This document shows positions 1 through 64,000 of a stretch of 64,000 nt of DNA, in pieces (positions within the stretch are counted from its first letter, which is position 1; each line of letters begins with the position of its first letter). The position numbers and the translations under genes are program-made. The stretch comes from Isurus oxyrinchus (Eukaryota): assembly GCA_026770705.1 (NCBI GenBank), contig JANJGN010000034.1, forward strand, positions 16,430,001-16,494,000. Direction: 5' to 3'. The notes under the pieces are model-generated. The model saw nothing but the letters and a program-made list of their open reading frames with translations, was not told the DNA's origin and ran no database searches.

Positions 1-95
1 CGACCTTGGTGGTTCACCGGTCAATGGTTTTCACCAAATCCCCTCTCCAGCGGCCAGTCTCTGCCACAAATCTTTTGCCAACTCATTATGGCTGG

Positions 96-185
96 TCCAA
101 AACAAAAACAGAATTACCTGGAAAAACTCAGCAGGTCTGGCAGCATCGGCGGAGAAGAAAAGAGTTGACGTTTCGAGTCCTCATG
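96..185 (-). mobile_element. ~90-bp 3'-terminal fragment of the Penelope-like element, with an 11-bp target-site duplication
   Basis: Matches the terminal segment of the arms at 7982-8065 and 10964-11053. Flanked by ATGGCTGGTCC at 88-98 and 183-193. Confidence 0.85.
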
Positions 186-242
186 GCTGGTCCCCTGGCA
201 AGGTCCCCCAATTTGTTAACTGCCTGAGTGGGACCCCAATTT

Positions 243-721
243 TGTTATGCTCCCACGGGATGAGGAATGAACTCGCTCCCCTTCTTTGTTCAACCCTCTC
301 AGTTAGTCGCAACAAGGTTAATTTAAAAGGGATCCCTTCACCACCCCTGCCCCCACCACAGTCCAAATGTATTTTTTTTTGGAAGGAGTCAATTTAACCA
401 CCTTTCTCGAGTCAAACAAAAAGTACGTTTATTAGTTACTAAAAACCCGGGGAAAATAATAAAAATGCAACACACATCACACATCAGAAATGAGAAGTTA
501 AGAGTCCAAATAAAAGTTAAAAAAAGATATACGACTCAGTCTTTGGCTTGTCGAGCGGCGTAGATGGTGAAACGTTGCAGCTGTTAAGTTGGGTAATTCC
601 GGTAGAACTGGCTTTGGTAATTTAGCAGTTGGTTTGGAGACACTTGGTTCTGCGGGTTGGCTGAAGAAGCTGCCCTATTTCCTTTTTTGATTGTGACTTC
701 TGCTGCCTTACCTCCAGTAGC

Positions 722-759
<38 letters not shown>

Positions 760-1316
760 CTCGCCTGCAACTGCAGGGGTGGTTAGTCGGTCTTCTTGTT
801 TTATCAAACTCTCAACACACTAGCACACCCTGCACTGCTCTGAAACTAGCTTTTTAACCCAGTTTTCCCCTCCATGTTTTCCTGTTAGGTGGGGAAAAAA
901 CATGTCTTGTGCCCTGGGTTTATTTTCTTTGATCTTCGACCATTTTATGCATTCTGTGATATGAATCAACAGGAGATGGATTTTAGGTGACTGTTGGGAC
1001 TTGGTAATCCGTCTTTTGCTTCTGCAACCACGGGAGATTAAAGTTCAGTCTTTTATATCTTTCCTACCTCCCTCTTAAGTGTCTCTGCTGGAAGAAGGCC
1101 ATGACACCTTTTCAGGCGTGACACTCCGCGTTCTCTCAGGACAGGTCTGTCAGCCTAATCCACATAGGGATTTTTCCAGAAAGTGGTCACTTCACATTAT
1201 CAGCCATTTACATTATCAGGGTCCTTGCTCGTATTTCTTTAAAAACACACTCGTCTTCCCTAAAAAGTTCAATATACCCGGAAGTAACTCGTGGCTGCAG
1301 TTGGCTTTTCATGACA
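243..1316 (-). mobile_element. Probable 5' LTR (~1.07 kb) of an LTR retroelement whose internal part runs off the left edge
   Basis: Termini TGTTATG (243-249) and CATGACA (1310-1316) give TG..CA with a 6/7 inverted repeat. On the minus strand it is followed by AAATTGGGG.. (degenerate tRNA-Pro-type PBS), has AATAAA near 428-433 and an internal (GA)n, and it interrupts the Gypsy pol remnant at 1316. Confidence 0.55.
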
Positions 1317-1805
1317 AAACAGATAAGCATGAAGACACGTGATTCCCAACGCTAAAGCTAACGTCTCCTGCCCAATGTTGGGGGTAGTTGGATTGCATTA
1401 CGGGCAGAGATTTCAAAGCAAAGGCGATGGGCTTGTCTTTATGCAGTCTGCGTGTGCTCCCTGACCTTCCTGTGAGGCATCTATGTCCAGGGGCAGGCCT
1501 CTCCCTAGGATCATAAAATTGCAATGTCCAGTGCTTCTGATAATGACGGCTTCAGAGCTTTGGTTTTCATGCCACAGGAAAGACTCGTCCGTTCCCAATA
1601 ACCCCACTTCGCGATGAGGATTTTTTTGGGGGGTGAAATCGGGAATGTACGGAGACAAGGAATTAAAGAGACCTAGACATTTTCGAAGGTTGTCCTAATC
1701 TTGAGGAGTTGGCATGGCTTTAATACCCTCCATTTTACTTGGATCGGGACATATGCCAGCCCTGGAATGAATAAAACTGAATAAACTGACCAGCTGCACG
1801 TTGAT

Positions 1806-2312
1806 AATCTTTTAAATGAAAACCAAATCAACAAAATCGGGATAAATCAGGCACAGCCCCTAATTCAGGTCAGCCGTAAAACCAAGGACAAAAATTTAAA
1901 GGAACCTTACAAACTTCAAATCAAAATGTGATTAAAGGGGTCAACAAAACACCCCAGTCCCCGCGGTGCCCACCGAGCACGGAAGGCCTCGAGAGTGCCG
2001 GCAGACACCGCGTGCTCCTTCTCCAGGGACATCCGGCAGCGAACGTAGCCGCGGAAGAGGGACAAACAATCGGGCGGGACTCCCCCGTCGATCGCCCGCT
2101 GCCTGGACCTGTTAACGGCCAACTTGGCCAGGCCCAGGAGCAGGTTCACGAGGAGGTCCTCCTCCTTCCCGACCCCCTTCCGCACCGGGTGCCCATAGAT
2201 CAAGAGCGTGGGGCTGAAGTGCAAACAAAACATCAATAAAAGGTTTTTCAAATAACTAAAAAGGGAGTGCAGCCTACAACACCCTATGTATACATGGTCC
2301 ACAAGACCGCAA
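1806..2312 (-). mobile_element. 5'-truncated Tx1/L1-clade LINE (ORF2 C-terminus + 3'UTR) nested in the Gypsy pol
   Basis: ORF 1916-2302 (DHVYIGCCRL..LLVNLLLGLAKLAV..AFRARW) resembles the Tx1-type ORF2 C-terminus. Flanked by GTTGAT at 1800-1805 and 2313-2318 (putative TSD); Gypsy RT continues on both sides. Confidence 0.75.
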
Positions 2313-2403
2313 GTTGATGTCGCACTTTAGACTTTTGAATGCCAATCCTTCATGACGGGCTGCTTGCGTCAGTAGATGAAGATTGCTGTCACGTTCTTGC
2401 TTT

Positions 2404-2798
2404 GTTATTCCCACATCAGTAACATCACCGGCCATACAGACACAATCTGGAGCATTGTATGTATTTCCACATCAGTAACATCACCGGTGATACATACACA
2501 ATCTGGAGCATTGCATGTATTTCCACATCAGTAACATCACCGGTGATACATACACAATCTGGAGCATTGCATGTATTTCCACATCAGTAACATCACCGGT
2601 GATACATACACAATCTGGAGCATTGCATGTATTTCCACATCAGTAACATCACCGGTGATACATACACAATCTGGAGCATTGCATGTATTCCCACATCAGT
2701 AATGTCACCGGCCATACAGACACAATCTGGAGCATTGCATGTATTCCCACATCAGTAATGTCACCGGTGATACAGACACAATCTGGAGCATTGCATAT
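2404..2798. repeat. 56-bp tandem repeat, ~7 copies, derived from the Gypsy RT catalytic-motif segment
   Basis: CCACATCAGT recurs at 2411, 2467, 2523, 2579, 2635, 2691 and 2747. The minus strand translates NAPDCVC(I/M)xGDVTDVG. Confidence 0.9.
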
Positions 2799-5194
2799 AA
2801 TGCGGTCCACGTGAGGTTGAAAGAGGTCCTGGCTGACAGCTAGCCTTAAAGGAAGTTGTTGGAAAGCAGCGTTGTCCTACTGGGATACGAAAGCTCTTGG
2901 GCCTTCCCTGTGAGACGTACTGGCCAGCAGCCATGCTTGGCATCAATCTTCGAGAAGAGCTTTGCACTGGCAGATCTTGGATTAACTCCTCCAATCTGGG
3001 TATTTTGTAAGGATAACATTTCAAATCCACATTTAAGTGTTATGAACTAAGGCCTACTCTCAATGATCCATCCTTCTTTATGACATCCTGTGATTGAGCT
3101 GCACCAATCAATGTGCTCTTGCACTCTTCTAGTGACACCGCCTTTCTCTATTTTGTCTAATTCGACCTTCAGTTTGCCTTGTCTATGGATGCTGCCCTTA
3201 CGTGGCGGATCAACTGATGGATTTGCATTCCCCTGTAAATACATGGTCGCTGTTTCCTTGAAACTACCAATCTTGTTGAAACATTCCAGATATTTTGATT
3301 TTAGGCAGTGACCTGAGTAGTTTCTGAGGTTGACCCATGTGAGATCTGACTGAATCCGTGGATTGTCACCAGTGTGAGGTCACGACATACTGAGTAGACC
3401 TACAGTCACTGGGCCTTTGGTTTCTACCATGTAAAACCTCTGTGCCACCCAGGAGGATTGACTGCACTCCAGGACTACGGAACCTGTACATGGAATTAAT
3501 GAACCATTGACTGCTGAGAGTTTCACAGCAGTAGGTTTCTCCATGGCCTTCCATGCCTGTGGTTACATTTCTTTCAGAATCCGCAGGGGTAGTATGTTGG
3601 CACTTGGGCCTTGTGTCAGGCTTGGTCAATAATAAGTACTTACCAACTTTCTTAGGGCAAATCATTTGAATCTTGGCAAACACTTTGTATGGTGTGACAG
3701 CATCAATGTTTTCTGTGAGATTGACGGTGTGAATCATGTGTTCACCGTTCCTCGTCTCATTGTCCACATCATCGCCATTTCCTGGTTTGTCCGTCACCAC
3801 ATGTATATGTTCCTGATGGGATAGCGGATGGTCATTCTTATTGCTTGAAGGTTCCCCGTTGTGTAGGGTCTGTTTGGATCAGCGCACGGCTCTTTGTAGC
3901 TGCATCAGCCTTTGCTCTAGTGCCCTGCCGCTGTCAATGGCCCTTTCTGCCACAAGCCTTGCAGGATTGGTGGAAAGCTGGGCATTTCCTTGGGGCCTGC
4001 AGAAGGCCACACCTTCCACACGTCTCACTAGGTTTGGATGTTCTAGTGAGTGTGTCAACAATTGATGTTGTACTGAGGACCTGTAAGCTTCGTTGACCTG
4101 CGAGGATCACTTCGTATTTATGTCCATCCTTGAGTAGCTCTTCAATGCTATAGGTTTTGGTCTTATCTAGCAGATCTTTCTGGAAGGCTTCCATGGGAGT
4201 GGATGCGATCACCAACTCAACAACTCTGTCTGCAGGCTCTGTGTTTGAAATCACAGTGCGTACCCTTTTCTCTACATCGGCTGATGAAGTGGTCTATGGA
4301 TTGTGTAGGCTGATGAAATGACATAAACTCTAGTTGATGAATATGGAGTTTCACCTGATTCTGAACCTGTCTTCCAATATCGTCCATATCTACTGGGGAT
4401 CCTTTCGCTCTTCTGCTGTTAATCCTGACGTGTTCAGCCTGCGTAGACCTTCATTCCCAATCGCGAGGTGAATTTTTATGGCTTGTTCGTCTGGTTCAGT
4501 CACCCCTGAATCAGGAAACCAGAGCTCTGTACGCTGTTTAAACATTCTGAATTCAGATAGTCGGTCAGCTCCATCCCAGTTCAAACTGGGGAATTTCGTG
4601 GACATTCTTCATTGCCTGTGAAGCGCTCTGGGACATCCTGAGGTAAGAAAAGGCGGGAGAGAAATGCGGGTTCTTTATATACATCAGGAATGAAGGAATG
4701 TGACTCGATATGCTCCAGTTGTTAAAATGATGTGTGTAACTGGGCTGATATTGAACTGAATTTGACCTGGAGAATGGGGAGGTGTTGAGAGCTCTTAAAT
4801 TTGTCTCACCGGACGGGGAGATCACTGGGTCGGGTAGGGGGAAAAAGGGATCTTGGATAGGAATGCATCAATCACTGAAAGCTGAGCCACAGGTTAGCGA
4901 GGCCGTAAAACCAAGCAAACCAAACGCCAGGCTTTAACTCTGGAGAGTTAGAATTGAAAACAGGCTCTGCTAAACCAGCACCAACCCCGGATTGGTGGTT
5001 GGGGGCCGGGGGGGTGGGGGGGGGGGGTGTGTGTGGTGGGGGGATGTGGGGGAGGTAGGAGGGGGCTGGAGGACATCACAATGGGCCTCTGGAAGGCGTT
5101 CCAGTGACGGGTCACTGAACCCTTCCTGGATTTCAGGGCCTAATCTTCACTGGAGCAGTCCTGGGCTACAGGCGTCGAGAATTTTTTAAAAATG

Positions 5195-5405
5195 CATTCA
5201 CGGGGTGTGGGTGTCTCTGGCGGCGCCCAGCATTTTATTGCCCATCCCTAGCTGCCCCTTGAGAAGGTGGTGGTGAGCTGCCTCCTTGAACCGCTGCAGT
5301 CCCCGTGTGGTGTAAGGTCCAGCCCCGGGCGCTGCTGGGGAGGGAGCTCTAGGGTTTTGACCCAGCCACGGTGAAGGGGACGGCCGATAGATTTCCGAGT
5401 CGGGC
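5195..5405 (-). mobile_element. 3' tail fragment of the HER1-like CR1-group LINE
   Basis: Same tail (..GCTCACCACCACCTTCTCAAGGGGCA..GGGATGGGCAATAAA..) as the full copy at 56418-62993. Confidence 0.8.
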
Positions 5406-5699
5406 TGCAGTTTAGATACGGCGCCGGGAGTGAGGGAGCGGTGAGGTAACGGCGTGACCGGCGACTCTAGGCCAGCCAGCCAGCCAGCGAGACGGTGTGT
5501 TTCCTGCGGCTGGGTAATTAACGAGGCGGGATGGGTGGGGGGGGGTGCCCAATAGGGTGCAGAAAGCTGCCATTGTGGCTGATGGGTAAAACACTGGCCA
5601 CTCCCACGCTTGGTGCAAATCTGGGACAATTCCAACCATGAGTGACATCCATTAGTGACGATCTCATATCGATGGCCCCCTGCGGGGAAGAGAATAACT

Positions 5700-6500
5700 A
5701 GGGGGCCATCGATGTGAAATTGTCACTAATAAACCCAATGGGGAATTTAGGAGAAACCTCTTTACCCAGAGAGTTGGGGGGGGTGGGGTGGAATGTGGAA
5801 CTCGCTCCCACAGGGAGTGGAGGAGGTGAATAGTGTCCATGTGTTTAAACAAGCAGATGAGGGAGAGAGGAAGCGAGGGGTTAGAATGATAGAGTTGGGT
5901 GAGGAATATAGGAGGAGGTTCAAGTAGAGTGTAAACAGCAGCATGGTCTGTTTGGGCCTGTTTCTGTGCCGTATAATCCTGAGTAACCCCTGGTGTAAAC
6001 CAGTCGAGAGAGAGCGGGACAATGAGAATGAAACGATGAATTCTGTGACTCCAGAGAAAACTCTGGAGCGCCCTTTCAGTCACTCCTCACACATTCAAAC
6101 GCTGAAGGGAATTTCTCTCGACGCCAGTCGTCGTGCGGGTGAGATTGAGTTGCACCAACTGTGGGTGGGAGCAAGCGACGAGTCAGAATTCCGCCCCCCC
6201 CCCGCCCCCACTGAATCGCCATCTTTCGCTAAACCCGAAACCACACCAACTTCTATTTGCCAACAGTGTCAAACATCAAGGGCCTTTCAGCCCATCCTGC
6301 CTGTGCCGGCTCATTGCAAGCCCTATCCAATCAGTCCCCACTCTCCCCCACCCCGCTGCTCTTTCCCCCGCCACCCCCCACAGCCCCGCAAATGTTTCCC
6401 CTTTCAAGTATTTCTCCGATTTCCCCCCCCCTTTGGAAAGTTCCGATTGAATCTGCTTCCACCGCCCTTTCAGGCAGCGCCTTCCAGATCACAGCAACTG
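5700..6500. mobile_element. Two degenerate CR1 3'-end fragments (about 5700-5975 + strand, about 6275-6500 - strand) around a short unique island
   Basis: TTTACCCAGAGAGT..TGGAACTCGCTCCCAC and GAAAGTTCCGATTGAATCTGCTTCCACCGCCCTTTCAGGCAGCGC are shared with other CR1 copies in the window. Confidence 0.65.
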
Positions 6501-7199
6501 GCCTCTTCATCTCTCGAGGATGCAGCCGTCACAATTTTCCTAAGCCCTTGACCTCAGCCAACAGAAGCGTGCTGAGATCAAAGGGGCACAGCAATGACAT
6601 CAGACAAACGTATGGTGATTGTATAAACCACTCTTTCCATGAGGAACAGCTTTTTGGGTGAGCAGTACACAAGAACTATCTAAAATTAGTAAGAATGTGC
6701 TATTCCACCCAGACAAACCACAGCTTCTCTATTTGTCTCCGGACGCACTTCAAACAAACACAAAGAAAGATTCACCTCATTATCGTTCTGACAGAAGCGC
6801 GTCTTCAAAGGGGTCCCTGAGGGGCTGACTCCCTCTTTAAACAGGGTCCCTGATGGAGAGACTCATTATTTCATGTTTAAGTTATTTATTTGTCTGTGGG
6901 TAACGTTAGCATTCGATAAACATGTGTTGAATTAATCTCCAGATCAATCCCTGGTGTCTGAGCACTCAGACCAGGTCAATACCTCCTACCTGCCCTGACA
7001 CAGTGCCCTCGCCTGTCAATGCACAGACCGTCATGTGCTAAACTTGTCAAATTCTCCATTTCCTTCTGTCCTCGCAAACTGGACGTTGAGCTCACACAAA
7101 GCTTTCATTTTTACTGTCAATGCCTTCACTTCCTCTTCCTCAGGAACAACAGGATAGATAGACAGTTCAGCGATTGCAGGGCTGGACACAGCCCCACGC

Positions 7200-7489
7200 A
7201 GAAACCCAGACACAGACCCTGACAAACACACAAACACAAACTGAGATCCCGACCTATACATGGACCCTCACGTGGACCCAAACACGGATGCAGACCCACA
7301 TAGAGACCCAGACCCGAACCACACACACACACACACACACATATGAACACAGACACAGATTCACGCAGATCAACATGCACTCACACACAGAGACCTACGC
7401 TTAAACACTGACAGATACACACTCACTCATACACTCATATACACTCACACTTACACTCACTCACTTTCATCCACTCACATACTCGCACA
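7200..7489. repeat. Degenerate (CA)n/(CACT)n microsatellite running into an assembly gap (7490-7905)
   Basis: Direct inspection. Confidence 0.9.
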
Positions 7490-7905
7490 NNNNNNNNNNN
7501 NNNNNNNNNNNNNNNNNNNNNNNNNNNNNNNNNNNNNNNNNNNNNNNNNNNNNNNNNNNNNNNNNNNNNNNNNNNNNNNNNNNNNNNNNNNNNNNNNNNN
7601 NNNNNNNNNNNNNNNNNNNNNNNNNNNNNNNNNNNNNNNNNNNNNNNNNNNNNNNNNNNNNNNNNNNNNNNNNNNNNNNNNNNNNNNNNNNNNNNNNNNN
7701 NNNNNNNNNNNNNNNNNNNNNNNNNNNNNNNNNNNNNNNNNNNNNNNNNNNNNNNNNNNNNNNNNNNNNNNNNNNNNNNNNNNNNNNNNNNNNNNNNNNN
7801 NNNNNNNNNNNNNNNNNNNNNNNNNNNNNNNNNNNNNNNNNNNNNNNNNNNNNNNNNNNNNNNNNNNNNNNNNNNNNNNNNNNNNNNNNNNNNNNNNNNN
7901 NNNNN

Positions 7906-7981
7906 CCCTATCTATTTATCTACCTATCTATCTATCTGTCTGTCTATCTATCTATCCATCTGCCAACCTATCTATCTATCT
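7906..7981. repeat. (TATC)n/(TGTC)n microsatellite, left flank of the Penelope palindrome
   Basis: Direct inspection; same orientation as the right flank. Confidence 0.9.
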
Positions 7982-9515
7982 ACAAAAACAGAATTACCTG
8001 GAAAAACTCAGCAGGTCTGGCAGCATCGGCGGAGAAGAAAAGAGTTGACGTTTCGAGTCCTCATGACCCTTCGACAGAACTTGATTTCGAGTCCAAGAAA
8101 GAGTTGAAATATAAGCTGGTTTAAGGTGTGTGTGTGGGGGGGCGGAGAGAGAGTGAGAGACAGAGGTGCTTGTGTAGACAAACAAGCAGTGATAGAAGCA
8201 GATCATCAAAAGATGTCAGCGACAATGGTACAAAAGAACACATAGGTGTTAAAGTTAAAGTTGGTGATATTATCTAAACGAATGTGCGAATTAAGAATGG
8301 ATGGTAGGGCACTCAAGGTACAGCTCTAGTGGGGGTGGGGGGAGCATAAAAGATTTTAAAATATTTAAAAATAATGGAAATAGGTGGGAAAAGAAAAATC
8401 TATAAAATTTATAGGGAAAAAAAAGGGGAAAAAAAAGGGGGAAACAGAAAGGGGGTGGGGGGGAAGGGGGAGGGAGTTCACGACCTAAAGTTATTGAATT
8501 CAATATTCAGACCGGAAGGCTGTAAGGTGCCTAGTCGGAAGATGAGGTGTTGTTCCTCCAGTTTGCGTTGGGCTTCACTGGAACAATGCAGTAAGCCAAG
8601 GACAGACATGTGGGCAAGAGAGCAGGGTGGAGTGTTAAAATGGCAAGCGACAGGGAGGTTTGGGTCATTCTTGCGGACAGACCGCAGGTGTTCTGCAAAG
8701 CGGTCGCCCAGTTTACGTTTGGTCTCTCCAATGTAGAGGAGACCACATTGGGAGCAACAAATGCAGTAGACTAAGTTGGGGGAAATGCAAGTGAAATGCT
8801 GCTTCACTTGAAAGGAGTGTTTGGGCCCTTGGACGGTGAGGAGAGAGGAAGTGAAGGGGCAGGTGTTACATCTTTTGCGTGGGCATGGGGTGGTGCCATA
8901 GGAGGGGGTTGAGGAGTAGGGGGTGATGGAGGAGTGGACCAGGGTGTCCCGGAGGGAGCGATCCCTACGGAATGCCGATAAGGGGGGTGAAGGGAAGATG
9001 TGTTTGGTGGTGGCATCATGCTGGAGTTGGCGGAAATGACGGAGGATGATCCTTTGAATGCGGAGGCTGGTGGGGTGATAAGTGAGGACAAGGGGGACCC
9101 TATCATGTTTCTGGGAGGGAGGAGAAGGCGTGAGGGCGGATGCGTGGGAGATGGGCCGGACACGGTTGAGGGCCCTGTCAACGACCGTCGGTGGAAAACC
9201 TCGGTTAAGGAAGAAGGAGGACATGTCAGAGGAACCGTTTTTGAAGGTAGCATCATCGGAACAGATGCGACGAAGGCGAAGGAACTGGGAGAATGGGATG
9301 GAGTCCTTACAGGAAGCGGGGTGTGAGGAGCTGTAGTCGAGGTAGCTGTGGGAGTCGGTGGGTTTGTAATGGATATTGGTGGACAGTCTATCACCAGAGA
9401 TTGAGACAGAGAGGTCAAGGAAGGGAAGGGAAGTGTCAGAGATGGACCACGTGAAAATGATGGAGGGGTGGAGATTGGAAGCAAAATTAATAAATTTTTC
9501 CAAGTCCCGACGAGA
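7982..9515 (-). mobile_element. Penelope-like element (Neptune-type), left arm of an inverted pair; 5'-truncated
   Basis: Uninterrupted frame 8478-9503: RT C-terminus/thumb (LPFLDLSV, HYKPTD, SHP..K.SIPFSQFLRLRRICS), Cys linker CPRKRCNTC, GIY-YIG endonuclease (LVYCICCSQCGLLYIGETKRKLGDRFAEH..GLN), followed by ~500 nt of non-coding terminus. Confidence 0.92.
8043..8081 (-). ncRNA. Minimal type I hammerhead-ribozyme-like motif (variant core CUGUCGA)
   Basis: Reverse complement of the motif at 10948-10986. Confidence 0.6.
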
Positions 9516-9520
9516 AAAGT

Positions 9521-11084
9521 TTGGAAAAATTTATTAAATTTGCTTCCAATCTCCACCCCTCCATCATTTTCACGTGGTCCATCTCTGACACTTCCCTTCC
9601 CTTCCTTGACCTCTCTGTCTCAATCTCTGGTGATAGACTGTCCACCAATATCCATTACAAACCCACCGACTCCCACAGCTACCTCGACTACAGCTCCTCA
9701 CACCCCGCTTCCTGTAAGGACTCCATCCCATTCTCCCAGTTCCTTCGCCTTCGTCGCATCTGTTCCGATGATGCTACCTTCAAAAACTGTTCCTCTGACA
9801 TGTCCTCCTTCTTCCTTAACCGAGGTTTTCCACCGACGGTCGTTGACAGGGCCCTCAACCGTGTCCGGCCCATCTCCCGCGTATCCGCCCTCACGCCTTC
9901 TCCTCCCTCCCAGAAACATGATAGGGTCCCCCTTGTCCTCACTTATCACCCCACCAGCCTCCGCATTCAAAGGATCATCCTCCGCCATTTCCGCCAACTC
10001 CAGCATGATGCCACCACCAAACACATCTTCCCTTCACCCCCCTTATCGGCATTCCGTAGGGATCGCTCCCTCCGGGACACCCTGGTCCACTCCTCCATCA
10101 CCCCCTACTCCTCAACCCCCTCCTATGGCACCACCCCATGCCCACGCAAAAGATGTAACACCTGCCCCTTCACTTCCTCTCTCCTCACCGTCCAAGGGCC
10201 CAAACACTCCTTTCAAGTGAAGCAGCATTTCACTTGCATTTCCCCCAACTTAGTCTACTGCATTCGTTGCTCCCAATGTGGTCTCCTCTACATTGGAGAG
10301 ACCAAATGTAAACTGGGCGACCGCTTTGCAGAACACCTGCGGTCTGTCCGCAAGAATGACCCAAACCTCCCTGTGGCTTGCCATTTTAACACTCCACCCT
10401 GCTCTCTTGCCCACATGTCTGTCCTTGGCTTACTGCATTGTTCCAGTGAAGCCCAACGCAAACTGGAGGAACAACACCTCATCTTCCGACTAGGCACCTT
10501 ACAGCCTTCCGGTCTGAATATTGAATTCAATAACTTTAGGTCGTGAGCTCCCTCCCCCTTCTCCCCCCCCACCCCCTTTCTGTTTCCCCCTTTTTTTTCC
10601 CCTTTTTTTTCCCTATAAATTTTATAGATTTTTCTTTTCCCACCTATTTCCATTATTTTTAAATATTTTAAAATCTTTTATGCTCCCCCCACCCCCACTA
10701 GAGCTGTACCTTGAGTGCCCTACCATCCATTCTTAATTAGCACATTCGTTTAGATAATATCACCAACTTTAACTTTAACACCTATGTGTTCTTTTGTACC
10801 ATTGTCGCTGACATCTTTTGATGATCTGCTTCTATCACTGCTTGTTTGTCTACACAAGCACCTCTGTCTCTCACTCTCTCTCCACCCCCCCCCTCCCACA
10901 CACCTTAAACCAGCTTATATTTCAACTCTTTCTTGGACTCGAAATCAAGTTCTGTCGAAGGGTCATGAGGACTCGAAACGTCAACTCTTTTCTTCTCCGC
11001 CGATGCTGCCAGACCTGCTGAGTTTTTCCAGGTAATTCTGTTTTTGTTTTGGATTTCCAGCATCCGCAGTTTTCTTGGTTTTTA
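9521..11084 (+). mobile_element. Penelope-like element (Neptune-type), right arm of an inverted pair; 5'-truncated
   Basis: Uninterrupted frame 9521-10546, 341 aa, differing from the left arm at about 6 residues. Same terminus, extending ~37 nt further. Confidence 0.92.
10948..10986 (+). ncRNA. Minimal type I hammerhead-ribozyme-like motif (variant core CUGUCGA)
   Basis: AGTT-CTGTCGA-A-GGGTC atgag GACTC-GAAAC-GTC-AACT gives stem I AGTT/AACT, stem II GGGTC/GACTC, GAAA, palindromic ACGT stem III and a GUC cleavage triplet at 10980-10982. Minimal hammerheads in Penelope-like element termini are established. Confidence 0.65.
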
Positions 11085-11141
11085 TATCTATCTATCTATC
11101 TGTCTGTCTGTCTGTCTATCTATGTATCTATCTATTTGTCT
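11085..11141. repeat. (TATC)n/(TGTC)n microsatellite, right flank of the Penelope palindrome; abuts gap 11142-11292
   Basis: Direct inspection. Confidence 0.9.
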
Positions 11142-11674
11142 NNNNNNNNNNNNNNNNNNNNNNNNNNNNNNNNNNNNNNNNNNNNNNNNNNNNNNNNNNN
11201 NNNNNNNNNNNNNNNNNNNNNNNNNNNNNNNNNNNNNNNNNNNNNNNNNNNNNNNNNNNNNNNNNNNNNNNNNNNNNNNNNNNNNNNNNNNNCTACAGAT
11301 AGCTATGAGGAATGGGCACAATGCCACCTTGTTTGTTGGGTTAACATGGCAGCCAGCCTCAGGGTGAGGTTTATGTTCTGTGTTTGTTACCCAACTCTTT
11401 GACACGAATATCTTCAACAAGAAACATTTCCACTGCAGGGTACACAGGGAGTGTGTGGAGACAAGAGCTCCTGCAGCATTCATGGGCCTTACTGAACCGA
11501 GTTGTTTCTGTGAAGGAAGGGGAGAGACACCAAACAGTTGCTGCCAAGAGTTGTCCTTGCCCCTTGATACTGCAATTTCCCATTATATCCAACTGTAAAA
11601 CAATTGGATCTTTCCTCTCCACACACATCCCAGCATTGTGTACTTGTCACATGTTCCCATAGGAAATGGGGGTG

Positions 11675-12000
11675 GCTGGAGGAGGCCATTCAGCCCCTCG
11701 AGCCTGCTTCCCTATTATATGTGATCATGGCTGACCTTCTACCTCACTCCACCTTCCCCCCCCCCCCCCCCCCCCCCCCCACCCCCCCTCTCCCTCAGTG
11801 CCCCAAAATCCATTGATCCCAGGCTTAAATAGACTCAACCACTGAGCGTCCGCATCCCTCTGGGGTAGAGAATTCACAGCCCCCCCCCCTCCCACTGAAG
11901 AAACCTCCCCTCATCTCAGTCCGAAATGGCCGGCCCCTTCTCCTGAGACCGTGACCCAGCCCCGCCTTCCCTCTCTCTAGGCTCTCCAGCCGGGGCAGAG
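11675..12000 (-). mobile_element. CR1 3'-end fragment
   Basis: GGAGGCCATTCAGCCCCTCGAGCCTG terminus; minus-strand translation GRPFRTEMR. Confidence 0.7.
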
Positions 12001-13184
12001 GAGGGGTTAAAAAAAGGACCTCTTCCCACCTGCCCTGCTGAGCCTCCTCAGGATCAGTTGAGACTGGCCCAAAAAAACCCCATGAGCTTAAGAGGGAGAA
12101 ATAATATGGACCTGATCGAGCAGGTTGGTTGAGAGTCGACAGCAGGAGATTAAAGGCTCTTTGCTTCCAATTCTCAGTAAGCACCTACCTGACCAGAGCT
12201 GATTCATCCCAGGGCTTCACTTAATCAGCAGCAGAGACATATTTTTGGAGGAGGGCCAACCCAGTTTGCAGTGGGTCTCCTACTCACCTGCTGTGGTGAG
12301 ATGGTGAGATTGTTCAGTCTTGTTGGAACTGGTTCAGCAGAGTCACTCCTTGAATGCTCTTTGCATACAATTCCAGCAGTTTGCAAACGGTAAAAGGTTA
12401 GCTATCCTGGTGCGTATCAAGTGTTTGCTGGGTAACACACAAGCTGTTGCGAGCGTTCAGATTTGCACGGAATAAATAACGACGCTGGCAGAGGTGTGGG
12501 ATTATAAAATTCTCCAACGACCTTAATTGAAATATGTTTCTAAATCGCGAGGGTGTGAACAGCAGACTGACAGCTGATGGACAGGCAGGTAACATCACAC
12601 TGAACACATCAAGGCAAACAGTTCAGGAGTGTCCGCATCTTTTAAGTACCCTGCAAGGCTGAATGCCCCCAATTCAGTTCATGTTTTACCTTTTAAAATA
12701 TAGAACAACTGGTCTGTTTTATCCAGCTGCCTGTCATACTCTAACCTATGAGAACAAAGCTTTGCACATCTAGTTGTCTGGATGATGCTCACAAATCTAA
12801 ATCTTGCACAGTCCCCGGCCTTGCCACATGTCGACCATCTCTTTAACCCACAGATAAATTAATGGTCTCTATCGCCCAGGTCTTTAACACAACTGGGAGA
12901 CTACAGGAGTACGTGGTTGCTGAACGATATTCCACTAGTCCCTGTTCACACCTGAAGCACTGATCAGACACCCAGGGGAAAAGATATAACTTCTGACGCA
13001 TTGCCCAACCTTCAACTGTGCGGCAAGGGAAAAGGTAAGGTACGCCTTTCTTACACCCCCTCTATGCAGCACTAAAGAAGCTTGGCACCACCTGTGGCGA
13101 ACAGGAACTGGTCACTCCCTGCAAGGTCAGCTCCATGAGCGGTCAAGGGTGATGTCACCCTCTCATGGACAGACCTTTGCTTTT

Positions 13185-14040
13185 ATCCATTCACGGGGAT
13201 GTGGGCTTCGCTGGCTGGGCCAATATTTATTACCACCCCTAATTGCCCCTTGAGAAGGTGGTGGTGAGCTGCTTCCTTGAACCGCTGCAGTCCATGCGGT
13301 GTAGGTACACCCAAAGTGCTGTCAGGGAGGGAGCTGCAGGATTTTGACCCAGCGACAGTGAAGGAACGGCCGATAGATTTCCAAGTCAGAATGGCATGTG
13401 GCTTGGAAGGGAAATGCCAGGTGGTGGTGTTCCCATCTATCTTGTTCTTCTAGATGGTAGAGGTCGTGGGTTTGGAAGGCGCTGCCTTAGGAGCCTTGGT
13501 GAGTTGCTGCAGTGCATCTTGTAGATGGTACACACACTGCTGCTACTGTGTGTCGGTGGTGGAGGGAGTGAATGTTTGTGGATGTGGTGCCAATCAAGCG
13601 GGGCTGCTTTGTCCTGGATGGTGTCGAGCTTCTTGAGTGTTGTGGGAGCTGCACTCATCCAGGCAAGTGGAGAGTATTCCATCACACTCCTGACTTGTGC
13701 CTTGTAGATGGTGGACAGGCTTTGGGGAGTCAGGGGGTGAGTTATTCATCACAGGATTCCCAGCCTCTGACCTGGTCTTGTAGCCACAGTATTTATATGA
13801 CTACTCCAGTTCAGTTTCTGGTCAATGGTAGCACCCCAGGGTGTTGATAGTGGGGGATTCAGTGATGGTAATGCCATTGAATGTCAAGGGGTGATGGTTG
13901 GATTCACTATTGATGGAGATGGACACTTGTGTGGCACGAATGTTACTTGCCACTTGTCAATCCAAGCCTGGATATTGTCCAGATCTTGCTGCATTTGGAC
14001 ATGGACTGCTTCAGTATCTGAGGAGTTGCGAAAGGGGCTG
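13185..14040 (-). mobile_element. 5'-truncated HER1-like LINE
   Basis: Translations MQQDLDNIQAWIDKWQVTF and MEYSPLAWMSAAPTTLKKLDTIQDKA, plus the shared 3' tail. Confidence 0.88.
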
Positions 14041-14654
14041 AAAATTTTCCAAATTCCCTTTTTGACAGTGACAAGGTCCCCAAACATTCCACGTAGTTGA
14101 TAAGCATCACACAGCTGCTTCTTCACACTGTTTCAAGGCTTCTCACTCCCCTGACCACCAGGATAATCACATGAAAAAAGATGTTTCAAGATTCCCTCAA
14201 TGAGGTCCATTGTATTAGTAGCATGATGATATTAGATACTACTACCATTGGCATACTTCCAGCTCTCTGATGAGTGCACGTTCTTGGTCATTATACTGAG
14301 TGTATCTTTCCTACAGGAATTATTTGCATGTATGATGTCAAACTGCTTCAGATACCAATTGGCCACAACTATTTATTCATTACCGCAACCCTAATGATTC
14401 CCACAAGGAGGAAGTCAGCAAATTCAATACAGTCCAATTTGACTTCACCCCATCATCACTTATGTACATCATCACACCGTGATAAACATAAGTAATCAGA
14501 CAAAAGTTAATCAGTTACATTGTTATTTCAGGCTCCTCAGTCCATTTAGTGGTGGCAAATAAGATCACCCTCAGCACTGAGTCAGGAAGTAGTGGGTGTA
14601 AGACTCCATCGCAAAAACTGGAGACCCATAATCCAGACCTGACCGTCGTGTCTC

Positions 14655-17600
14655 CAGTACTGAGGGAGTGACGCACAGTCGGAGGGTCAGTCCTGAGGGA
14701 GTGCTGCACGGTCAGAGGGTCAGTACTGAGGGAGTGCTGCATTGTCGGAGGGTCAGTACTAAGGGAGTGCTGCACTGTCGGAGGGTCAGCACTGAGGGAG
14801 TGCTGCACTGTCGGAGGGCCAGTACTGAGGGAGTGCTGCACTGTTGGAGGGTCAGTACTGAGGGAGTGATGCACTGTCGGAGGGTCAGTATTGAGGGAGC
14901 ACTGCACTGTTGAAGCGTCAGTACTGAGGGAGTGCTGCACTGTCAGAGGGTCAGTACTGAGGGAGCACTGCACTGTCGGAGGGTCAGTACTGAGGGAGTG
15001 CTGCACTGTCAGAGGGTCAGTACTGAGGGAGTGCTGCACTGTCGGAGGGTCAGTACTGAGGGAGTGCTGCACTGTCGGAGGGTCAGTACTGAGGGCGTGA
15101 TGCACTGTCGGAGGGTCAGTATTGAGGGAGCACTGCACTGTCGGAGGCTCAGTACTGAGGGAGTGCTGCACTGTCAGAGGTTCAGTACTGAGGGAGTGTT
15201 GTACTGTCAGAGGGTCAGTACTGAGGGAGCGCTGCACTGTCGGAGGGTCAGTACTGAGGGAGTGCTGTACTGTCGGAGGGTCAGTACTGAGGGAGGGCTG
15301 CACTGTTGAAAGGTCAGTACTGAGGGAGCCCTGCACTGTTAGAGGGTCAGTACTGAGGGAGTGCTGTACTGTCGGAGGGTCAGTACTGAGGGAGGGCTGC
15401 ACTGTTGGAACGTCAGAACTGAGGATGTGCTGCACTGTCAGAGGGTCAGTACTGAGGGAGCGCTGCACTGTCAGAGGGTCAGTACTGAGGGAGTGCTGCA
15501 CTGTCGGTGGTTCAGTACTGAGGGAGTGCTGCACTGTTAGAGGGTCAGTACTGAGGGAGCGCTGCACTGTCAGAGGGTCAGTACTGAGGGAGGGCTGCGA
15601 TGTCAGAGGGTCAGTACTGACGGAGTGCTGCACTGTCGGAGGGTCAGTACTGAGGGAGTGCTGTACTGTCGGAGGGTCAGTACTGAGGGAGGGCTGCACT
15701 GTTGAAAGGTCAGTACTGAGGGAGCCCTGCACTGTCAGAGGGTCAGTACTGAGGGAGTGCTGTACTGTCGGAGGGTCAGTACTGAGGGAGGGCTGCACTG
15801 TTGGAACGTCAGAACTGAGGATGTGCTGCACAGTCAGAGGGTCAGTACTGAGGGAGCGCTGCACTGTCAGAGGGTCAGTACTGAGGGAGTGCTGCACTGT
15901 CAGAGGGTCAGTACTGACGGAGTGCTGCACTGTCAGAGGGTCAGTACTGAGGGAGTGCTGCACTGTCGGAGGGTCAGTACTGAGGGAATGTTGCACTGTC
16001 AGAGAGTCAGTGCTGAGGGAGTGCTGCCCTGTCAGAGAGTCAGTACTGAGGGAGTGCAGCACTGTCAGAGGGTTATTACTGAGGGAGCACTGCACTGTCG
16101 GAGTGTTATTACTGAGGGAGCGCTGCACTGTCGGAGGGTTATTACTGAGGGAGCGCTGCACTGTCAGAGGGTTATTACTGAGGGAGTGCTGCATTGTCGG
16201 AGGGTTATTACTGAGGGAGCGCTGCACTGTCGGAGGGTTATTACTGAGGGAGCGCTGCACTGTTGGAGGGTTATTACTGAGGGAGTGCTGCACTGTCGGA
16301 GGGTCAGTATTGAGGGAGCACTGCACTGTTGGAGGGTCAGTACTGAGGGAGCGCTGCACGGTCGTAGGGTCAGTACTGAGGGAGTGCTGCACTGTCGTAG
16401 GGTCAGTACTGAGAGAGTGCTGCACTGTCAGAGGGTCAGTACTGAGGGAGTGTTGTACTGTCAGAGGGTCAGTACTGAGGGAGTGCTGCACTGTTGAAAG
16501 GTCAGTACTGAGGGAGCGCTGCACTGTCAGAGGGTCAGTACTGAGGGAGTGCTGTACTGTCGGAGGGTCAGTACTGAGGGAGGGCTGCACTGTTGGAACG
16601 TCAGAACTGAGGATGTGCTGCACTGTCAGAGGGTCAGTACTGAGGGAGCGCTGCACTGTCAGAGGGTCAGTACTGAGGGAGTGCTGCGCTGTCGGTGGTT
16701 CAGTACTGAGGGAGTGCTGCACTGTTAGAGGTTCAGTACTGAGGGAGTGCTGCACTGTCAGAGGGTCAGTACTGAGGGAGTGCTGCGATGTCAGAGGGTC
16801 AGTACTGAGGGAGTGCTGCACTTTCGGAGGGTCAGTATTGAGGGAGCGCTGCACTGTCAGAGGGTCAGTACTGAGGGAGTGCTGCACTGTCGTAGGGTCA
16901 GTACTGAGGGATTGCTGCACTGTCGTAGGGTCAGTATTGAGGGAGTGCTGCACTGTTGAAGCGTCAGTACTGAGGGAGTGCTGCACTGTCAGAGGGTCAG
17001 TTCTGAGGGAGCGCTGCACTGTCAGAGGGTCAGTACTGAGGGAGTGCTGCACTGTCGTAGCGGCAGTACAGAGGGAGTGCTGCACTGTCGTAGGGTCAGT
17101 CCTGAGGGAGTGCTGCACTGTTGAAGGGTCAGTACTGAGGGAGTGCTGCCCTGTCAGAGGGTCAGTACTGAGGGAGTGCTGCACTGTCGGAGGGTCAGTA
17201 CTGAGGGAGTGCTGCACTGTCGGAGAGTCAGTATTGAGGGAGTGTTGTACTGTCAGAGGCTCAGTACTGAGGGAGTGCTGTACTGTCGGAAGGTCAGTAC
17301 TGAGGGAGGGCTGCACTGTTGGAACGTCAGAACTGAGGATGTGCTGCACTGTCAGAGGGTCAGTACTGAGGGAGCGCTGCACTGTCAGAGGGTCAGTACT
17401 GAGGGAGTGTTGTACTGTCAGAGGGTCAGTACTGAGGGAGGGCTGCACTGTTGAAAGTTCAGTACTGAGGGAGCGCTGCACTGTCAGAGGGTCAGTACTG
17501 AGGGTGTGCTGTACTGTCGGAGTGTCAGTACTGAGGGAGGGCTGCACTGTTGGAACGTCAGAACTGAGGATGTGCTGCACTGTCAGAGGGTCAGTACTGA

Positions 17601-18858
17601 GGGAGCGCTGCACTGTCAGAGGGTCAGTACTGAGGGAGTGCTGCACTGTCGGTGGTTCAGTACTGAGGGAGTGCTGCATGTCAGAGGGTCAGTACTGAGG
17701 GAGTGCTGCACTGTCAGAAGGTCAGTACTGAGGGAGTGCTGCGATGTCAGAGGGTCAGTACTGACGGAATGCTGCACTGTCGGAGGGGCAGTATTGAGGG
17801 AGCACTGCACTGTCGGAGGGTCAGTACTGAGGGATTGCTGCACTGTCGTAGGGTCAGTATTGAGGGAGTGCTGCACTGTTGAAGCGTCAGTACTGAGAGA
17901 GTGCTGCACTGTCAGAGGGTCAGTACTGAGGGAGCACTGCACTGTCAGAGTGTCAGTACTGAGGGAGTGCTGCACTGTCGTAGGGTCAGTACTGAGGGAG
18001 TGCTGCACTGTCGTAGGGTCAGTACTGAGGGAGTGCTGCACTGTTGAAGGGTCAGTACTGAGGGACTGCTGCACTGTCAGAGGGTCAGTACTGAGGGATT
18101 GCTGCACTGTCGAAGGGTCAGTACTGAGGGAGTGCTGTACTGTCAGAGGGTCAGTACTGAGGGAGGGCTGCACTGTTGAAAGGTCAGTACTGAGGGAGGG
18201 CTGCACTGTCAGAGGGTCAGTACTGAGGGAGTGCTCTACTGTCGGAGGGTCAGTACTGAGTGAGGGCTGCACTGTTGGAACGTCAGAACTGAGGATGTGC
18301 TGCACAGTCAGAGGGTCAGTATTGAGGGAGCGCTGCACTGTCAGAGGGTCAGTACTGAGGGAGTGCTGCACTGTCGGTGGTTCAGTACTGAGGGAGTGCT
18401 GCACTGTCAGAGGGTCAGTACTGAGGGAGTGCTGCACTGTTGGTGGTTCAGTACTGAGGGAGTGCTGCACTGTCAGAGGCTCAGTACTGAGGGAGTGCTG
18501 CACTGTCGTAGGGTCAGTACTGAGGGAGTGCTGCACTGTCGGAGGGTCAGTATTGAGGGAGCGCTGCACTGTCGGAGGGTCTATACTGAGGGAGTGCTGC
18601 ACTGTCGTAGGGTCAGTACTGAGGGAGTGCTGCACTGTCAGACGGTCAGTACTGAGGGAGCGCTGCACTGTTAGAGGGTCAGTACTGAGGGAGTGCTACA
18701 CTGTTGTAGGGTCAGTACTGAGGGAGTGCTGCACTGTCGTAGGGTCAGTACTGAGGGAGTGCTGCACTGTTGAATCTTCAGTACTGAGGGATTGCTGCAC
18801 TGTCAGAGGATCAGTACTGAGGGAGTGCTGCACTGTCAGAGGGTCAGTACTGAGGGAG
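14655..18858 (+). repeat. 33-bp minisatellite (GTCAGTACTGAGGGAGTGCTGCACTGTCGGAGG), ~127 copies, preceded by a degenerate SINE head (14575-14655)
   Basis: 11-residue periodicity in the ORF track; recurrent variant units; the upstream flank resembles the flanks of the arrays at 30655 and 33220. Confidence 0.95.
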
Positions 18859-19544
18859 ATCTGCACACACAGAAAGCTGCTTTCTGGCATATCTGGCCTT
18901 CTCTTTGAATTTAAATTCTCATTGTATCACCAGGTCTTTTGAACTCCCAGCTCTTCGAACAATAAAACCTCTTTCCAGGCACCAATCTTATGAGTAATTT
19001 AAACATTGCTTGGTCTCTGCTAACTGTGTGCTAGATTTCACTCCCACTCTTGAATGATCTATTCAACAAAATGGAAATGTACCACGGTCCCTGTTTACAT
19101 CTCGAAACGACTACTCACCAGATCTCCCAGGTGCGCTGACCTTAATCCCACACATTAGACCTCCGTTTAAAACAAAGTAGTTCCAATAACATTACATAGC
19201 TTAAAATCTCCATCCATGATGAGTACATCAACACCAAGATCATTGCTTTGAGAGTGACTAAGTGTTCAGAATGCTGAGTCACAAGGATGGGGGAGAAACT
19301 GCTGCGACATGTCCCAAGCAGGCTTAACAGCAGCAATGAGCGGGTTGTGGTAAATGCTTAGGGGCAATTGGCAACTGGCAATAAAGGGTGACATTGCCAG
19401 TGGTGCTCACATCGCCAGACTGAATAACTAATATAATTAAAACTTCATTGCAATGGGGAGACTCCATCGGACCTGTTATCATCAACAACTGCATCCTCAA
19501 TCATTGTGACAAAATCTTGTGATTTAAATATGAAATCTAATCCA

Positions 19545-19890
19545 CAGAAACTGGCCATTCGGCCCTTCTGCTCTGTGCCGGTATTTCTGCTCCACACGAG
19601 CCTCGTCCCACCCCCTCTCTATCTCACCCCATCACCCTATCCTTCTCTTCCTCTCTCCCTCATGTGTTTATCCAGCTTCCCCCTTAAATACATCGACACT
19701 ATTCACCTCGACCACTCCCTGTGGGAGCGAGTTCCACATTCTCCCCACTCTCTGGGTAAAGAGGTTTCTCCTGAATTCCCCATTGGATTTATTCGTGGTG
19801 ATCTTATATCAATGGCCCCTGGTTCTGGTCTCCCCCCAACAAATGGAAACATCTTCTCTACATCTACCTGATCGAAACCCTTTCATCATT
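19545..19890 (-). mobile_element. CR1 3'-end fragment
   Basis: GGCCATTCGGCCC terminus; homologous to 5700-5975. Confidence 0.7.
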
Positions 19891-19894
19891 TCTT

Positions 19895-20518
19895 TTCATT
19901 CATTCATGAGATGTGGGCGTCGCTGGCTGGGCCCAGCATTTATTGCCCATCCCTAGTTGCCCCTGGAGAAGGTGGTGATGAGCTGCCTTCTTGAACCGCT
20001 GCAGTCCCTGTGGTGTAGGTACACCCACTGTGCTGTTAGGAAGGGAGTTCCAGGATTTTGACCCAGCGACAGTGAAGGAACGGCCGATATATTTCCAAGT
20101 CAGGATGGTGAGTGACTTGGAGGGGAACTTCCAGGTGGTGGTGTTCCCATGTGTCTGCTGCCCTTGTCCTTCTAGATGGTAGTGGTTGTGGGTTTGGAAG
20201 GTGCTGTCTAAGGAGCCTTGGTGAGTTGCTGCAGTGCATCTTGTAGATGGTACACACACTGCTGCTACTGTGCGTCGGTGGTGGAGGGAGTGAATGTTTG
20301 TGGATGGGGTGCCAATCAAGCAGGGATGCTTTGTCCTGGATGGTGTTGAGCTTCTTGAGTGTTGTGGGAGCTGCACTCATCCAGGCAAGTGGGGAGTATT
20401 CCATCACACTCCTGACTTGTGCCTTGTAGATGGTGGACAGGCTTTGGGGAGTCAGGAGGTGAGTTACTCACCGCAGGATTCCCAGCCTCTGACCTGCTCT
20501 TGTAGCCACAGTATTTAT
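19895..20518 (-). mobile_element. 5'-truncated HER1-like LINE
   Basis: MEYSPLAWMSAAPTTLKKL..; tail CATTCATTCATGAGATGTGGGCGTCGCTGG on the + strand. Confidence 0.88.
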
Positions 20519-20539
20519 TTCTGATCAATGCTAATCCCA

Positions 20540-21113
20540 ATCTAACCCCGTGCTTTATGGAGACAGTGTAGAGGGAGCTTTACTCTGTATTTAACCCCGT
20601 GCCGTACCTATCCTGGGAGTGTTTGATGGGGACGGTGTAGAGGGAGCTTTACTGTGTACCTAACCCCATGCTGTACCTGTCCTGGGAGTGTTTGTTGGGG
20701 ACAGTGTAGAGGGAGTTTTACTCTGTATCTAACCCCGTGCTGTACCTGTCCTGGGAGTGTTTGATGGGGACGGTGTAGAGGGACCTTTACTCTGTTTCTA
20801 ACCCCGTGCTGTACCTGTCCTGGGAGTGTTTGATGGGGACAGTGTAGAGGGAGCTTTACTCTGTATCTAACCCCGTGCTGTACCTGTCCTGGGAGTGTTT
20901 GATGGGGACAGTGTAGAGGCAGCTTTACTCTGTACCTTTCCCCATGCTGTACCTGTCCTGGGAGTGTTTGATGGGGACAGTGTAGAGGGAGCTTTACTCT
21001 GTATCTAACCCCGTGCTGTACCTGTCCTGGGAGTGTTTGATGGTGACAGTGTAGAAGGAGCTTTACTCTATATCTAACACCGTGCTGTACCTGTCCTGGG
21101 AGTGCTTGATGGT
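20540..21113 (-). repeat. 69-bp minisatellite, ~8 copies
   Basis: Unit CTCCCTCTACACTGTCCCCATCAAACACTCCCAGGACAGGTACAGCACGGGGTTAGATACAGAGTAAAG on the minus strand; 23-residue periodicity. Confidence 0.95.
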
Positions 21114-21299
21114 GAAATAAATGTTTTCCGATGTGTCTAACGCAGAGACTGGAATGAAGATATAAGCTGGGATCAGAATTGGAAATTTGCCACATAATTA
21201 TTTCGGGATGGAGGGCCGCTGCAGCTTTAGAGGCATTGGGGAGGATTCAAACCACTTCCATCAATTCTGTTTGACAGATTGGAAAGCAACAGTTCACTG

Positions 21300-21531
21300 A
21301 GGGGTGAAAGCGTTAACTTCAGTGAACTGGACTGTGGGGAGCGCATGAACCACGCCTCCGATTTTCTGATTAGCTGTAACATCCGCATTTTGGCTCTAGT
21401 CTGGAATGTGGTGTTGAAACTTGGATATTATTTTCTGATTCTCAGAGTTTCTGTTAGGGCTGGGAGTGCTCTTCTGTCTGCGTGTGCATTGCTCTCACTC
21501 TCTCTGCAATGTGGTATTCCCAGTTCTCAGG
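21300..21531 (+). promoter_or_regulatory. Candidate promoter/non-coding first exon of the B7-family gene
   Basis: Unique island ending in a consensus donor AGG|GTAAGT (21531/21532), followed by IRF-like AGTTTCTCTCACTTTC and further AGTTTC motifs. The ATG exon at 24180 has an acceptor and therefore needs an upstream exon. The start coordinate is approximate. Confidence 0.4.
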
Positions 21532-21812
21532 GTAAGTTTCTCTCACTTTCCAGTCCAGGGTTTCCTGCATAAAAACAGCTTCACTGCTCAGGAGTTTCAG
21601 CTGTTGAGCCAGTTTCACANNNNNNNNNNNNNNNNNNNNNNNNNNNNNNNNNNNNNNNNNNNNNNNNNNNNNNNNNNNNNNNNNNNNNNNNNNNNNNNNN
21701 NNNNNNNNNNNNNNNNNNNNNNNNNNNNNNNNNNNNNNNNNNNNNNNNNNNNNNNNNNNNNNNNNNNNNNNNNNNNNNNNNNNNNNNNNNNNNNNNNNNN
21801 NNNNNNNNNNNN

Positions 21813-22047
21813 CTCTCTGTTTCTCCCACTATCTCTCTCTCTCTATCTGTCCCTCTGCCTCTGTCTCTCTCTCTCTGTCTGAGTCTCTCTGTCTGTCTGT
21901 CTTTTTGTCTCTATCTCTTTGTGTGTGCCTCTCTCCCTCTGTCTCTCCCTCTGTTTCTTTCCCCCTCCAACTCTGTCCCACTCTATCTGTCCCTCTGTCT
22001 CTGTCTCTCTCTCTTTTTGTCTGTCTGTCTCTCCCTCTGTCTTTCTC

Positions 22048-22085
<38 letters not shown>

Positions 22086-22820
22086 TCTCTCTCCCGTCTC
22101 TCTTTTTCTTTCCCCTGCTATCCCTGTCTCTCTCTATCTGTGTCTCTGTCGCTGTCTCGCTATCTCTCTCTTTCAATGTATCTTATTCTCTGTCTCCCTC
22201 TCAGTCTCATCTCATTCTCTCTCTGTTCCATTCCGTCCCTGCTTCTCACTCTCTATCTCTGCCACTCTCCTTTTCTAACTCTTTCTCTCCCAATTCTCCA
22301 CCTCTTTTTATCTCGACATCTCTCTCTCTCACTCTCCCTCTCCCGTTGTCTCTCTGTCTCTCACTCTCTCTCTCTGTCTCTCTCTCTCTCACTCTGTCTC
22401 TCTCTCTCTCACGTTGTCCCTCACTCTCTCTCCCTCTGTCTCTCACTCTCTCACTCTGTCTCTCTCTCACTCTCTCTCTGTCTCTCTCTCTCACTGTCTC
22501 TCTCTCTCTCGCTCTCTCACTCCTCTCTCTGTCTCTCTATGTCTCTCTATGTCTCTCTGTCTCTCTCTCTGTGTGTCTCTCTCTGTCTCTCTCTCACTCT
22601 CTCTCACTCTCTCTCTGTCTTTCTCACTCACTCTCTCTTTGTCTCTCACTCTCTCTCTGTCTCTCTCTCTCTCTGTCTCTCTGTCTCTCTCTCTCTGTCT
22701 CTCTCTCTCTCTCTCACTCTCTCTCTTTCTTCATTTCTTTTCCTCATTCACTCCTTATTTCTTGCTCAGAGTTTCTCTCTGTCTTTCTCATTGATTCTCT
22801 CTCTTTCTCTCTCTCCCTCA
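21813..22820. repeat. ~1-kb (CT)n-rich polypyrimidine tract with an internal (GT)n; follows gap 21620-21812
   Basis: Direct inspection. Confidence 0.95.
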
Positions 22821-22821
22821 A

Positions 22822-23060
22822 GAACAGGAGGAGGCTATTCAGCCCCTCGAGTCTGTTACACAGGAACAGGAGGAGGCCATTCAGCCCCTCGAGCCTGTTA
22901 CACAGGAACAGGAGGAGGCCCATTCAGCCCCTCGAGCCTGTTACACAGGAACAGGAGGAGGCCCATTCAGCCCCTCAAGCCTGTTACACAGGAACAGGAG
23001 GAGGCCCATTCAGACCCCTCGAGCCTGTTCCTCCATTCAATGGGATCTTGGCTGATCTGT
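22822..23060 (-). repeat. 42-43-bp tandem repeat (5 copies) built from a CR1 3' terminus
   Basis: GAACAGGAGGAGGCCATTCAGCCCCTCGAGCCTGTTACACAG at 22822, 22864, 22906, 22949 and 22992; the last copy continues as normal CR1 sequence (compare 43578-43650). Confidence 0.85.
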
Positions 23061-23109
23061 GAATTAATTCCACATACCCACCTTTGCCCCATATCCCTTC
23101 ATCCCTGAT

Positions 23110-23500
23110 AATGGGGGATTCAGTGATGGTAATGCCATTGAACATCAAGGTTAGATTCTTTCTTGTTGGAGATGGTCATTGCCTGACACTGGTGTGGTGT
23201 GAATGTTACTTGCCACTTGTCAGCCCAAGCCTGGATATTGTCCAGGTCTTGCAGCATTTGGACATGGACTGCTTCAGTATCTGAGGAGTCGCGAATGGTG
23301 CTGAACATTGTGCAATCATCAGCGAACACCCCGGCTTTCGATCTTGTGATGGGAGGAATGTCATTGATGGAGCAGCTGAAGGTGGTTGGGCTGAGGACAC
23401 TACCCTGAGGAACTCCTGCAACAATCATTTGGGACTGAAATAATTGACCTCTGACTACTACAGCCATTTTCCTCTGTGCTAGATATGACTCCAGCCAATT
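23110..23500 (-). mobile_element. Internal RT fragment of the HER1-like LINE
   Basis: AGVPQGSVLSP..VFADDCT. Confidence 0.85.
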
Positions 23501-24180
23501 GTCCTAGAGTTCAGCTCCACCTCAATTTACCTGATAGGCAGACTTGATATCTTGAGTTGACAAAAGCCGCAATTATAAGTAAACATTCTTTTCTCTCTCT
23601 CTCTCTCTCTTTCTCTCTTTCTCCCTCTCTCTCTCTCTCTTTCTCACTACTGGTTCCTGTTTTGATCCACTACCCACACACTTGTGCAGCAGTGGCTTTG
23701 GTTCAGGAACGGGGATGCGAGTGGGCTATCCCCCTCTCCCCCCTCCCCCGTGAACGCAGAGCAGGGAGGGGGAGAGGGGAACGGGTGTGTGCCGAGGGTG
23801 GGTGGGGTTGGGGTTGGGGTTGGGGCCGGGGCAAGTATAGGTGTTAGATTTCAGCCAGCAAAGCTGCCAGAGAGCAGGGGCTGCGATGCCCTTCGAGGTC
23901 GAAAAGTTGACTGGCTTCTTCAAAATGCAAAAATCCCAAGTTTGGGAAAAAAAAACGGGAGCACTCACAGGTTTGAAGGCGCAGTATCCTAGATTAAGAG
24001 GGTGGGGAGATTGAGGATTTGGGATTTGGGATTTGCTTGGTGGGGGGGCGGGGGGGGGGGCGGGGTGGGGGGGTGGGGGGATGTTCTGGTAGGTGCAGAG
24101 TGGAAGAGTGTCACATAAAATTGAACCATGCACTGTTTGAAACGCACACTTTAATTGGAACATTTCTCTTCTCTTTCAGG

Positions 24181-24232
24181 ATGAAGGCGCTATTTCTTGG
24201 GCTGTGTGTGTTAGTCCTCAGGGCTGAGGAAG
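24181..24232 (+). CDS. B7-family Ig-superfamily protein, coding exon 1 (signal peptide MKALFLGLCVLVLRAEE)
   Basis: Polypyrimidine acceptor TTTCTCTTCTCTTTCAG|G ATG; donor GAAG|GTGGGT, phase 1; n/h/c signal-peptide pattern; splices in frame to the IgV exon. Confidence 0.8.
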
Positions 24233-24289
24233 GTGGGTACTTGATTGACCTTATCCTATTTGTAATGGCTGACAGAAAAAAACTCAACC

Positions 24290-25440
24290 AGATCAGAGCG
24301 AGGATGTTACACGGAGAGACCGGGGCAGAGAAGGTTAAGGGGGTGATTGAATCGAGGCGTTCAGAATCATGAGGGGTTTGGATGGACTCAGCAAGGAGAA
24401 ACTGTTTCCAGTAACAGGAACGCCAAAGTACACAGGTCCCTGAAGGCAGCAGTTCAAGTGTACAAGGTTGTGACCAAGGCTTATGGAATGCTCTCCTTCA
24501 ATAGCAGGGGTATTGAATATAAAAGTAGGGATGTAATGTTGGAATTGTATAAAACACTGATGGGGCCAAAACTGGAGTATTGTGTGCAGTTCTGGCCACC
24601 GCATTACAGGAAGGATGTAGTAGCTCAGGAGAGAGTGCAGAGGAGGTTTACAGGAATGTTGCCAGGGTTAGAAAAGTGTAGCTATGAGGAGAGATTGGAT
24701 AGGTTGGGGTTATTTTCCTTAGAACAAAGAAGGCTGAGAGGTGACTTGATCGAGATGTACAAAATTACGAGGGGAATAGTTAGAGTGGACAGGATAAAAT
24801 TGTTTCCCTTGGAGGAGAATTCAAGAACCAGGAGACATAGATTCAAGGTAAGTGGCAGAAGGTGTAGGGGGGACATGAGGAAGAACTTTATTACACAGAG
24901 GGTAGTGGGTGTCTGGAATTCGCTGCCCAAGTTGGTGGTAGAGGCAGAAACTCTAAACTCTTTTAAAAAGTACCTGGATCTGCACCTTGAGTGCTGTAAG
25001 CTGCTGCAGGCATTGGGCCGGGTGCAGAAAGGTGGGATTAGAAAGGACCCCTGGGTGTCCTCAGGCTGGATCATGGACAAGATGGGCCGAATGGCCTCCT
25101 TCTGTGCTGTAACTTTTCTATGTTTCTATGGTTCTATGGAGGGTCGGTAACCAGAGGGACACAGATTGAAGGGAATCAGGAAAAGACCAGAGGGGGGAGA
25201 TGAGGACAATTTTTTTTTTGACACAGCGAGTTGTTGTGATCTGGAAGGCGCTGCTGAAAGGGCGGTGGAAGCAGATCAATAGGAACTTTCAAAAGGGGGG
25301 AATCGGAGGAATAATTGAAGGGGAGAAATTTGCAGGACTGTGAGGGAAAGAGCAGAGGGGTGAGAGTTGGACTAATTGGATAGGTCTTTCAAAGAGCCGA
25401 CACAGGCATGATGGGCTGAATGGCCTCCTCCTGTGCTGTC
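24290..25440 (+). mobile_element. Nested CR1 fragments: younger CR1 3' end (about 24421-25139) inserted in an older CR1 3' fragment
   Basis: ORF 24347-25150 is a CR1 ORF2 C-terminus (LYKTLMGPKLEYCVQFWPPH..LERVQRRFT-like..WNSLP) with a (TTCTATGG)n tail at about 25116-25139; the older copy resumes at GGAGGGTCGGTAACCAGAGG. Confidence 0.88.
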
Positions 25441-25590
25441 TGGTTCTAGGAAGTCCAAATCTTGACTGTTTTTCAATTGCATTCAATGGGTTGTTTCAGC
25501 TGGCGGGGGGGTGGGGTGTCAATAGAAAGAAATATCCAGAGGGGAGTATAACTGCCAGTTCTCCACCCTCCTTCCAAAATTTGTAACATT

Positions 25591-25970
25591 TTGAGGACAG
25601 TCAGAGATTAATTACTGTGAGACTCAGCTTGAGGATAGTCAGAGGCTAATTGCTGTGGCAGATGTATCCCTCAAGAGGACACTTAGAGAGCCTAGTAGCT
25701 GTGACCAACTCTTTTGAGAACAGTAAAGAGACCAATTTTTGTAAGCGGCACACCTTGAAGAAAGTTAGGCACTAATTGCAATGAGATACGGCCTGAGGAA
25801 AGTCAGGGCTAAGTTATGGAACTGACACACCCTGAGAACAATAAGAGGTTAATTACGCTGACCAGCATATTTGAGGACAGTTGGAGGCTAATTGCTGTGA
25901 GGCACATCATGAGGACAGTCAGAGGCTAATTGCTACGGCAGGCAAATCTTCAAGGACAGTTAGAGGTTAG
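25591..25970. repeat. Old, degenerate ~39-40-bp tandem repeat (~10 copies; core TGAGGACAGTCAGAGGCTAATTGCTGTG)
   Basis: The core recurs near 25592, 25630, 25674, 25715, 25756, 25794, 25833, 25872, 25910 and 25950. Confidence 0.7.
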
Positions 25971-26394
25971 TTCCTTTCTTTGGATCAGCAAAAGCAAATC
26001 ATCCACCAATGTGAAACTCCTCACATCCCCTCACCAGTGCCTGCGTCTGAACCAGGCTCTGAGGTTTGGTCAGAAATTCATCCATCAGAGTATCGTGGGT
26101 GAGGCCAGGCTGCGATTGTCGTAAACTGCAACAATACAGTAGTCTTCCAGAGTTATTCAATTAACTGAACTTAAGTTCCATGGTGAGATTTGAAACTCAT
26201 ACCTCTGGGTAATTAGTCAAGGTGACAGGATTACTGATCAGGTAACATAACCGCTCAGCTACCATACACTGATTCCAAAACCAAGAACAGTCCCGAGGAA
26301 ATATAATTGATGTGCTGCAGCTGCCTGTTCTACATACCGTCCGGGTCTCTGTTTGTGCTGGAGTCAGCTCCTGGAATGATGCCTGGGTTGGCAA

Positions 26395-27630
26395 GCTGTA
26401 ACTGGTGGAGCGCTGCAGGGATCAGTTCTGGGGACCTCAACTATTTACAATCTATATCAGTGACTTGGATGGCTGCATTGTAGCCAAATTTGCTACTGAC
26501 ACAAAGCTAGGCAAGGAAAGCAAGCTGTGAGGATGATGCAAAGAGTTTGCAAAGGGGACATAGTCAGGTAAAGTGAGCGGGCAAAAGTTTGGCAGGTGGG
26601 GTATAATATGGGAAATGTGAACTTGTCCAGTTTGGCAGCAAGAATGGAAAAGCGGAATGTTATTTGAAACGGAGAGAGACTGCAGAATGTTACAGTAAAG
26701 AGGGATCTGGGTGTCCTTGTCCATGAATCACAAAAAGGTCAGCATGCAGGCACAGCAAGTAATTAGGAAGGCAAATGAATGTTGGTCTTTATTGCAAGGG
26801 GGATGGAGTATAAAAGTAGGGAAGTCTTGCTACAGCTGTACAGGGCATTGGTGAGACCATACCTGGTGTACCGTGTACAGTTTTGGTCTCCTTACTTAAG
26901 GAGGGATAGACTTGCATTGGAATCAGTCCAGAGAAGGTTCACTCGGCTGATTCCTTGGGTGAAGGGGGTTTGTCTTAGGAGGAAAGGTTGAGCAGGTTGG
27001 GTCTGTATCCACTGGAGCTTAGAAGAATGAGAGGCGATCTTATTGAAACAGATCAGATTCTGAGGGGGGGGCGGGGGGGGGGGGCGGGGGGGTTCTTGAC
27101 GGGGTGGATGCCTGAAAGGATGTTTGCCCCTCGTGGGGGACTCTAGAACTCGGGGGCACAGTTTCAGGATAAGGGGGTCTCCCAATTAAGGATGGAGATG
27201 AGGAGGCATTTCTTCTCTCAGAGGGCTGTTAGTCTGTGGAATCCTCTTCCCCAGAGAGCCGTGGGGGGGGTGGGGGGGGGGGGGGGGGGGGGGGGGGTGC
27301 GGGTGGGGGGGTGGGGGGGGTTGGGGGGGTGGGGGGGTCGGGGGGGGGGGGGTGGTGGGGGGTGGGGTGGGGGGGGGGCGGGTTGGGGGGGGGTGGTGGC
27401 GGTCGGGACATTGGACTGTTGTGTCTAGTTCTGGGCTCCGCACTTCAGGGACAAAGTGGAGGTATTAGAGCGGGTGCAGAGTCACGAGAATGGTTGCAGG
27501 GGTAGAGGAACTTCATTTGGGTGGGTAGAGGGGAGAATGTGAGACTGTTCTCCTCGGAGAAGAGGAAGCTGAGAGGATAGAGGTGCTCAAAATGATGAGG
27601 GGTCTGGACAGAGAGGATAGCAAAAAAATC
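26395..27630 (+). mobile_element. Degenerate CR1 ORF2 3' half with long G-tract expansions
   Basis: LQLYRALVRPYLVYRVQFWSPYL..VQRRFTRLIP; G-rich tracts at 27063-27092 and 27261-27400. Confidence 0.85.
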
Positions 27631-27639
27631 CCATTGGTT

Positions 27640-27976
27640 TTTTTTTAAAATTCATTCATGGGAGGTGGGCATCGCTGGCTAGGCCAGCATTTGTTGCCCA
27701 TCCCGAACTGCCCTTGTTCAGAGGGCATTTAAGAGTCAACCACACATTGCTGTGGGTCTGGAGTCACATGTAGGCCCAACCAGGTAAGGGCAGCAGATTT
27801 CCCTCCCTAAAGGGACAGGAGTGACCCGGATGGGACTTTACGACAATCGACGATAATTCCATGGTCATCGTTAGACTTTTAATTCCAGATTTTTATTGAA
27901 CTCGAATTCCACCATCTGCCCTGGCGGGATTTGAACCCAGGTCCCCGGTAGCGTTATTTTGGGTCTCTGGACTACC
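27640..27976 (-). mobile_element. HE1-like tRNA-derived SINE
   Basis: Pol III B box GGTTCAAATCC (minus strand, about 27927-27937), central body shared with 62700-62993 and 63480-63800, and a HER1-like 3' tail. Confidence 0.8.
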
Positions 27977-28336
27977 TTGGTCATTGGCTTCCCTACAGGG
28001 GAAGGATCGAGGAACAGAGGGACTCAGGTTTAAGGCGATTGGCAAAAGGAGCGACAGAGACATGAGGAGAACTTTTTATCCCACGCAGTGAGTGGTTGGG
28101 ACCGGGAATGCACTGCCTGAGAGCGTGTGGGGGGTGGGGGGTTGCAGATTCAATTGAGGATTTGAAAAGGGAATTGGATCGTTGTCCGAAACATCTGCAG
28201 GGTTAAGGGAAAAGGCAGGCGGGGGTGGGGTGGGGGGGCGGGGGGGAACGGCCTCCTTCTGCGCTGTAACCATTCTTCCCATTCTCTGACTTCTCTTTTT
28301 GCTCGAGGCGTTGACCGATTTCCCTTCCTTTCGCAG

Positions 28337-28657
28337 GCCCAAAATTCAGCGTCACCGCACACTACAGCGGGGAAGTCATCCTTCCATGCAGCACAGGAGG
28401 CAGCTCTGTCGGGAGGGTTTATTGGCAAAAGGAGGGCAATAAACCGGTCTTCATGAAAGCCTATTGCACAGACGGAAGTAACTGCGACAAGATCAAGTCC
28501 AGCTATGCTGGCCGAGCACTCTTCATTGGCAATTTAACACGGGGCAACTTCTCTCTCAAACTTCAAGACATTCGCCTTGATGACGAAGGCTCCTACCACT
28601 GTGTGCTAATGAATAATCAAGAAGTCTCTCACTGTCACCATAACCTGAAAGTGATAG
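28337..28657 (+). CDS. B7-family protein, coding exon 2 (IgV domain)
   Basis: Acceptor TTTCCCTTCCTTTCGCAG|, donor G|GTAAGA, phase 1-1. GPKFSVTAHYSGEVILPC..RVYWQKE..YAGRA..GNFSLKLQDIRLDDEGSYHC..LKVI has the V-set Cys/Trp/DxGxYxC; RVYWQKE resembles CD80 RIYWQKE. Confidence 0.92.
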
Positions 28658-28714
28658 GTAAGAGAAATTTAAATTAATCCTCTGCTTCATTTTGACTGGA
28701 ACTGAAAGGGTTAA

Positions 28715-29460
28715 ATTGCAACAAGAGAGAATCTAACCATCACCCCTTGACATTCAATAGCATTACCATCACTGAATCCCCCACCATCAACATCCTGGGG
28801 GTCACCATTGACCAGAAACTGAACTGGAATAGCCATATAAATACTGTGGCTACAAGAGCAGGTCAGAGGCTGGGAATCCTGCGATGAGTAACTCACCTCC
28901 TGACTCCCCAAAGCCTGTCCACCATCTACAAGGCACAAGTCAGGAGTGTGATGGAATACTCCCCACTTACCTGGATGAGTGCAGCTCCACAACACTCAAG
29001 AAGCTCGACACCATCCAGGACAAAGCAGCCCCCGCTTGATTGGCACCACATCCACAAACATTCACTCCCTCCACCACTGACGCACAGTAGCAGCAGTGTG
29101 TGTACCATCTACAAGATGCACTGCAGCAACTCACCAAGGCTCCTTAGACAGCACCTTCCAAACCCACGACCGCTACCACCTAGAAGGACAAGGGCAGCAG
29201 ACACATGGGAACACCACCACCTGGAAGTTCCCCTCCAAGCCACTCACCATCCTGACTTGGAAATATATTGGCCGTTCCTTCATTGTCGTTGGGTCAAAAT
29301 CCTGGAGCTCCCTCCCTAACAGCGCTGTGGGTGTACCTACACCACAGGGACTGCAGCGGTTCAAGAAGGCAGCTCACCACCACCTTCTCCAGGGGCAATT
29401 AGGGATGAGCAATAAACGCTGGTCCCAGCCAGCGAAACCCACATTGCATAAATTAGTTTT
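28715..29460 (+). mobile_element. 5'-truncated HER1-like LINE in the IgV-IgC intron
   Basis: MEYSPLTWMSAAP..; shared 3' tail. Confidence 0.88.
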
Positions 29461-30180
29461 TAAAAATTACATTGCATAGAGTAGGATTGTATTCCTCCGA
29501 GTCTAGAAGATTAAGGCGTGACCTAATCGAGGGGTTTAAGATGAGGTTTCAATAGGGTCTATAGAGAGAAACTATTTCTTCTGGTGTGGTTTATGGGGGG
29601 GTGCAGGGGGAGTCCCTTAAAATTGGAGACGGGCCATTCAGGGGGTGATGTCAGGAAGCACTTCCTCATACAAAGGGGAAGAGGAAATCTGGAACTCTCT
29701 CCCCACACGCACCCCCGCAAAAGGCCATTGACTGAAAATGTCCAAACTGCGATTTTCTTTATTTTTTTTGCTGGGTAAGGGTATTAAGGAACCGAGCTGG
29801 GTAGAGGGAATTTTAAGAGGCAGACGAGCTGTGGCTTACCGAGGGCTGTATGGCCTCCTCCTCTTCCTATACCCCTCTGTCCACTGCTCAAAGGATTGAG
29901 GGTGCGGCTGCCGAGTGAGGGGGATGCAAGTTGCGACGCCCCCTGCAGTCAAATAGCCCAGCACCAATCAACGGCAAGATGCAGGGTTCAGAAAAGCTGC
30001 CAGGGCTCGGTGGTGGGGGGTGGGGAGGGTGGTGGGGTGGGGAGGGGGGCTCTAGGTTGGGGGTGGTGGGATTTGGGTTCCAAAGCTAGGAGCAGAGGTG
30101 GGGAAAAGAAAATGAGAGAGTTTTTTTTTAGCATCAGGTCTTGTCTGTGTTAATGACTCCGATTTTTATCCAACTCTCAG

Positions 30181-30459
30181 CCCAGTACCGGACACCAGAG
30201 ATAAACATCACACGGGGAGTGGACAATGTTGTCACTCTCACCTGTTCCACCAGTGGAGGTTACCCAGAGGCTGCGGTGCGATGGGTGAATGGAAGTGATA
30301 ACAGTTCCTTCCCGGAGAATCTGGTGGTGACCAGACACGTCAGGGACGAGCATCGACTGTACAGTCTGACCAGTGTCCTTCGGGTCAAAGTCAGTAATGA
30401 CCGCATCACCTGTCAAATCATCAGCAACAGAACTGAAGACATCAATAACTCGGTCTCAG
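30181..30459 (+). CDS. B7-family protein, coding exon 3 (CD80-like IgC domain)
   Basis: Acceptor ..CTCTCAG|, donor CAG|GTGAGG, phase 1-1. AQYRTPEI..VTLTCSTSGGYPEAAVRW..DEHRLYSLTSVLRV..ITCQI carries the B7/butyrophilin C-domain signature CxSxGGYPxP/A. Confidence 0.92.
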
Positions 30460-30599
30460 GTGAGGCTGCGAGAGCCAAACTCCTGTAGTAACTGTAGAGA
30501 TTCATTGCCATGTTGCTGTGTTCCGGAGGGAAGAGGGTAGATTGTCCGAAGGACCATAGTGAGCAGCAATTCCATAATCTTCAAATTCCAAAGGTTATG

Positions 30600-31866
30600 G
30601 GAAGGGCTCCCCAGCAGAGAGACCTGAACCCAGAATCCAGGCACGCAGGTCCAATACAGTACTGAGGGAGTGCTGCACTGTCAGAGGGTCAGTATTTAAG
30701 GATTGCCGTACTGTCGGATGGTCAGTACTGAGGGAGTGCTGCACTGTCGGAGGGTCAGTACCGAGGGAGTGCTGCACTGTCGGAGGGTCTGTACTGAGGG
30801 AGTGCTGCACTGTCAGAGGGTCTGTACTGAGGGGAGTGCTACACTGTCAGAGGGTCAGTACTGAGGGAGTGCTGCACTGTCGGAGGGTCAGTACTGAGGG
30901 AGTGCTGCACTGTCGGAGAGCCAGTATTTAAGGATTGCCGTACTGTCGGATGGTCAGTACTGAAGGAGTGCTGCACTGTCTGAGGGTCAGTATTTAAGGA
31001 TTGCCGTACTGTCGGATGGTCAGTACTGAGGGAGAGCTGCACTGTCGGAGGGTCAGTACTGAGAGAGTGCTGCACTGTCGGAGGGTCATTGCTAAGGGAG
31101 TGCTGCACTGCCAGAGGGTCAGTGCTGAGGGAGTGTGCACTGTCGGAGGATCAGTACAGAGGGAGTGCTGCACTGTCAGAGGGTCAGTACTGAGGGTGTG
31201 CTGCACTGCCAGAGGGTCAGTACTGAGGGAGTGCAGCACTGTCGGAGGATCAGTACTGAGGGAGTGCTGCACTGCCAGAGGGTCAGTACTGAGGGAGTAC
31301 TGCACGGTCGGAGGGTCAGGACTGAGGGAGTGCTGTACTGTCAGAGGGTCAGTGCTGAGGGAGTGCTGCACTGTCAGAGGGTCAGTACTGAGGGAGCGCT
31401 GCACTGCCGGAGGGTCAATACTGAGGGAGCACTGCACTGTCAGAGGGTCAGTACTGAGGGAGCGCTGCACTGTTAGAGGGTCAGTGCTGAGGGAATGCTG
31501 CACTGTTGGAGGGTCAGTGCTGAGGGAGCTCTGCACTGTCAGAGGGTCAGTACTGAGGGAGTGCTGCACTGTTGGAGGGTTAGTACTGAGGGAGTGCTGC
31601 ACTGCCAGAGGGTCAGTACTGAGGGAGCTCTGCACTGTTGGAGGGACAATATTTAGCATGAGATGTTAAACCAAGGCCCCTGTCTGCCCTCTCAGGTGGG
31701 TGTAAAAGATCCCATGGCCACTATTTTGAAGATGAGCGCTGTGTCCTGGGGCCAATATTTGTCTCTCAACTAAAACACTTAAAACAGATGATCTGGGTCA
31801 TTGTCACACTGCTGTTTGTGGGAGCTTGCTGTGCGCAAATTGGCTGCTGTGTTTCCCACGTTACAA
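30600..31866 (+). mobile_element. Deu-domain-type SINE with an internal 33-bp minisatellite expansion (about 30655-31645, ~30 copies)
   Basis: The array is followed by ATGAGATGTTAAACCAAGGCCCCTGTCTGCCCTCTCAGGTGGGTGTAAAAGATCCCATGGC..GCTGTTTGTGGGAGCTTGCTGTGCGCAAATTGGCTGC, which I recognise from memory as the DeuSINE/SacSINE1-type central domain; also present at 38690-39880 on the minus strand. Confidence 0.75.
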
Positions 31867-31869
31867 ACC

Positions 31870-32770
31870 TTATGCAGCTCCAGCAACAGTCAACAAGCTC
31901 AATACATCCAGGACAAAGCAACCCGCTTAATTAAAAACCCATCTTCCACCTTCAATATTCACTCCCTACACCACTGACGCACAGTAGCAGCAGTGTGTGT
32001 ACCATCTGCAAGATGCACTGCAGGAATTCACCAAGGCTCCTTAGACAGCACCTTCCAAACTCACGACCTCTACCATCTAGAAGGACAAGGGCAGCAGACA
32101 CATGGGGAACATCACCACCTGGAAGTTCCCCTCCAAGTTACTCACCATCCTGACTTGGAAATATATCGGCCGTTCCTTCAGTCGCTGGGTCAAAATCCTG
32201 GAACTCCCTCCCTAACAGCACTGTGGGTGGGCCTTACAGCAGTAGAAGAGGATATTCAGCCCATTGTGCGGGCTGTTTGAAAGATCTATCCAATTATCCC
32301 CACACTCTCCCCCCCACCTTGCTCTTTCCCCCATAGTCCTGCAAATCTTTCCCCTTCAATTATTAATCCAATTCCCCCTTTTGAAAGTTCCTATTGAATC
32401 TGCTTCCACCGCCCTTTCAGGCAGCGCCTTCCAGATCACAACAACTCGCTATGTCAAAAAAAATTCTCCTCATCTCCCCCTCTGGTTCTTTTCCCGATTC
32501 TCTTCAATCTGAGTCCCTCTGGTTACCGACCCTCCTGCCACTGGAAACAGTTTCTCCTTATTGACTCTATCCAAACCCCCTTCATGATTCTGAACGCCTC
32601 GATTCAATCTCCCCCTTAACCTTCTCTGCTCTAAAGGAGAACAATCCCCAGCTTCTCCCAGTCCCTCCACATGAACTGGAGTCCCCGGGACCATTCGAGT
32701 AGATCGCCGTCTCACCAAGCCTTCCTAAAGTCCATGGTGACCGGAAGTGGACACAGTCCTCCAGCTGGTC
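31870..32770. mobile_element. HER1-like LINE fragment (+, about 31870-32230) followed by a CR1 3' fragment (-, about 32250-32770)
   Basis: Homology to other copies in the window; FSLEQRRLRG-type translation. Confidence 0.8.
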
Positions 32771-33219
32771 GTTGAGAGATTTGGCAAGGTTTAACAGTGA
32801 CATTATTGTTCTTGGACTTCAAAACACTATTAATATTGCCAAAAGTCCCACTGGCTTTTCAAGAATGTTTCACAATATTTGCTTTTATCCCAGTAAAAGA
32901 GAGTTTCCTACTCTCTTAGAATTGCAGACATTCACTCTGTCTATTCTGTTCCACAACCCCTGTTAAAATTGTACCTCAAGTTGATAAAAAAAATCTCTTA
33001 ACTCTCAAAACACTTCACACTTCCTTCCCTTAAATGTCACGTGCATGTGTTAACCACACCAGTTAACAGATTCAGAAGAAGTTCCTGCCTGTAATGCTTG
33101 AAGTGATGGCCACATGTTCACCCTGGGGCTGTGTGGGAAGCAGCCTACTTATTCAGCAGAACACTGTGGCTTAGTCCCACCCAAGTGTTCAGTGCAAACT
33201 TCAACACTGATCTGCCCTC

Positions 33220-33873
33220 TGCAGTGCTGAGGGAGTACTGCACTTTTGGAGGGTCACTGCTGAGGGAGTGCTGCACTGTCAGAGGGTCAGTACTGAGGGA
33301 GTGCTGCACTGTCAGAGGGTCAGTACTGAGGGAGTGTGGCACTGTCGGAGGGTCAGTACTGAGGGAGCACTGCACTGTCAGAGGGTCAGTACTGAGGGAG
33401 TGCTGCACTGTCAGAGGGTCAGAACTGAGGGAGCGCTGCACTGTCAGAGGGTCAGAACTGAGGGAGTGCTGCACTGTCGGAGGGTCAGTACTGAAGGAGT
33501 GCTGCACTGTCGGAGGATCAGTACTGAGGGAGAGCTGCACTGTCGGAGGGTCAGTACTGAGGGAGCACTGCACTGTCGGAGGGTCAGTACTGAGGGAGCG
33601 CTGCACTGTCGGAGGATCAGTACTGAGGGAGAGCTGCACTGTCGGAGGGTCAGTACTGAGGGAGCACTGCACTGTCGGAGGGTCAGTACTGAGGGAGTGC
33701 TGCACAGTCGGAGGGTCAGTACTGAGGGAGCACTGCACTGTCGGAGGGTCAGTACTGAGGGAGTGCTGCACTGTCGGAGGGTCAGTACTGAGGGAGCACT
33801 GCACTGTCGGAGGGTCAGTACTGAGGGAGTGCTGCACTGTCGGAGGGTCAGTACTGAGGGAGTGCTGCACTGT
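33220..33873 (+). repeat. 33-bp minisatellite, ~20 copies, preceded by a degenerate SINE head
   Basis: Same unit as 14655-18858. Confidence 0.95.
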
Positions 33874-34214
33874 TAGTGTCTGGAATGCGCTGCCTGAGAG
33901 TGTGGTGGAGGCAGATTCATTCGAGTCATTCAGGAGGGCATTGTATTATGACCTGTTAAGTAAGAATGTGCTAGGCTACAAGATGAAAGTGGGGGAGTGG
34001 CACTAGATAAATTCCTCTCATGAAGAGCCAGCATAGAGAAGTTGCACTGAATGGCCTTTGTGCTGTAACGATTCTGGTGACACTATGATGGCGATACTCT
34101 GGAAGGCACAGCTGCTGCAAGGGAGTGTAAGGTGTGGTGAAAGGATTCAGCTGCAGTAACAAGAGATTCTATCGGATAATGGTTGACTTTCTCTCTTCCT
34201 CATGTTTTGTTCAG

Positions 34215-34324
34215 TGTACCCCAACGGTCGTGGACCCAGCTCGATCAAGGTTGCCTCTGGAGCAAGCAAGCTGTCCTTCCTCTGGAGCATTCTCATAACC
34301 GGTGCCTCGCTCTCTTTGAAGTAA
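34215..34324 (+). CDS. B7-family protein, last coding exon (linker + hydrophobic C-terminus, putative GPI signal)
   Basis: Acceptor CTTTCTCTCTTCCTCATGTTTTGTTCAG|; phase 1 gives VYPNGRGPSSIKVASGASKLSFLWSILITGASLSLK-stop (TAA 34322-34324). Total CDS is 52+321+279+110 = 762 nt. Confidence 0.7.
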
Positions 34325-36009
34325 ACCCTTCTCGATTCTTCTGTCTGCTCTGAATGTCCCTCTGCTGCGGGCAGTGGGTGGACACAGACTGGCGCGTGCC
34401 ACATCTCCGCTCTCCTTCCCCTTGCCTCTTGGCCAGACGTGGTCACGCCCGGACATCATGGTTGAGGAGCCTGTCTGACTGTCTTGCCTCTGTTAGCTTA
34501 GCCGCACATAGCGTTGGGGGGGCTGGGGAGGGGGAGGGTGGTGGTGCAGGAGGTGTTTGGNNNNNNNNNNNNNNNNNNNNNNNNNNNNNNNNNNNNNNNN
34601 NNNNNNNNNNNNNNNNNNNNNNNNNNNNNNNNNNNNNNNNNNNNNNNNNNNNNNNNNNNNNNNNNNNNNNNNNNNNNNNNNNNNNNNNNNNNNNNNNNNN
34701 NNNNNNNNNNNNNNNNNNNNNNNNNNNNNNNNNNNNNNNNNNNNNNNNNNNNNNNNNNNNNNNNNNNNNNNNNNNNNNNNNNNNNNNNNNNNNNNNNNNN
34801 NNNNNNNNNNNNNNNNNNNNNNNNNNNNNNNNNNNNNNNTTGGTGNNNNNNNNNNNNNNNNNNNNNNNNNNNNNNNNNNNNNNNNNNNNNNNNNNNNNNN
34901 NNNNNNNNNNNNNNNNNNNNNNNNNNNNNNNNNNNNNNNNNNNNNNNNNNNNNNNNNNNNNNNNNNNNNNNNNNNNNNNNNNNNNNNNNNNNNNNNNNNN
35001 NNNNNNNNNNNNNNNNNNNNNNNNNNNNNNNNNNNNNNNNNNNNNNNNNNNNNNNNNNNNNNNNNNNNNNNNNNNNNNNNNNNNNNNNNNNNNNNNNNNN
35101 NNNNNNNNNNNNNNNNNNNNNNNNNNNNNNNNNNNNNNNNNNNNNNNNNNNNNNNNNNNNNNNNNNNNNNNNNNNNNNNNNNNNNNNNNNNNNNNNNNNN
35201 NNNNNNNNNNNNNNNNNNNNNNNNNNNNNNNNNNNNNNNNNNNNNNNNNNNNNNNNNNNNNNNNNNNNNNNNNNNNNNNNNNNNNNNNNNNNNNNNNNNN
35301 NNNNNNNNNNNNNNNNNNNNNNNNNNNNNNNNNNNNNNNNNNNAGAGGAGCTGTGTAATCGATGAAATTGTTCAGGTGCTAAATGGAGGGGGGGGGGGGC
35401 CTGCCGAAACATCTGGTTGGGACTGACCGGCTGCGATTGTCGTACACCGAGAAGACTTTGGTTCCGGGATGGGGGGGTTGTGAGTCAGAGGAAAGAGGAC
35501 AAACAGAGCCGGTCCGGGTATGCTGCCCGTTTTTCCACCTCGCGGAACAGCAATGGACAATTACCCAGCTCCGGCCTGGCCCACCCACCACCCCCACCCC
35601 ACCCAGCCACGCCCCCCCCCGCCACGCCAGCCCTGACCCAAGCCGCCCGCCCGAGCCAAGCAATGGAACCATACTCGACCTCAGGATGTGCCTGCTGCAA
35701 CCGCTGCCCCCTGCTGTGAAGCCTCCTGCAGTCGAGGCAGGAGAGTGGGAATGGACAGGACGTTTGTTACGATGGAATCCGGGCAGGCGTGTGAATTTTA
35801 AGGGTCTCCAGCTGCCCAAGTCTGGATTACTGGATGTGTCTGAACTCTGGGGTTAATTTGCGATTCATATTAAAAGGACAGTTTTGAAATCTTGGTTGAT
35901 TGTTTGAAATCCTGCTTCAGTCCACTTTTGTACCTTTGTTCCCAACCCGCTCGACTATTCCAACACTCTACTGCCCAGCCTCCCATCCCCCCGCCCTCCG
36001 TAAACTTCA

Positions 36010-37420
36010 CCTCATCCAAAACTCTGCCGCACACAACCCCCACCCAATGTCCTAACTCGCACCGAGTCCGGTCCACCCATCGCGCCCTGTCACTCGCTGA
36101 CCCACACTGGCTCCCGGTCCAGAAGCAACTCCATTTTCAAATCCTCATCCTTGTTTTCAAATGCAGCCCCTACAACCTTCCCTATCTCTGTAACCTCCTC
36201 CAACCCCTACAAACCTCCCTATCTCTGTAACCTCCTCCAGCCCCTACAACTCTCCCTATCTCTGTAACCTCCTCCAGCCCCTACAACCCTCCCTATCTCT
36301 GTAACATCCTCCAGTTCCTACAACCCTCCCTATCTCTGTAACCTCTTCCAACCCCTACAAACCTCCCTATCTCTGTAAAATCCTCCAGGCCCCACAACCC
36401 TCCCTATCTCTGTAACCTCCTCCAACCCCTAAAAACCTCCCTATCTCTGTAACCTCCTCCAGCCCCTACAACCCTCCCTATCTGTGTAACCTCCTCCAGA
36501 CCCTACAACCCTCCCCATATCTGTAACCTCCTCCAACCCCTACAACCCTCCCTATCTCTGAAACCTCCTCCAGCCCCTACAACCCTCCCTATCCCTGCAA
36601 CCTCCTCCAGCCCCTACAACCCTCCCTATCCCTGTAACCACCTCCAGCCCCTACAACACTCCCTATCTCTGTAACCTACCCCAGCCTCTACAACCCTCCC
36701 TATCTCTGTAACCTCCTCCAACCCCTACAACCCTCCCTATCTCTGAAACCTCCTCCAGCCCCTACAACCCTCCCTATCCCTGCAACCTCCTCCAGCCCCT
36801 ACAACCCTCCCTTCTCTCTGTAACCTTCTCCAGCCCCTACAACCCTCCCTATCTCTGTAACCTACCCCAGCCCCTACAACCCTCCCTATCTCTGTAACTT
36901 CTTCCAGCCCCTACAACCCTCCCTATCTCTGTAAACTCCTCCAGCTCCTACACCCCTCCCTATCTCTAAACTCCTCCAGCTACTACACCCCTCTCTATCT
37001 CTGTAAGCACCTTCAGCCCCTACAACCCTCTCTATCTTTGTAACCTCCTGCAGCCCCTACAACCCTCCCTATCTCTGGAACCTCCTCCAGCCCCTACAAC
37101 CCTCCGAGATCTCTGCGCTCCTCCAATTCTGGCCTCTTGACCATCCCCCCATTCCCATCGCTCCACCATTGGCGGCCGTGCCTTCAGCTGCCTGGGGGCC
37201 CTGAGCTCTGGAATTCCCTCCCTAAACCTCTCCCACCCTCTCTCTCTCTGCCTCACTCATCTTTAAGACCCTCCATAAAATCTTCATCTTTGAAAAAGGT
37301 TTGACTAAAATCTCCTAATAATGCTGCAAGAGGCACAGTGTCAGATTTCTGCCAAATAACCAGTCCTGTAAAGCATCTTGGGAGATTTCAAGTTGCTATA
37401 CGAACGCAATTTGTTGTTGA
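36010..37420 (+). mobile_element. L2-clade LINE 3' fragment containing a 37-bp minisatellite (about 36165-37104, ~25 copies)
   Basis: LADPHWLPVQKQLHFQILILVFK..PYLCNLLQP resembles the L2 ORF2 C-terminus. Unit CTCTGTAACCTCCTCCAGCCCCTACAACCCTCCCTAT, period 37; L2 resumes at CCGAGATCTCTGCGCTCCTCC. Confidence 0.85.
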
Positions 37421-37659
37421 TTACATCTTATGGGTAGCTACAATTGAGAGCAACTGAAACCAAACCTTGTGGATCTCAAGCTGATTCATGTCTTGGGCGC
37501 TGACATACTGAGCAAAGCCCTTCCCTATTCCTTCCTCGAATTCTCAGATGCTGAGGTCATGGGGCCCAGAATATTGAACCAGTCCCGAGGAACAATTCCA
37601 CACTCCTAAAACAGAACGCGAGCTCCAGTGAGCAACGTGAACGAAAGGTTACGGGAGAT

Positions 37660-38402
37660 AGATAAAGAGTAAAGGTCCCGCTACACTATCCCCATCAAAC
37701 ACTCCCAGGAGAGGTGCAGCACGGGGTTAGATACAGAGTAAAGCTCCCTCTGCTCTGTCCCCATCAAACACTCCCAGGACAGGTACAGCACGGGGTTAGA
37801 TACAGAGTAAAGCTCCCTCTATACTGTCCCCATCAAACACTCCCAGGACAGGTACAGCACAGGGCAAGATACAGAGTAAAGCTCCCTCTATACTGTCCCC
37901 ATCAAACACTCCCAGGACAGGTACAACAAAGGGTTAGATACAGAATAAATTTCCCTCTACACCGGCCATCAAACACTCCCAGGAGAGAAAGAGCATGGGG
38001 TTAGATACAGAGTAAAGCTCCCTCTACACTGTCTCCATCACACACTCCCAGGACAAGTGCAGCACAGGGTTAGATACACAGTAAAGCTCCCTCTACACTG
38101 TCCCCATCAAACACTCCCAGGACAGGTACAGCACGGGTTAGATACAGAGTAAAGCTCCCTCTACACTGTCTCCATCAAACACTCCCAGGACAGGTACAGC
38201 ATGGGGTTAGATACAGAGTAAAGCTCCCTCTACACTGTCTCCATCAAACACTCCCAGGACAGGTACAGCATGGGGTTAGATACAGAGTAAAGCTCCCTCT
38301 ACGCCGTCCCCATCAAACACTCCCAGGACAGGAACAGCACGGGGTTAGATACAGAGTAAAGCTCTGTCCACACTGTCCCCATCAAACACTCCCAGGACAG
38401 GT
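37660..38402 (+). repeat. 69-bp minisatellite, ~10-11 copies
   Basis: Same unit as 20540-21113, opposite orientation. Confidence 0.95.
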
Positions 38403-38479
38403 CTGGTGTAGAATATTCTATGTTGATAGGTGTATGTTGACTGGTGTTAAACACAGACCCAGTAACCAGACTAGAATAT

Positions 38480-38640
38480 GTCTGAGCGGAAGTGAAACTA
38501 TTCTTGTTGAGGTGAAGAAGTCACCCCCACAGCACTGGCTGCTGGTTCCGGTCCCCGCAGGTACTTCTCCATTCCACCCACCACCCCAACTCCGCCATGT
38601 CCAAACTCCTGTCTGACCTGGAACTGAAAGTAACATGTAA
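38480..38640. promoter_or_regulatory. Candidate enhancer with two Ets-IRF composite elements
   Basis: GGAAGTGAAACT (38488-38499) and GGAACTGAAAGT (38620-38631) both match GGAAnnGAAA, within a short unique island. Confidence 0.45.
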
Positions 38641-38689
38641 CAGCCATCACACACCGCCTCAAAGAACTTCCCCTCTTACACCTATTGAC

Positions 38690-41370
38690 ACTTCAGGACA
38701 ACACAAAGCCTTTCACAACCAATGGGCCTTTTGAAGAGGGCTCACTGTCATTTTACAGAGAAACGTGGCAGTCACTTTGCACACAGCAAGTTCCCACAAA
38801 CAGCAATGTGAGAACCACCCAGACAGAGAGTAACGCTCCCTCTACACTGTCTCCATCAAACACTCCCAGGACAGGTACAGCACAGGGTTAGATACAGAGT
38901 AAATCTCCCTCTACACTGTCTCCATCAAACACTCACAGGACAGGTACAGCATGGGGTTAGATACAGAGTAAAGCTCCCTCTACACTGTCTCCATCAAACA
39001 CTCACAGGACAGGTACAGCACGGGGTTAGATACAGAGTAACGCTCCCTCTACACTGTCTCCATCAAACAGTCCCAGGGACAGGTACAGCACAGGGTTAGA
39101 TACAGAGTAAAGCTCCCTCTACACTGTCCCCATCAAACACTCCCAGGACAGGTACAGCACGGGGTTAGATACAGAGTAAAGCTCCCACTACACTGTCCCC
39201 ATCAAACACTCCCAGGACAGGTACAGCACGGGGTTAGATACAGAGTAAAGCTCCCTCTACACTGTCTCCATCAAACACTCCCAGGACAGGTACAGCACGG
39301 GGTTAGATACAGAGGAAAGCTCCCTCTACACTGTCTCCATCAAACACTCACAGGACAGGTACAGCACGGGGTTAGATACAGAGTAACGCTCCCTCTACAC
39401 TGTCTCCATCAAACAGTCCCAGGGACAGGTACAGCACAGGGTTAGATACAGAGTAAAGCTCCCTCTACACTGTCCCCATCAAACACTCCCAGGACAGGTA
39501 CAGCACGGGGTTAGATACAGAGTAAAGCTCCCACTACACTGTCCCCATCAAACACTCCCAGGACAGGTACAGCACGGGGTTAGATACAGAGTAAAGCTCC
39601 CTCTACACTGTCTCCATCAAACACTCCCAGGACAGGTACAGCACGGGGTTAGATACAGAGGAAAGCTCCCTCTCCACCAAACACTCTCAGGACAGGTACA
39701 GCGCACTTTTTACGATGTTGGTTGAGGGATAAATATTGGCCCCAGGAAACCGGGGAGAACTCCCCCCTGCTCTTCTTCCAAATATTGGCTGTGAGATCTT
39801 TTACACACACCTGGCAGGGCAGACTGGGGCCTCGGTTTAATGTCTTATCTGAAGCATGGCACCTCCAACACTACAGCATTCCGTCAGTACTGACCCTTCA
39901 ACAGTGCGGCGCTCCCTCAGTACTGACCCTCCAACAGTGCAGCACTCCCTCAGTACTGACCCTCCAACCGTGCAGCACTCCCTCAGTACTGACACTCCAA
40001 CAGTGCAGCACTCCCTCAGTACTGACCCTCCAACAGTGCAGCACTCCCTCAGTACTGACCCTCTGACAGTGCAGCACTCCCTCAGTACTGACCCTCCAAC
40101 AATGCAGCACTCCCTCAGTACTGACCCTCCAACCGTGCAGCACTCCCTCAGTACTGACACTCCAACAGTGCAGCACTCCCTCAGTACTGACCCTCCAACA
40201 GTGCAGCACTCCCTCAGTACTGACCCTCTGACAGTGCAGCGCTCCCTCAGTACTGACCCTCCAACAGTGCAGCGCTCCCTCAGTACTGACCCTCTGACAG
40301 TGCAGCGCTCCCTCAGTACTGACACTCTGACAGTGCGGCACTCCCTCAGTACTGACCCTCCGACAGTGCAGCACTCTCTCAGTACTGACCCTCTGACAGT
40401 GCAGCACTCCCTCAGTATTGACCCTCTGACAGTGCAGCACTCCCTCAGTACAGACCCTCTGACAGTGCAGTACTCCCTCAGTACTGACCCTCCGACAGTG
40501 CAGCACTCCCTCTGTACTGACCCTCTGACAGTGCAGCACTCCCTCAGTACTGACCCTCCAACAGTGCAGTGCTCCCTCATTACTGACCCTCTGACAGTGC
40601 AGCACTCCCTCAGTACTGACCCTCCAACAGTGCAGCACTCCCTCAGTACTGACCCTCTGACAGTGCAGCGCTCCCTCAGTACTGACCCTCCAACAGTGCA
40701 GCGCTCCCTCAGTACTGACCCTCTGACAGTGCAGCGCTCCCTCAGTACTGACACTCTGACAGTGCGGCACTCCCTCAGTACTGACCCTCCGACAGTGCAG
40801 CACTCTCTCAGTACTGACCCTCTGACAGTGCAGCACTCCCTCAGTATTGACCCTCTGACAGTGCAGCACTCCCTCAGTACAGACCCTCTGACAGTGCAGT
40901 ACTCCCTCAGTACTGACCCTCCGACAGTGCAGCTCTCCCTCAGTACTGACCCTCTGACAGTGCAGCACTCCCTCAGTACTGACCCTCTGACAGTGCAGCA
41001 CTCCTTCAGTACTGACTCTCTGACAGTGCAGCACTCCCCAGTACTGACCCTCCGATAGTACAGCCCTCCCTCAGTACTGACCCTCCGACAGTGCAGCACT
41101 CCCTCTGTACTGATCCTCTGACAGTTCAGCACTCCCTCAGTACTGACCCTCCAACAGTGCAGTGCTCCCTCATTACTGACCCTCTGACAGTGCAGCACTC
41201 CCTCAGTACAGACCCTCTGACAGTGCAGCACTCCCTCTGTACTGACCCTCTGACAGTGCAGCGCTCCCTCAGCACTGACCCTCCGACAGTGCAGTGCTCC
41301 CTCAGTACTGACCATCCGACAGTGCAGCACTCCCTCAGTACTGACCCTCTGACAGTGCAGCGCTCCATCT
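38690..41370 (-). mobile_element. Deu-domain-type SINE interrupted by a 69-bp array (about 38820-39703, ~13 copies) and carrying a 33-bp array (about 39860-41370, ~45 copies)
   Basis: SINE tail 38690-38822 and body 39705-39880 are reverse-complement homologues of 31650-31866; the arrays are evident from their periodicity. Confidence 0.85.
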
Positions 41371-41779
41371 GTACTTATCAACGTGTAGAAGACACAGGAA
41401 CTAAATACGTTAAGGGACTGGGAATGACGCTCGCCAGAATACGCCTGTCATTCCAGCACCAGGCAAGATTGCAGGCAGGAAGCAAAACTTTGGAGATTGC
41501 GCAAAAGTCTTTTGACCTTTGACCAAATATTACTGTCCTGCCTGTGGCGATGCCCACTGCTGGCTGGACTGGAAAGTCCCACTGCTTGTATCTATCCCGC
41601 CCTTCACATATGCTCCATTTTTCAAACCTCGAAATCACCTGTGGATCTATATTTCTCTACAGTGCAAAATTCCATCCCCCTCAGGGATCTTGAAAATATG
41701 ACGCTTTAAACAACAGCCTGAACACTTCTGCCCCCCAGTTTAACATTTTAATTTCGGAAGTTCATAGAAACCATGAAGA

Positions 41780-44700
41780 TAGAATAGTCCATCACAGATA
41801 ACTGGGCTCTTCAACCCATCGCCAGCCCTTTGTAATCTGTTCAATTAGTCCCCACTCTCTACCCCCCCTCTGCTCTTTCCCCCATATCCCTGCAAATTTT
41901 CCCCCCCTCAAGTGTTTATCCAATTCCCCCTTTTGAAAGTTCCTATTGAATCTGCTTCCACCGCCCTTTCAGGCTGCGCCTTCCAGATCACAACAACTCG
42001 CTGTGTCAAAATAAAATTCCCCTTATCTCCCCCTCTGGTTCTTTTCCCGATTCTCTTCAATCTGTGTCCCTCTGGTTACCGACCCTCCTGTCACTGGAAA
42101 CAGTTTCTCCTTATTGACTCTATCCAAACCCCCTCATGATTCCGAACGCCTCGAATCAATCTCCCCCTTAACCTGCTCTGCTCTAAGGAGAACAATCCCA
42201 GCTTCTCCAGTCTCTCCACATGAACTGAAGTCTCTCATCCCTGGGGCTGTTTGAGTGAATCTTCTCCGCACCCTTCCCCAAGGCATCATTCCCATAAAGT
42301 CCAGAATTGGCCATTCTCCAGCTGGGTTTTCCATAAGTTTTACTTTACACCGCCCTGCTTTTTGTACCCCATATGCCTGCAGTTGTAAAGCTCATTATCC
42401 CAAGTTGAAGTATCCAAGCATTTAAATTGAACGGGCTGAAATATTCGTGGCATGGAAGGTCTACTAATTCCTCCACCAATCCTGGGCCTAAGTTTCTGAA
42501 GAGGCCCAGTCAAAGGTGCCCCATCCTGGGACCACCCTTAGTCAATTTCCTCCCTTCTGTTTTTGCTTAAAAAAACCTCAGGAAGTCAACTGATTGGACA
42601 TAAAAAAAATTCCCCCAAAAAAATAACTGGAAGGAGCCTCTTACTCATTTTAAAGGGCAAAAGGGAAGATATTTTGATTCTGATCTGATGATATCATATT
42701 GGGACCAGTTAAAGTTCTGTTGTCAAAGTTCCCTTTAATGTTTTGTGAACCTGTTTTTGGGTGTGGAATAGACCAGGAATCGGAGAATTTTAACTCGCTA
42801 CGGGGAGAATTCTGCCTAACGGGCCAATACTGGACAACATCCAGGCTTGGGCTAATAAACGGTAACATTCGGGCCACACAAGTGCCAGGCAATGACCATC
42901 TCCAACAAGAGAGAATCTAACCATCGCCCCTTGACATTCAATGGCATTACCATCACTGAATCCCCCACCATCAACATCCTGGGGGTTGCCATTGACCAGG
43001 AACTGAACTGGACTAGCCATATAAATACTGTGGCTACAAGAGCAGGTCAGAGGCTGGGAATCCTGCGGTGAGTAACTCACCTCCTGACTCCCCAAAGCCT
43101 GTCCACCATTTACAAGGCACAAGTCAGGAGTGTGATGGAATACTCCCCACTTGCCTGGATGAATGCAGCTCGAACAACTCATGAAGCTTGACACCATCCA
43201 GGACAAAGCAGCCCTGCTTGATTGGCACCCCATCTACAAACATTCACTCCCTCCACCACCGACACACAGTAGCAGCAGTGTGTGTACCATCTACAAGATG
43301 CACTGCAGGAATTCACCAAGGCTCCTTCGACAGCACCTTCCAAACACACGACCACTACCATCTAGAAGGACAAGGGCAGCAGACACATGGGAACACCACC
43401 ACCTGGAAGTTCCCCTCCAAGCCACCCACCATCCTGACTTGGAAATATATCGGGCTTTCATTCACTGTTGCTGGGTCAAAATCCTGGAGCTCCCTTCCTC
43501 ACAGCATGGTGGGTGTATATACAAACATACGAATTTGATGGTCAATGTAAGCTCAGAATTGGAAGAGAATATATGAACAAGGAGCAGGAGGAGGCCATTC
43601 AGCCCCTCGAGCCTGTTCTACCATTTAATCAGATCATGGCTGATCTGACAGTAACCTGAAATCTGCATCCCACCTACCCCCCCACCAACCACCACTCCCC
43701 CCACCCTCCCACACCCAACCCCCCACCCCCCCCCCCCCACCCACACCCCCACCCCCCGATAACCTATCACCCCCTTTGCTTACCAAGAATCTAGTCACCT
43801 CTGCCTTAAAGATATTCAAACATTCTGCTTCCAACGCCTTTACAGGAAGGGAGTTAGTTCCAAAGACTCACAACCCTCTGAGTGAAAAGATTTCACATCA
43901 TCTCTGTTTTAGATGGGCGACCCCCCCTTATTTTTTAAACAGTGACCCCTCTTTCTGGATTCTCCCACAAGAGGAAGCATCCTCTGCGCATCCACCCTAT
44001 CGAGACCCCCTCAGGGGTTCAATCCAGTTGCCTCTTACTCATCTAAACTCCAGCAGATACAAGCCTGGCCTGTCCAGCCTTTCCTCAAAAGACAACCCAC
44101 CCAATTCCTGGTACCAGTCCAGTGAACGTCCTCTGAACTGCTTCCAACGCATTTACATCATTCCTTTAATAAGGAGACCAGTACTGTACACAGTACTCCA
44201 GATGTGGTCTCACCAGCGCCCTGTACAACTGAAGCATAAACTCTCTACGTGTGTATTCAATCCCCCTCACAATAAGTGATAATATTCTATTAGCTTTCCG
44301 AAATGACAGACAGTTACCTGCATAATAGCCTTTTGTGATTCTACACCACAGGGGACTGCAGTGGTTCAAGGAGGCAGCTCACCACCACCTTCTCAAGGGG
44401 CAATTAGAGATGGGCAATAAACGCTGGGCCCAGCCAGAGACGCCCACATCCCGTGAGAGAATAAATAATATAAAAGATTGGAAAGGCCTTGCCGTTTGGT
44501 AGCGTAACACCCCCAGGCAAATCAGGCCAAATGAGGCGCCATATGGAGAAACGTTGTGATCTGGAAGGCGCTGCCTGAAAGGGCGGAGGAAGCAGATTCA
44601 TCGGATCTTTCAAAAGGATAAATACTTGAAGGGGAAATGTTTGCAGAGTGATGGTGGGGGAAGAGCTGGGGGTGGAGGGGTGGGGTGAGACTAATTAGAT

Positions 44701-45350
44701 GGATCTTTCAAAGAGCCAGCACAGGCATGATGGGCCAAATGGCCTCCTCCTGTGCAATGTGGTTCGGCAAACAAACGAACAAACTCCCCCACAACTCGGC
44801 ACCTTGTGCCCTCTTAACCTGGCCGATTTTGGAGAGGGATTAAGTACCTGTCGGTGCGGTTCATGTCTCGAAGTGTCATTAGCCCTTGCGCGATGGTATT
44901 CCTATCGCGGTGATGTAACCGGGTCGGGGTTATAGAATGACAGAATCAGGAGCATGGAACAGTGAGGAAAAGAGGGGGCCATTCGGCTCATCGTGTCCGT
45001 ACTAGCTCTCCGAATGAGCCATTGGCTCCGTGCCATTCTCCTGCCTTCTCTCGGTAACCCTGTACATTCCTCCTTTTCAGGCAATGACCTAGTTCCCTTT
45101 CGAATGACTTGATTGAACCTGCCTCCACCACACTCTCAGGCAGTGCACTCCAACTCGCTGCGTGGAAAAGTTTCTCCTCCTGTCCCTTTTACCAATGACT
45201 TTAAATCTGCGCCTCCCGCTCTCATGGTCCTTTCATGAGTGGGGACAGTTTCCCCCTATCTAGCCTGTTCGAACCCAGCCCCCCCTCCCCTCCTCACCCT
45301 CATGATTTTGAATACCTCCATCAAATCTCCCCTCAGCCTTCGCTTCTCCT
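41780..45350. mobile_element. Cluster of LINE fragments: CR1 (-, about 41780-42330), HER1-like (+, about 42825-43515), CR1 (-, about 43570-44340), HER1 tail (+, about 44345-44465), CR1 (+, about 44552-44755), CR1 (-, about 44945-45350)
   Basis: Homology to other copies; translations LQLYRALVRPHLEYCVQYWSPY and KLDTIQDKAA. Confidence 0.75.
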
Positions 45351-45639
45351 GTGCCAAGCACTCGTTCCATATTGCATCACCGGGAATCCTGCCCTCGTTC
45401 AAGTTTCCTAGGTACCCAATCGATCGTTGTGCGGAGGTGACTGAGATAATGGGTAAACAGGATTGCGGCCTACTTCAGGCTTCCACAATCCACCCCCTAT
45501 TGGGGCTGCTCTATTAACAAAACCAAATCATCCTCGATCTAAGGGACCTTCTTTCTTTTCCCAAGAACCATGGGCGATTTGGCTCAACATTGGCTGTCAG
45601 CCACAACAGAAACCTGTATTCATATCGTGGCCCTTAACA

Positions 45640-45900
45640 CAATAGCACATCCTTAAGGCTGACAGCAGCTAATCGGAGAAAAGATTTGACAGCGATCCAC
45701 ATAAGGAGATCTTAAGTGACTAAAGTCGGTTTTTAAGGAGGGGAGAGAGAGAGAGACAGAGGCGGGGAGGTTTAGGGAGGGAATTCCAGAGCTCAGGGCC
45801 CCCCAGGCAGCTGAAGGCCCGGCCGCCAATGGTGGGAGCGATGGGAATCGGGGGATGGTCAAGGGGCCGGAATTGGAGGAGTCCGGAGAGAGGGGCTGGA
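45640..45900 (-). mobile_element. L2-clade 3' fragment without array
   Basis: GGGAGGGAATTCCAGAGCTCAGGGCCCCCAGGCAGCTGAAGG shared with 47730-47790 and, reverse-complemented, with 37170-37225. Confidence 0.75.
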
Positions 45901-46309
45901 GCAGAAATAATGGGCGGAACCTTCTGGTCCTGTCCAGCAGCGGGAATTGTGACGGGGATGGGGAAGTTAATTTGGCCAAAAAGGTCATTCTACCGGTGTC
46001 GGGATGGACTTTGGGAATTCTGGTCTTGGGAGTTAAAGGCAGGTTATGGACAGGTTGAGCGCTCCAGGGAGTGATGTTGGGAAGCCATTTCTCAGGCGTT
46101 AGTATGTCGTGCGTCCCCATTCAAAGGCCACATCGCCACTATTAAAGTCCCCGCCAGTGAGAAACCAGAACGTTCACTTCTATGGTTACATGTAAGGGGC
46201 GTGAAGCTAGTGAACTGGATTCGATTGTCCTCTTCAAGGAGTGTCTGTAAATAGCAGCCTGGTCTTGAGAGCGGGTGGTGGCAGTCCAAGCTGCCTGGAG
46301 GATGACCAA

Positions 46310-47042
46310 GGAAGGGTGGAAGGGTCAAAGGGAAAAGGGTGGAAGGGTCAAAGGGAAAAGGGTGGAAGGGTCAGAGGGAAAAAGGTGGAAGGGTCAGAGG
46401 GATAAAGGTGGAAGGGTCAGAGGGGGAAGGGTGGAAGGGTCAGAGGGGGAAGGGTGGAAAGGTCAGAGGGCAAAGGGGTTAGAGGGGGAAGGGTGGTAGG
46501 GTCAGAGGGGGAAGGGTGGAAGGGTCAGAGGGGAAGGGTGGAAGGGTCAGAGGGGAAGGGTGGATGGGGCAGAGGGAAAAGGGTGGAAGGGTCAAAGCGA
46601 AAAGGTTGGAAGGGTCAGAGGGAAAAAGGTGGAAAGGTCAGAGGAAAAAGGGTGGAATGGTCAGAGGGGGAAGAGTGAAGGGTCAGAGGGGGAAAGATGG
46701 AAAGGTCAGAGGGAAAAGGGGTTAGAGGGGAAGGGTGGAAGGGTCAGAGGAGAAGGGTGGATGGGACAGAGGGGAAAGGGTGAAAGGGTCAGAGGGGGAA
46801 GGTGGCAAGGGCAGAGGGAAAAGGATGGAAGGGTCAGAGGGGGAAGGGTGCAAGGGACAGAGGGGGAAGGGTGGAAGGGACAGAGGGGAAAGGTGGAAGG
46901 GACAGAGGGGGAAGGGTGGAAGGGACAAAGGGGGAAGAGTGGAAGGGTCAGAGGGAAAAGGATGGAAGGGTCAGAGGGAAAGGATCGGAGGAGAAGGGTC
47001 GAAGGGTGAGGAGGGGAAGGGTCAGAGGGGAAGGGTGGAAGG
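46310..47042. repeat. Purine-rich ~22-23-bp tandem repeat (GGGTGGAAGGGTCAGAGGGGGAA), ~32 copies
   Basis: Direct inspection; dense GGG runs. Confidence 0.9.
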
Positions 47043-47529
47043 GATAGTGTGGGGTGTCCCAGATGCTCTTTAAACATGGCGCCCGGACCTTCAACCCCAT
47101 GAGGTATGAGCGGAGAAGGAGGCTTCCTTCCCGCCCCCTCTTTGAGAGTCGGCGAGCTCTTTGTGGATGCACATTTAGTGGAGGTGACAAGTCCCAGAAC
47201 GCCTATGGTCAGCCATCTTAACACCACCACCAACACTCTCCCCCGACAACCAGCCCACCCAGAGGGATCACTCCTGCTACCAGGCCCACCACCAAACTCG
47301 GACTTCAGGGTGGAAGCTTCTGCCAGTGAGTCAGCTGAACAGTTTTCTGAGCAGTTCAGACTCTCGGTCTGTCCCCAGGCTGTTGCCAGTTGGATGTTAT
47401 GGCAACATGATTCATTCTTATCAAGTCAGGGTCAATGGGTAGACCAGCACTGGGGTTTTCCCTCATATCACCAGTACAATCGTTACACCAGTGGGAACCG
47501 AGTCGTTATGTTGGCCAATTAATCGTACA

Positions 47530-48650
47530 GCAACAACACCTTACATTTATACGGGATCTTAACGTAATAAAACATTCAAAAGGTACTTCACAGGAGCAAT
47601 TATAAAGCAACATCTGACCCCGAGGAGATATCACGGGCAGGTGACTAAAAGCTTGGTCAAAGAGGTCGGTTTTAAGGAGCGTCTTAAAGGAGGGGAGAGA
47701 GAGAGAGAGAGAGAGAGGGATGTGGAGAGGTTGAGGGAGGGAATTCCAGAGCTCAGGGCCCCCCAGGCAGCTGAAGGCGTGGCCGCCAATGGTGGAGAGA
47801 TGGGAATAGGGGGATGGCCAAGAGGCTGGAGGAGCGCAGAGATCTCGGAGGGTTGTAGGGCTGGAGGAGGTTACAGAGATAGGGAGGGTTGTAGGGGCTG
47901 GAGGAGGTTACAGAGAAAGGGAGGGTTGTAGGCTGGAGGAGGTTACAGGAGTAGGGAGGGTTGTAGGGGCTGGAGGAGGTTACAGAGATAGGGAGGGTTG
48001 TAGGGGCTGGAGGAGGTTACAGAGATAGGGAGGGTTGTAGGGGCTGGAGGAGGTTACAGAGATAGGGAGGGGTGTAGGGGGCTGGAGGAGGTTACAGAGA
48101 TAGGGAGGGTTAGGGGCTGAGGAGGTTACAGGGATAGGGAGGGGTGTAGGGGCTGGAGGAGGTTACAGAGATAGGGCGGGTTGTAGGAACTGGAGGAGGT
48201 TACAGAGATAGGGAGGGTTGTAGGAGCTGGAGGAGGTTACAGAGATAGGGAGGGTTAGGGGCTGAGGAGGTTACAGGGATAGGGAGGGTTGTAGGGGCTG
48301 GAGGAGGTTACAGAGATAGGGAGGGTTGTAGGGGCTGGAGGAGGTTACAGAGATAGGGAGGGTTAGGGGCTGAGGAGGTTACAGGGATAGGGAGGGTTGT
48401 AGGGGCTGGAGGAGGTTACAGAGATAGGGAGGGTTGTAGGAGCTGGAGGAGGTTACAGAGATAGGGAGGGTTAGGGGCTGAGGAGGTTACAGGGATAGGG
48501 AGGGTTGTAGGGGCTGGAGGAGGTTACAGAGATAGGGAGGGTTGTAGGGGCTGGAGGAGGTTACAGAGATAGGGAAGGTTGTAGGGGCTGGAGGAGGTTA
48601 CAGGGATAGGGAGGGTTGTAGGGACTGGAGGAAGTTGCAGAGATAGGGAG
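47530..48650 (-). mobile_element. L2-clade 3' fragment ending in a 37-bp minisatellite (about 47848-48650, ~22 copies)
   Basis: Reverse complement of 36165-37420, with the same array/element junction (GAGATCTCGG AGGGTTGTAGG). Confidence 0.88.
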
Positions 48651-48659
48651 AGTTTTCGA

Positions 48660-50860
48660 GGATCTTACAGCAGAGATAAAGGCCATCGAGTCCATGCCGT
48701 CTCTCTGTAGAGCATTCCAATCTGTCCCATTTGCCCCCCCCGATACCCGTATCCCTGCGAGTTTATTTCGCTCATGTGACTGTCCAATTTCCTTTTGAAA
48801 TCGTTCATCATCTCCGCTTCCACCATCCTCATAGGAAGCGAGTTCCAGCTCGTCACCACTCGCTGTGTAAAAAGGTTTGTGCTAACATCCGCCCTCTATC
48901 TCTTGCCCAAAAACCTCAAATCTTGGTCCCCTGGTTTTGCTAACGGGAGGAGGCTTTCTTTGTGCACTTCACCTAACCTTGTCATCATCCTGGACGCCTC
49001 TTATCTGCCCTCAATCTCTTTATCTCATCCACTTCCCCTTCCTGCCTCTGACAGATGATTAAAAGGATAAGAATGATTCATTCTTTGATGTGATGTTGAC
49101 AGGATGTTTTAGTGCGGTTCACGCTTCTCTCTCTCTCTCTCTCTCTCTCACACCGACGCCTCCTCCTTTCACTCTCGAGAGAGTGTCGATCTTGTCACGC
49201 TGCAGCCGCTGGAGAGAGGGCTCCTTTCCTCACGACGGCGAAACTATGATGGAGATGTGGAACTCAAGTTCCACACCTGGTGATTCCAAAGGGAGCTGGA
49301 GTGAGAATGGCTCCCATCAGGGAGCTCAAGAACACAACAGCTTAAGAAATGGGAGCTGGAGGAGACCGTCTACCTCGACTCCACTTACCCGCCCTCTCCC
49401 TTAGCACCCAAAGATCGATCGATCTCGGTCGTGAATGGGCCCAGCGATGGAGCATCCACAGCTCTCTGGGGTAGAGAATCCCGAAGATTCACAGCCCTCC
49501 GAGTGAAGACATTTTCCCTCATCTCCGTCCAAAATGGCCGACCCCTTAATCCTGAGATTGTGACCACCACCCCCCCCCTTCACCCCTGCTTCCAGTTCTA
49601 GACTCTGCGGCTGCAGGAGGTGGGGGGGGGTGGGGGGGTGGTTGGTGGGGTGGGGGGGGGGTGGGGGGGGTGATGTGGTTGGTGGGGGGGGTTGGGAGTA
49701 ACATCCTGTCAATTGACATTTTTCATACATTTCAATAGGATCACCTCTCATTCCTCTAAACTCCGGAGAATATACCCTCATTCTACTCATTCACTGTTAA
49801 GAAGGAGTTAGATATAGCTCTTGGGGTGAAAGGGATCAAAGGGTATGGGGAGAAAGAGGGAGCAGGCTATTGAGTTGGATGATCAGCCATGATCATAATG
49901 AATGGCGGAGCAGGCTCGAAGGGCCGAATGGCCTTCTCCTGCTCCTAGCTTCTATGTTCTTATGTTTCATCGGGCTGCCCTCTCATCCCAGGAATCAGTG
50001 AGCCCTTGCTGTTACTCACCCTCCCAGAAGAATACAGGGCAGATGGAGACCATCGTTCTTCTGGGTTTAGGGTTGAGGCCTACAGCGGGGGAGTAAGATT
50101 GAAGGGCAGCCAAAGGAGGAGGTGAATGAGAAATAGAGAGACGGAGAGGCAGAGTGTGGAACAGAGGATACGGAGGTTCTGCCCTCACTGCAGGGACTGG
50201 ACCAGGGGTGACCTGATCAAGAGGTCCAGGATGTTAACATAATTTAATAGGTTGGATAAGGGGTAAGACTTGGACAGGAAGGGAAAGCGGGGTTGAGGTA
50301 GTAGATCAACCATGATCTTATTGATCTGGGGAGCAGGTTCAGGAGGCTGAATGGCCTCCTCCTGTTCCTATTTCTTAGGTTCTTATATTGCAGGTTGCAT
50401 AGACTAGGTTCAGGTTCCCTTGAATATAGAAGAGGTTTTTGAGACGGCTCAAGGTTTCAATAGAGTCAATAGAGAGACACTACTTCCTCTGGTGGGGGAA
50501 GGGGAAAGGAAGTTGGGGGGGGGGTGGGGGGTGGGTGGTGGAGAAAAGAGACAGAACGAGGGGACGGATTCTTAAAATTGGAGCCAGGCCGTTCAGTGGG
50601 GTGATGTCAGGAAGCACTTCTTCACACAAAGTGGGGTGGAAATTTGGAACTCTCCGCCCCACCCCCCCCCCCCAGAAAAATCAGTCGAGTATGGGAGGGG
50701 TCAATTGAAAATTTCAAAACTGAGATTGAGAGATTTTTGTTGGGTAAGGGGGTGAAGGGTTATGGAACCGAGGTCGGTAGATGGAGTTAAGATACAGATC
50801 AGCCATAATCTGACAGAATGGTGGTGCAGAATGGAGGGGCTGAATGGCCTCCTGCCAATT
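48660..50860. mobile_element. Several short degenerate CR1 3' fragments in both orientations, with unique islands between them
   Basis: WNSLP/TEMR-type translations and GAATGGCCT(C/T)CTCCTG..(TTCTTATG)n termini at about 49930-49965, 50350-50390 and 50845. Confidence 0.65.
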
Positions 50861-51497
50861 GCTAATGGTCCTATTGGACCCTGGAATGAGTGCAGTACCT
50901 CCGTACATATCCTCTGTTCCGCAGTCTGTCCTTCTATCTCTATTTTTCATTCATTTCCTCCTTTGGTTTCCCTTCAATCTTACTCTCCCACGTAGAAACT
51001 CAGATGCCCACAACTTGCTGGTTTATTTCCAGCATGTATTTTCTCAACAGGAAGGAGCGTGAGCTGAAAACGAGGAGAGAGGGTGACGTTTCTAAACAGA
51101 AAGCCACAGGGGTTTTGCGACAAGAGCATATATCACCCAAGTCATGTCACAGGATCAACTTTCCCTCAGGCCAAAATATAGTTTCAGAATAACATAAACC
51201 CACCGCTACAGTTTCTGTCAACTGAGCGATACTCTATAATCCCTTACATCTCCCAGGTTAGAGCTCAGCTTTTCAGGATTAAACTGGCTGCTTTTATTAA
51301 CGAATTAATAAAACTCCCTTTAAAATGCCGGCTAAGAGCGGGGTGGGGGTTTCATGGAATGAGGAGACAGAATGAAGGACAGAACGAGTGAGTGAATGGA
51401 TGAATGTGCATTTGATACTGTCTTTCACAAGGACCTTGTCAAAGAACTTTACAGCCAATATAGCACTTTTTAATATTGAAAATTCTTCCATTCCTTC

Positions 51498-52160
51498 CTA
51501 ACTCTCCCATCGAAGACCATCCCTTTAAACCCCTAACTCCCCCATCGAAGACCATCCCTCTAATCCCCTAACTCTCCCATCCAAGACCATCCCTCTAATC
51601 CCCTAACTCCCCCATCGAAGACCATCCCTCTAAGCCCCTAACTTTCCCATCAAAGACCATCCCTCTAATCCTCTAACTCTCCCATCAAAGACCATCCCTC
51701 TAATCCCCTAACTCTCCCATTGATGACCATCCCTCTAATCCCCTAACTCTCCCATCGATGACCATCCCTCTAATCCCCTAACTCTCCCATCGAAGACCAT
51801 CCCTCTAATCCCCTAACTCTCCCATCCAAGACCATCCCTCTAATCCCCTAACTCTCCCATCCAAGACCATCCCTCTAATCCCCTAACTCTCCCATCCAAG
51901 ACTATCCCTCTAATCCCCTAACTCTCCCATCGAAGACCATCCCTCTAATCCCCTAACTCTCCCATCGATGACCATCCCTCTAATCCCCTAACTCTCCCAT
52001 CGAAGACCATCCCTCTAATCCTCTAATTTTCCCATCCAAGACCATCCTTCTAGTCCCCTAACTCTCCATCGAAGGCCATCTCGCTAATCCCCTAACCCTC
52101 CAATCGAAGACCCTCCCCCTAGCCCCCTAACTCTCCCATTGAAACCAATCTCGCTAGTCC
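51498..52160. repeat. 35-bp minisatellite (ACTCTCCCATCGAAGACCATCCCTCTAATCCCCTA), ~18 copies, followed by an L2-like tail (52165-52300)
   Basis: Period 35 (e.g. 51781, 51816, 51851). Confidence 0.92.
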
Positions 52161-52994
52161 CCAAACTCCTTTGAGGCGCTCTTTATAACCTCCCTCTTTG
52201 ACCCAGCTTTTGGCTGCCAGCCCATGTGATCTCCTCATGCGGCTCGGGGTCAGATTTTGTTGATGTGTAATTTTGTTGATGTGCCACTTAAATACAATGT
52301 CGTTGCTGATGGTGACACTTGCTGAGCAAAGGTTGTCACACCAGTAATTCAGTGAGAAGACATCTAGTGTACGGTGTACAGTTGTGGTCTCTTTAGGGAG
52401 GGATAGATTCACTCGGCTGATCCCTGGGATGAAGGGGGTTTGTCTAATGAGGAAAGGTTGAGCAGGTTGGGCCTGTACCCATTGGAGTTCAGAAGAATGA
52501 GAGGCAATCTTATTGAAACGTTATTGAGGGGGGGCGCTTGACAGGGTGGATGTGGAGAGGGGAATCTAGAACTGGGGGCCACAGTTTCAGGATAAGTGGG
52601 TCTCCCATTGAAGATGGAGATGAGGAGGAATTCCATCTCTCAGAGGATGGTTAGTCTGTGGAATCAGATCAACCAAATTGTTATTGAATGGCATAGGGGG
52701 GCTCGAGGGGCTGAATGGCCTACTCCAGCTCCTATTTCTTACCATCTTACGAATTCATCTAAAGGACGGTTTTATTTTGTAGATAAAGGAACCCGAATAT
52801 GAGTGAGGCAGAATTGTGAAAGCCTGACATAGGCCCTGCCCACTCTCTCAGTCACCTTTTCGCAAGGCTTGTATTCACACCTTGCAAACACAAACAAATG
52901 CAGGAATGTGCTTCCTGATGGGGTAATCTCTCCTTGGTTACATCACTGTGATGGTAATACAATTACCTGAGGGCTAACGGCACTTCAAGACGTG

Positions 52995-53900
52995 GAGCAG
53001 AATTTTGCCCTCGGTGGGCCCTGCCGGCTTGGCGGCGAGCGGACAGCCGACCCTCGCCATTTTGAGTGGGCAGGCCAATTAAGGCCCACCCAGCGGCCTG
53101 CCCGAGGGGAAGCGAGGGGGGTGGGGAGGGAATCCCCCCCCCCACCCCACCCCACCCCCAGCCGTCAAAGTGCGCTCATTCCTGCATGCGCTCACTACCT
53201 CCTGAGGCAAAGTCCTATCTCAGGGAGATTCATGATGGGTAAGTAAAGTCTAAAAATAGAAAAATATTAAAACTATTGACATGTCACCCTCATGTGACAA
53301 TGCCACATGAGATGGGACACGTTAATAATAAACACTTAAATCTTATTATGTTTTTTTAAAAAACGGACATGAATCTTCATCCCGCCAGTGGATGAAGTTT
53401 CCTGAATAATCTGGAGCCTGCTGGGACTCCTGGCTTGTCCGGCAGCCTTAAGCCTGGACAGACAGGACCTTTCCTTATCTTAACTATTGATTCATTGCCA
53501 CAGAAGGCTGTGGAGGCCGGGTCATTTGAGTGTATTGAAGAGCGAGATAGACAGGTTCTTGATTGGTAAGGGGGATCAAAGGTCACGGGGAGAGGGCGGG
53601 AGAATGGGGTTGAGAAACTTATCAGCCGTGATTGAATGGCAGAGCAGACGCGATGGGCCGAATGGCCTAATTTCCACTCCTGTGTCTTATGGGTTTATGG
53701 TCTAACTAGCCTGTCAGTGGCCTCAATTGGCTATTGACAGGTCGGCGAGCGGACAGCTGATTTCGCTGTCCCACCCGCCTTCCTTAAAATTTAAAGGGAC
53801 CAGGATGGCGTCGGGGATTCCTCCTGACGTCACCCCGCTTCATTTTCCCCCCTCAGCGAGCGGGCCCCACCCCTAAATCGCCGAGGGGAAAATCCTGGCC
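52995..53900. mobile_element. Non-autonomous DNA transposon (MITE) with 20-bp imperfect TIRs, containing a nested CR1 3' end (about 53487-53702)
   Basis: GAGCAGAATTTTGCCCTCGG (52995-53014) versus the reverse complement of CCGAGGGGAAAATCCTGGCC (53881-53900): 16/20 identity. The nested CR1 is flanked by TAACTA on both sides. Confidence 0.6.
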
Positions 53901-54009
53901 ATGAACTGAGCTCCCTATCAGCTCATGTCTCCATTTCCACAATCATGTTAACGGGACGCAAAGTACGAATTCTTCAAGGGGAAGGCGCAGTGCTTGGTCT
54001 CTAAGTCAC

Positions 54010-54740
54010 ATGGCACAGGAGGAGGCCATTCAGCCCATCATGGCCCTGCTGGTTCTTTGAAAGATCTATCCAATTACTTCCCACTCTCCCCCCACCCCGC
54101 TGCTCTTTCCCCCATATCCCTGCAAAAATTTCCCCCTTCCAGTATTTCTCCTATACCGCCCCTTTTGAAAGTTCCTATTGAATCTGCTTCCACCGCCCTT
54201 TTCAGGCAGCGCCTTCCAGATCACAGCAACTCGCTGTGTCAAAAAAAAAATTCTCCTCATCTCCCCCTCTGGGTCTCTTCCCGATTCTCTTCAATCTGTG
54301 TCCCCTCTGGTTACCGACCCTCCTGCCGCTGGAAACAGTCTCTCCTTATTGACTCTATCCAAACCCCCTCATGATTTTGAACGCCTCGATTCAATCTCCC
54401 CCTTAACCTTCTCTGCTCCAAGGAGAACAATCCCAGCTTCTCCCAGTCTCTCCTGGAGTCCCTCATCCCTGGGACCATTGGAGTAAATCTCCTTTGCAAT
54501 TCCTCTCTAATGAAGAGAAGTATAAATTCGAGCCTGGGTCACCCGCTCACAGGAGACAGTTCTCAATGATCTAAGGTGTACATTGTTCAGGGGTTGGGAT
54601 GGAAGCAGATTCAATAGGAACTTTCAGAAGGGGAATTGGATAAATACTTGAAGGGGAAACATTTACAGGGCTGTGGGGTAAAGAGCAGGTGGCGGGGGGG
54701 GGGGGGGGGGGGAGAGTGGGACTAATCAGGTAGATTTTTC
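54010..54740. mobile_element. CR1 3' fragments (-, about 54010-54500; +, about 54590-54740)
   Basis: EKLGLFSLEQRRLRG; homology to 32250-32770. Confidence 0.8.
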
Positions 54741-54839
54741 ACCCGTTTTAAAATCTGCACAGAATCCCCAGTTCTCTAGACTCGACAGATAAAGAAAAAA
54801 AAATCACTCATTTGCCTCTAAGCAAACATGTTGCAAGTA

Positions 54840-55094
54840 ACCGCATTGGGCTGCTAGACACGTGGTGATAATGATCTCAGAAGGAGGTGTCTCCGACGGG
54901 GGAAAGTCCAGTGCTTTTGATTTCGGTTTCAACTCGCAATGCCCGATGTTCAGGTGAAAGATCAGTGCGATACCCAGTCCAAATTTCAGCTGGCGGTGAG
55001 CGAGCGAGCGAGTGAGTGAGTGAGTGTATTTCAGATTTCAGTCTCCCTCTCGCAGTATCAACAGTCGCTGTCCCCAGCTCTTTACTAAGTAAGT
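54840..55094 (+). promoter_or_regulatory. Candidate NF-kB/interferon-responsive promoter and non-coding first exon of a gene lying beyond the window
   Basis: ATTGG (inverted CCAAT, 54845-54849), E-box CACGTG (54859-54864), kappaB-like GGGGGAAAGTCC (54898-54909), ISRE core TTTCGGTTTC (54921-54930), locally CpG-rich, donor AA|GTAAGT at 55088/55089. Confidence 0.55.
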
Positions 55095-55209
55095 TCCACA
55101 AACACTTTCAGACCTTTTAAAGTATCTTAAAACTGCTGAAAATACTTGTGGGGACAGTTTGATGCATTTTTTGGGGGGGGGAGGTGGAGGGGGGCGGGTG
55201 CAGAGGGAG

Positions 55210-55575
55210 GGAGGAATTGTTTCAATCTAAGGATGAACTTTTGGGAATCGTTCAAAATCGGAGTTAAACTGTATGATTTAAATGTCAGCGAACGTTTGAA
55301 AATTATTTAAAATGTCATTTAAACTTGGGGGGAATTGTTTAAAATGTCAATGCAGCATTCAGGAAAAGTTGGATGCTGAAGGTAATTTTTTTGAGAACAA
55401 TGAAGGGGAACTTTTGGGAATAGTTTAAAATTTAGGTGGAATTTTTGGGAATTATTCAAATCTGAAGATAATCTTTTGTGAATAGTTTCAAATTGAAAGT
55501 AAACTTTTGATTCACATCTGTAGTTAAAATTTTGCGAATAATTTCAGATTTAAGATTACATTTGGGGAGTGGTTA
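55210..55575. repeat. Degenerate AT-rich ~30-31-bp tandem repeat (approx. TTTTGGGAATAGTTTAAAATCTAAGGTGAAC)
   Basis: Recurrent TTT(G)GGAAT..TT(C/T)AAA motifs at roughly 30-nt spacing. Confidence 0.55.
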
Positions 55576-55669
55576 ATAAAAAGGTACATTTAAAGTATCT
55601 TTAAGCTGCTGACAAGTGTATATATTTTTTTAAAATATGCTTGTTGAGTGAAGTTAATATATTAATGTT

Positions 55670-56140
55670 TTTATTCTTTCATGGGATGTGAGTGTTGCTG
55701 GCAAGGCCAGTATTTTTTGCCCTTCCCTAATTGCCCCTGGAGAAGGTGGTGGTGAGCTGCCTCCTTGAACTGCTGCAGTCCCTGTGGTGTAGGTACACCC
55801 ACAGTGCTGTTAGGGAGGGAGCTCCAGGATTCTGACCCAGTGACAATGAAGGAACGGCCGATATATTTCCAAGTTAGAATGGTGAGTGACTTGGAGTGGA
55901 ACCTCCAGGTGGTGGTGTTCCCATGTGTCTGCTGCCCTTGTCCTTCTAGATGGTAGAGGTTGTGGGTTTGGAAGGTGCTGTCTAAGGAGCCTTGGTGAGT
56001 TGCTGCAGTGCATCTTGTAGATGGTACACACACTGCTGCTACTGTGCGTCGGTGGTGGAGAGAGTGAATGTTTGTGGATATGGTGCCAATCAAGCGGGGC
56101 TGCTTTGTCCTGGATGGTGTCGAGCTTCTTGAGTGTTGTT
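55670..56140 (-). mobile_element. 5'-truncated HER1-like LINE
   Basis: Shared tail and ORF2 C-terminus. Confidence 0.85.
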
Positions 56141-56417
56141 GGAGATATGATATAATGTCTTGGACAGTTACTGACAAAGAATTACATGAGAAATTGCTTC
56201 ACCTCCAAGTGTTCGAAGCACATGTTTTGATGCTGTCAACAATTGGTTTGATTATACGGTTGATAAACTTTTCTCCAGACATTCCCACTGAGGAGGAAGC
56301 AGGAATGAATCCGTAAGGCGTTTGGTGAGACTACACCTGGAGTACTGTGTGCACAGTTTTGGCCTCCTTATCTACGGAAGGGTACACTTGTCTCAGAGGG
56401 ATGAAGGTTCACTAGAC

Positions 56418-59400
56418 TTTTTTTTATTCGTTCATGGGATGTGGGTGTCGCTGGCTGGGCCAGCGTTTATTACCCATCCCTAATTGCCCCTTGAGAAGGT
56501 GGTGGTGAGCTGCCTTCTTGAACCGCTGCAGTCCCTGTGGTGTAGGTACACCCACAGTGCTGTTAGGGATGGAGTTCCAGGATTTTGGCATAGGGACATT
56601 AGAATAAGGGAAGTAAACATGTGGCTAAAGGAGTGGTGTGGGAAAGAGGGGTTCCATTTCGTGGGGCACTGGCATCAGTATTGGAACAGGAGGGATCTGT
56701 ACCATTGGGACGGTCTCCACCTGAACTGATCTGGGACCAATGTCCTAGCGAAAAGGGTAAATAGGGTGGTCAACAGGACTTTAAACTAGAAAGTAGGGGG
56801 GAAGGGAAGGGTAACACTCCAAGAAGTATGACTAATGGGAAACAAAGCAGCAGGTTAGCGTGTGGGGGGGTGGATTCAACTTCATGGGAAATTATGAAAA
56901 AACTGAAAAGAAAGGAGAGCCCAGGAGAGGCTGTTAAAGTCTCCAGAACACAGCATAGGACAGAGTGTTTGGAAGGGGCTAGGAATCTAACTTCAAGCAC
57001 ATCAGATAAAGGGACGACAATGAGAAAGGGGACGGGAAATGCAGGACTGAAGGTGTTGTATCTGAATGTACGCATTATACAAAATAAGGTAAATGAGCTT
57101 GTGGCGCAGATTGAAATTGGCAGGTATGATGGGGTGGGCATCACGGAGACATGGCTGCAAGCGGATCAGGACTGGGAGCTAAATATCCAAGGATATACAT
57201 CGTATTGAAAAGATAGGCAGGTTGGCAGAGGGGGTGGGTTTGCTTTGTTAGTAAGAAATGAAATTGAATCGATAGCAAGAAATGACGTAGGGTCAGATGA
57301 TGTAGAATCTGGGTAGAGTTGAGGAACCGCAAAGGTAAAAAAACCATAATGGGAGTTATGTACAGGCCTCCGAACAGTAGTCAGGATGTGGGAGACAAGA
57401 TACACCCGGAGTTAGAAAAGGCGTGTAAGAAAGGCATGGTTACAGTGATCATGGGGGATTTCAATATGCAGGTAGACTGGAAAAATCAGGTTGGTAAGAA
57501 AAGGAATTTGTGGAATGTCTACGAGATGGCTTTTTGGAGCAGCTTGTGGTGGAGCCCACTAGGGAATAGGCAATTCTAGATTTAGTGATGTGTAATGAGG
57601 CAGATTTGATAAGGGAGCTTAAGGTGAAAGAGCCCTTAGGAGGAAGTGACCATAATATGATGAATTTACCTTGCAATTTGAGAGGACAAAGCTGGAATCA
57701 GATGTAACGGTATTACAGTTGAATAAAGGCAACTACAGAGGCATGAGGGAGGAGCTGGCCAGAATTGACTGGGAGATGAGCCTAGCAGGAAAGACAGTGG
57801 AACAGCAATGGCAGGAGTTTCTGGGAGACACAGCAAAAATTCATCCCTAGGAAGAAGAAGCATAGTAAAAGGAGGACAAGGCAACCATGGCTGACAAGGG
57901 AAGTCAGGGACAGCATAAAAGCTAAAGAGAAAGCATACAATGCGGTGAAGAGCAGTGGGAAACTAGGGAATTGGGAAGCCTACATAGACCAACAGAGGAT
58001 AACTAAAAAAGAAATAAGGAGGGAAAAGATTAAATATGAGGGTAAACTAGCCAGTAATATAAAAGAAGATTGCAAGAGTTTTTTTTTTTAGATACATAAA
58101 GGGTAAGAGAGAGGCAAAAGTGGACTTTGGGCTGCTGGAAAATGACGCTGGAGAAGTGGTAGTGGGGAACAAAGAAATGGCGAGGAACTGAATGGGTACT
58201 TTGTGTCAGTCTTCCTGGTGGAAGACACGAGTGACATCCCCCAAGTTCAAGTGAGTCGGGGGGGCAGAGGTGAGTATGGTGGCCATTACCAAGGAGAAGG
58301 TGCTAGGAAAACTGAAAGGTCTGAAGGTGGATAAATCACCGGAAGCAGATGGATTACACCCCAGAGTTCTGAAGGAGATAGCTGAAGAGATAGTGGAGGC
58401 ATTAGTGGTGATCTTTTAGGAATCACTGGAGTCAGGGAGGGTCCCAGAGGACTGGAAAATCGCTAATGTAACCCCTCTGTTTAAGAAGGGAGGGAGGCAA
58501 AAGACAGGAAATTACAGGCCGATTAGCCTGACCTCGGTCGTTGGTAAGATTTTAGAGTCCATTAAGGATGAGATTTCAGAATACTTGGAAGTGCGTGGTA
58601 AAAAATGGCAAAGTCAGCAATGGTTTCATCAAGGGGAAGTCATGCCTGACAAATGTGTTAGAATTCTTTGAGGTGGTAACGAGTAGGTTAGACAAAGGAG
58701 AGCCATTGGATGTTATCTACTTGAACTTCCAGAAGGCCTTTGACAAGGTGCCGCACAGGAGGCTGCTCAGTAAGATAAGAGCCCAGGTGTTAGAGGCAAG
58801 GTACTAGCATGGATAGAAGATTGGCTGTCTGGCAGGAGGCAGAGAGTGGGGATAAGGGGGTCCTTCTCAGGATGGCAGTTGGTGACGAGTGGAGTTCCGC
58901 AGGGGTCAGTGTTGGGACCACAACTTTTCACTTTATACATTAATGATCTAGATGAAGGAACCGAGGGCATCCTGGCTAAGTTTGCAGATGACACAAAGAT
59001 AGGTGGAGGGACAGGTAGTATTGAGGAGGCAGGGAGGCTGCAGGAGGATTTGGACAGGTTAGGAGAATGGGCAAAGAAGTGGCAGATGGAATACAACGTG
59101 GGGAAGTGTGAGGTCATGCACTTTGGTAGGAAGAATAGAGACATAGACTATTTTCTAAATGGGGAGAGAATTCAGAAATCTGAAGTGCAAAGGGACTTTG
59201 GAGTCCCTGTCCAAGATTCTCTTAAGATTAACTTGCAGGTTGAGTCGGTAGTTAGGAAGGCAAATGCAATGTTGGCATTTATTTTGAGAGGACTAGAATA
59301 TAAAAGCAGGGATGTGCTGCTGAGGCTTTATAAGGCTCTGGTTAGACCACATTTAGAATATTGTGAGTAATTTTGGACCCCGTATCTCAGGAAGGATGTT

Positions 59401-62400
59401 CTGGCCCTGGAGAGGGTCCAGAGGAGGTTCACAAGAACGAACCCAGGAATGAAAGGCTTAGCATTGGAGGAACGTTTGAGGACTCTGGGTCTATACTCGA
59501 TGGAGTTTAGAAGGATGAGGGGGGATCTGATTGAAACTTACAGAATACTGAAAGACCTGGATAGAATGGACGTGGGGAAGATGTTTTCATTAGTAGGAGA
59601 GACTAGGACCCGAGGGCACAGCCTCAGAGTAAAGAGAAGACCTTTTAGAACAGAGATGAGGAGAAACTTCTTTAGCCAGAGAGTGGTGAATCTATGGAAT
59701 TCATTGCCACAGAAGGCTGTGGAGGCCAGGTCACTGAGTGTATTTAAGACCGAGATAGATAGGTTCTTGATTGGTAAGGGGATCAAAGGTTACGGGGAGA
59801 AGGCAGGAGAATGGGGTTGAGAAACTTATCAGCCATGACTGAATGGTGGAGCAGACTCAATGGGCCGAATGACCTACTTTCTGCTCCTATGTCTTATGGT
59901 CTTATGACCCAGCGACAGTGAAGGAACTGTCAATATATTTCCAAGTCAGGACGGTGTGTGATTTGGACAGGAACTTCCAGGTGGTGGTATTCCCATCTAT
60001 CTGCTGCCCTTGTCCTTCTAGATGGTAGTGGTCGTGGGTTTGGAAGGTGCTGTCTAAGGAGCCTTGGTGAATTCCTGCAGTGCATCTTGCAGATGGTACA
60101 CACACTGCTGCTACTGTGCGTCAGTGGTGGAGGGAGTGAATGTTTGTGGATGGGGTGCCAATCAAGCGGGGCTGCTTTATCCTGGATGGTGTCGAGCTTC
60201 TTGAGTGTTGTGGGAGCTGCACTCGTCCAGGCAAGTGGGGAGTATTCCATCACACTCCTGACTTGTGCCTTGTAGATGGTGGACAGGCTTTGGGGAGTCA
60301 GGAGGTGAGTTACTCACCGTAGGATTCCCAGCCTCTGACCTGCTCTTGTAACCACAGTATTTATATGGCTGGTCTAGTTAATTTTCTGGTCAACAATAAC
60401 CTCCAGGATGTTGATAGTGGGGGATTCAGTGATGGTGATGCCATTGAACATCAAGGGGCAATGGATGAATTCTCTCTTGTTGGAGATGGTCATTGCCTGA
60501 CACTTGTGTGGTGTGAATGTTACTTGCCACTTGTCAGCTCAAGCCTGGATATTGTCCAGGTCTTGCTACATTTGGACATGGACTGCTTCAGTATCTGAGG
60601 AGTCATGAATGGTGCTGAACATTGTGCAATCATCAGCGAACATCCCCACTTCTGACCTTATGATGGAAGGAAGGTCATTGATGAAGCAGCTGAAGATGGT
60701 TGGGCCGAGGACACTACCTTGAGGAACTCCTGCAGTGATGTCCTGGAGTTGAGTTGACTGACCTCCAACAACCACAACCATCTTCCTTTGTGCTCGGTAT
60801 GACTCCAACCAGTGGAGAATTTTCCCCCTGATTCCCATTGACTCCAGTTTTGCTAGGGCTCCTTGACGCCACACTCGGTCAAATGCTGCCTTGATGTCAA
60901 GGGCAGTCACTCTCACCTCACCTCGGGAGTTCAGTTCTTTTGTCCATGTTTGAACCAAGACTGTAATGAGGTCAGGAGCTGAGTGGCCCTGGCAGAACCC
61001 AAACTGAGCGTCAGTGAGCAGGTTATTGCTAAGCAAGTGCCACTTGCCAGCACTGTCGATGACCCCTTCCATCACTTTACTGATGATGGAGAGTAGACAG
61101 ATGGGGCAGTAATTGGCCGGGTTGGATTTGTCCTGCTTTTTGTGTACAGGACATACCTGAGTAATTTCCCACATAGCCGGGTAGATGCCAGTGTTGTAGC
61201 TGTACTGGAATAGCCTGGCTAGGGACACAGCAAGTTCTGGAGCACAAGTCTTCAGTACTACTGCCGGAATATTGTTAGGACTCATAGCCTTTGCAGTATC
61301 CAGTACCTTCAGCCGTTTCTTGATATCATGTGGAGTGAATCGAATTGGCTGAAGACTGGCCTCTGTGATGCTGGGGACCTCTGGAGGCTGAGATCCACTC
61401 GGCACTTCTGGCTGAAGATTGTAGCAAATGCTTCAGCCTTATCTTTTGCACTGATGTGCTGGGCTCCTCCATCACTGAGGATGGGGATATTTGTGGAGCC
61501 TCCTCCTCCAGTCAGTTGTTTAATTGTCCACCACCATTCATGAGTGGATGTGACAGGACTGCAGAGCTTAGATCTGATCCGTTGGTGTGAGATCACTTAG
61601 CTCTGTCTATCACTTGCTGCTTATGCTGTTTGGCAAGTAGGCCTGTGTTGCAGCTTCACCAGGTTAACACCTCATTGTTAGGTATGCCTGGTGCTGCTCC
61701 TGGCATGTCCTCCTGCACTCTTCACTGAACCAGGGTTGATCCCCTGGCCTGATGGTAATGGTAGAGTGGGGGATATGCCGGGCCATGAGGTTACAGATTG
61801 TGTTCCAGTACAATTCTGCTGCAGCTGATGGCCCAAAGCGCCTCATGGATGCCCAGTCTTGAGTTACTAGGTTAGTTCGAAATCTATCCCATTTAGCACT
61901 GTGGTAGTGCCACACAACATGATGGAGGGTATCCTCAATGTGAATGTGGGACTCTGTCTCTACAACGACTGTGTGGTGGTCACTCCCACCGATACTGTCA
62001 TGGACAGATGCATCTGCGGCAGGCAGGTGGGTGAGGATGAGGTCAAGTAGGTTTTTCCCTCTTGTTGGTTCCCTCACCACCTGCTGCAGACCCAGTCTAG
62101 CAGCTATGTCCTTCAGGACTCAGCCAGCTCGGTCAGTAGTGGTGATACCGAGAAACTCTTGGTGATGGACATTGAAGTCCCCACCCAGAGTAGATTCTGT
62201 GCCCTTGCCACCCTCAGTGCTTCCTCCAAGTGATGTTCGACATGGAGGGGCACTGATTCATCAGCTGAGGGAGGGCAGTACGTGGTAATCAGCAGGAGGT
62301 TTCCTTACCCATGTTTGACCTGATGCCATGAGACTTCATGGGGTCTGGAGTTGATGTAGACGACTCTCAGGGCAATTCTCTCCCGACTGTTTACCACTGT

Positions 62401-62993
62401 GTCACCACCTCTGCTGGGCCTGTCCTGCTGGTGGGACAGGACATACCCAGGGATGGTGATGCTGGAGTCTGGGACGTTATCTGTAAGGTATGATTGCGTG
62501 AGGATGACTATGTCAGGCTGTTGCTTGACTAGTCAGTGAGACAGCTCTCCCAGTTCTGGCACAAACCCCAGATGTTAGTGAGGAGGAGTTTGCAGGGTTG
62601 ACAGGGCTGAGTTTGCCGTTGTCGTTTCCGGGGCCTAGGTCGATGCCGGGTGGACCGTCCGGTTTCGTTCCTTCTTTGTAACTTTATCACAGTTTGATTG
62701 TACTGAGTATCTCTCTTGGCCAGTTCAGGGGGACACTTAACAGTCAACCACGTTGTTGTGGGTCTGGAGTCACATGTAGGCCAGACCGGGTAAGGAGGGC
62801 AGATTTCCCTCCGCAAAGGGCCTTAGGGACCCAGATCGGTTTTTACGAGAATCGACAATGGTTTCATGGTCATCATTGGACTTTTAATTCCAGATGTTTT
62901 TATTGAATTCAAATTCTACCATCTGCCGTGGCATTTCTCTGGGTCTCTGGGTTACTAGCCCAGCGACAATACCACTATACCAACGCCGCCCCC
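56418..62993 (-). mobile_element. Apparently full-length (~3.26 kb) HER1-like LINE, split at 56587/59905 by a CR1 insertion; SINE-like head, APE endonuclease, RT, no ORF1
   Basis: Head 62700-62993 homologous to HE1-like SINEs; APE (LLLTNIWGL..QPDIVILT, EPTRGKNLLDLILT..GGSDH); RT (LDIKAAFDRV, GVPQGSVLGP, MFADDCT); 3' tail with an A-rich end at 56418-56587. Inactivated by stops and frameshifts. Confidence 0.88.
56588..59904 (+). mobile_element. Near-complete CR1 LINE (ORF1 SGNH-esterase C-terminus, ORF2 APE + RT), pseudogenised
   Basis: NMWLKEWC..GFHF..DGLHLN (esterase); LKVLYLNVRII..GITETWL (APE); YLNFQKAFDKVPH, GVPQGSVLGP, KFADDTK (RT); (TCTTATGG)n tail. Confidence 0.93.
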
Positions 62994-63460
62994 AAAATGC
63001 TGTCTGGGATGAGCGGGTTATCCTATGAACAGCCATTGAGTACATTTGACCTATATCCTCTAGAGTTTAGGGGTGATCTCATTGAAACATATAAAATTAC
63101 CGGGTTGATGCTGAGAGGCTATTTCCCCACCGTCCCCCGCCCCCCCCCCTCATAACTGGAGAGTCTAGGACTCGATGGGTGGGGGAGGTGTGGGGGGGGT
63201 GCGGAGCGGTGGTGGGTGGGTCACAATCTCAGGATAAGGGGGTGGCCATTTTGGACTGAGATGAGGAGAAATGTCTTCGCTCAGAGCGTTGCGAATCTTT
63301 GGAATTCTCTCACCCAGAGAGCTGTGGATGCTCCGTCGATGACTCTATTCAAGGCTCAGGTCGATAGATTTTTTTTGGCAATAAGGGATAGGGCGGGAAA
63401 GTGGAGTCGAGGTAGAGGATTAGCAAGGGAAGATGGGCTTGAGGGGCCGAATGGCCTCTT
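62994..63460 (+). mobile_element. Old CR1 3' fragment, continuing from 56315-56417 (host of the HER1-like insertion)
   Basis: 56315-56417 ends ..AGGTTCACTAGAC and 62994 resumes ..ATGCTGTCTGGGATGAGCGGGTTATCCTATGA, collinear with CR1 ORF2. Confidence 0.7.
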
Positions 63461-63477
63461 TCTTTCCTTTGCTCTTT

Positions 63478-63800
63478 GATGGGATGTGGGTAAGGTCAGC
63501 ATTGGTTGCCCATCCCTAATTGCCCTTGTACTGAGTGTCTTGCTCGGTCATTTCAGAGGGGCAGTTTGGAGCCAACCACGTGGCTGTGGGTCTGGAGTCA
63601 CGTGTAGGCCCAGACCGGGTAAGGAGGGCAGATTTCCTTCCCTAAAGGGGCATTAGTGACCCAGATGGGTGTTGTTATTAACAACGATTGATGATATACG
63701 GCTAGCTTTATAATTCCAGTGGTGGGCCTTGAACCCCTGACCCCCACAGCTTTAGCCTGGGCCTCTGGATTACCAGTCCAGTGACATTGCTGCTGCACCC
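63478..63800 (-). mobile_element. HE1-like tRNA-derived SINE
   Basis: Same body as 27640-27976, B-box-like GGTTCAAGGCC, HER1-like tail. Confidence 0.78.
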
Positions 63801-64000
63801 CCATCTTGGCCTGCTCCCTGTATCTGATGCTCATGTCCGGTCCAGGCTGCGGTGGGCTCTGACAGTGGGGGATTACGTTCCAAATGCACAGCACTGTCTT
63901 GCCCCCTCCCCCCTCACTGAGATGGGATGGAATCAGCTGCATTGTCACCGTTAGGCTTCAGGCCCCTGAAATTCCCAAGAGCTGACACAAATCCGGGTTT

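Follow-up and report, generated by a model that had tools for sequence, protein, structure and literature searches.

Structure of the palindrome and identity of the element

The window, a 64,000-nt stretch of the Isurus oxyrinchus genome, contains a long head-to-head inverted repeat with a 14-nt target-site duplication abutting both of its ends (Table 1). Global alignment of 9521-11047 with the reverse complement of 7982-9503 runs over 1527 columns, of which 13 are substitutions and 5 contain gaps (99.1% identity when gaps are left aside), and a 17-nt spacer separates the arms. When the arms are aligned to a full-length copy of the element (L017), the left arm begins at unit position 1758 and the right arm at 1770. 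The first 12 nt of the spacer continue the left arm, the last 5 nt have no match to the full-length copy, and microhomology is absent from the joint. The initial annotation had described arms of ~1.52 kb, ~99% identical and truncated at almost one point, with a 17-nt spacer of which ~12 nt is element sequence, and all of this is borne out. Its statement that several arm differences fall at CpG holds in part: set against the family, 3 CpG transitions and 2 transversions at CpG are found among the 13 substitutions, and 3 lie in a slippery C/A tract. The differences are mostly private to the window and derived alleles occur on the left and right arms alike; a simple read fold-back is therefore excluded, as had been argued. 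The palindrome had also been described as bounded by gaps. N runs are indeed present on both sides, but they are 416 and 151 nt long and lie in simple repeats, whereas the sole N run across 1.68 Mb of the other fetched loci is exactly 100 nt, so the flanking runs may be masks.

Table 1. Features of the palindrome and its insertion ends (positions in the window)
Feature	Position	Strand	Basis
Target-site duplication, left copy, 14 nt, TATCTATCTATCTA	7969..7982	+	sequence; 14-nt match
Left arm, 5'-truncated Penelope-like copy ending at the no-tail site	7983..9503	-	alignments
Hammerhead-like motif, mirror copy	about 8043-8081	-	read by eye
Left-arm open frame: C-terminal part of RT, linker, GIY-YIG; without start, without YIDD	8481..9515	-	ORF list, Pfam
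Left-arm-only element sequence, 12 nt	9504..9515	-	alignment to full-length L017
Non-element insert at head-to-head joint, AAAGT	9516..9520	.	alignment to L017
Right arm, 5'-truncated copy, part pairing with left arm	9521..11047	+	global alignment
Right-arm open frame, 341 codons + stop	9521..10546	+	ORF list, Pfam
CX4CxxC linker motif CPRKRCNTC, Neptune/Nematis type	10139..10165	+	translation; motif scan on full-length copy; PMC8557442 definition
GIY-YIG endonuclease N-terminal motif, inner CxxC	10250..10354	+	Pfam PF01541
Hammerhead-like motif in pseudo-LTR, core CUGUCGA at 10952-10958	10948..10986	+	read by eye
Tail, 37 nt, right arm only	11048..11084	+	arm alignment; one-tail rule 79/81
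Target-site duplication, right copy, 14 nt	11085..11098	+	sequence; 14-nt match

Each arm carries a stop-free frame of 341 codons, as first described (ORFs 8478-9530 on the minus strand and 9494-10546 on the plus strand). Judged by position on the full-length copy, both frames start ~10-15 codons past the YIDD motif of the reverse transcriptase (RT), so neither arm encodes a working RT. The PF01541 match on the window arms (E 8e-4, 20.1 bits) is under the 22.6 cut-off. The full-length copy has a 918-aa ORF that matches PF00078 (E 7e-8) and PF01541 (E 8e-4), which is the EN+ layout of a single ORF with RT and then a C-terminal GIY-YIG domain. The CCHH endonuclease motif is present in the translations, at motif level, as CIRCSQC and HLRSV...CHF. 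The top homologues carry PF00078, and many also carry PF01541; among the named homologues, that of Chiloscyllium punctatum is closest (68%), and none of the 120 homologues listed is a Neptune or Nematis reference by name. Units of ~3,323 nt stand in tandem at L014, L017, L021, L148, L163 and L169, where they form pseudo-LTR-forming partial tandems. On these features, the element is an endonuclease-bearing Penelope-like element with a linker of the Neptune/Nematis type. The Penelope-type identity first proposed is supported by RT and GIY-YIG on the full-length copy, the tandems and the tail, and the Neptune-type label by the linker motif, which Nematis shares, so that the element may also belong to Nematis.

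The core of the hammerhead-like motif is present in 179/195 printed segments, and the motif recurs in a family of thousands of young copies. The canonical hammerhead core is CUGAUGA, and the motif may be a variant or dead ribozyme; there is no hammerhead family among the 20 Rfam matches. These consist of 17 microRNA-precursor matches and 3 weak others, all under the gathering score, and the microRNA-precursor matches were dismissed since any long hairpin would give them.

The initial annotation placed an immune gene ~13 kb away. A B7/butyrophilin-like gene does lie downstream, with an Ig V-set exon (28315-28674, plus strand) and a CD80-like C2-set exon (30132-30485, plus strand), but the V-set exon, the nearest with a Pfam match, is 17 kb from the palindrome; no leader exon was located near 24 kb. 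For a host gene running across the palindrome, no convincing Pfam match came from 63 frames to the left or from those tested at 11.3-23 kb; the scan took in frames of at least 55 aa free of low complexity and stopped short of the 130 frames past 46 kb. The cruciform and the dsRNA hairpin suggested in the initial annotation are hypothetical, and a spacer of 17 nt with a mismatch 18 bp from it should hinder cruciform extrusion. The insertion product is predicted to be inert, with no catalytic RT motif and no promoter shown to read through it. Elsewhere in the window, 33-nt minisatellite arrays occur in both orientations at about 14500-18900, 31000-31670, 33100-33950 and 39850-41400. They carry open frames of up to 1057 codons, and those near 15-18 kb are inverted relative to those near 40-41 kb, at about 89%. 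A LINE-type RT-like fragment was found by Pfam at 23123-23503, and others were seen by eye at 24347-25150, 58774-59370 and 60566-61432.

Head-to-head insertions in the family

A 109-nt pattern in which 31 bases are specified was matched 9,112 times in the 4.98 Gb of genome searched, and the first 100 of these include 14 head-to-head pairs and 2 tail-to-tail neighbours. In total, 197 loci were fetched: 38 best matches to the right arm, 99 from a pattern with 818 matches and 60 from the 109-nt pattern. The 818-match pattern covered a minor allele and thus gives no copy number, and its loci (L049-L147) are biased around that site. A head-to-head joint within the anchored insertion was found in 21/38 right-arm-like loci, in 40/96 loci of the 818-match pattern (3 unmapped) and in 24/51 loci of the 109-nt pattern, the last figure running low as it omits 9 loci picked as pairs. 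The head-to-head arrangement is the commonest complex product of the family and makes up about half of the sampled copies. The palindrome is therefore not special in the way that the initial annotation presented it. Some insertions are very young, with arm differences of 4/2630 (L118), 1/1417 (L185), 0/1836 (L191) and 5/3089 (L194), the last a palindrome of ~6.2 kb whose arms are nearly full length. Activity of the family may be continuing in this genome.

The ends of these insertions follow two rules. Among 95 complete head-to-head insertions, 14 have an eroded end, and 79 of the 81 classifiable ones have one tail end and one no-tail end (the other 2 are without a tail). Target duplications of 12-17 nt, of which a few bases may be microhomology, are present in 40/42 young insertions, window included. 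The window insertion follows both rules, its 37-nt tail being on the right arm only and TATCTATCTATCTA adjoining both ends, and the single tail with the abutting 14-nt duplication bears out the earlier proposal of one integration event. The length of the target duplication is ambiguous by multiples of 4 because the left copy sits in a TATC microsatellite. This microsatellite target is incidental, as 0/193 other ends lie in the simple repeats tested versus 2/2 in the window; microsatellite targeting by the family was dropped as an idea. By inspection, the targets are mostly AT-rich.

Pairs with nearly equal arms form a class that exceeds chance, and the window is one of many such pairs. Among 74 joints with both arms >=300 nt, 10 have an offset of <=40 nt versus 2.3 on permuting partners (P 1e-4), as do 8/35 among arms >=1.2 kb. 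Further palindromes of about 2.9 to 6.3 kb are found at L016, L018, L036, L117, L118, L185 and L194. Near-symmetric pairs account for 2-4 of the 14 head-to-head pairs in the first 100 of the 9,112 matches, from which a few hundred near-symmetric palindromes are estimated genome-wide by extrapolation. In near-symmetric pairs (n=21), the no-tail arm is longer in 11, the tail arm in 8, and the two are equal in 2; in the window, the no-tail arm is longer by 12 nt. In asymmetric simple pairs (offset >100 nt, n=40), the arm that extends further 5' is the no-tail one in 24 cases and the tail one in 16.

Short head-to-head palindromes without an ORF, with arms of 100-250 nt, are also found (L013, L029, L064, L075, L084, L085, L112, L114, L115, L129, L142, L146, L150 and L168). 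The offset is <=25 nt in 16/21 short pairs, and many of them have their turning point close to unit positions 3180 and 3209, perhaps an RNA 5' end or cleavage point. At L189, a ~1 kb internal piece of the element (positions 28-1046) lies at the joint between arms that start at 1176 and 1186, and internal pieces also lie at the joints of L107, L127, L138 and L156. This suggests template jumps during joining.

Templates and origin of the two arms

Whether two arms copied one template is reflected in their minor alleles, for which polymorphisms were defined on an independent sample with ascertained sites and both biased regions removed. Near-symmetric pairs (offset <=70 nt; 11 pairs, the window among them) share 44 minor alleles and are discordant at 3, versus <=1.4 discordant expected by new mutation (P 0.17), and asymmetric pairs (n=24) have 69 shared and 26 discordant versus 4.9 expected. 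Tandem neighbours have 36 shared and 8 discordant, and random pairs share 14% of minor alleles. The contrast between symmetric and asymmetric pairs has P 0.004 per site and is not significant per pair (P 0.15). By their alleles, near-symmetric arms are consistent with one template. Both window arms have a variant with 46 exact matches genome-wide and a subfamily haplotype with 180 matches, of which 40 in the first 100 form 20 head-to-head pairs. The arm difference at 8649/10375 (C/G), which was left out of the non-CpG test, is a family polymorphism with G in 8/57 loci, so the window arms may not come from one molecule throughout. A broader two-template reading, from arms differing at supposed family polymorphisms, was withdrawn as an ascertainment artefact: L011-L048 are enriched for right-arm private alleles because they were chosen as best right-arm matches, and these alleles are found in 0 of 50-56 independent loci and in 0 of the first 100 pattern matches. 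One right-arm private allele has 69 copies genome-wide. At L183, the head-to-head arms belong to different subfamilies (9 discordant and 0 shared minor alleles), either from two RNA templates in one event or through later conversion.

The window palindrome arose in one event, with a common source for both arms, one tail and a staggered duplication. The origin that we consider moderately probable is a single insertion in which a staggered cut left two ends that each primed reverse transcription, with the same RNA as template. The GIY-YIG endonuclease would cut both target strands about 14 nt apart, and one target end would prime at the end of the RNA tail while the other primes 37 nt further in. 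Both cDNAs would stop nearly together, most simply at the 5' end of one broken RNA, and the near-symmetry follows if they share this RNA end. Second-strand synthesis would come next, the inner ends would be joined with a 12-nt offset and 5 added nt, and the arms would then diverge by mutation. Separate priming of the second arm is what we infer here. Two target-primed cDNAs from two RNA sites fit better than the alternatives in that they would cover all pair classes with one mechanism, and by analogy two-site priming would agree with in vitro work on Poseidon, another clade.

The initial annotation proposed a single fold-back. Plain fold-back is insufficient because each arm has element sequence that is absent from the other (12 nt inside and 37 nt outside), and the 5 extra nt and the lack of microhomology at the joint also disfavor it. 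Where the no-tail arm is the longer of the two, as in the window, it cannot have been copied as DNA from the tail arm, nor can the no-tail arm have served as template for the tail. Long palindromes undergo central deletion, and since a few joints sit on native inverted repeats, fold-back with processing of the tip is a serious rival. Here the tail-primed cDNA would fold at its 3' end and copy itself, the second arm would be cut or stopped 37 nt short, and the tip would be opened and trimmed to the 17-nt spacer. The excess of near-symmetric pairs, the fit of their arms to one template, the almost spacerless joints of the little-diverged L118 and L185 and the symmetric joint of L113 on a native inverted repeat (7-nt overlap) all speak for this reading, and self-priming has been proposed in the available text of PMC3846280. 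Against it, two extra events are needed in the window (the tip deletion and an exact stop at the no-tail site), and fold-back cannot yield the 24/40 asymmetric pairs in which a much longer no-tail arm follows the same tail rule. Gap and overlap sizes are also alike at symmetric and asymmetric joints. Fold-back with tip processing is thus considered unlikely, and priming of both arms on one RNA remains preferred.

It is decidedly improbable that the two primings used different RNAs, or repeat units of one source array, with close stops by chance or at a shared pause. The mixed templates of asymmetric pairs, the 9 discordant alleles of L183 and the one polymorphic site at which the window arms differ are in keeping with this, as is the finding that, for either arm, 1-3 of the sampled copies are slightly closer to it than the opposite arm is (in a sample picked by right-arm likeness), but the 12-nt offset is unaccounted for, symmetric pairs are without excess discordance, and long symmetric joints are scattered from 653 to 2539 with no single pause. 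An assembly artefact, by mis-joined paralogues or haplotypes or by a fold-back read, would accord with the flanking N runs and with the finding that none of the listed contig pieces from 7 public runs (unknown individuals; 31-60-nt pieces in the element family) crosses the joint, but it is very improbable given that the single tail, the opposite end without one and the abutting duplication recur in dozens of insertions in unique DNA, that derived alleles lie on both arms and that the rare variant is common to both.

Known systems and significance

The preferred reading resembles L1 twin priming in that one RNA is primed from both target strands and the resulting cDNAs are joined, but L1 yields non-overlapping inverted pieces with one 3' end, whereas both primers here start at the 3' end and the sequence is therefore duplicated head to head.

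The back-to-back layout is already published, and the window is a further case of it. In the available texts, PMC8557442 describes a 5'-truncated copy in inverted orientation and a tail of 30-40 bp that is often confined to one end; it also defines the CX2-5CxxC linker of Neptune and Nematis. Head-to-head is the most frequent inverted arrangement of Adineta Pen2/Pen2a/Pen3a, with palindromes at the joint (PMC3846280), and minimal hammerheads occur in pseudo-LTRs, with some pairs on opposite strands (PMC4209133). The Poseidon-clade protein, a predicted dimer, cuts and extends both strands, and its RT starts at two sites bracketing the tail (PMC11167929). The available parts of PMC12602865 and 10.64898/2026.07.22.740005 add nothing on inversions. 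No shark-specific account or symmetric-pair counts were found in a mainly non-subscription literature; these may stand in the supplements of PMC8557442 or PMC11167929.

As far as those texts go, the shark family resembles EN+ Penelope-like elements, including those of Adineta, in RT followed by GIY-YIG, partial tandems, an inverted 5'-truncated copy, a one-end tail, target duplication, the head-to-head form as the commonest inverted one and palindromic joints. It differs in that both window arms are 1.5 kb and almost equal, unlike the published inverted copies described there, and in target duplications of about 14 nt versus 8-10 in Adineta; counts for the one-tail rule and near-symmetric pairs are given here and are absent from the available descriptions. 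The likeness to PAc (Poseidon, Anolis carolinensis, in vitro) lies in two 3' end positions bracketing the tail, element 3' ends on both target ends and mostly AT-rich targets, but PAc belongs to another clade, and the long ORF of the shark family begins after the tail rather than within the hammerhead. Neptune, as described, shares the C-terminal endonuclease, the CX2-5CxxC linker, CCHH-type cysteines and histidines and a unit of about 3.3 kb, but its reported tendency toward microsatellites is not seen at the other ends of this family.

The locus itself is of little weight, since long head-to-head pairs are estimated to number 1,300 (extrapolated from the 14 in the first 100 of 9,112 matches). 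An effect on the B7/butyrophilin-like neighbour would be of greater consequence, but the present data give no sign of it. The family-level counts are modestly useful to specialists: they connect the two RT start sites seen in vitro with a one-tail rule that is nearly absolute in vivo, and they set a symmetric class copied from one template apart from an asymmetric class with mixed templates. It is conceivable, though we lean slightly against it, that near-symmetric palindromes are a distinct class in which an RT dimer, its two halves primed from the two target ends at the two start sites, copies a single broken RNA as far as the 5' end, and that lopsided pairs often use different templates. 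If true, palindromes of >=2.4 kb would be tolerated in this genome in numbers of a few hundred, with one RNA end preserved in each, and the late steps of Penelope integration would be readable from assemblies alone.

Follow-up and report, generated by a model that had tools for sequence, protein, structure and literature searches.

Based on the sequence of the window (the whole stretch of 64,000 nucleotides analysed here, positions 16,430,001 to 16,494,000 of Isurus oxyrinchus contig JANJGN010000034.1) and of samples across the genome, we propose that the 33-bp arrays of this shark form one genome-wide minisatellite family, which was probably born by slippage within a SINE and then copied among old SINE copies by ectopic gene conversion. 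The data suggest that DNA repair still copies the 33-mer between distant sites, long after the SINE stopped jumping. The window belongs to C34 (19.9 Mb; genome 4.98 Gb). As reference we use a master, the consensus of 30 single-unit SINE copies retrieved by an exact pattern. Tandem Repeats Finder assigns one consensus to four arrays in the window (14655-18866, 30657-31645, 33222-33873 and, on the minus strand, 39874-41375), with about 128, 30, 20 and 46 units, and HMM comparison with the master places all four at one SINE site, in agreement with the original prediction. The features are as follows.

14556..14654, plus strand: SINE copy 1, old 5' head with no 3' body left (HMM match from model position 32; 69% identity to master; score matched by 0/200 shuffles)
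14655..18866, plus strand: 33-bp array 1, GGT junction, about 128 units (Tandem Repeats Finder, HMM)
30581..30656, plus strand: SINE copy 2, old 5' head (HMM match from position 52; 63% to master)
30657..31645, plus strand: 33-bp array 2, about 30 units, the sole window array with both flanks
31644..31868, plus strand: SINE copy 2, 3' body (4/7 small-chromosome marker motifs; HMM)
33139..33221, plus strand: SINE copy 3, old 5' head with native TG/CAG border (HMM; 66% to master)
33222..33873, plus strand: 33-bp array 3, 20 units, ending abruptly on unrelated repeat DNA
39863..41375, minus strand: 33-bp array 4, headless, about 46 units, the terminal one old
39707..39862, minus strand: SINE copy 4, 3' body with native GAG/GTGCC border (4/7 marker motifs; HMM)
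38827..39677, minus strand: unrelated 69-bp array that splits the body of SINE copy 4 (the SINE model stops at position 305 and restarts at 322)
38663..38813, minus strand: SINE copy 4, rest of body and tail (HMM positions 322-478)

The flanks are diverged and the arrays homogeneous, as had been claimed: the window heads share 56-62% pairwise identity, none of 200 shuffles matches the scores of the three heads against the master, and units lie on average only 1.9-2.7 per 33 letters from their consensus. The 3' bodies beside arrays 2 and 4 are 86 and 84% identical to the master. Three of the four arrays lack one SINE flank, again as expected, the head in array 4 and the body in arrays 1 and 3. 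The native borders that had been placed near 33220 and 39857 were recovered as well, the left one reading TG-CAGTGCTG and the right one falling at about 39866-39858 on the minus strand. GGT is the junction, that is, the three letters at which successive units meet, in 96, 24, 17 and 38 of the 128, 28, 20 and 45 units counted in arrays 1 to 4. The window also holds an exon with a CD80-like C2-set Ig domain (30177-30458; E 8.5e-11) and a likely last exon with a hydrophobic tail at its end (about 34215-34322), which on a reading of the sequence would belong to a putative B7- or butyrophilin-like gene; arrays 2 and 3, downstream of the CD80-like exon, apparently lie in an intron.

Other tandem repeats share the window. 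Arrays of a 69-bp unit occur at 20550-21112, 37651-38402 and 38827-39677, in about 28 clusters of the sampled regions, and as a ~624-unit array nearby (L061-L065, C34:16.33-16.38 Mb). This minisatellite has no flanks common to its loci and sits inside unrelated repeats, SINE copy 4 included; it looks as if it inserts at non-cognate sites. The 37-bp arrays (36164-37105 and 47847-48654) lie at a single position within a different interspersed element, of which the distal samples contain single-unit copies, a pattern like that of the 33-mer. The 43-bp arrays (22822-23029) are expansions at one position in a third abundant repeat, which mostly occurs with a single unit. Further arrays have units of 56 bp (2406-2796), 23 bp (46312-47043) and 35 bp (51497-52168).

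What distinguishes the site within the SINE? The master contains the unit once, between the native borders TG/CAG on the left and GAG/GTGC on the right, with 30 of the 33 unit letters aligned to positions 126-155. A GTGC direct repeat, 33 bases apart, flanks the site. The original prediction had named a junction within the SINE consensus itself as evidence against it; the master has no GGT junction. The strongest hairpin of the master coincides with the site (-13.0 kcal/mol, against -8.9 elsewhere); compared with shuffles it reaches z -3.1 in one SINE copy and -1.1 in another. It still folds at the array starts L126 and L132 as it does in the single-unit copy L051, and DNA from within the arrays shows no more stable folding than its shuffles (z -1.3 and -0.8). 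The hairpin is a plausible place for stalls or breaks. The repeat amounts to 11 codons within a non-coding SINE and encodes no nuclease. Four of the six reading frames of the unit are open, so that long 33-bp arrays can give spurious predicted proteins with 11-residue repeats. Motifs that we take to be A- and B-box-like are visible in the master, and the host element is presumably a SacSINE1-like, tRNA-headed Deu-SINE; an Rfam scan of six old SINE copies returned no tRNA match, just chance hairpin matches.

The family is large. Genome-wide, the GGT junction has 264,725 exact matches and GTG, the slippage junction, 96, which bears out the claim that the arrays use a junction other than that of simple slippage. 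The 42% match rate in sampled arrays yields an estimate of ~630,000 units, or 21 Mb, in a number of arrays bracketed between about 1,400 and 12,000, with a median length of 21 units. An assembly artefact is ruled out by the very high unit depth in runs of several studies. Exact matching further recovered 608 single-unit sites, 320 array ends and 236 array starts with native borders, which represent the empty and occupied forms of a cognate site. Single-unit matches track chromosome length, with 84/608 on C1-C3 (15% of the genome), whereas array ends (9/320) and starts (10/236) avoid these chromosomes; array matches are mostly near contig ends and on small contigs, among the matches listed. The ratio of arrays to single units is 13:3 in the window surroundings (13/17 copies on a wider count, which adds a few more diverged singles), 24:1 on C37, 3:5 on C36, 2:0 on C33 and 6:0 in one C8 region; on large chromosomes it is 1:4 in the distal samples and 0:3 in the interior ones. 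Only the last two sets were placed regardless of matches; the C33, C34, C36, C37 and C8 regions were picked near known matches, and their occupancy, such as 24/25 on C37, is therefore overstated. For the same reason, and because the two C8 samples were left out, we do not rely on a Fisher test of occupancy (42:9 versus 1:7, p 2e-4). Interior array clusters are seen at C8:13.7-17 Mb, C10:36.5-38.8 Mb, C15:59-63.5 Mb and C1:134-139 Mb, and GGG junctions abound in the first three. These clusters may once have been chromosome ends or recombination hot regions. The C1 region includes a 33-mer array of more than 13 kb, at 134.34 Mb.

Array units are younger than their hosts. The non-CpG divergence from the master is 0.047 for inner units of 18 small-chromosome arrays and 0.075 for 85 large-chromosome array pieces (some chosen by pattern and some overlapping). 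For 17 single units it is 0.169, which places array units 2-4 times nearer the master than single units. Purely local expansion would keep units as far from the master as their host. The array consensus equals the master core in 64/85 and 16/18 arrays, and single units differ at ~17% of sites. One unit variant is in the majority in 19/23 C37 arrays and in 1/13 C34 arrays, so that homogenisation has a regional component.

Ectopic conversion is seen most directly between the C37 copies. In 200 kb of C37, ten of the 25 SINE copies have a long body. Identity among these bodies is 0.96-0.99 at +30 to +150 and then falls to 0.84, 0.76 and 0.68 (the last at +270-300), and several bodies revert to old-type SINE sequence at differing points. 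Heads are present in 4/10 long-body copies, one of which has just two units, and these heads are only 60-67% identical pairwise. Near-identical bodies beside such heads fit conversion tracts with their origin inside the array or next to it. Recent retrotransposition of the bodies is out, since identity drops toward the 3' end, and so is segmental duplication, since 5' neighbours and the sequence beyond the SINE end differ. The window bodies of SINE copies 2 and 4 resemble C37 bodies (80 and 81% identity) more than large-chromosome bodies (68 and 66%), which suggests an older round of the same process. Several left borders on C34, C36 and C37 show one extra letter after the native border and before the first unit, such as GTGT or GTGC in 7/31 cases, possibly out-of-register conversion ends.

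Could the arrays have travelled instead by way of circular templates, whether DNA or RNA, or as retrocopies, truncated at the 5' end, of transcripts that spanned array and body? Eight of 49 arrays are flankless and 19 keep the 3' body only, the unit was found in an RNA run (which may be DNA), and the 69-bp family lacks shared flanks, all of which would suit such a route. We regard it as extremely unlikely, given that the young C37 bodies differ most at the 3' end, contrary to what target-primed reverse transcription would produce, that the tracts rejoin old-type sequence at differing points, and that orphan arrays are equally explained by deletion of flanks. In all, 41 of the 49 arrays retain at least one flank and 14 both, against 10/16 and 23/30 single-unit copies with both flanks, which indicates frequent faulty repair. 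In L006, L111 and L133, the array is inverted with respect to the SINE body, or abuts an inverted array or SINE.

The junction records a history. In the region samples, GGT accounts for 1301/1482 junctions and GTG for none; the first junction is GGT in 25/31 arrays (GTG in 1/31) and the last in 41/46. Arrays with GTG and GGG junctions and little or no GGT do occur (L308, L141, L305 and L163), and many of these relics are more diverged than GGT arrays (up to 0.21). GGG makes up 10 of about 37 junctions in 200 kb of C8 (14-17 Mb), compared with 5/1482 in the other samples. Depth-weighted contig counts over a two-unit locus, from one run per organism, give T at ~98% for the third junction base in organism B (X9; perhaps the source of the present genome), G at 61% in organism C (X12) and A at 90% in organism D (X22, at ~200-fold lower depth), and G at the second base in all three; in the contigs of organisms C and D, the unique flanks of the locus are not covered at 85% and no contig spans it. 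As the SINE copies look older than the lineage splits, the dominant junction was likely replaced at dispersed loci in each lineage.

One explanation for these patterns is that each SINE copy duplicated its unit independently, by GTGC slippage or by fold-back copying of the hairpin, and that the arrays were homogenised later. The microhomology and the hairpin are present in every copy, the left arm, once reverse-complemented, differs from the GGT junction by one letter, and arrays rich in GTG, GGG or TGT junctions occur. Nevertheless, we judge this to be very unlikely. GTG is almost missing from the sampled junctions, there were 0/30 fresh dimers among the GTG loci viewed, junctions do not track local left-arm mutations, and array consensus sequences match the master core despite the divergence of single units. 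Fold-back copying of the left arm was also rejected as the source of GGT, since junctions ignore local changes in that arm and GGG appears older. The relic GTG and GGG arrays trace a two-step path from the slippage product, contrary to the earlier view that slippage was excluded as the origin of the unit; the unit was likely born by ordinary slippage, and its junction then changed from GTG to GGG to GGT across dispersed loci. Nor did the 10-bp palindrome TCAGTACTGA, to which the original prediction had attached weight, prove to be a requirement: it is broken in 19/23 C37 arrays and absent from GGG arrays.

On large chromosomes, array-bearing and single-unit SINE copies are equally old, and no subfamily of the former is apparent. 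The body distance from the master is 0.209 for 28 arrays and 0.198 for 33 singles, and body identity is 0.621 between arrays, 0.636 between singles and 0.625 across the two classes. Among 299 flank sites on large chromosomes, none was significantly diagnostic of arrays after correction. In a tree of 84 bodies, from which 22 similarity-picked rows were left out (three pairs among 29 similarity matches look like duplicates, and the whole set was kept out), the array label requires 23 changes against 24.2 when shuffled and is thus unclustered on large chromosomes. Small-chromosome copies, singles included, do cluster, which could arise from a regionally biased subfamily or from parallel GC-biased change. 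The tree is star-like, and a single clade of array-bearing copies survives an AU test (p 0.27); monophyly of the array-bearing SINEs, which would speak against the prediction, thus has no evidence in its favour but is not disproved. This bears on a further explanation, that an ancient SINE master with a GGG dimer seeded all sites by retrotransposition, after which the arrays grew in areas of high recombination and were homogenised from array to array, with no gain at single-unit sites. The AU result, the small-chromosome clustering, the old full-length GGG dimer at L338 and the G at the second junction base in organisms B, C and D would all fit. We consider it unlikely, because dimers are rare (L338 is the one among 20 full-span large-chromosome copies), no dimer appeared in 50 loci viewed from the GGG pattern, no flank site is diagnostic, and the occupancy of 13/17 and 24/25 in two sampled regions would demand an extreme insertion bias. 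Moreover, ectopic conversion would still be needed for the GGT junction and the C37 mosaics.

Our preferred model of slippage followed by ectopic conversion can be set out in steps. Slippage on the GTGC repeat at the hairpin, whose anatomy is visible in the master, would have given a unit with a GTG junction. To judge from the relics and from other organisms, GTG would have changed early to GGG, and then to GGT here and to GGA in another lineage. Arrays gather towards the ends of chromosomes and on the small ones, presumably places of high recombination. Another SINE copy would then serve as the repair template, such that units and up to about 250 bases of the 3' body are copied while the old head stays; such tracts are seen on C37 and may be general, and aberrant repair would account for the frequent loss of one flank. 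Homology within the SINE is what the tracts rely on, so conversion should be able to reach single-unit copies as well. Three observations favour gain at such sites: local occupancy is high, large chromosomes have few dimers, and newly born GTG arrays are lacking. We lean slightly towards the view that single-unit copies also become array-bearing in this way, by a passive homing that needs no nuclease and leaves its target undestroyed. As regards the predicted spread of a single shared family by ectopic conversion, old flanks, young units, the C37 mosaics and the lineage-specific junction uphold spread or homogenisation after SINE insertion; the gain of arrays at single-unit sites is likely. 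A more far-reaching form of the model is tentative: in a nuclease-free homing minisatellite, hairpin breaks in single-unit SINEs might be repaired from array copies, the array might colonise most copies of a dead retroposon in recombination-rich chromatin, junction variants might sweep thousands of loci per lineage, and the same drive might act on at least two other shark retroposon sites (those with 37- and 43-bp units).

Homing introns and inteins spread to cognate empty sites by break repair from an occupied copy. The 33-mer is not a homing element in this strict sense: it has no nuclease and its target stays intact, its transfer is ectopic rather than allelic, the hairpin survives occupation, and the process is reversible by collapse to one unit. 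Alu- and B1-derived minisatellites, reportedly described by Jurka and Gentles in 2006 and Bois et al. in 1998, also bear comparison. According to the accessible text of PMC6947457, they share with the 33-mer a birth by slippage between short direct repeats in a SINE and the formation of multi-locus families. Human repeats derived from all transposable elements number 7,276 in the part of PMC3389668 consulted, against the hundreds of thousands of units estimated here for one unit at one site, and the consulted parts of these two papers describe no inter-locus sweep. The closest known system is that of the squamate SINE-derived satellites, or sSats (Vassetzky et al. 2023, PMC10702118). As far as the consulted part of that paper goes, these occupy many loci, and their tandem units stem from a portion of a tRNA-related SINE; one SINE terminus is usually kept, one variant dominates, homogeneity prevails within and between loci, and there is a subtelomeric bias. 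Likewise, the 33-mer is part of a SINE, has loci with at least four units and a SINE flank, is homogeneous and appears to prefer subtelomeric positions, but its length of 33 bp lies outside the ~70-290 nt of sSat units. The words 'gene conversion', 'junction' and 'shark' are absent from the text of PMC10702118 that was accessible, and, to that extent, the 33-mer goes beyond the sSats in its junction, a marker of turnover by lineage, and in the conversion tracts that can be read in the SINE body beside the arrays. The spread of Rsp-like repeats into Drosophila 1.688 clusters (Sproul et al. 2020, PMC7403614) is, in the portion consulted, alike in its junction signature at many loci, in the use of an older dispersed repeat as landing pad and in a flanking repeat that travels with the satellite, and interlocus conversion or eccDNA was proposed there. 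That case involves two unrelated satellites, with 19/31 clusters on one X chromosome, whereas the landing pad of the 33-mer is the retroposon from which the unit itself stems, and its loci number in the thousands. SacSINE1, a tRNA-headed Deu-SINE of cartilaginous fish, would match the host element in its tRNA-like head, similar length and shark genome, and the accessible part of its description (PMC5499810) is free of the words 'tandem' and 'minisatellite'. Our search of the openly accessible literature found neither the 33-bp repeat nor its unit motif described.

What does the 33-mer mean for the biology of these genomes? How a satellite variant spreads among unlinked loci (molecular drive) has long been asked, and few systems allow one to read donor, recipient and tract. 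At each 33-mer locus the old head tags the lineage, the three-letter junction serves as a dated marker, and the body shows tracts that decay with distance; from these one can measure how fast and how far ectopic conversion acts and over which chromosomes. Where GGG relics cluster, recombination may formerly have been intense. A SINE body that looks young is not necessarily a sign of recent retrotransposition. An excess of tandem repeats has been reported for short shark chromosomes and chromosome ends (PMC10620051), and, on the part of that report consulted, the 33-mer arrays are a likely source of it.

What the first reader, a model, noticed from the sequence alone, without database searches (positions are those of the whole stretch)
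24181..34324. B7-family costimulatory-ligand gene that appears GPI-anchored rather than transmembrane
Seen: SP-IgV-IgC splice in frame to an exon ending ..KVASGASKLSFLWSILITGASLSLK-stop, with small residues (S-G-A) 22 aa from the end, then a 16-residue Ser-rich hydrophobic stretch and no cytoplasmic tail. Established: mammalian CD80, CD86, ICOSL, PD-L1 and B7-H3 are type I membrane proteins with tails; this C-terminal pattern fits a GPI signal. The sequence mixes CD80-like (RVYWQKE; CSTSGGYPE) and ICOSL-like (Y.GRAL..RG.FSL.L) features. Inference: a divergent or ancestral-type B7 ligand in a cartilaginous fish, raft-associated or sheddable.
Basis: partly seen in the sequence, partly recalled or inferred. 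Interest (0 to 1): 0.7.

Follow-up and report, generated by a model that had tools for sequence, protein, structure and literature searches.

The report
Tailless shark B7 immune ligand
Sharks and rays carry a spliced gene for a B7-type immune co-signalling protein that ends without any part inside the cell and is likely tied to the cell surface by a lipid (GPI) anchor, sitting between two ordinary membrane-spanning B7 genes; this is an uncommon but precedented design.

Summary
Four phase-1 exons give a 253-aa signal peptide-IgV-IgC protein ending in Ser-Gly-Ala, a short spacer and 16 weakly hydrophobic residues, with no tail. RNA-like contigs splice IgV to IgC and continue past it; the last junction was not seen directly. 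White-shark RefSeq models have the same last exon, and orthologues from ten other shark and ray sources are all tailless: 10 of 11 clade rows pass a rough GPI rule, 0 of 15 comparison B7 proteins do. GPI anchoring is likely (about 0.8) but untested. The gene is the middle one of three B7 genes; both neighbours are type I membrane proteins. ICOS ligand is the closest solved relative, but orthology is unresolved, and the neighbourhood (XRCC1, IRG GTPase) is not that of mammalian ICOSL or CD80/86. It is not CD276, despite database names. 'Ancestral-type' is not supported: tail loss looks derived. B7-H4 is a reported GPI precedent. This scan noted the same kind of gene before in another genome (e1-9811610). 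Verdict: real, conserved variant of a known family; interest 0.42.

The parts
21465..21531 (+). Upstream exon (5' end not fixed; at least from about 21465). Holds an in-frame ATG at 21509 that would add 8 residues before the ATG at 24181
   Evidence: White-shark isoform X1 matches 21482-21532; donor GTAAGT at 21532 and frame; RNA-like contigs carry 67-131 letters upstream of the next exon (their placement here is inferred)
24180..24232 (+). Signal-peptide exon (ATG 24181), phase-1 donor
   Evidence: 17 of 18 residues match white-shark P0001; hydropathy KD11 3.1
28337..28657 (+). IgV exon: C35-C106, extra C61/C67 pair, R44-x-Y46-W47-Q48 on the C strand
   Evidence: Pfam V-set E 2.6e-13 on P0001; spliced contigs; conservation
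30181..30459 (+). IgC exon (CD80-like C2-set), C146-C202, W-x-N-x-x-D-N motif shared with ICOS ligand
   Evidence: Pfam C2-set_2 E 1.1e-11; spliced contigs; motif table
34215..34324 (+). Last coding exon: stalk, predicted GPI signal, stop codon
   Evidence: its acceptor has the most T among the pyrimidine-richest of 365 AGs in 30500-34560; junction not seen in reads
34256..34264 (+). Candidate omega site S232-G233-A234 (A231 and G233 are alternatives)
   Evidence: rule-of-thumb scan; inferred
34271..34318 (+). Hydrophobic C-terminal stretch L237-L252, best 19-residue KD mean 1.29
34325..34523 (+). Probable 3' UTR (minimum extent); no AATAAA/ATTAAA before the N stretch

Best explanation
This is a spliced shark-and-ray B7-family gene whose IgV-IgC product lacks a cytoplasmic tail, is likely GPI-anchored, and would act as a surface ligand for a CD28-family receptor on lymphocytes. 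Shown: exon structure, splicing of IgV to IgC, B7 fold (predicted model), conserved tailless end, position between two type I B7 genes. Inferred: the signal peptide takes it into the ER; GPI transamidase cuts near S232 and swaps the last ~21 residues for a glycolipid; the IgV front face (R44, Y46, Q48) engages the proline loop of a CD28/CTLA4-like receptor. Without a tail it could not signal back into its own cell or be regulated through tail motifs, and could be released by phospholipases. It most likely arose by local duplication and replacement of the TM and tail exons before sharks and rays split.
For: Frame and splice sites. Spliced contigs in 4 of 4 runs. Same last exon in white and basking shark models. 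All 11 clade rows end 0-6 residues after a weak hydrophobic stretch (KD19 1.26-1.88) against 2.09-3.29 and 15-61 trailing residues in 14 of 15 comparison B7s (the 15th, a CD276 isoform, lacks a TM); rough GPI rule 10 of 11 against 0 of 15. One orthologue comes from a 1093-nt Logan contig. In the 10 NCBI/Logan clusters of the clade read, no member longer than 273 aa was listed. Y46, W47, Q48 invariant in 10 of 10 rows, R44 in 9 of 10; they align with ICOSL interface residues Y51/Y53/Q55 (PMC7545189, passages) and with CD80's RIYWQ. Best profile and fold match is ICOSL (120.9 bits for one V-C pair; Z 20.6, rmsd 2.0, 199 aligned). The genome has two HPPPY-bearing CD28/CTLA4-like IgV exons.
Against: No trained GPI predictor and no biochemical test. 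The rule is my own, from recalled omega-site rules, and passes 21 of 196 other proteins and 31 of 480 random peptides; the zebra-shark row fails it. The omega-site residues themselves are poorly conserved in the alignment. Junction 30459>34215 not seen in reads, and the N stretch after exon 4 is unread. The FG-loop residues that ICOSL uses (G121, F122) fall in a 4-residue deletion in the lamnid protein, and that face varies across the clade. B7-H4, once reported as GPI-linked, is described in a 2026 review as type I with a very short tail (PMC13212089, passages), so such predictions in this family can be wrong. No tissue expression data.
Confidence: 0.6

Rival explanations
1. GPI-anchored, but not a trans-acting ligand of CD28/CTLA4-like receptors: a decoy, a cis partner of the neighbouring B7s, or a ligand of another receptor.
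For: FG loop shortened and variable; extra C61/C67 pair near the binding face; long branch; chondrichthyan CD28-family genes are not clear orthologues of CD28, CTLA4 or ICOS (PMC11599192, passages).
Against: C-strand R-x-Y-W-Q is as conserved as the fold core.
Confidence: 0.17
2. The C-terminal stretch is an uncleaved single-pass anchor with no tail, as B7-H4 is now usually described.
For: Family precedent (PMC13212089, passages); some orthologues reach KD19 1.8-1.9.
Against: In this gene the stretch is 16 residues with best KD19 1.29 and no basic stop-transfer cluster; true TM segments of the neighbours score 2.46-3.29.
Confidence: 0.12
3. The protein is mostly secreted (weak GPI signal), acting as a soluble B7.
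For: Weak hydrophobicity in several rows (1.26-1.29); zebra shark has a 234-aa model ending after IgC; exon-3 read-through here would stop after 10 residues.
Against: A hydrophobic end preceded by small residues is kept in all 11 rows; zero contig depth in 30500-30640.
Confidence: 0.07
4. The main transcript uses an unseen TM-plus-tail exon (in the N stretch, or the hydrophobic frame at 31696), and the tailless exon is minor or a prediction artefact.
For: Junction not observed directly; N stretch unread; 31696 gives an in-frame hydrophobic peptide.
Against: 31696 lies in an interspersed repeat with many copies in other loci; exon 4 is conserved in white and basking shark; no orthologue model has a tail; contig overhangs of 236-309 letters fit exon 4 plus UTR, and two end inside the G-run at about 34515-34525.
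Confidence: 0.04

Closest known systems
ICOS ligand (ICOSLG, B7-H2, CD275)
   Same: Best single V-C profile hit and best fold match; shares Y53/Q55 equivalents and the IgC W-x-N-x-x-D-N motif
   Different: No TM or tail; FG loop shorter; about 27% identity; no supported clade; TRAPPC10 and PFK markers are on other contigs
CD80 / CD86 and teleost CD80/86
   Same: R-x-Y-W-Q C strand; V-C ectodomain
   Different: Lower scores (79-88 bits; Z 16.3-16.6 for CD80); POGLUT and ADP-ribosylhydrolase markers not on this contig; grass carp CD80/86 has TM and tail (PMC9245511, passages). I recall tailless or GPI-type teleost CD80/86 reports but could not check them (papers not held).
B7-H4 (VTCN1, B7S1, B7x)
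   Same: B7 protein with almost no cytoplasmic part; reported GPI-linked (PMC3584294 citing Prasad 2003, passage)
   Different: Anchor disputed (PMC13212089); not among the best sequence or fold hits listed; no labelled B7-H4 was in my trees
CD276 (B7-H3), the name databases give some orthologues
   Same: Second-best V-C match
   Different: The genome's CD276 lies on another contig and groups with mammalian CD276 at 99/98

Membership tests
B7 family | IgV plus IgC ectodomain with canonical Cys/Trp | tested here: met
   Pfam V-set and CD80-like C2-set; model pLDDT 82, top fold hits ICOSL, B7-H3, PD-L1, BTN
B7 family | One exon per domain, phase-1 introns, signal peptide | tested here: met
   signal peptide by hydropathy only
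B7 family | Type I TM segment and cytoplasmic tail (usual, B7-H4 disputed) | tested here: not met
B7 family | Binds a CD28-family receptor | not tested
   No binding test or complex model was obtained; C-strand residues conserved
GPI-anchored proteins | Small omega/omega+2 residues about 17-31 from the end, spacer, terminal hydrophobic stretch, no tail | tested here: met
   Rough recalled rule: 10 of 11 clade rows, 0 of 15 comparison B7s, 21 of 196 other proteins, 31 of 480 random peptides
GPI-anchored proteins | Release by PI-PLC, dependence on GPI biosynthesis | not testable with these tools
   needs bench work
ICOSL orthologues | Closest sequence and fold match among solved B7s | tested here: met
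   but the two neighbouring shark B7 clades score as high or higher than lizard ICOSL against the clade profile
ICOSL orthologues | One clade with tetrapod ICOSL | tested here: inconclusive
   Not recovered; not rejected (p-AU 0.40), nor were four other groupings (0.21-0.31); only one ICOSL lineage available
ICOSL orthologues | Synteny with TRAPPC10/PFKL/AIRE (human order recalled) | tested here: not met
   TRAPPC10 on C18, PFK on C3 and C14, HSR hits only on C2; gene on C34
ICOSL orthologues | ICOS-contact residues | tested here: inconclusive
   Y53, Q55 kept; Y51 is R; L114 V, L116 M; G121/F122 in a gap (alignment, numbering offset inferred; PMC7545189)
CD80/CD86 orthologues | Synteny with POGLUT1/ADPRH (human order recalled) | tested here: not met
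   family hits on C11, C12, C14, C18, C21, none on C34
CD80/CD86 orthologues | One clade with CD80 and CD86 | tested here: inconclusive
   long-branch frog CD86 joined at 88/85, not; p-AU 0.31
CD276 orthologues | Groups with vertebrate CD276 | tested here: not met
   another gene (C28) does, 99/98 and 99/99; a sister position of the tailless clade to CD276 is not rejected (p-AU 0.25)

The most novel reading that the evidence does not exclude
Sharks and rays keep an undescribed B7 locus beside XRCC1 and an IRG GTPase, a region with no B7 gene in humans (recalled). It holds the ligands for their own cluster of CD28/CTLA4-like receptors: two type I ligands with different IgV domains on a gene-converted IgC, and between them a GPI-linked, sheddable ligand that delivers or blocks costimulation with no return signal. 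This would be a separate solution to T-cell costimulation, parallel to CD80/CD86/ICOSL.
Probability: 0.25. Interest if true: 0.68.

Novelty: new variant of a known kind. Interest (0 to 1): 0.42.

Why it matters
The ligands of shark CD28-family receptors are not established (PMC11599192 and PMC6795676, passages). A conserved three-gene B7 cluster with one tailless member gives named candidates for binding tests. A natural GPI-linked B7 kept across sharks and rays would also show that a B7 ligand can work without a tail, which bears on how much reverse signalling and tail-based regulation matter. The proteins are already in RefSeq under conflicting automatic names (CD276-like, ICOSL-like, CD86-like); the clade and its anchor seem unremarked in the papers I could search.

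Tried and rejected
Direct read evidence for the exon 3-exon 4 junction was not obtained. No listed run is on record as RNA; the tool marks X1 as probably DNA, though its contig skips the intron at GT..AG. Complex prediction with a shark CD28/CTLA4-like IgV was not available, so there is no verdict on binding. ESM Atlas gave only generic Ig clusters. Trees (42 rows; 32 rows after dropping 11 long or redundant rows and adding one; 19 rows; single-domain trees) did not resolve orthology. HSR search found no hit that I could tie to AIRE. Pfam scans of flank ORFs: 150 longest of the far-flank set (5 with hits) and 124 others (5 with hits); nothing cellular was found upstream within 16.24-16.34 Mb. 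Rejected: the 31696 TM-like frame (repeat); the downstream neighbour's TM exon as an alternative end (about 50 kb away, beyond that gene's own exons); CD276 identity; 'ancestral' status. Literature: 10 searches listed no paper on a GPI-type shark B7; I saw listings only for most hits. Flajnik 2012, Hansen 2009, Zhang 2009, Quiniou 2024 (Immunogenetics), Mo 2017, Collins 2005 and Zang 2003 were not held, so earlier description cannot be excluded. No supplements were read; those of PMC11599192 and PMC13262535 may list these genes. No holocephalan or bony-fish orthologue appeared, but only the best 150 of 2515 hits were shown and the word-based profile search is insensitive.
Full report
Observation. 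The exons at 24181-24232, 28337-28657, 30181-30459 and 34215-34324 join in phase 1 at canonical sites into a 253-residue open frame. It reads signal peptide, IgV (C35-C106, extra C61, C67, C117), IgC (C146-C202), a 14-residue stalk, S232-G233-A234, S-K, a 16-residue hydrophobic stretch, Lys, stop; it has seven N-glycosylation sequons. Pfam gives V-set and CD80-like C2-set for the white-shark orthologue. The gene has one exact match in the genome.

Expression and splicing. Fifteen listed runs hold the IgV exon or part of it, none on record as RNA. In all 4 runs laid (3 samples, 2 studies, two organisms) one contig covers exon 2, skips the intron at GT..AG and covers exon 3; it continues 309, 305, 291 and 236 letters further, while depth at 30500-30640 is zero. 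So the transcript splices onward. The target exon was not seen directly. If it is 34215, the overhangs end at 34523, 34519, 34505 and 34450, the first two in a G-rich run; this fits but does not prove it.

Orthologues. The window protein differs from white-shark XP_041032776 at 9 of 253 positions, so the source is a close lamnid relative. Both white-shark models and the basking-shark model end in the same exon. A search of 1.84 billion representatives found full-length relatives in Mustelus, Scyliorhinus, Heterodontus, Stegostoma, three rays and one Logan contig of 1093 nt. They carry conflicting automatic names. All end in small residues and a short hydrophobic stretch; Stegostoma also has a shorter model ending after IgC, for which I used the longer isoform in the counts. 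Best 19-residue hydropathy is 1.26-1.88 with 0-6 residues after it, against 2.09-3.29 and 15-61 residues in 14 of 15 comparison B7 proteins. A rough omega-site rule, written from memory, passes 10 of 11 clade rows and 0 of 15 comparisons, but also 31 of 480 random acceptor peptides and 21 of 196 other proteins. The pattern, not the sequence, is conserved: identity to the white-shark protein among eight non-lamniform rows is 41% in IgV, 40% in IgC, 12% in the stalk and 25% in the signal. That is what is expected of GPI signals (own knowledge).

Surroundings. The gene is the middle of three B7 genes on contig C34: one about 50-60 kb upstream on the minus strand and one about 40 kb downstream on the plus strand. 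Both have TM exons with basic stop-transfer residues and tails. Relatives of the three come from contigs of equal length in white shark, basking shark and horn shark, and two of three in Scyliorhinus torazame and Stegostoma, so the cluster is probably conserved. The flanking genes share only 25-27% in IgV but 86-90% in IgC within a species, against about 60% between orthologues, and 97.4% over 266 bases confined to the exon: concerted evolution that the tailless gene escapes. Further downstream lie an IIGP-family GTPase, a rhodopsin-family receptor and XRCC1; C2-set exons that look nectin-like lie 3 Mb away. From memory this is the human 19q13.3 neighbourhood, which has no B7 gene. Markers recalled as neighbours of ICOSLG (TRAPPC10, PFKL) and CD80 (POGLUT1, ADPRH) map to other contigs.

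Which B7. The clade profile scores ICOSL highest among solved single V-C pairs: 120.9 bits against 104 for B7-H3, 88 for CD86, 79 for CD80, 77 for PD-L1 (four-domain B7-H3 sums higher). The AlphaFold model of the white-shark protein (pLDDT 82) matches ICOSL best (Foldseek 3e-16; Z 20.6 against 18.7 for the next family). The IgC motif W-x-N-x-x-D-N is shared with human and lizard ICOSL and most shark rows, not with the neighbours, CD276 or CD80. Trees recover the tailless genes as one clade (95/88, 96/99) and place another shark gene with CD276, but deeper branches are open, and none of five groupings is rejected (p-AU 0.21-0.40). Against the clade profile several neighbour proteins outscore lizard ICOSL. 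So it is most like ICOSL, orthology unproven, and not CD276.

Mechanism. Shown: structure of the gene and protein and its conservation. Inferred: ER entry, GPI transfer near S232 (about 0.8), surface display on antigen-presenting cells, and binding of a CD28-family proline loop by the IgV front face. Y46, W47 and Q48 are invariant and R44 is in 9 of 10 rows; the matching ICOSL residues Y51, Y53, Q55 contact ICOS (PMC7545189, passages read). The FG-loop contacts are not kept. The genome has two CD28/CTLA4-like IgV exons with HPPPY on C14, in line with the chondrichthyan cluster described in PMC11599192 (passages). Binding is untested.

Known precedent and novelty. B7-H4 was reported GPI-linked (PMC3584294, passage citing Prasad 2003) and is now often called type I with a very short tail (PMC13212089, passages). 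Grass carp CD80/86 has a tail (PMC9245511, passages). PMC13262535, PMC12151841, PMC6795676, PMC9103719, PMC6127213 and PMC9386972 (passages by term search) did not describe this gene. Ten searches listed nothing on a GPI-type shark B7, but the main B7-evolution papers were not held.

Verdict. A real, conserved, tailless B7 lineage of sharks and rays, probably GPI-anchored and probably derived rather than ancestral. New variant of a known kind; interest 0.42.

Noticed in passing
G000:C34 16,390,639-16,390,904 (L010:639-904) and 16,508,272-16,508,537 (L019:4272-4537): IgC exons of the two flanking, oppositely oriented B7 genes are 97% identical over the exon only, while their IgV domains share about 26%; the same within-species likeness holds in white, basking and horn shark: recurrent gene conversion across about 118 kb.
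   Followed up: partly
G000:C34 16.54-16.65 Mb (L022, L025, L026, L104, L108, L109): Ly6/phospholipase-inhibitor-like exon (no Pfam hit; likeness recalled), single-ORF IIGP GTPase, a receptor that looks D2-dopamine-like (recalled), XRCC1.
   Followed up: partly
G000:C34 15.74-15.90 Mb and 17.52-17.57 Mb (L065-L069): Clusters of about ten related V-set exons with B7/butyrophilin-like features, one with an internal stop; not identified.
   Followed up: no
G000:C18 78.15-78.47 Mb (L007, L103, L121, L124): A B7 gene grouping with HHLA2 (93/91) lies 70-320 kb from two CD28H-like IgV exons with EIPP motifs: possible ligand-receptor linkage.
   Followed up: partly
G000:C30 1.62 Mb (L004, L086, L087): Another shark B7 gene (RVYWQ, IgV-IgC), orthologous to a horn-shark TM protein, beside a WBP2-like gene (likeness recalled); candidate CD80/86-like.
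   Followed up: partly
G000:C15 117.51 Mb (L058:733-2139 +): Intron-free 469-aa open frame with B7-like V-C-V-C domains; possibly a retrocopy.
   Followed up: no
G000:C14 27.81 and 27.85 Mb (L122, L123): Two CD28/CTLA4-like IgV exons with HPPPY.
   Followed up: partly
window 8478-10546 (-): Two near-identical tandem 350-aa frames with a GIY-YIG-like end, likely Penelope-type retroelement pieces (label recalled).
   Followed up: no
window 14515-18900, 30660-31640, 33220-33870, 39850-41370; G000:C34 16.31-16.38 Mb: Arrays of a roughly 33-base tandem repeat give long spurious open frames; about 60 kb upstream of the cluster is almost wholly repetitive.
   Followed up: no
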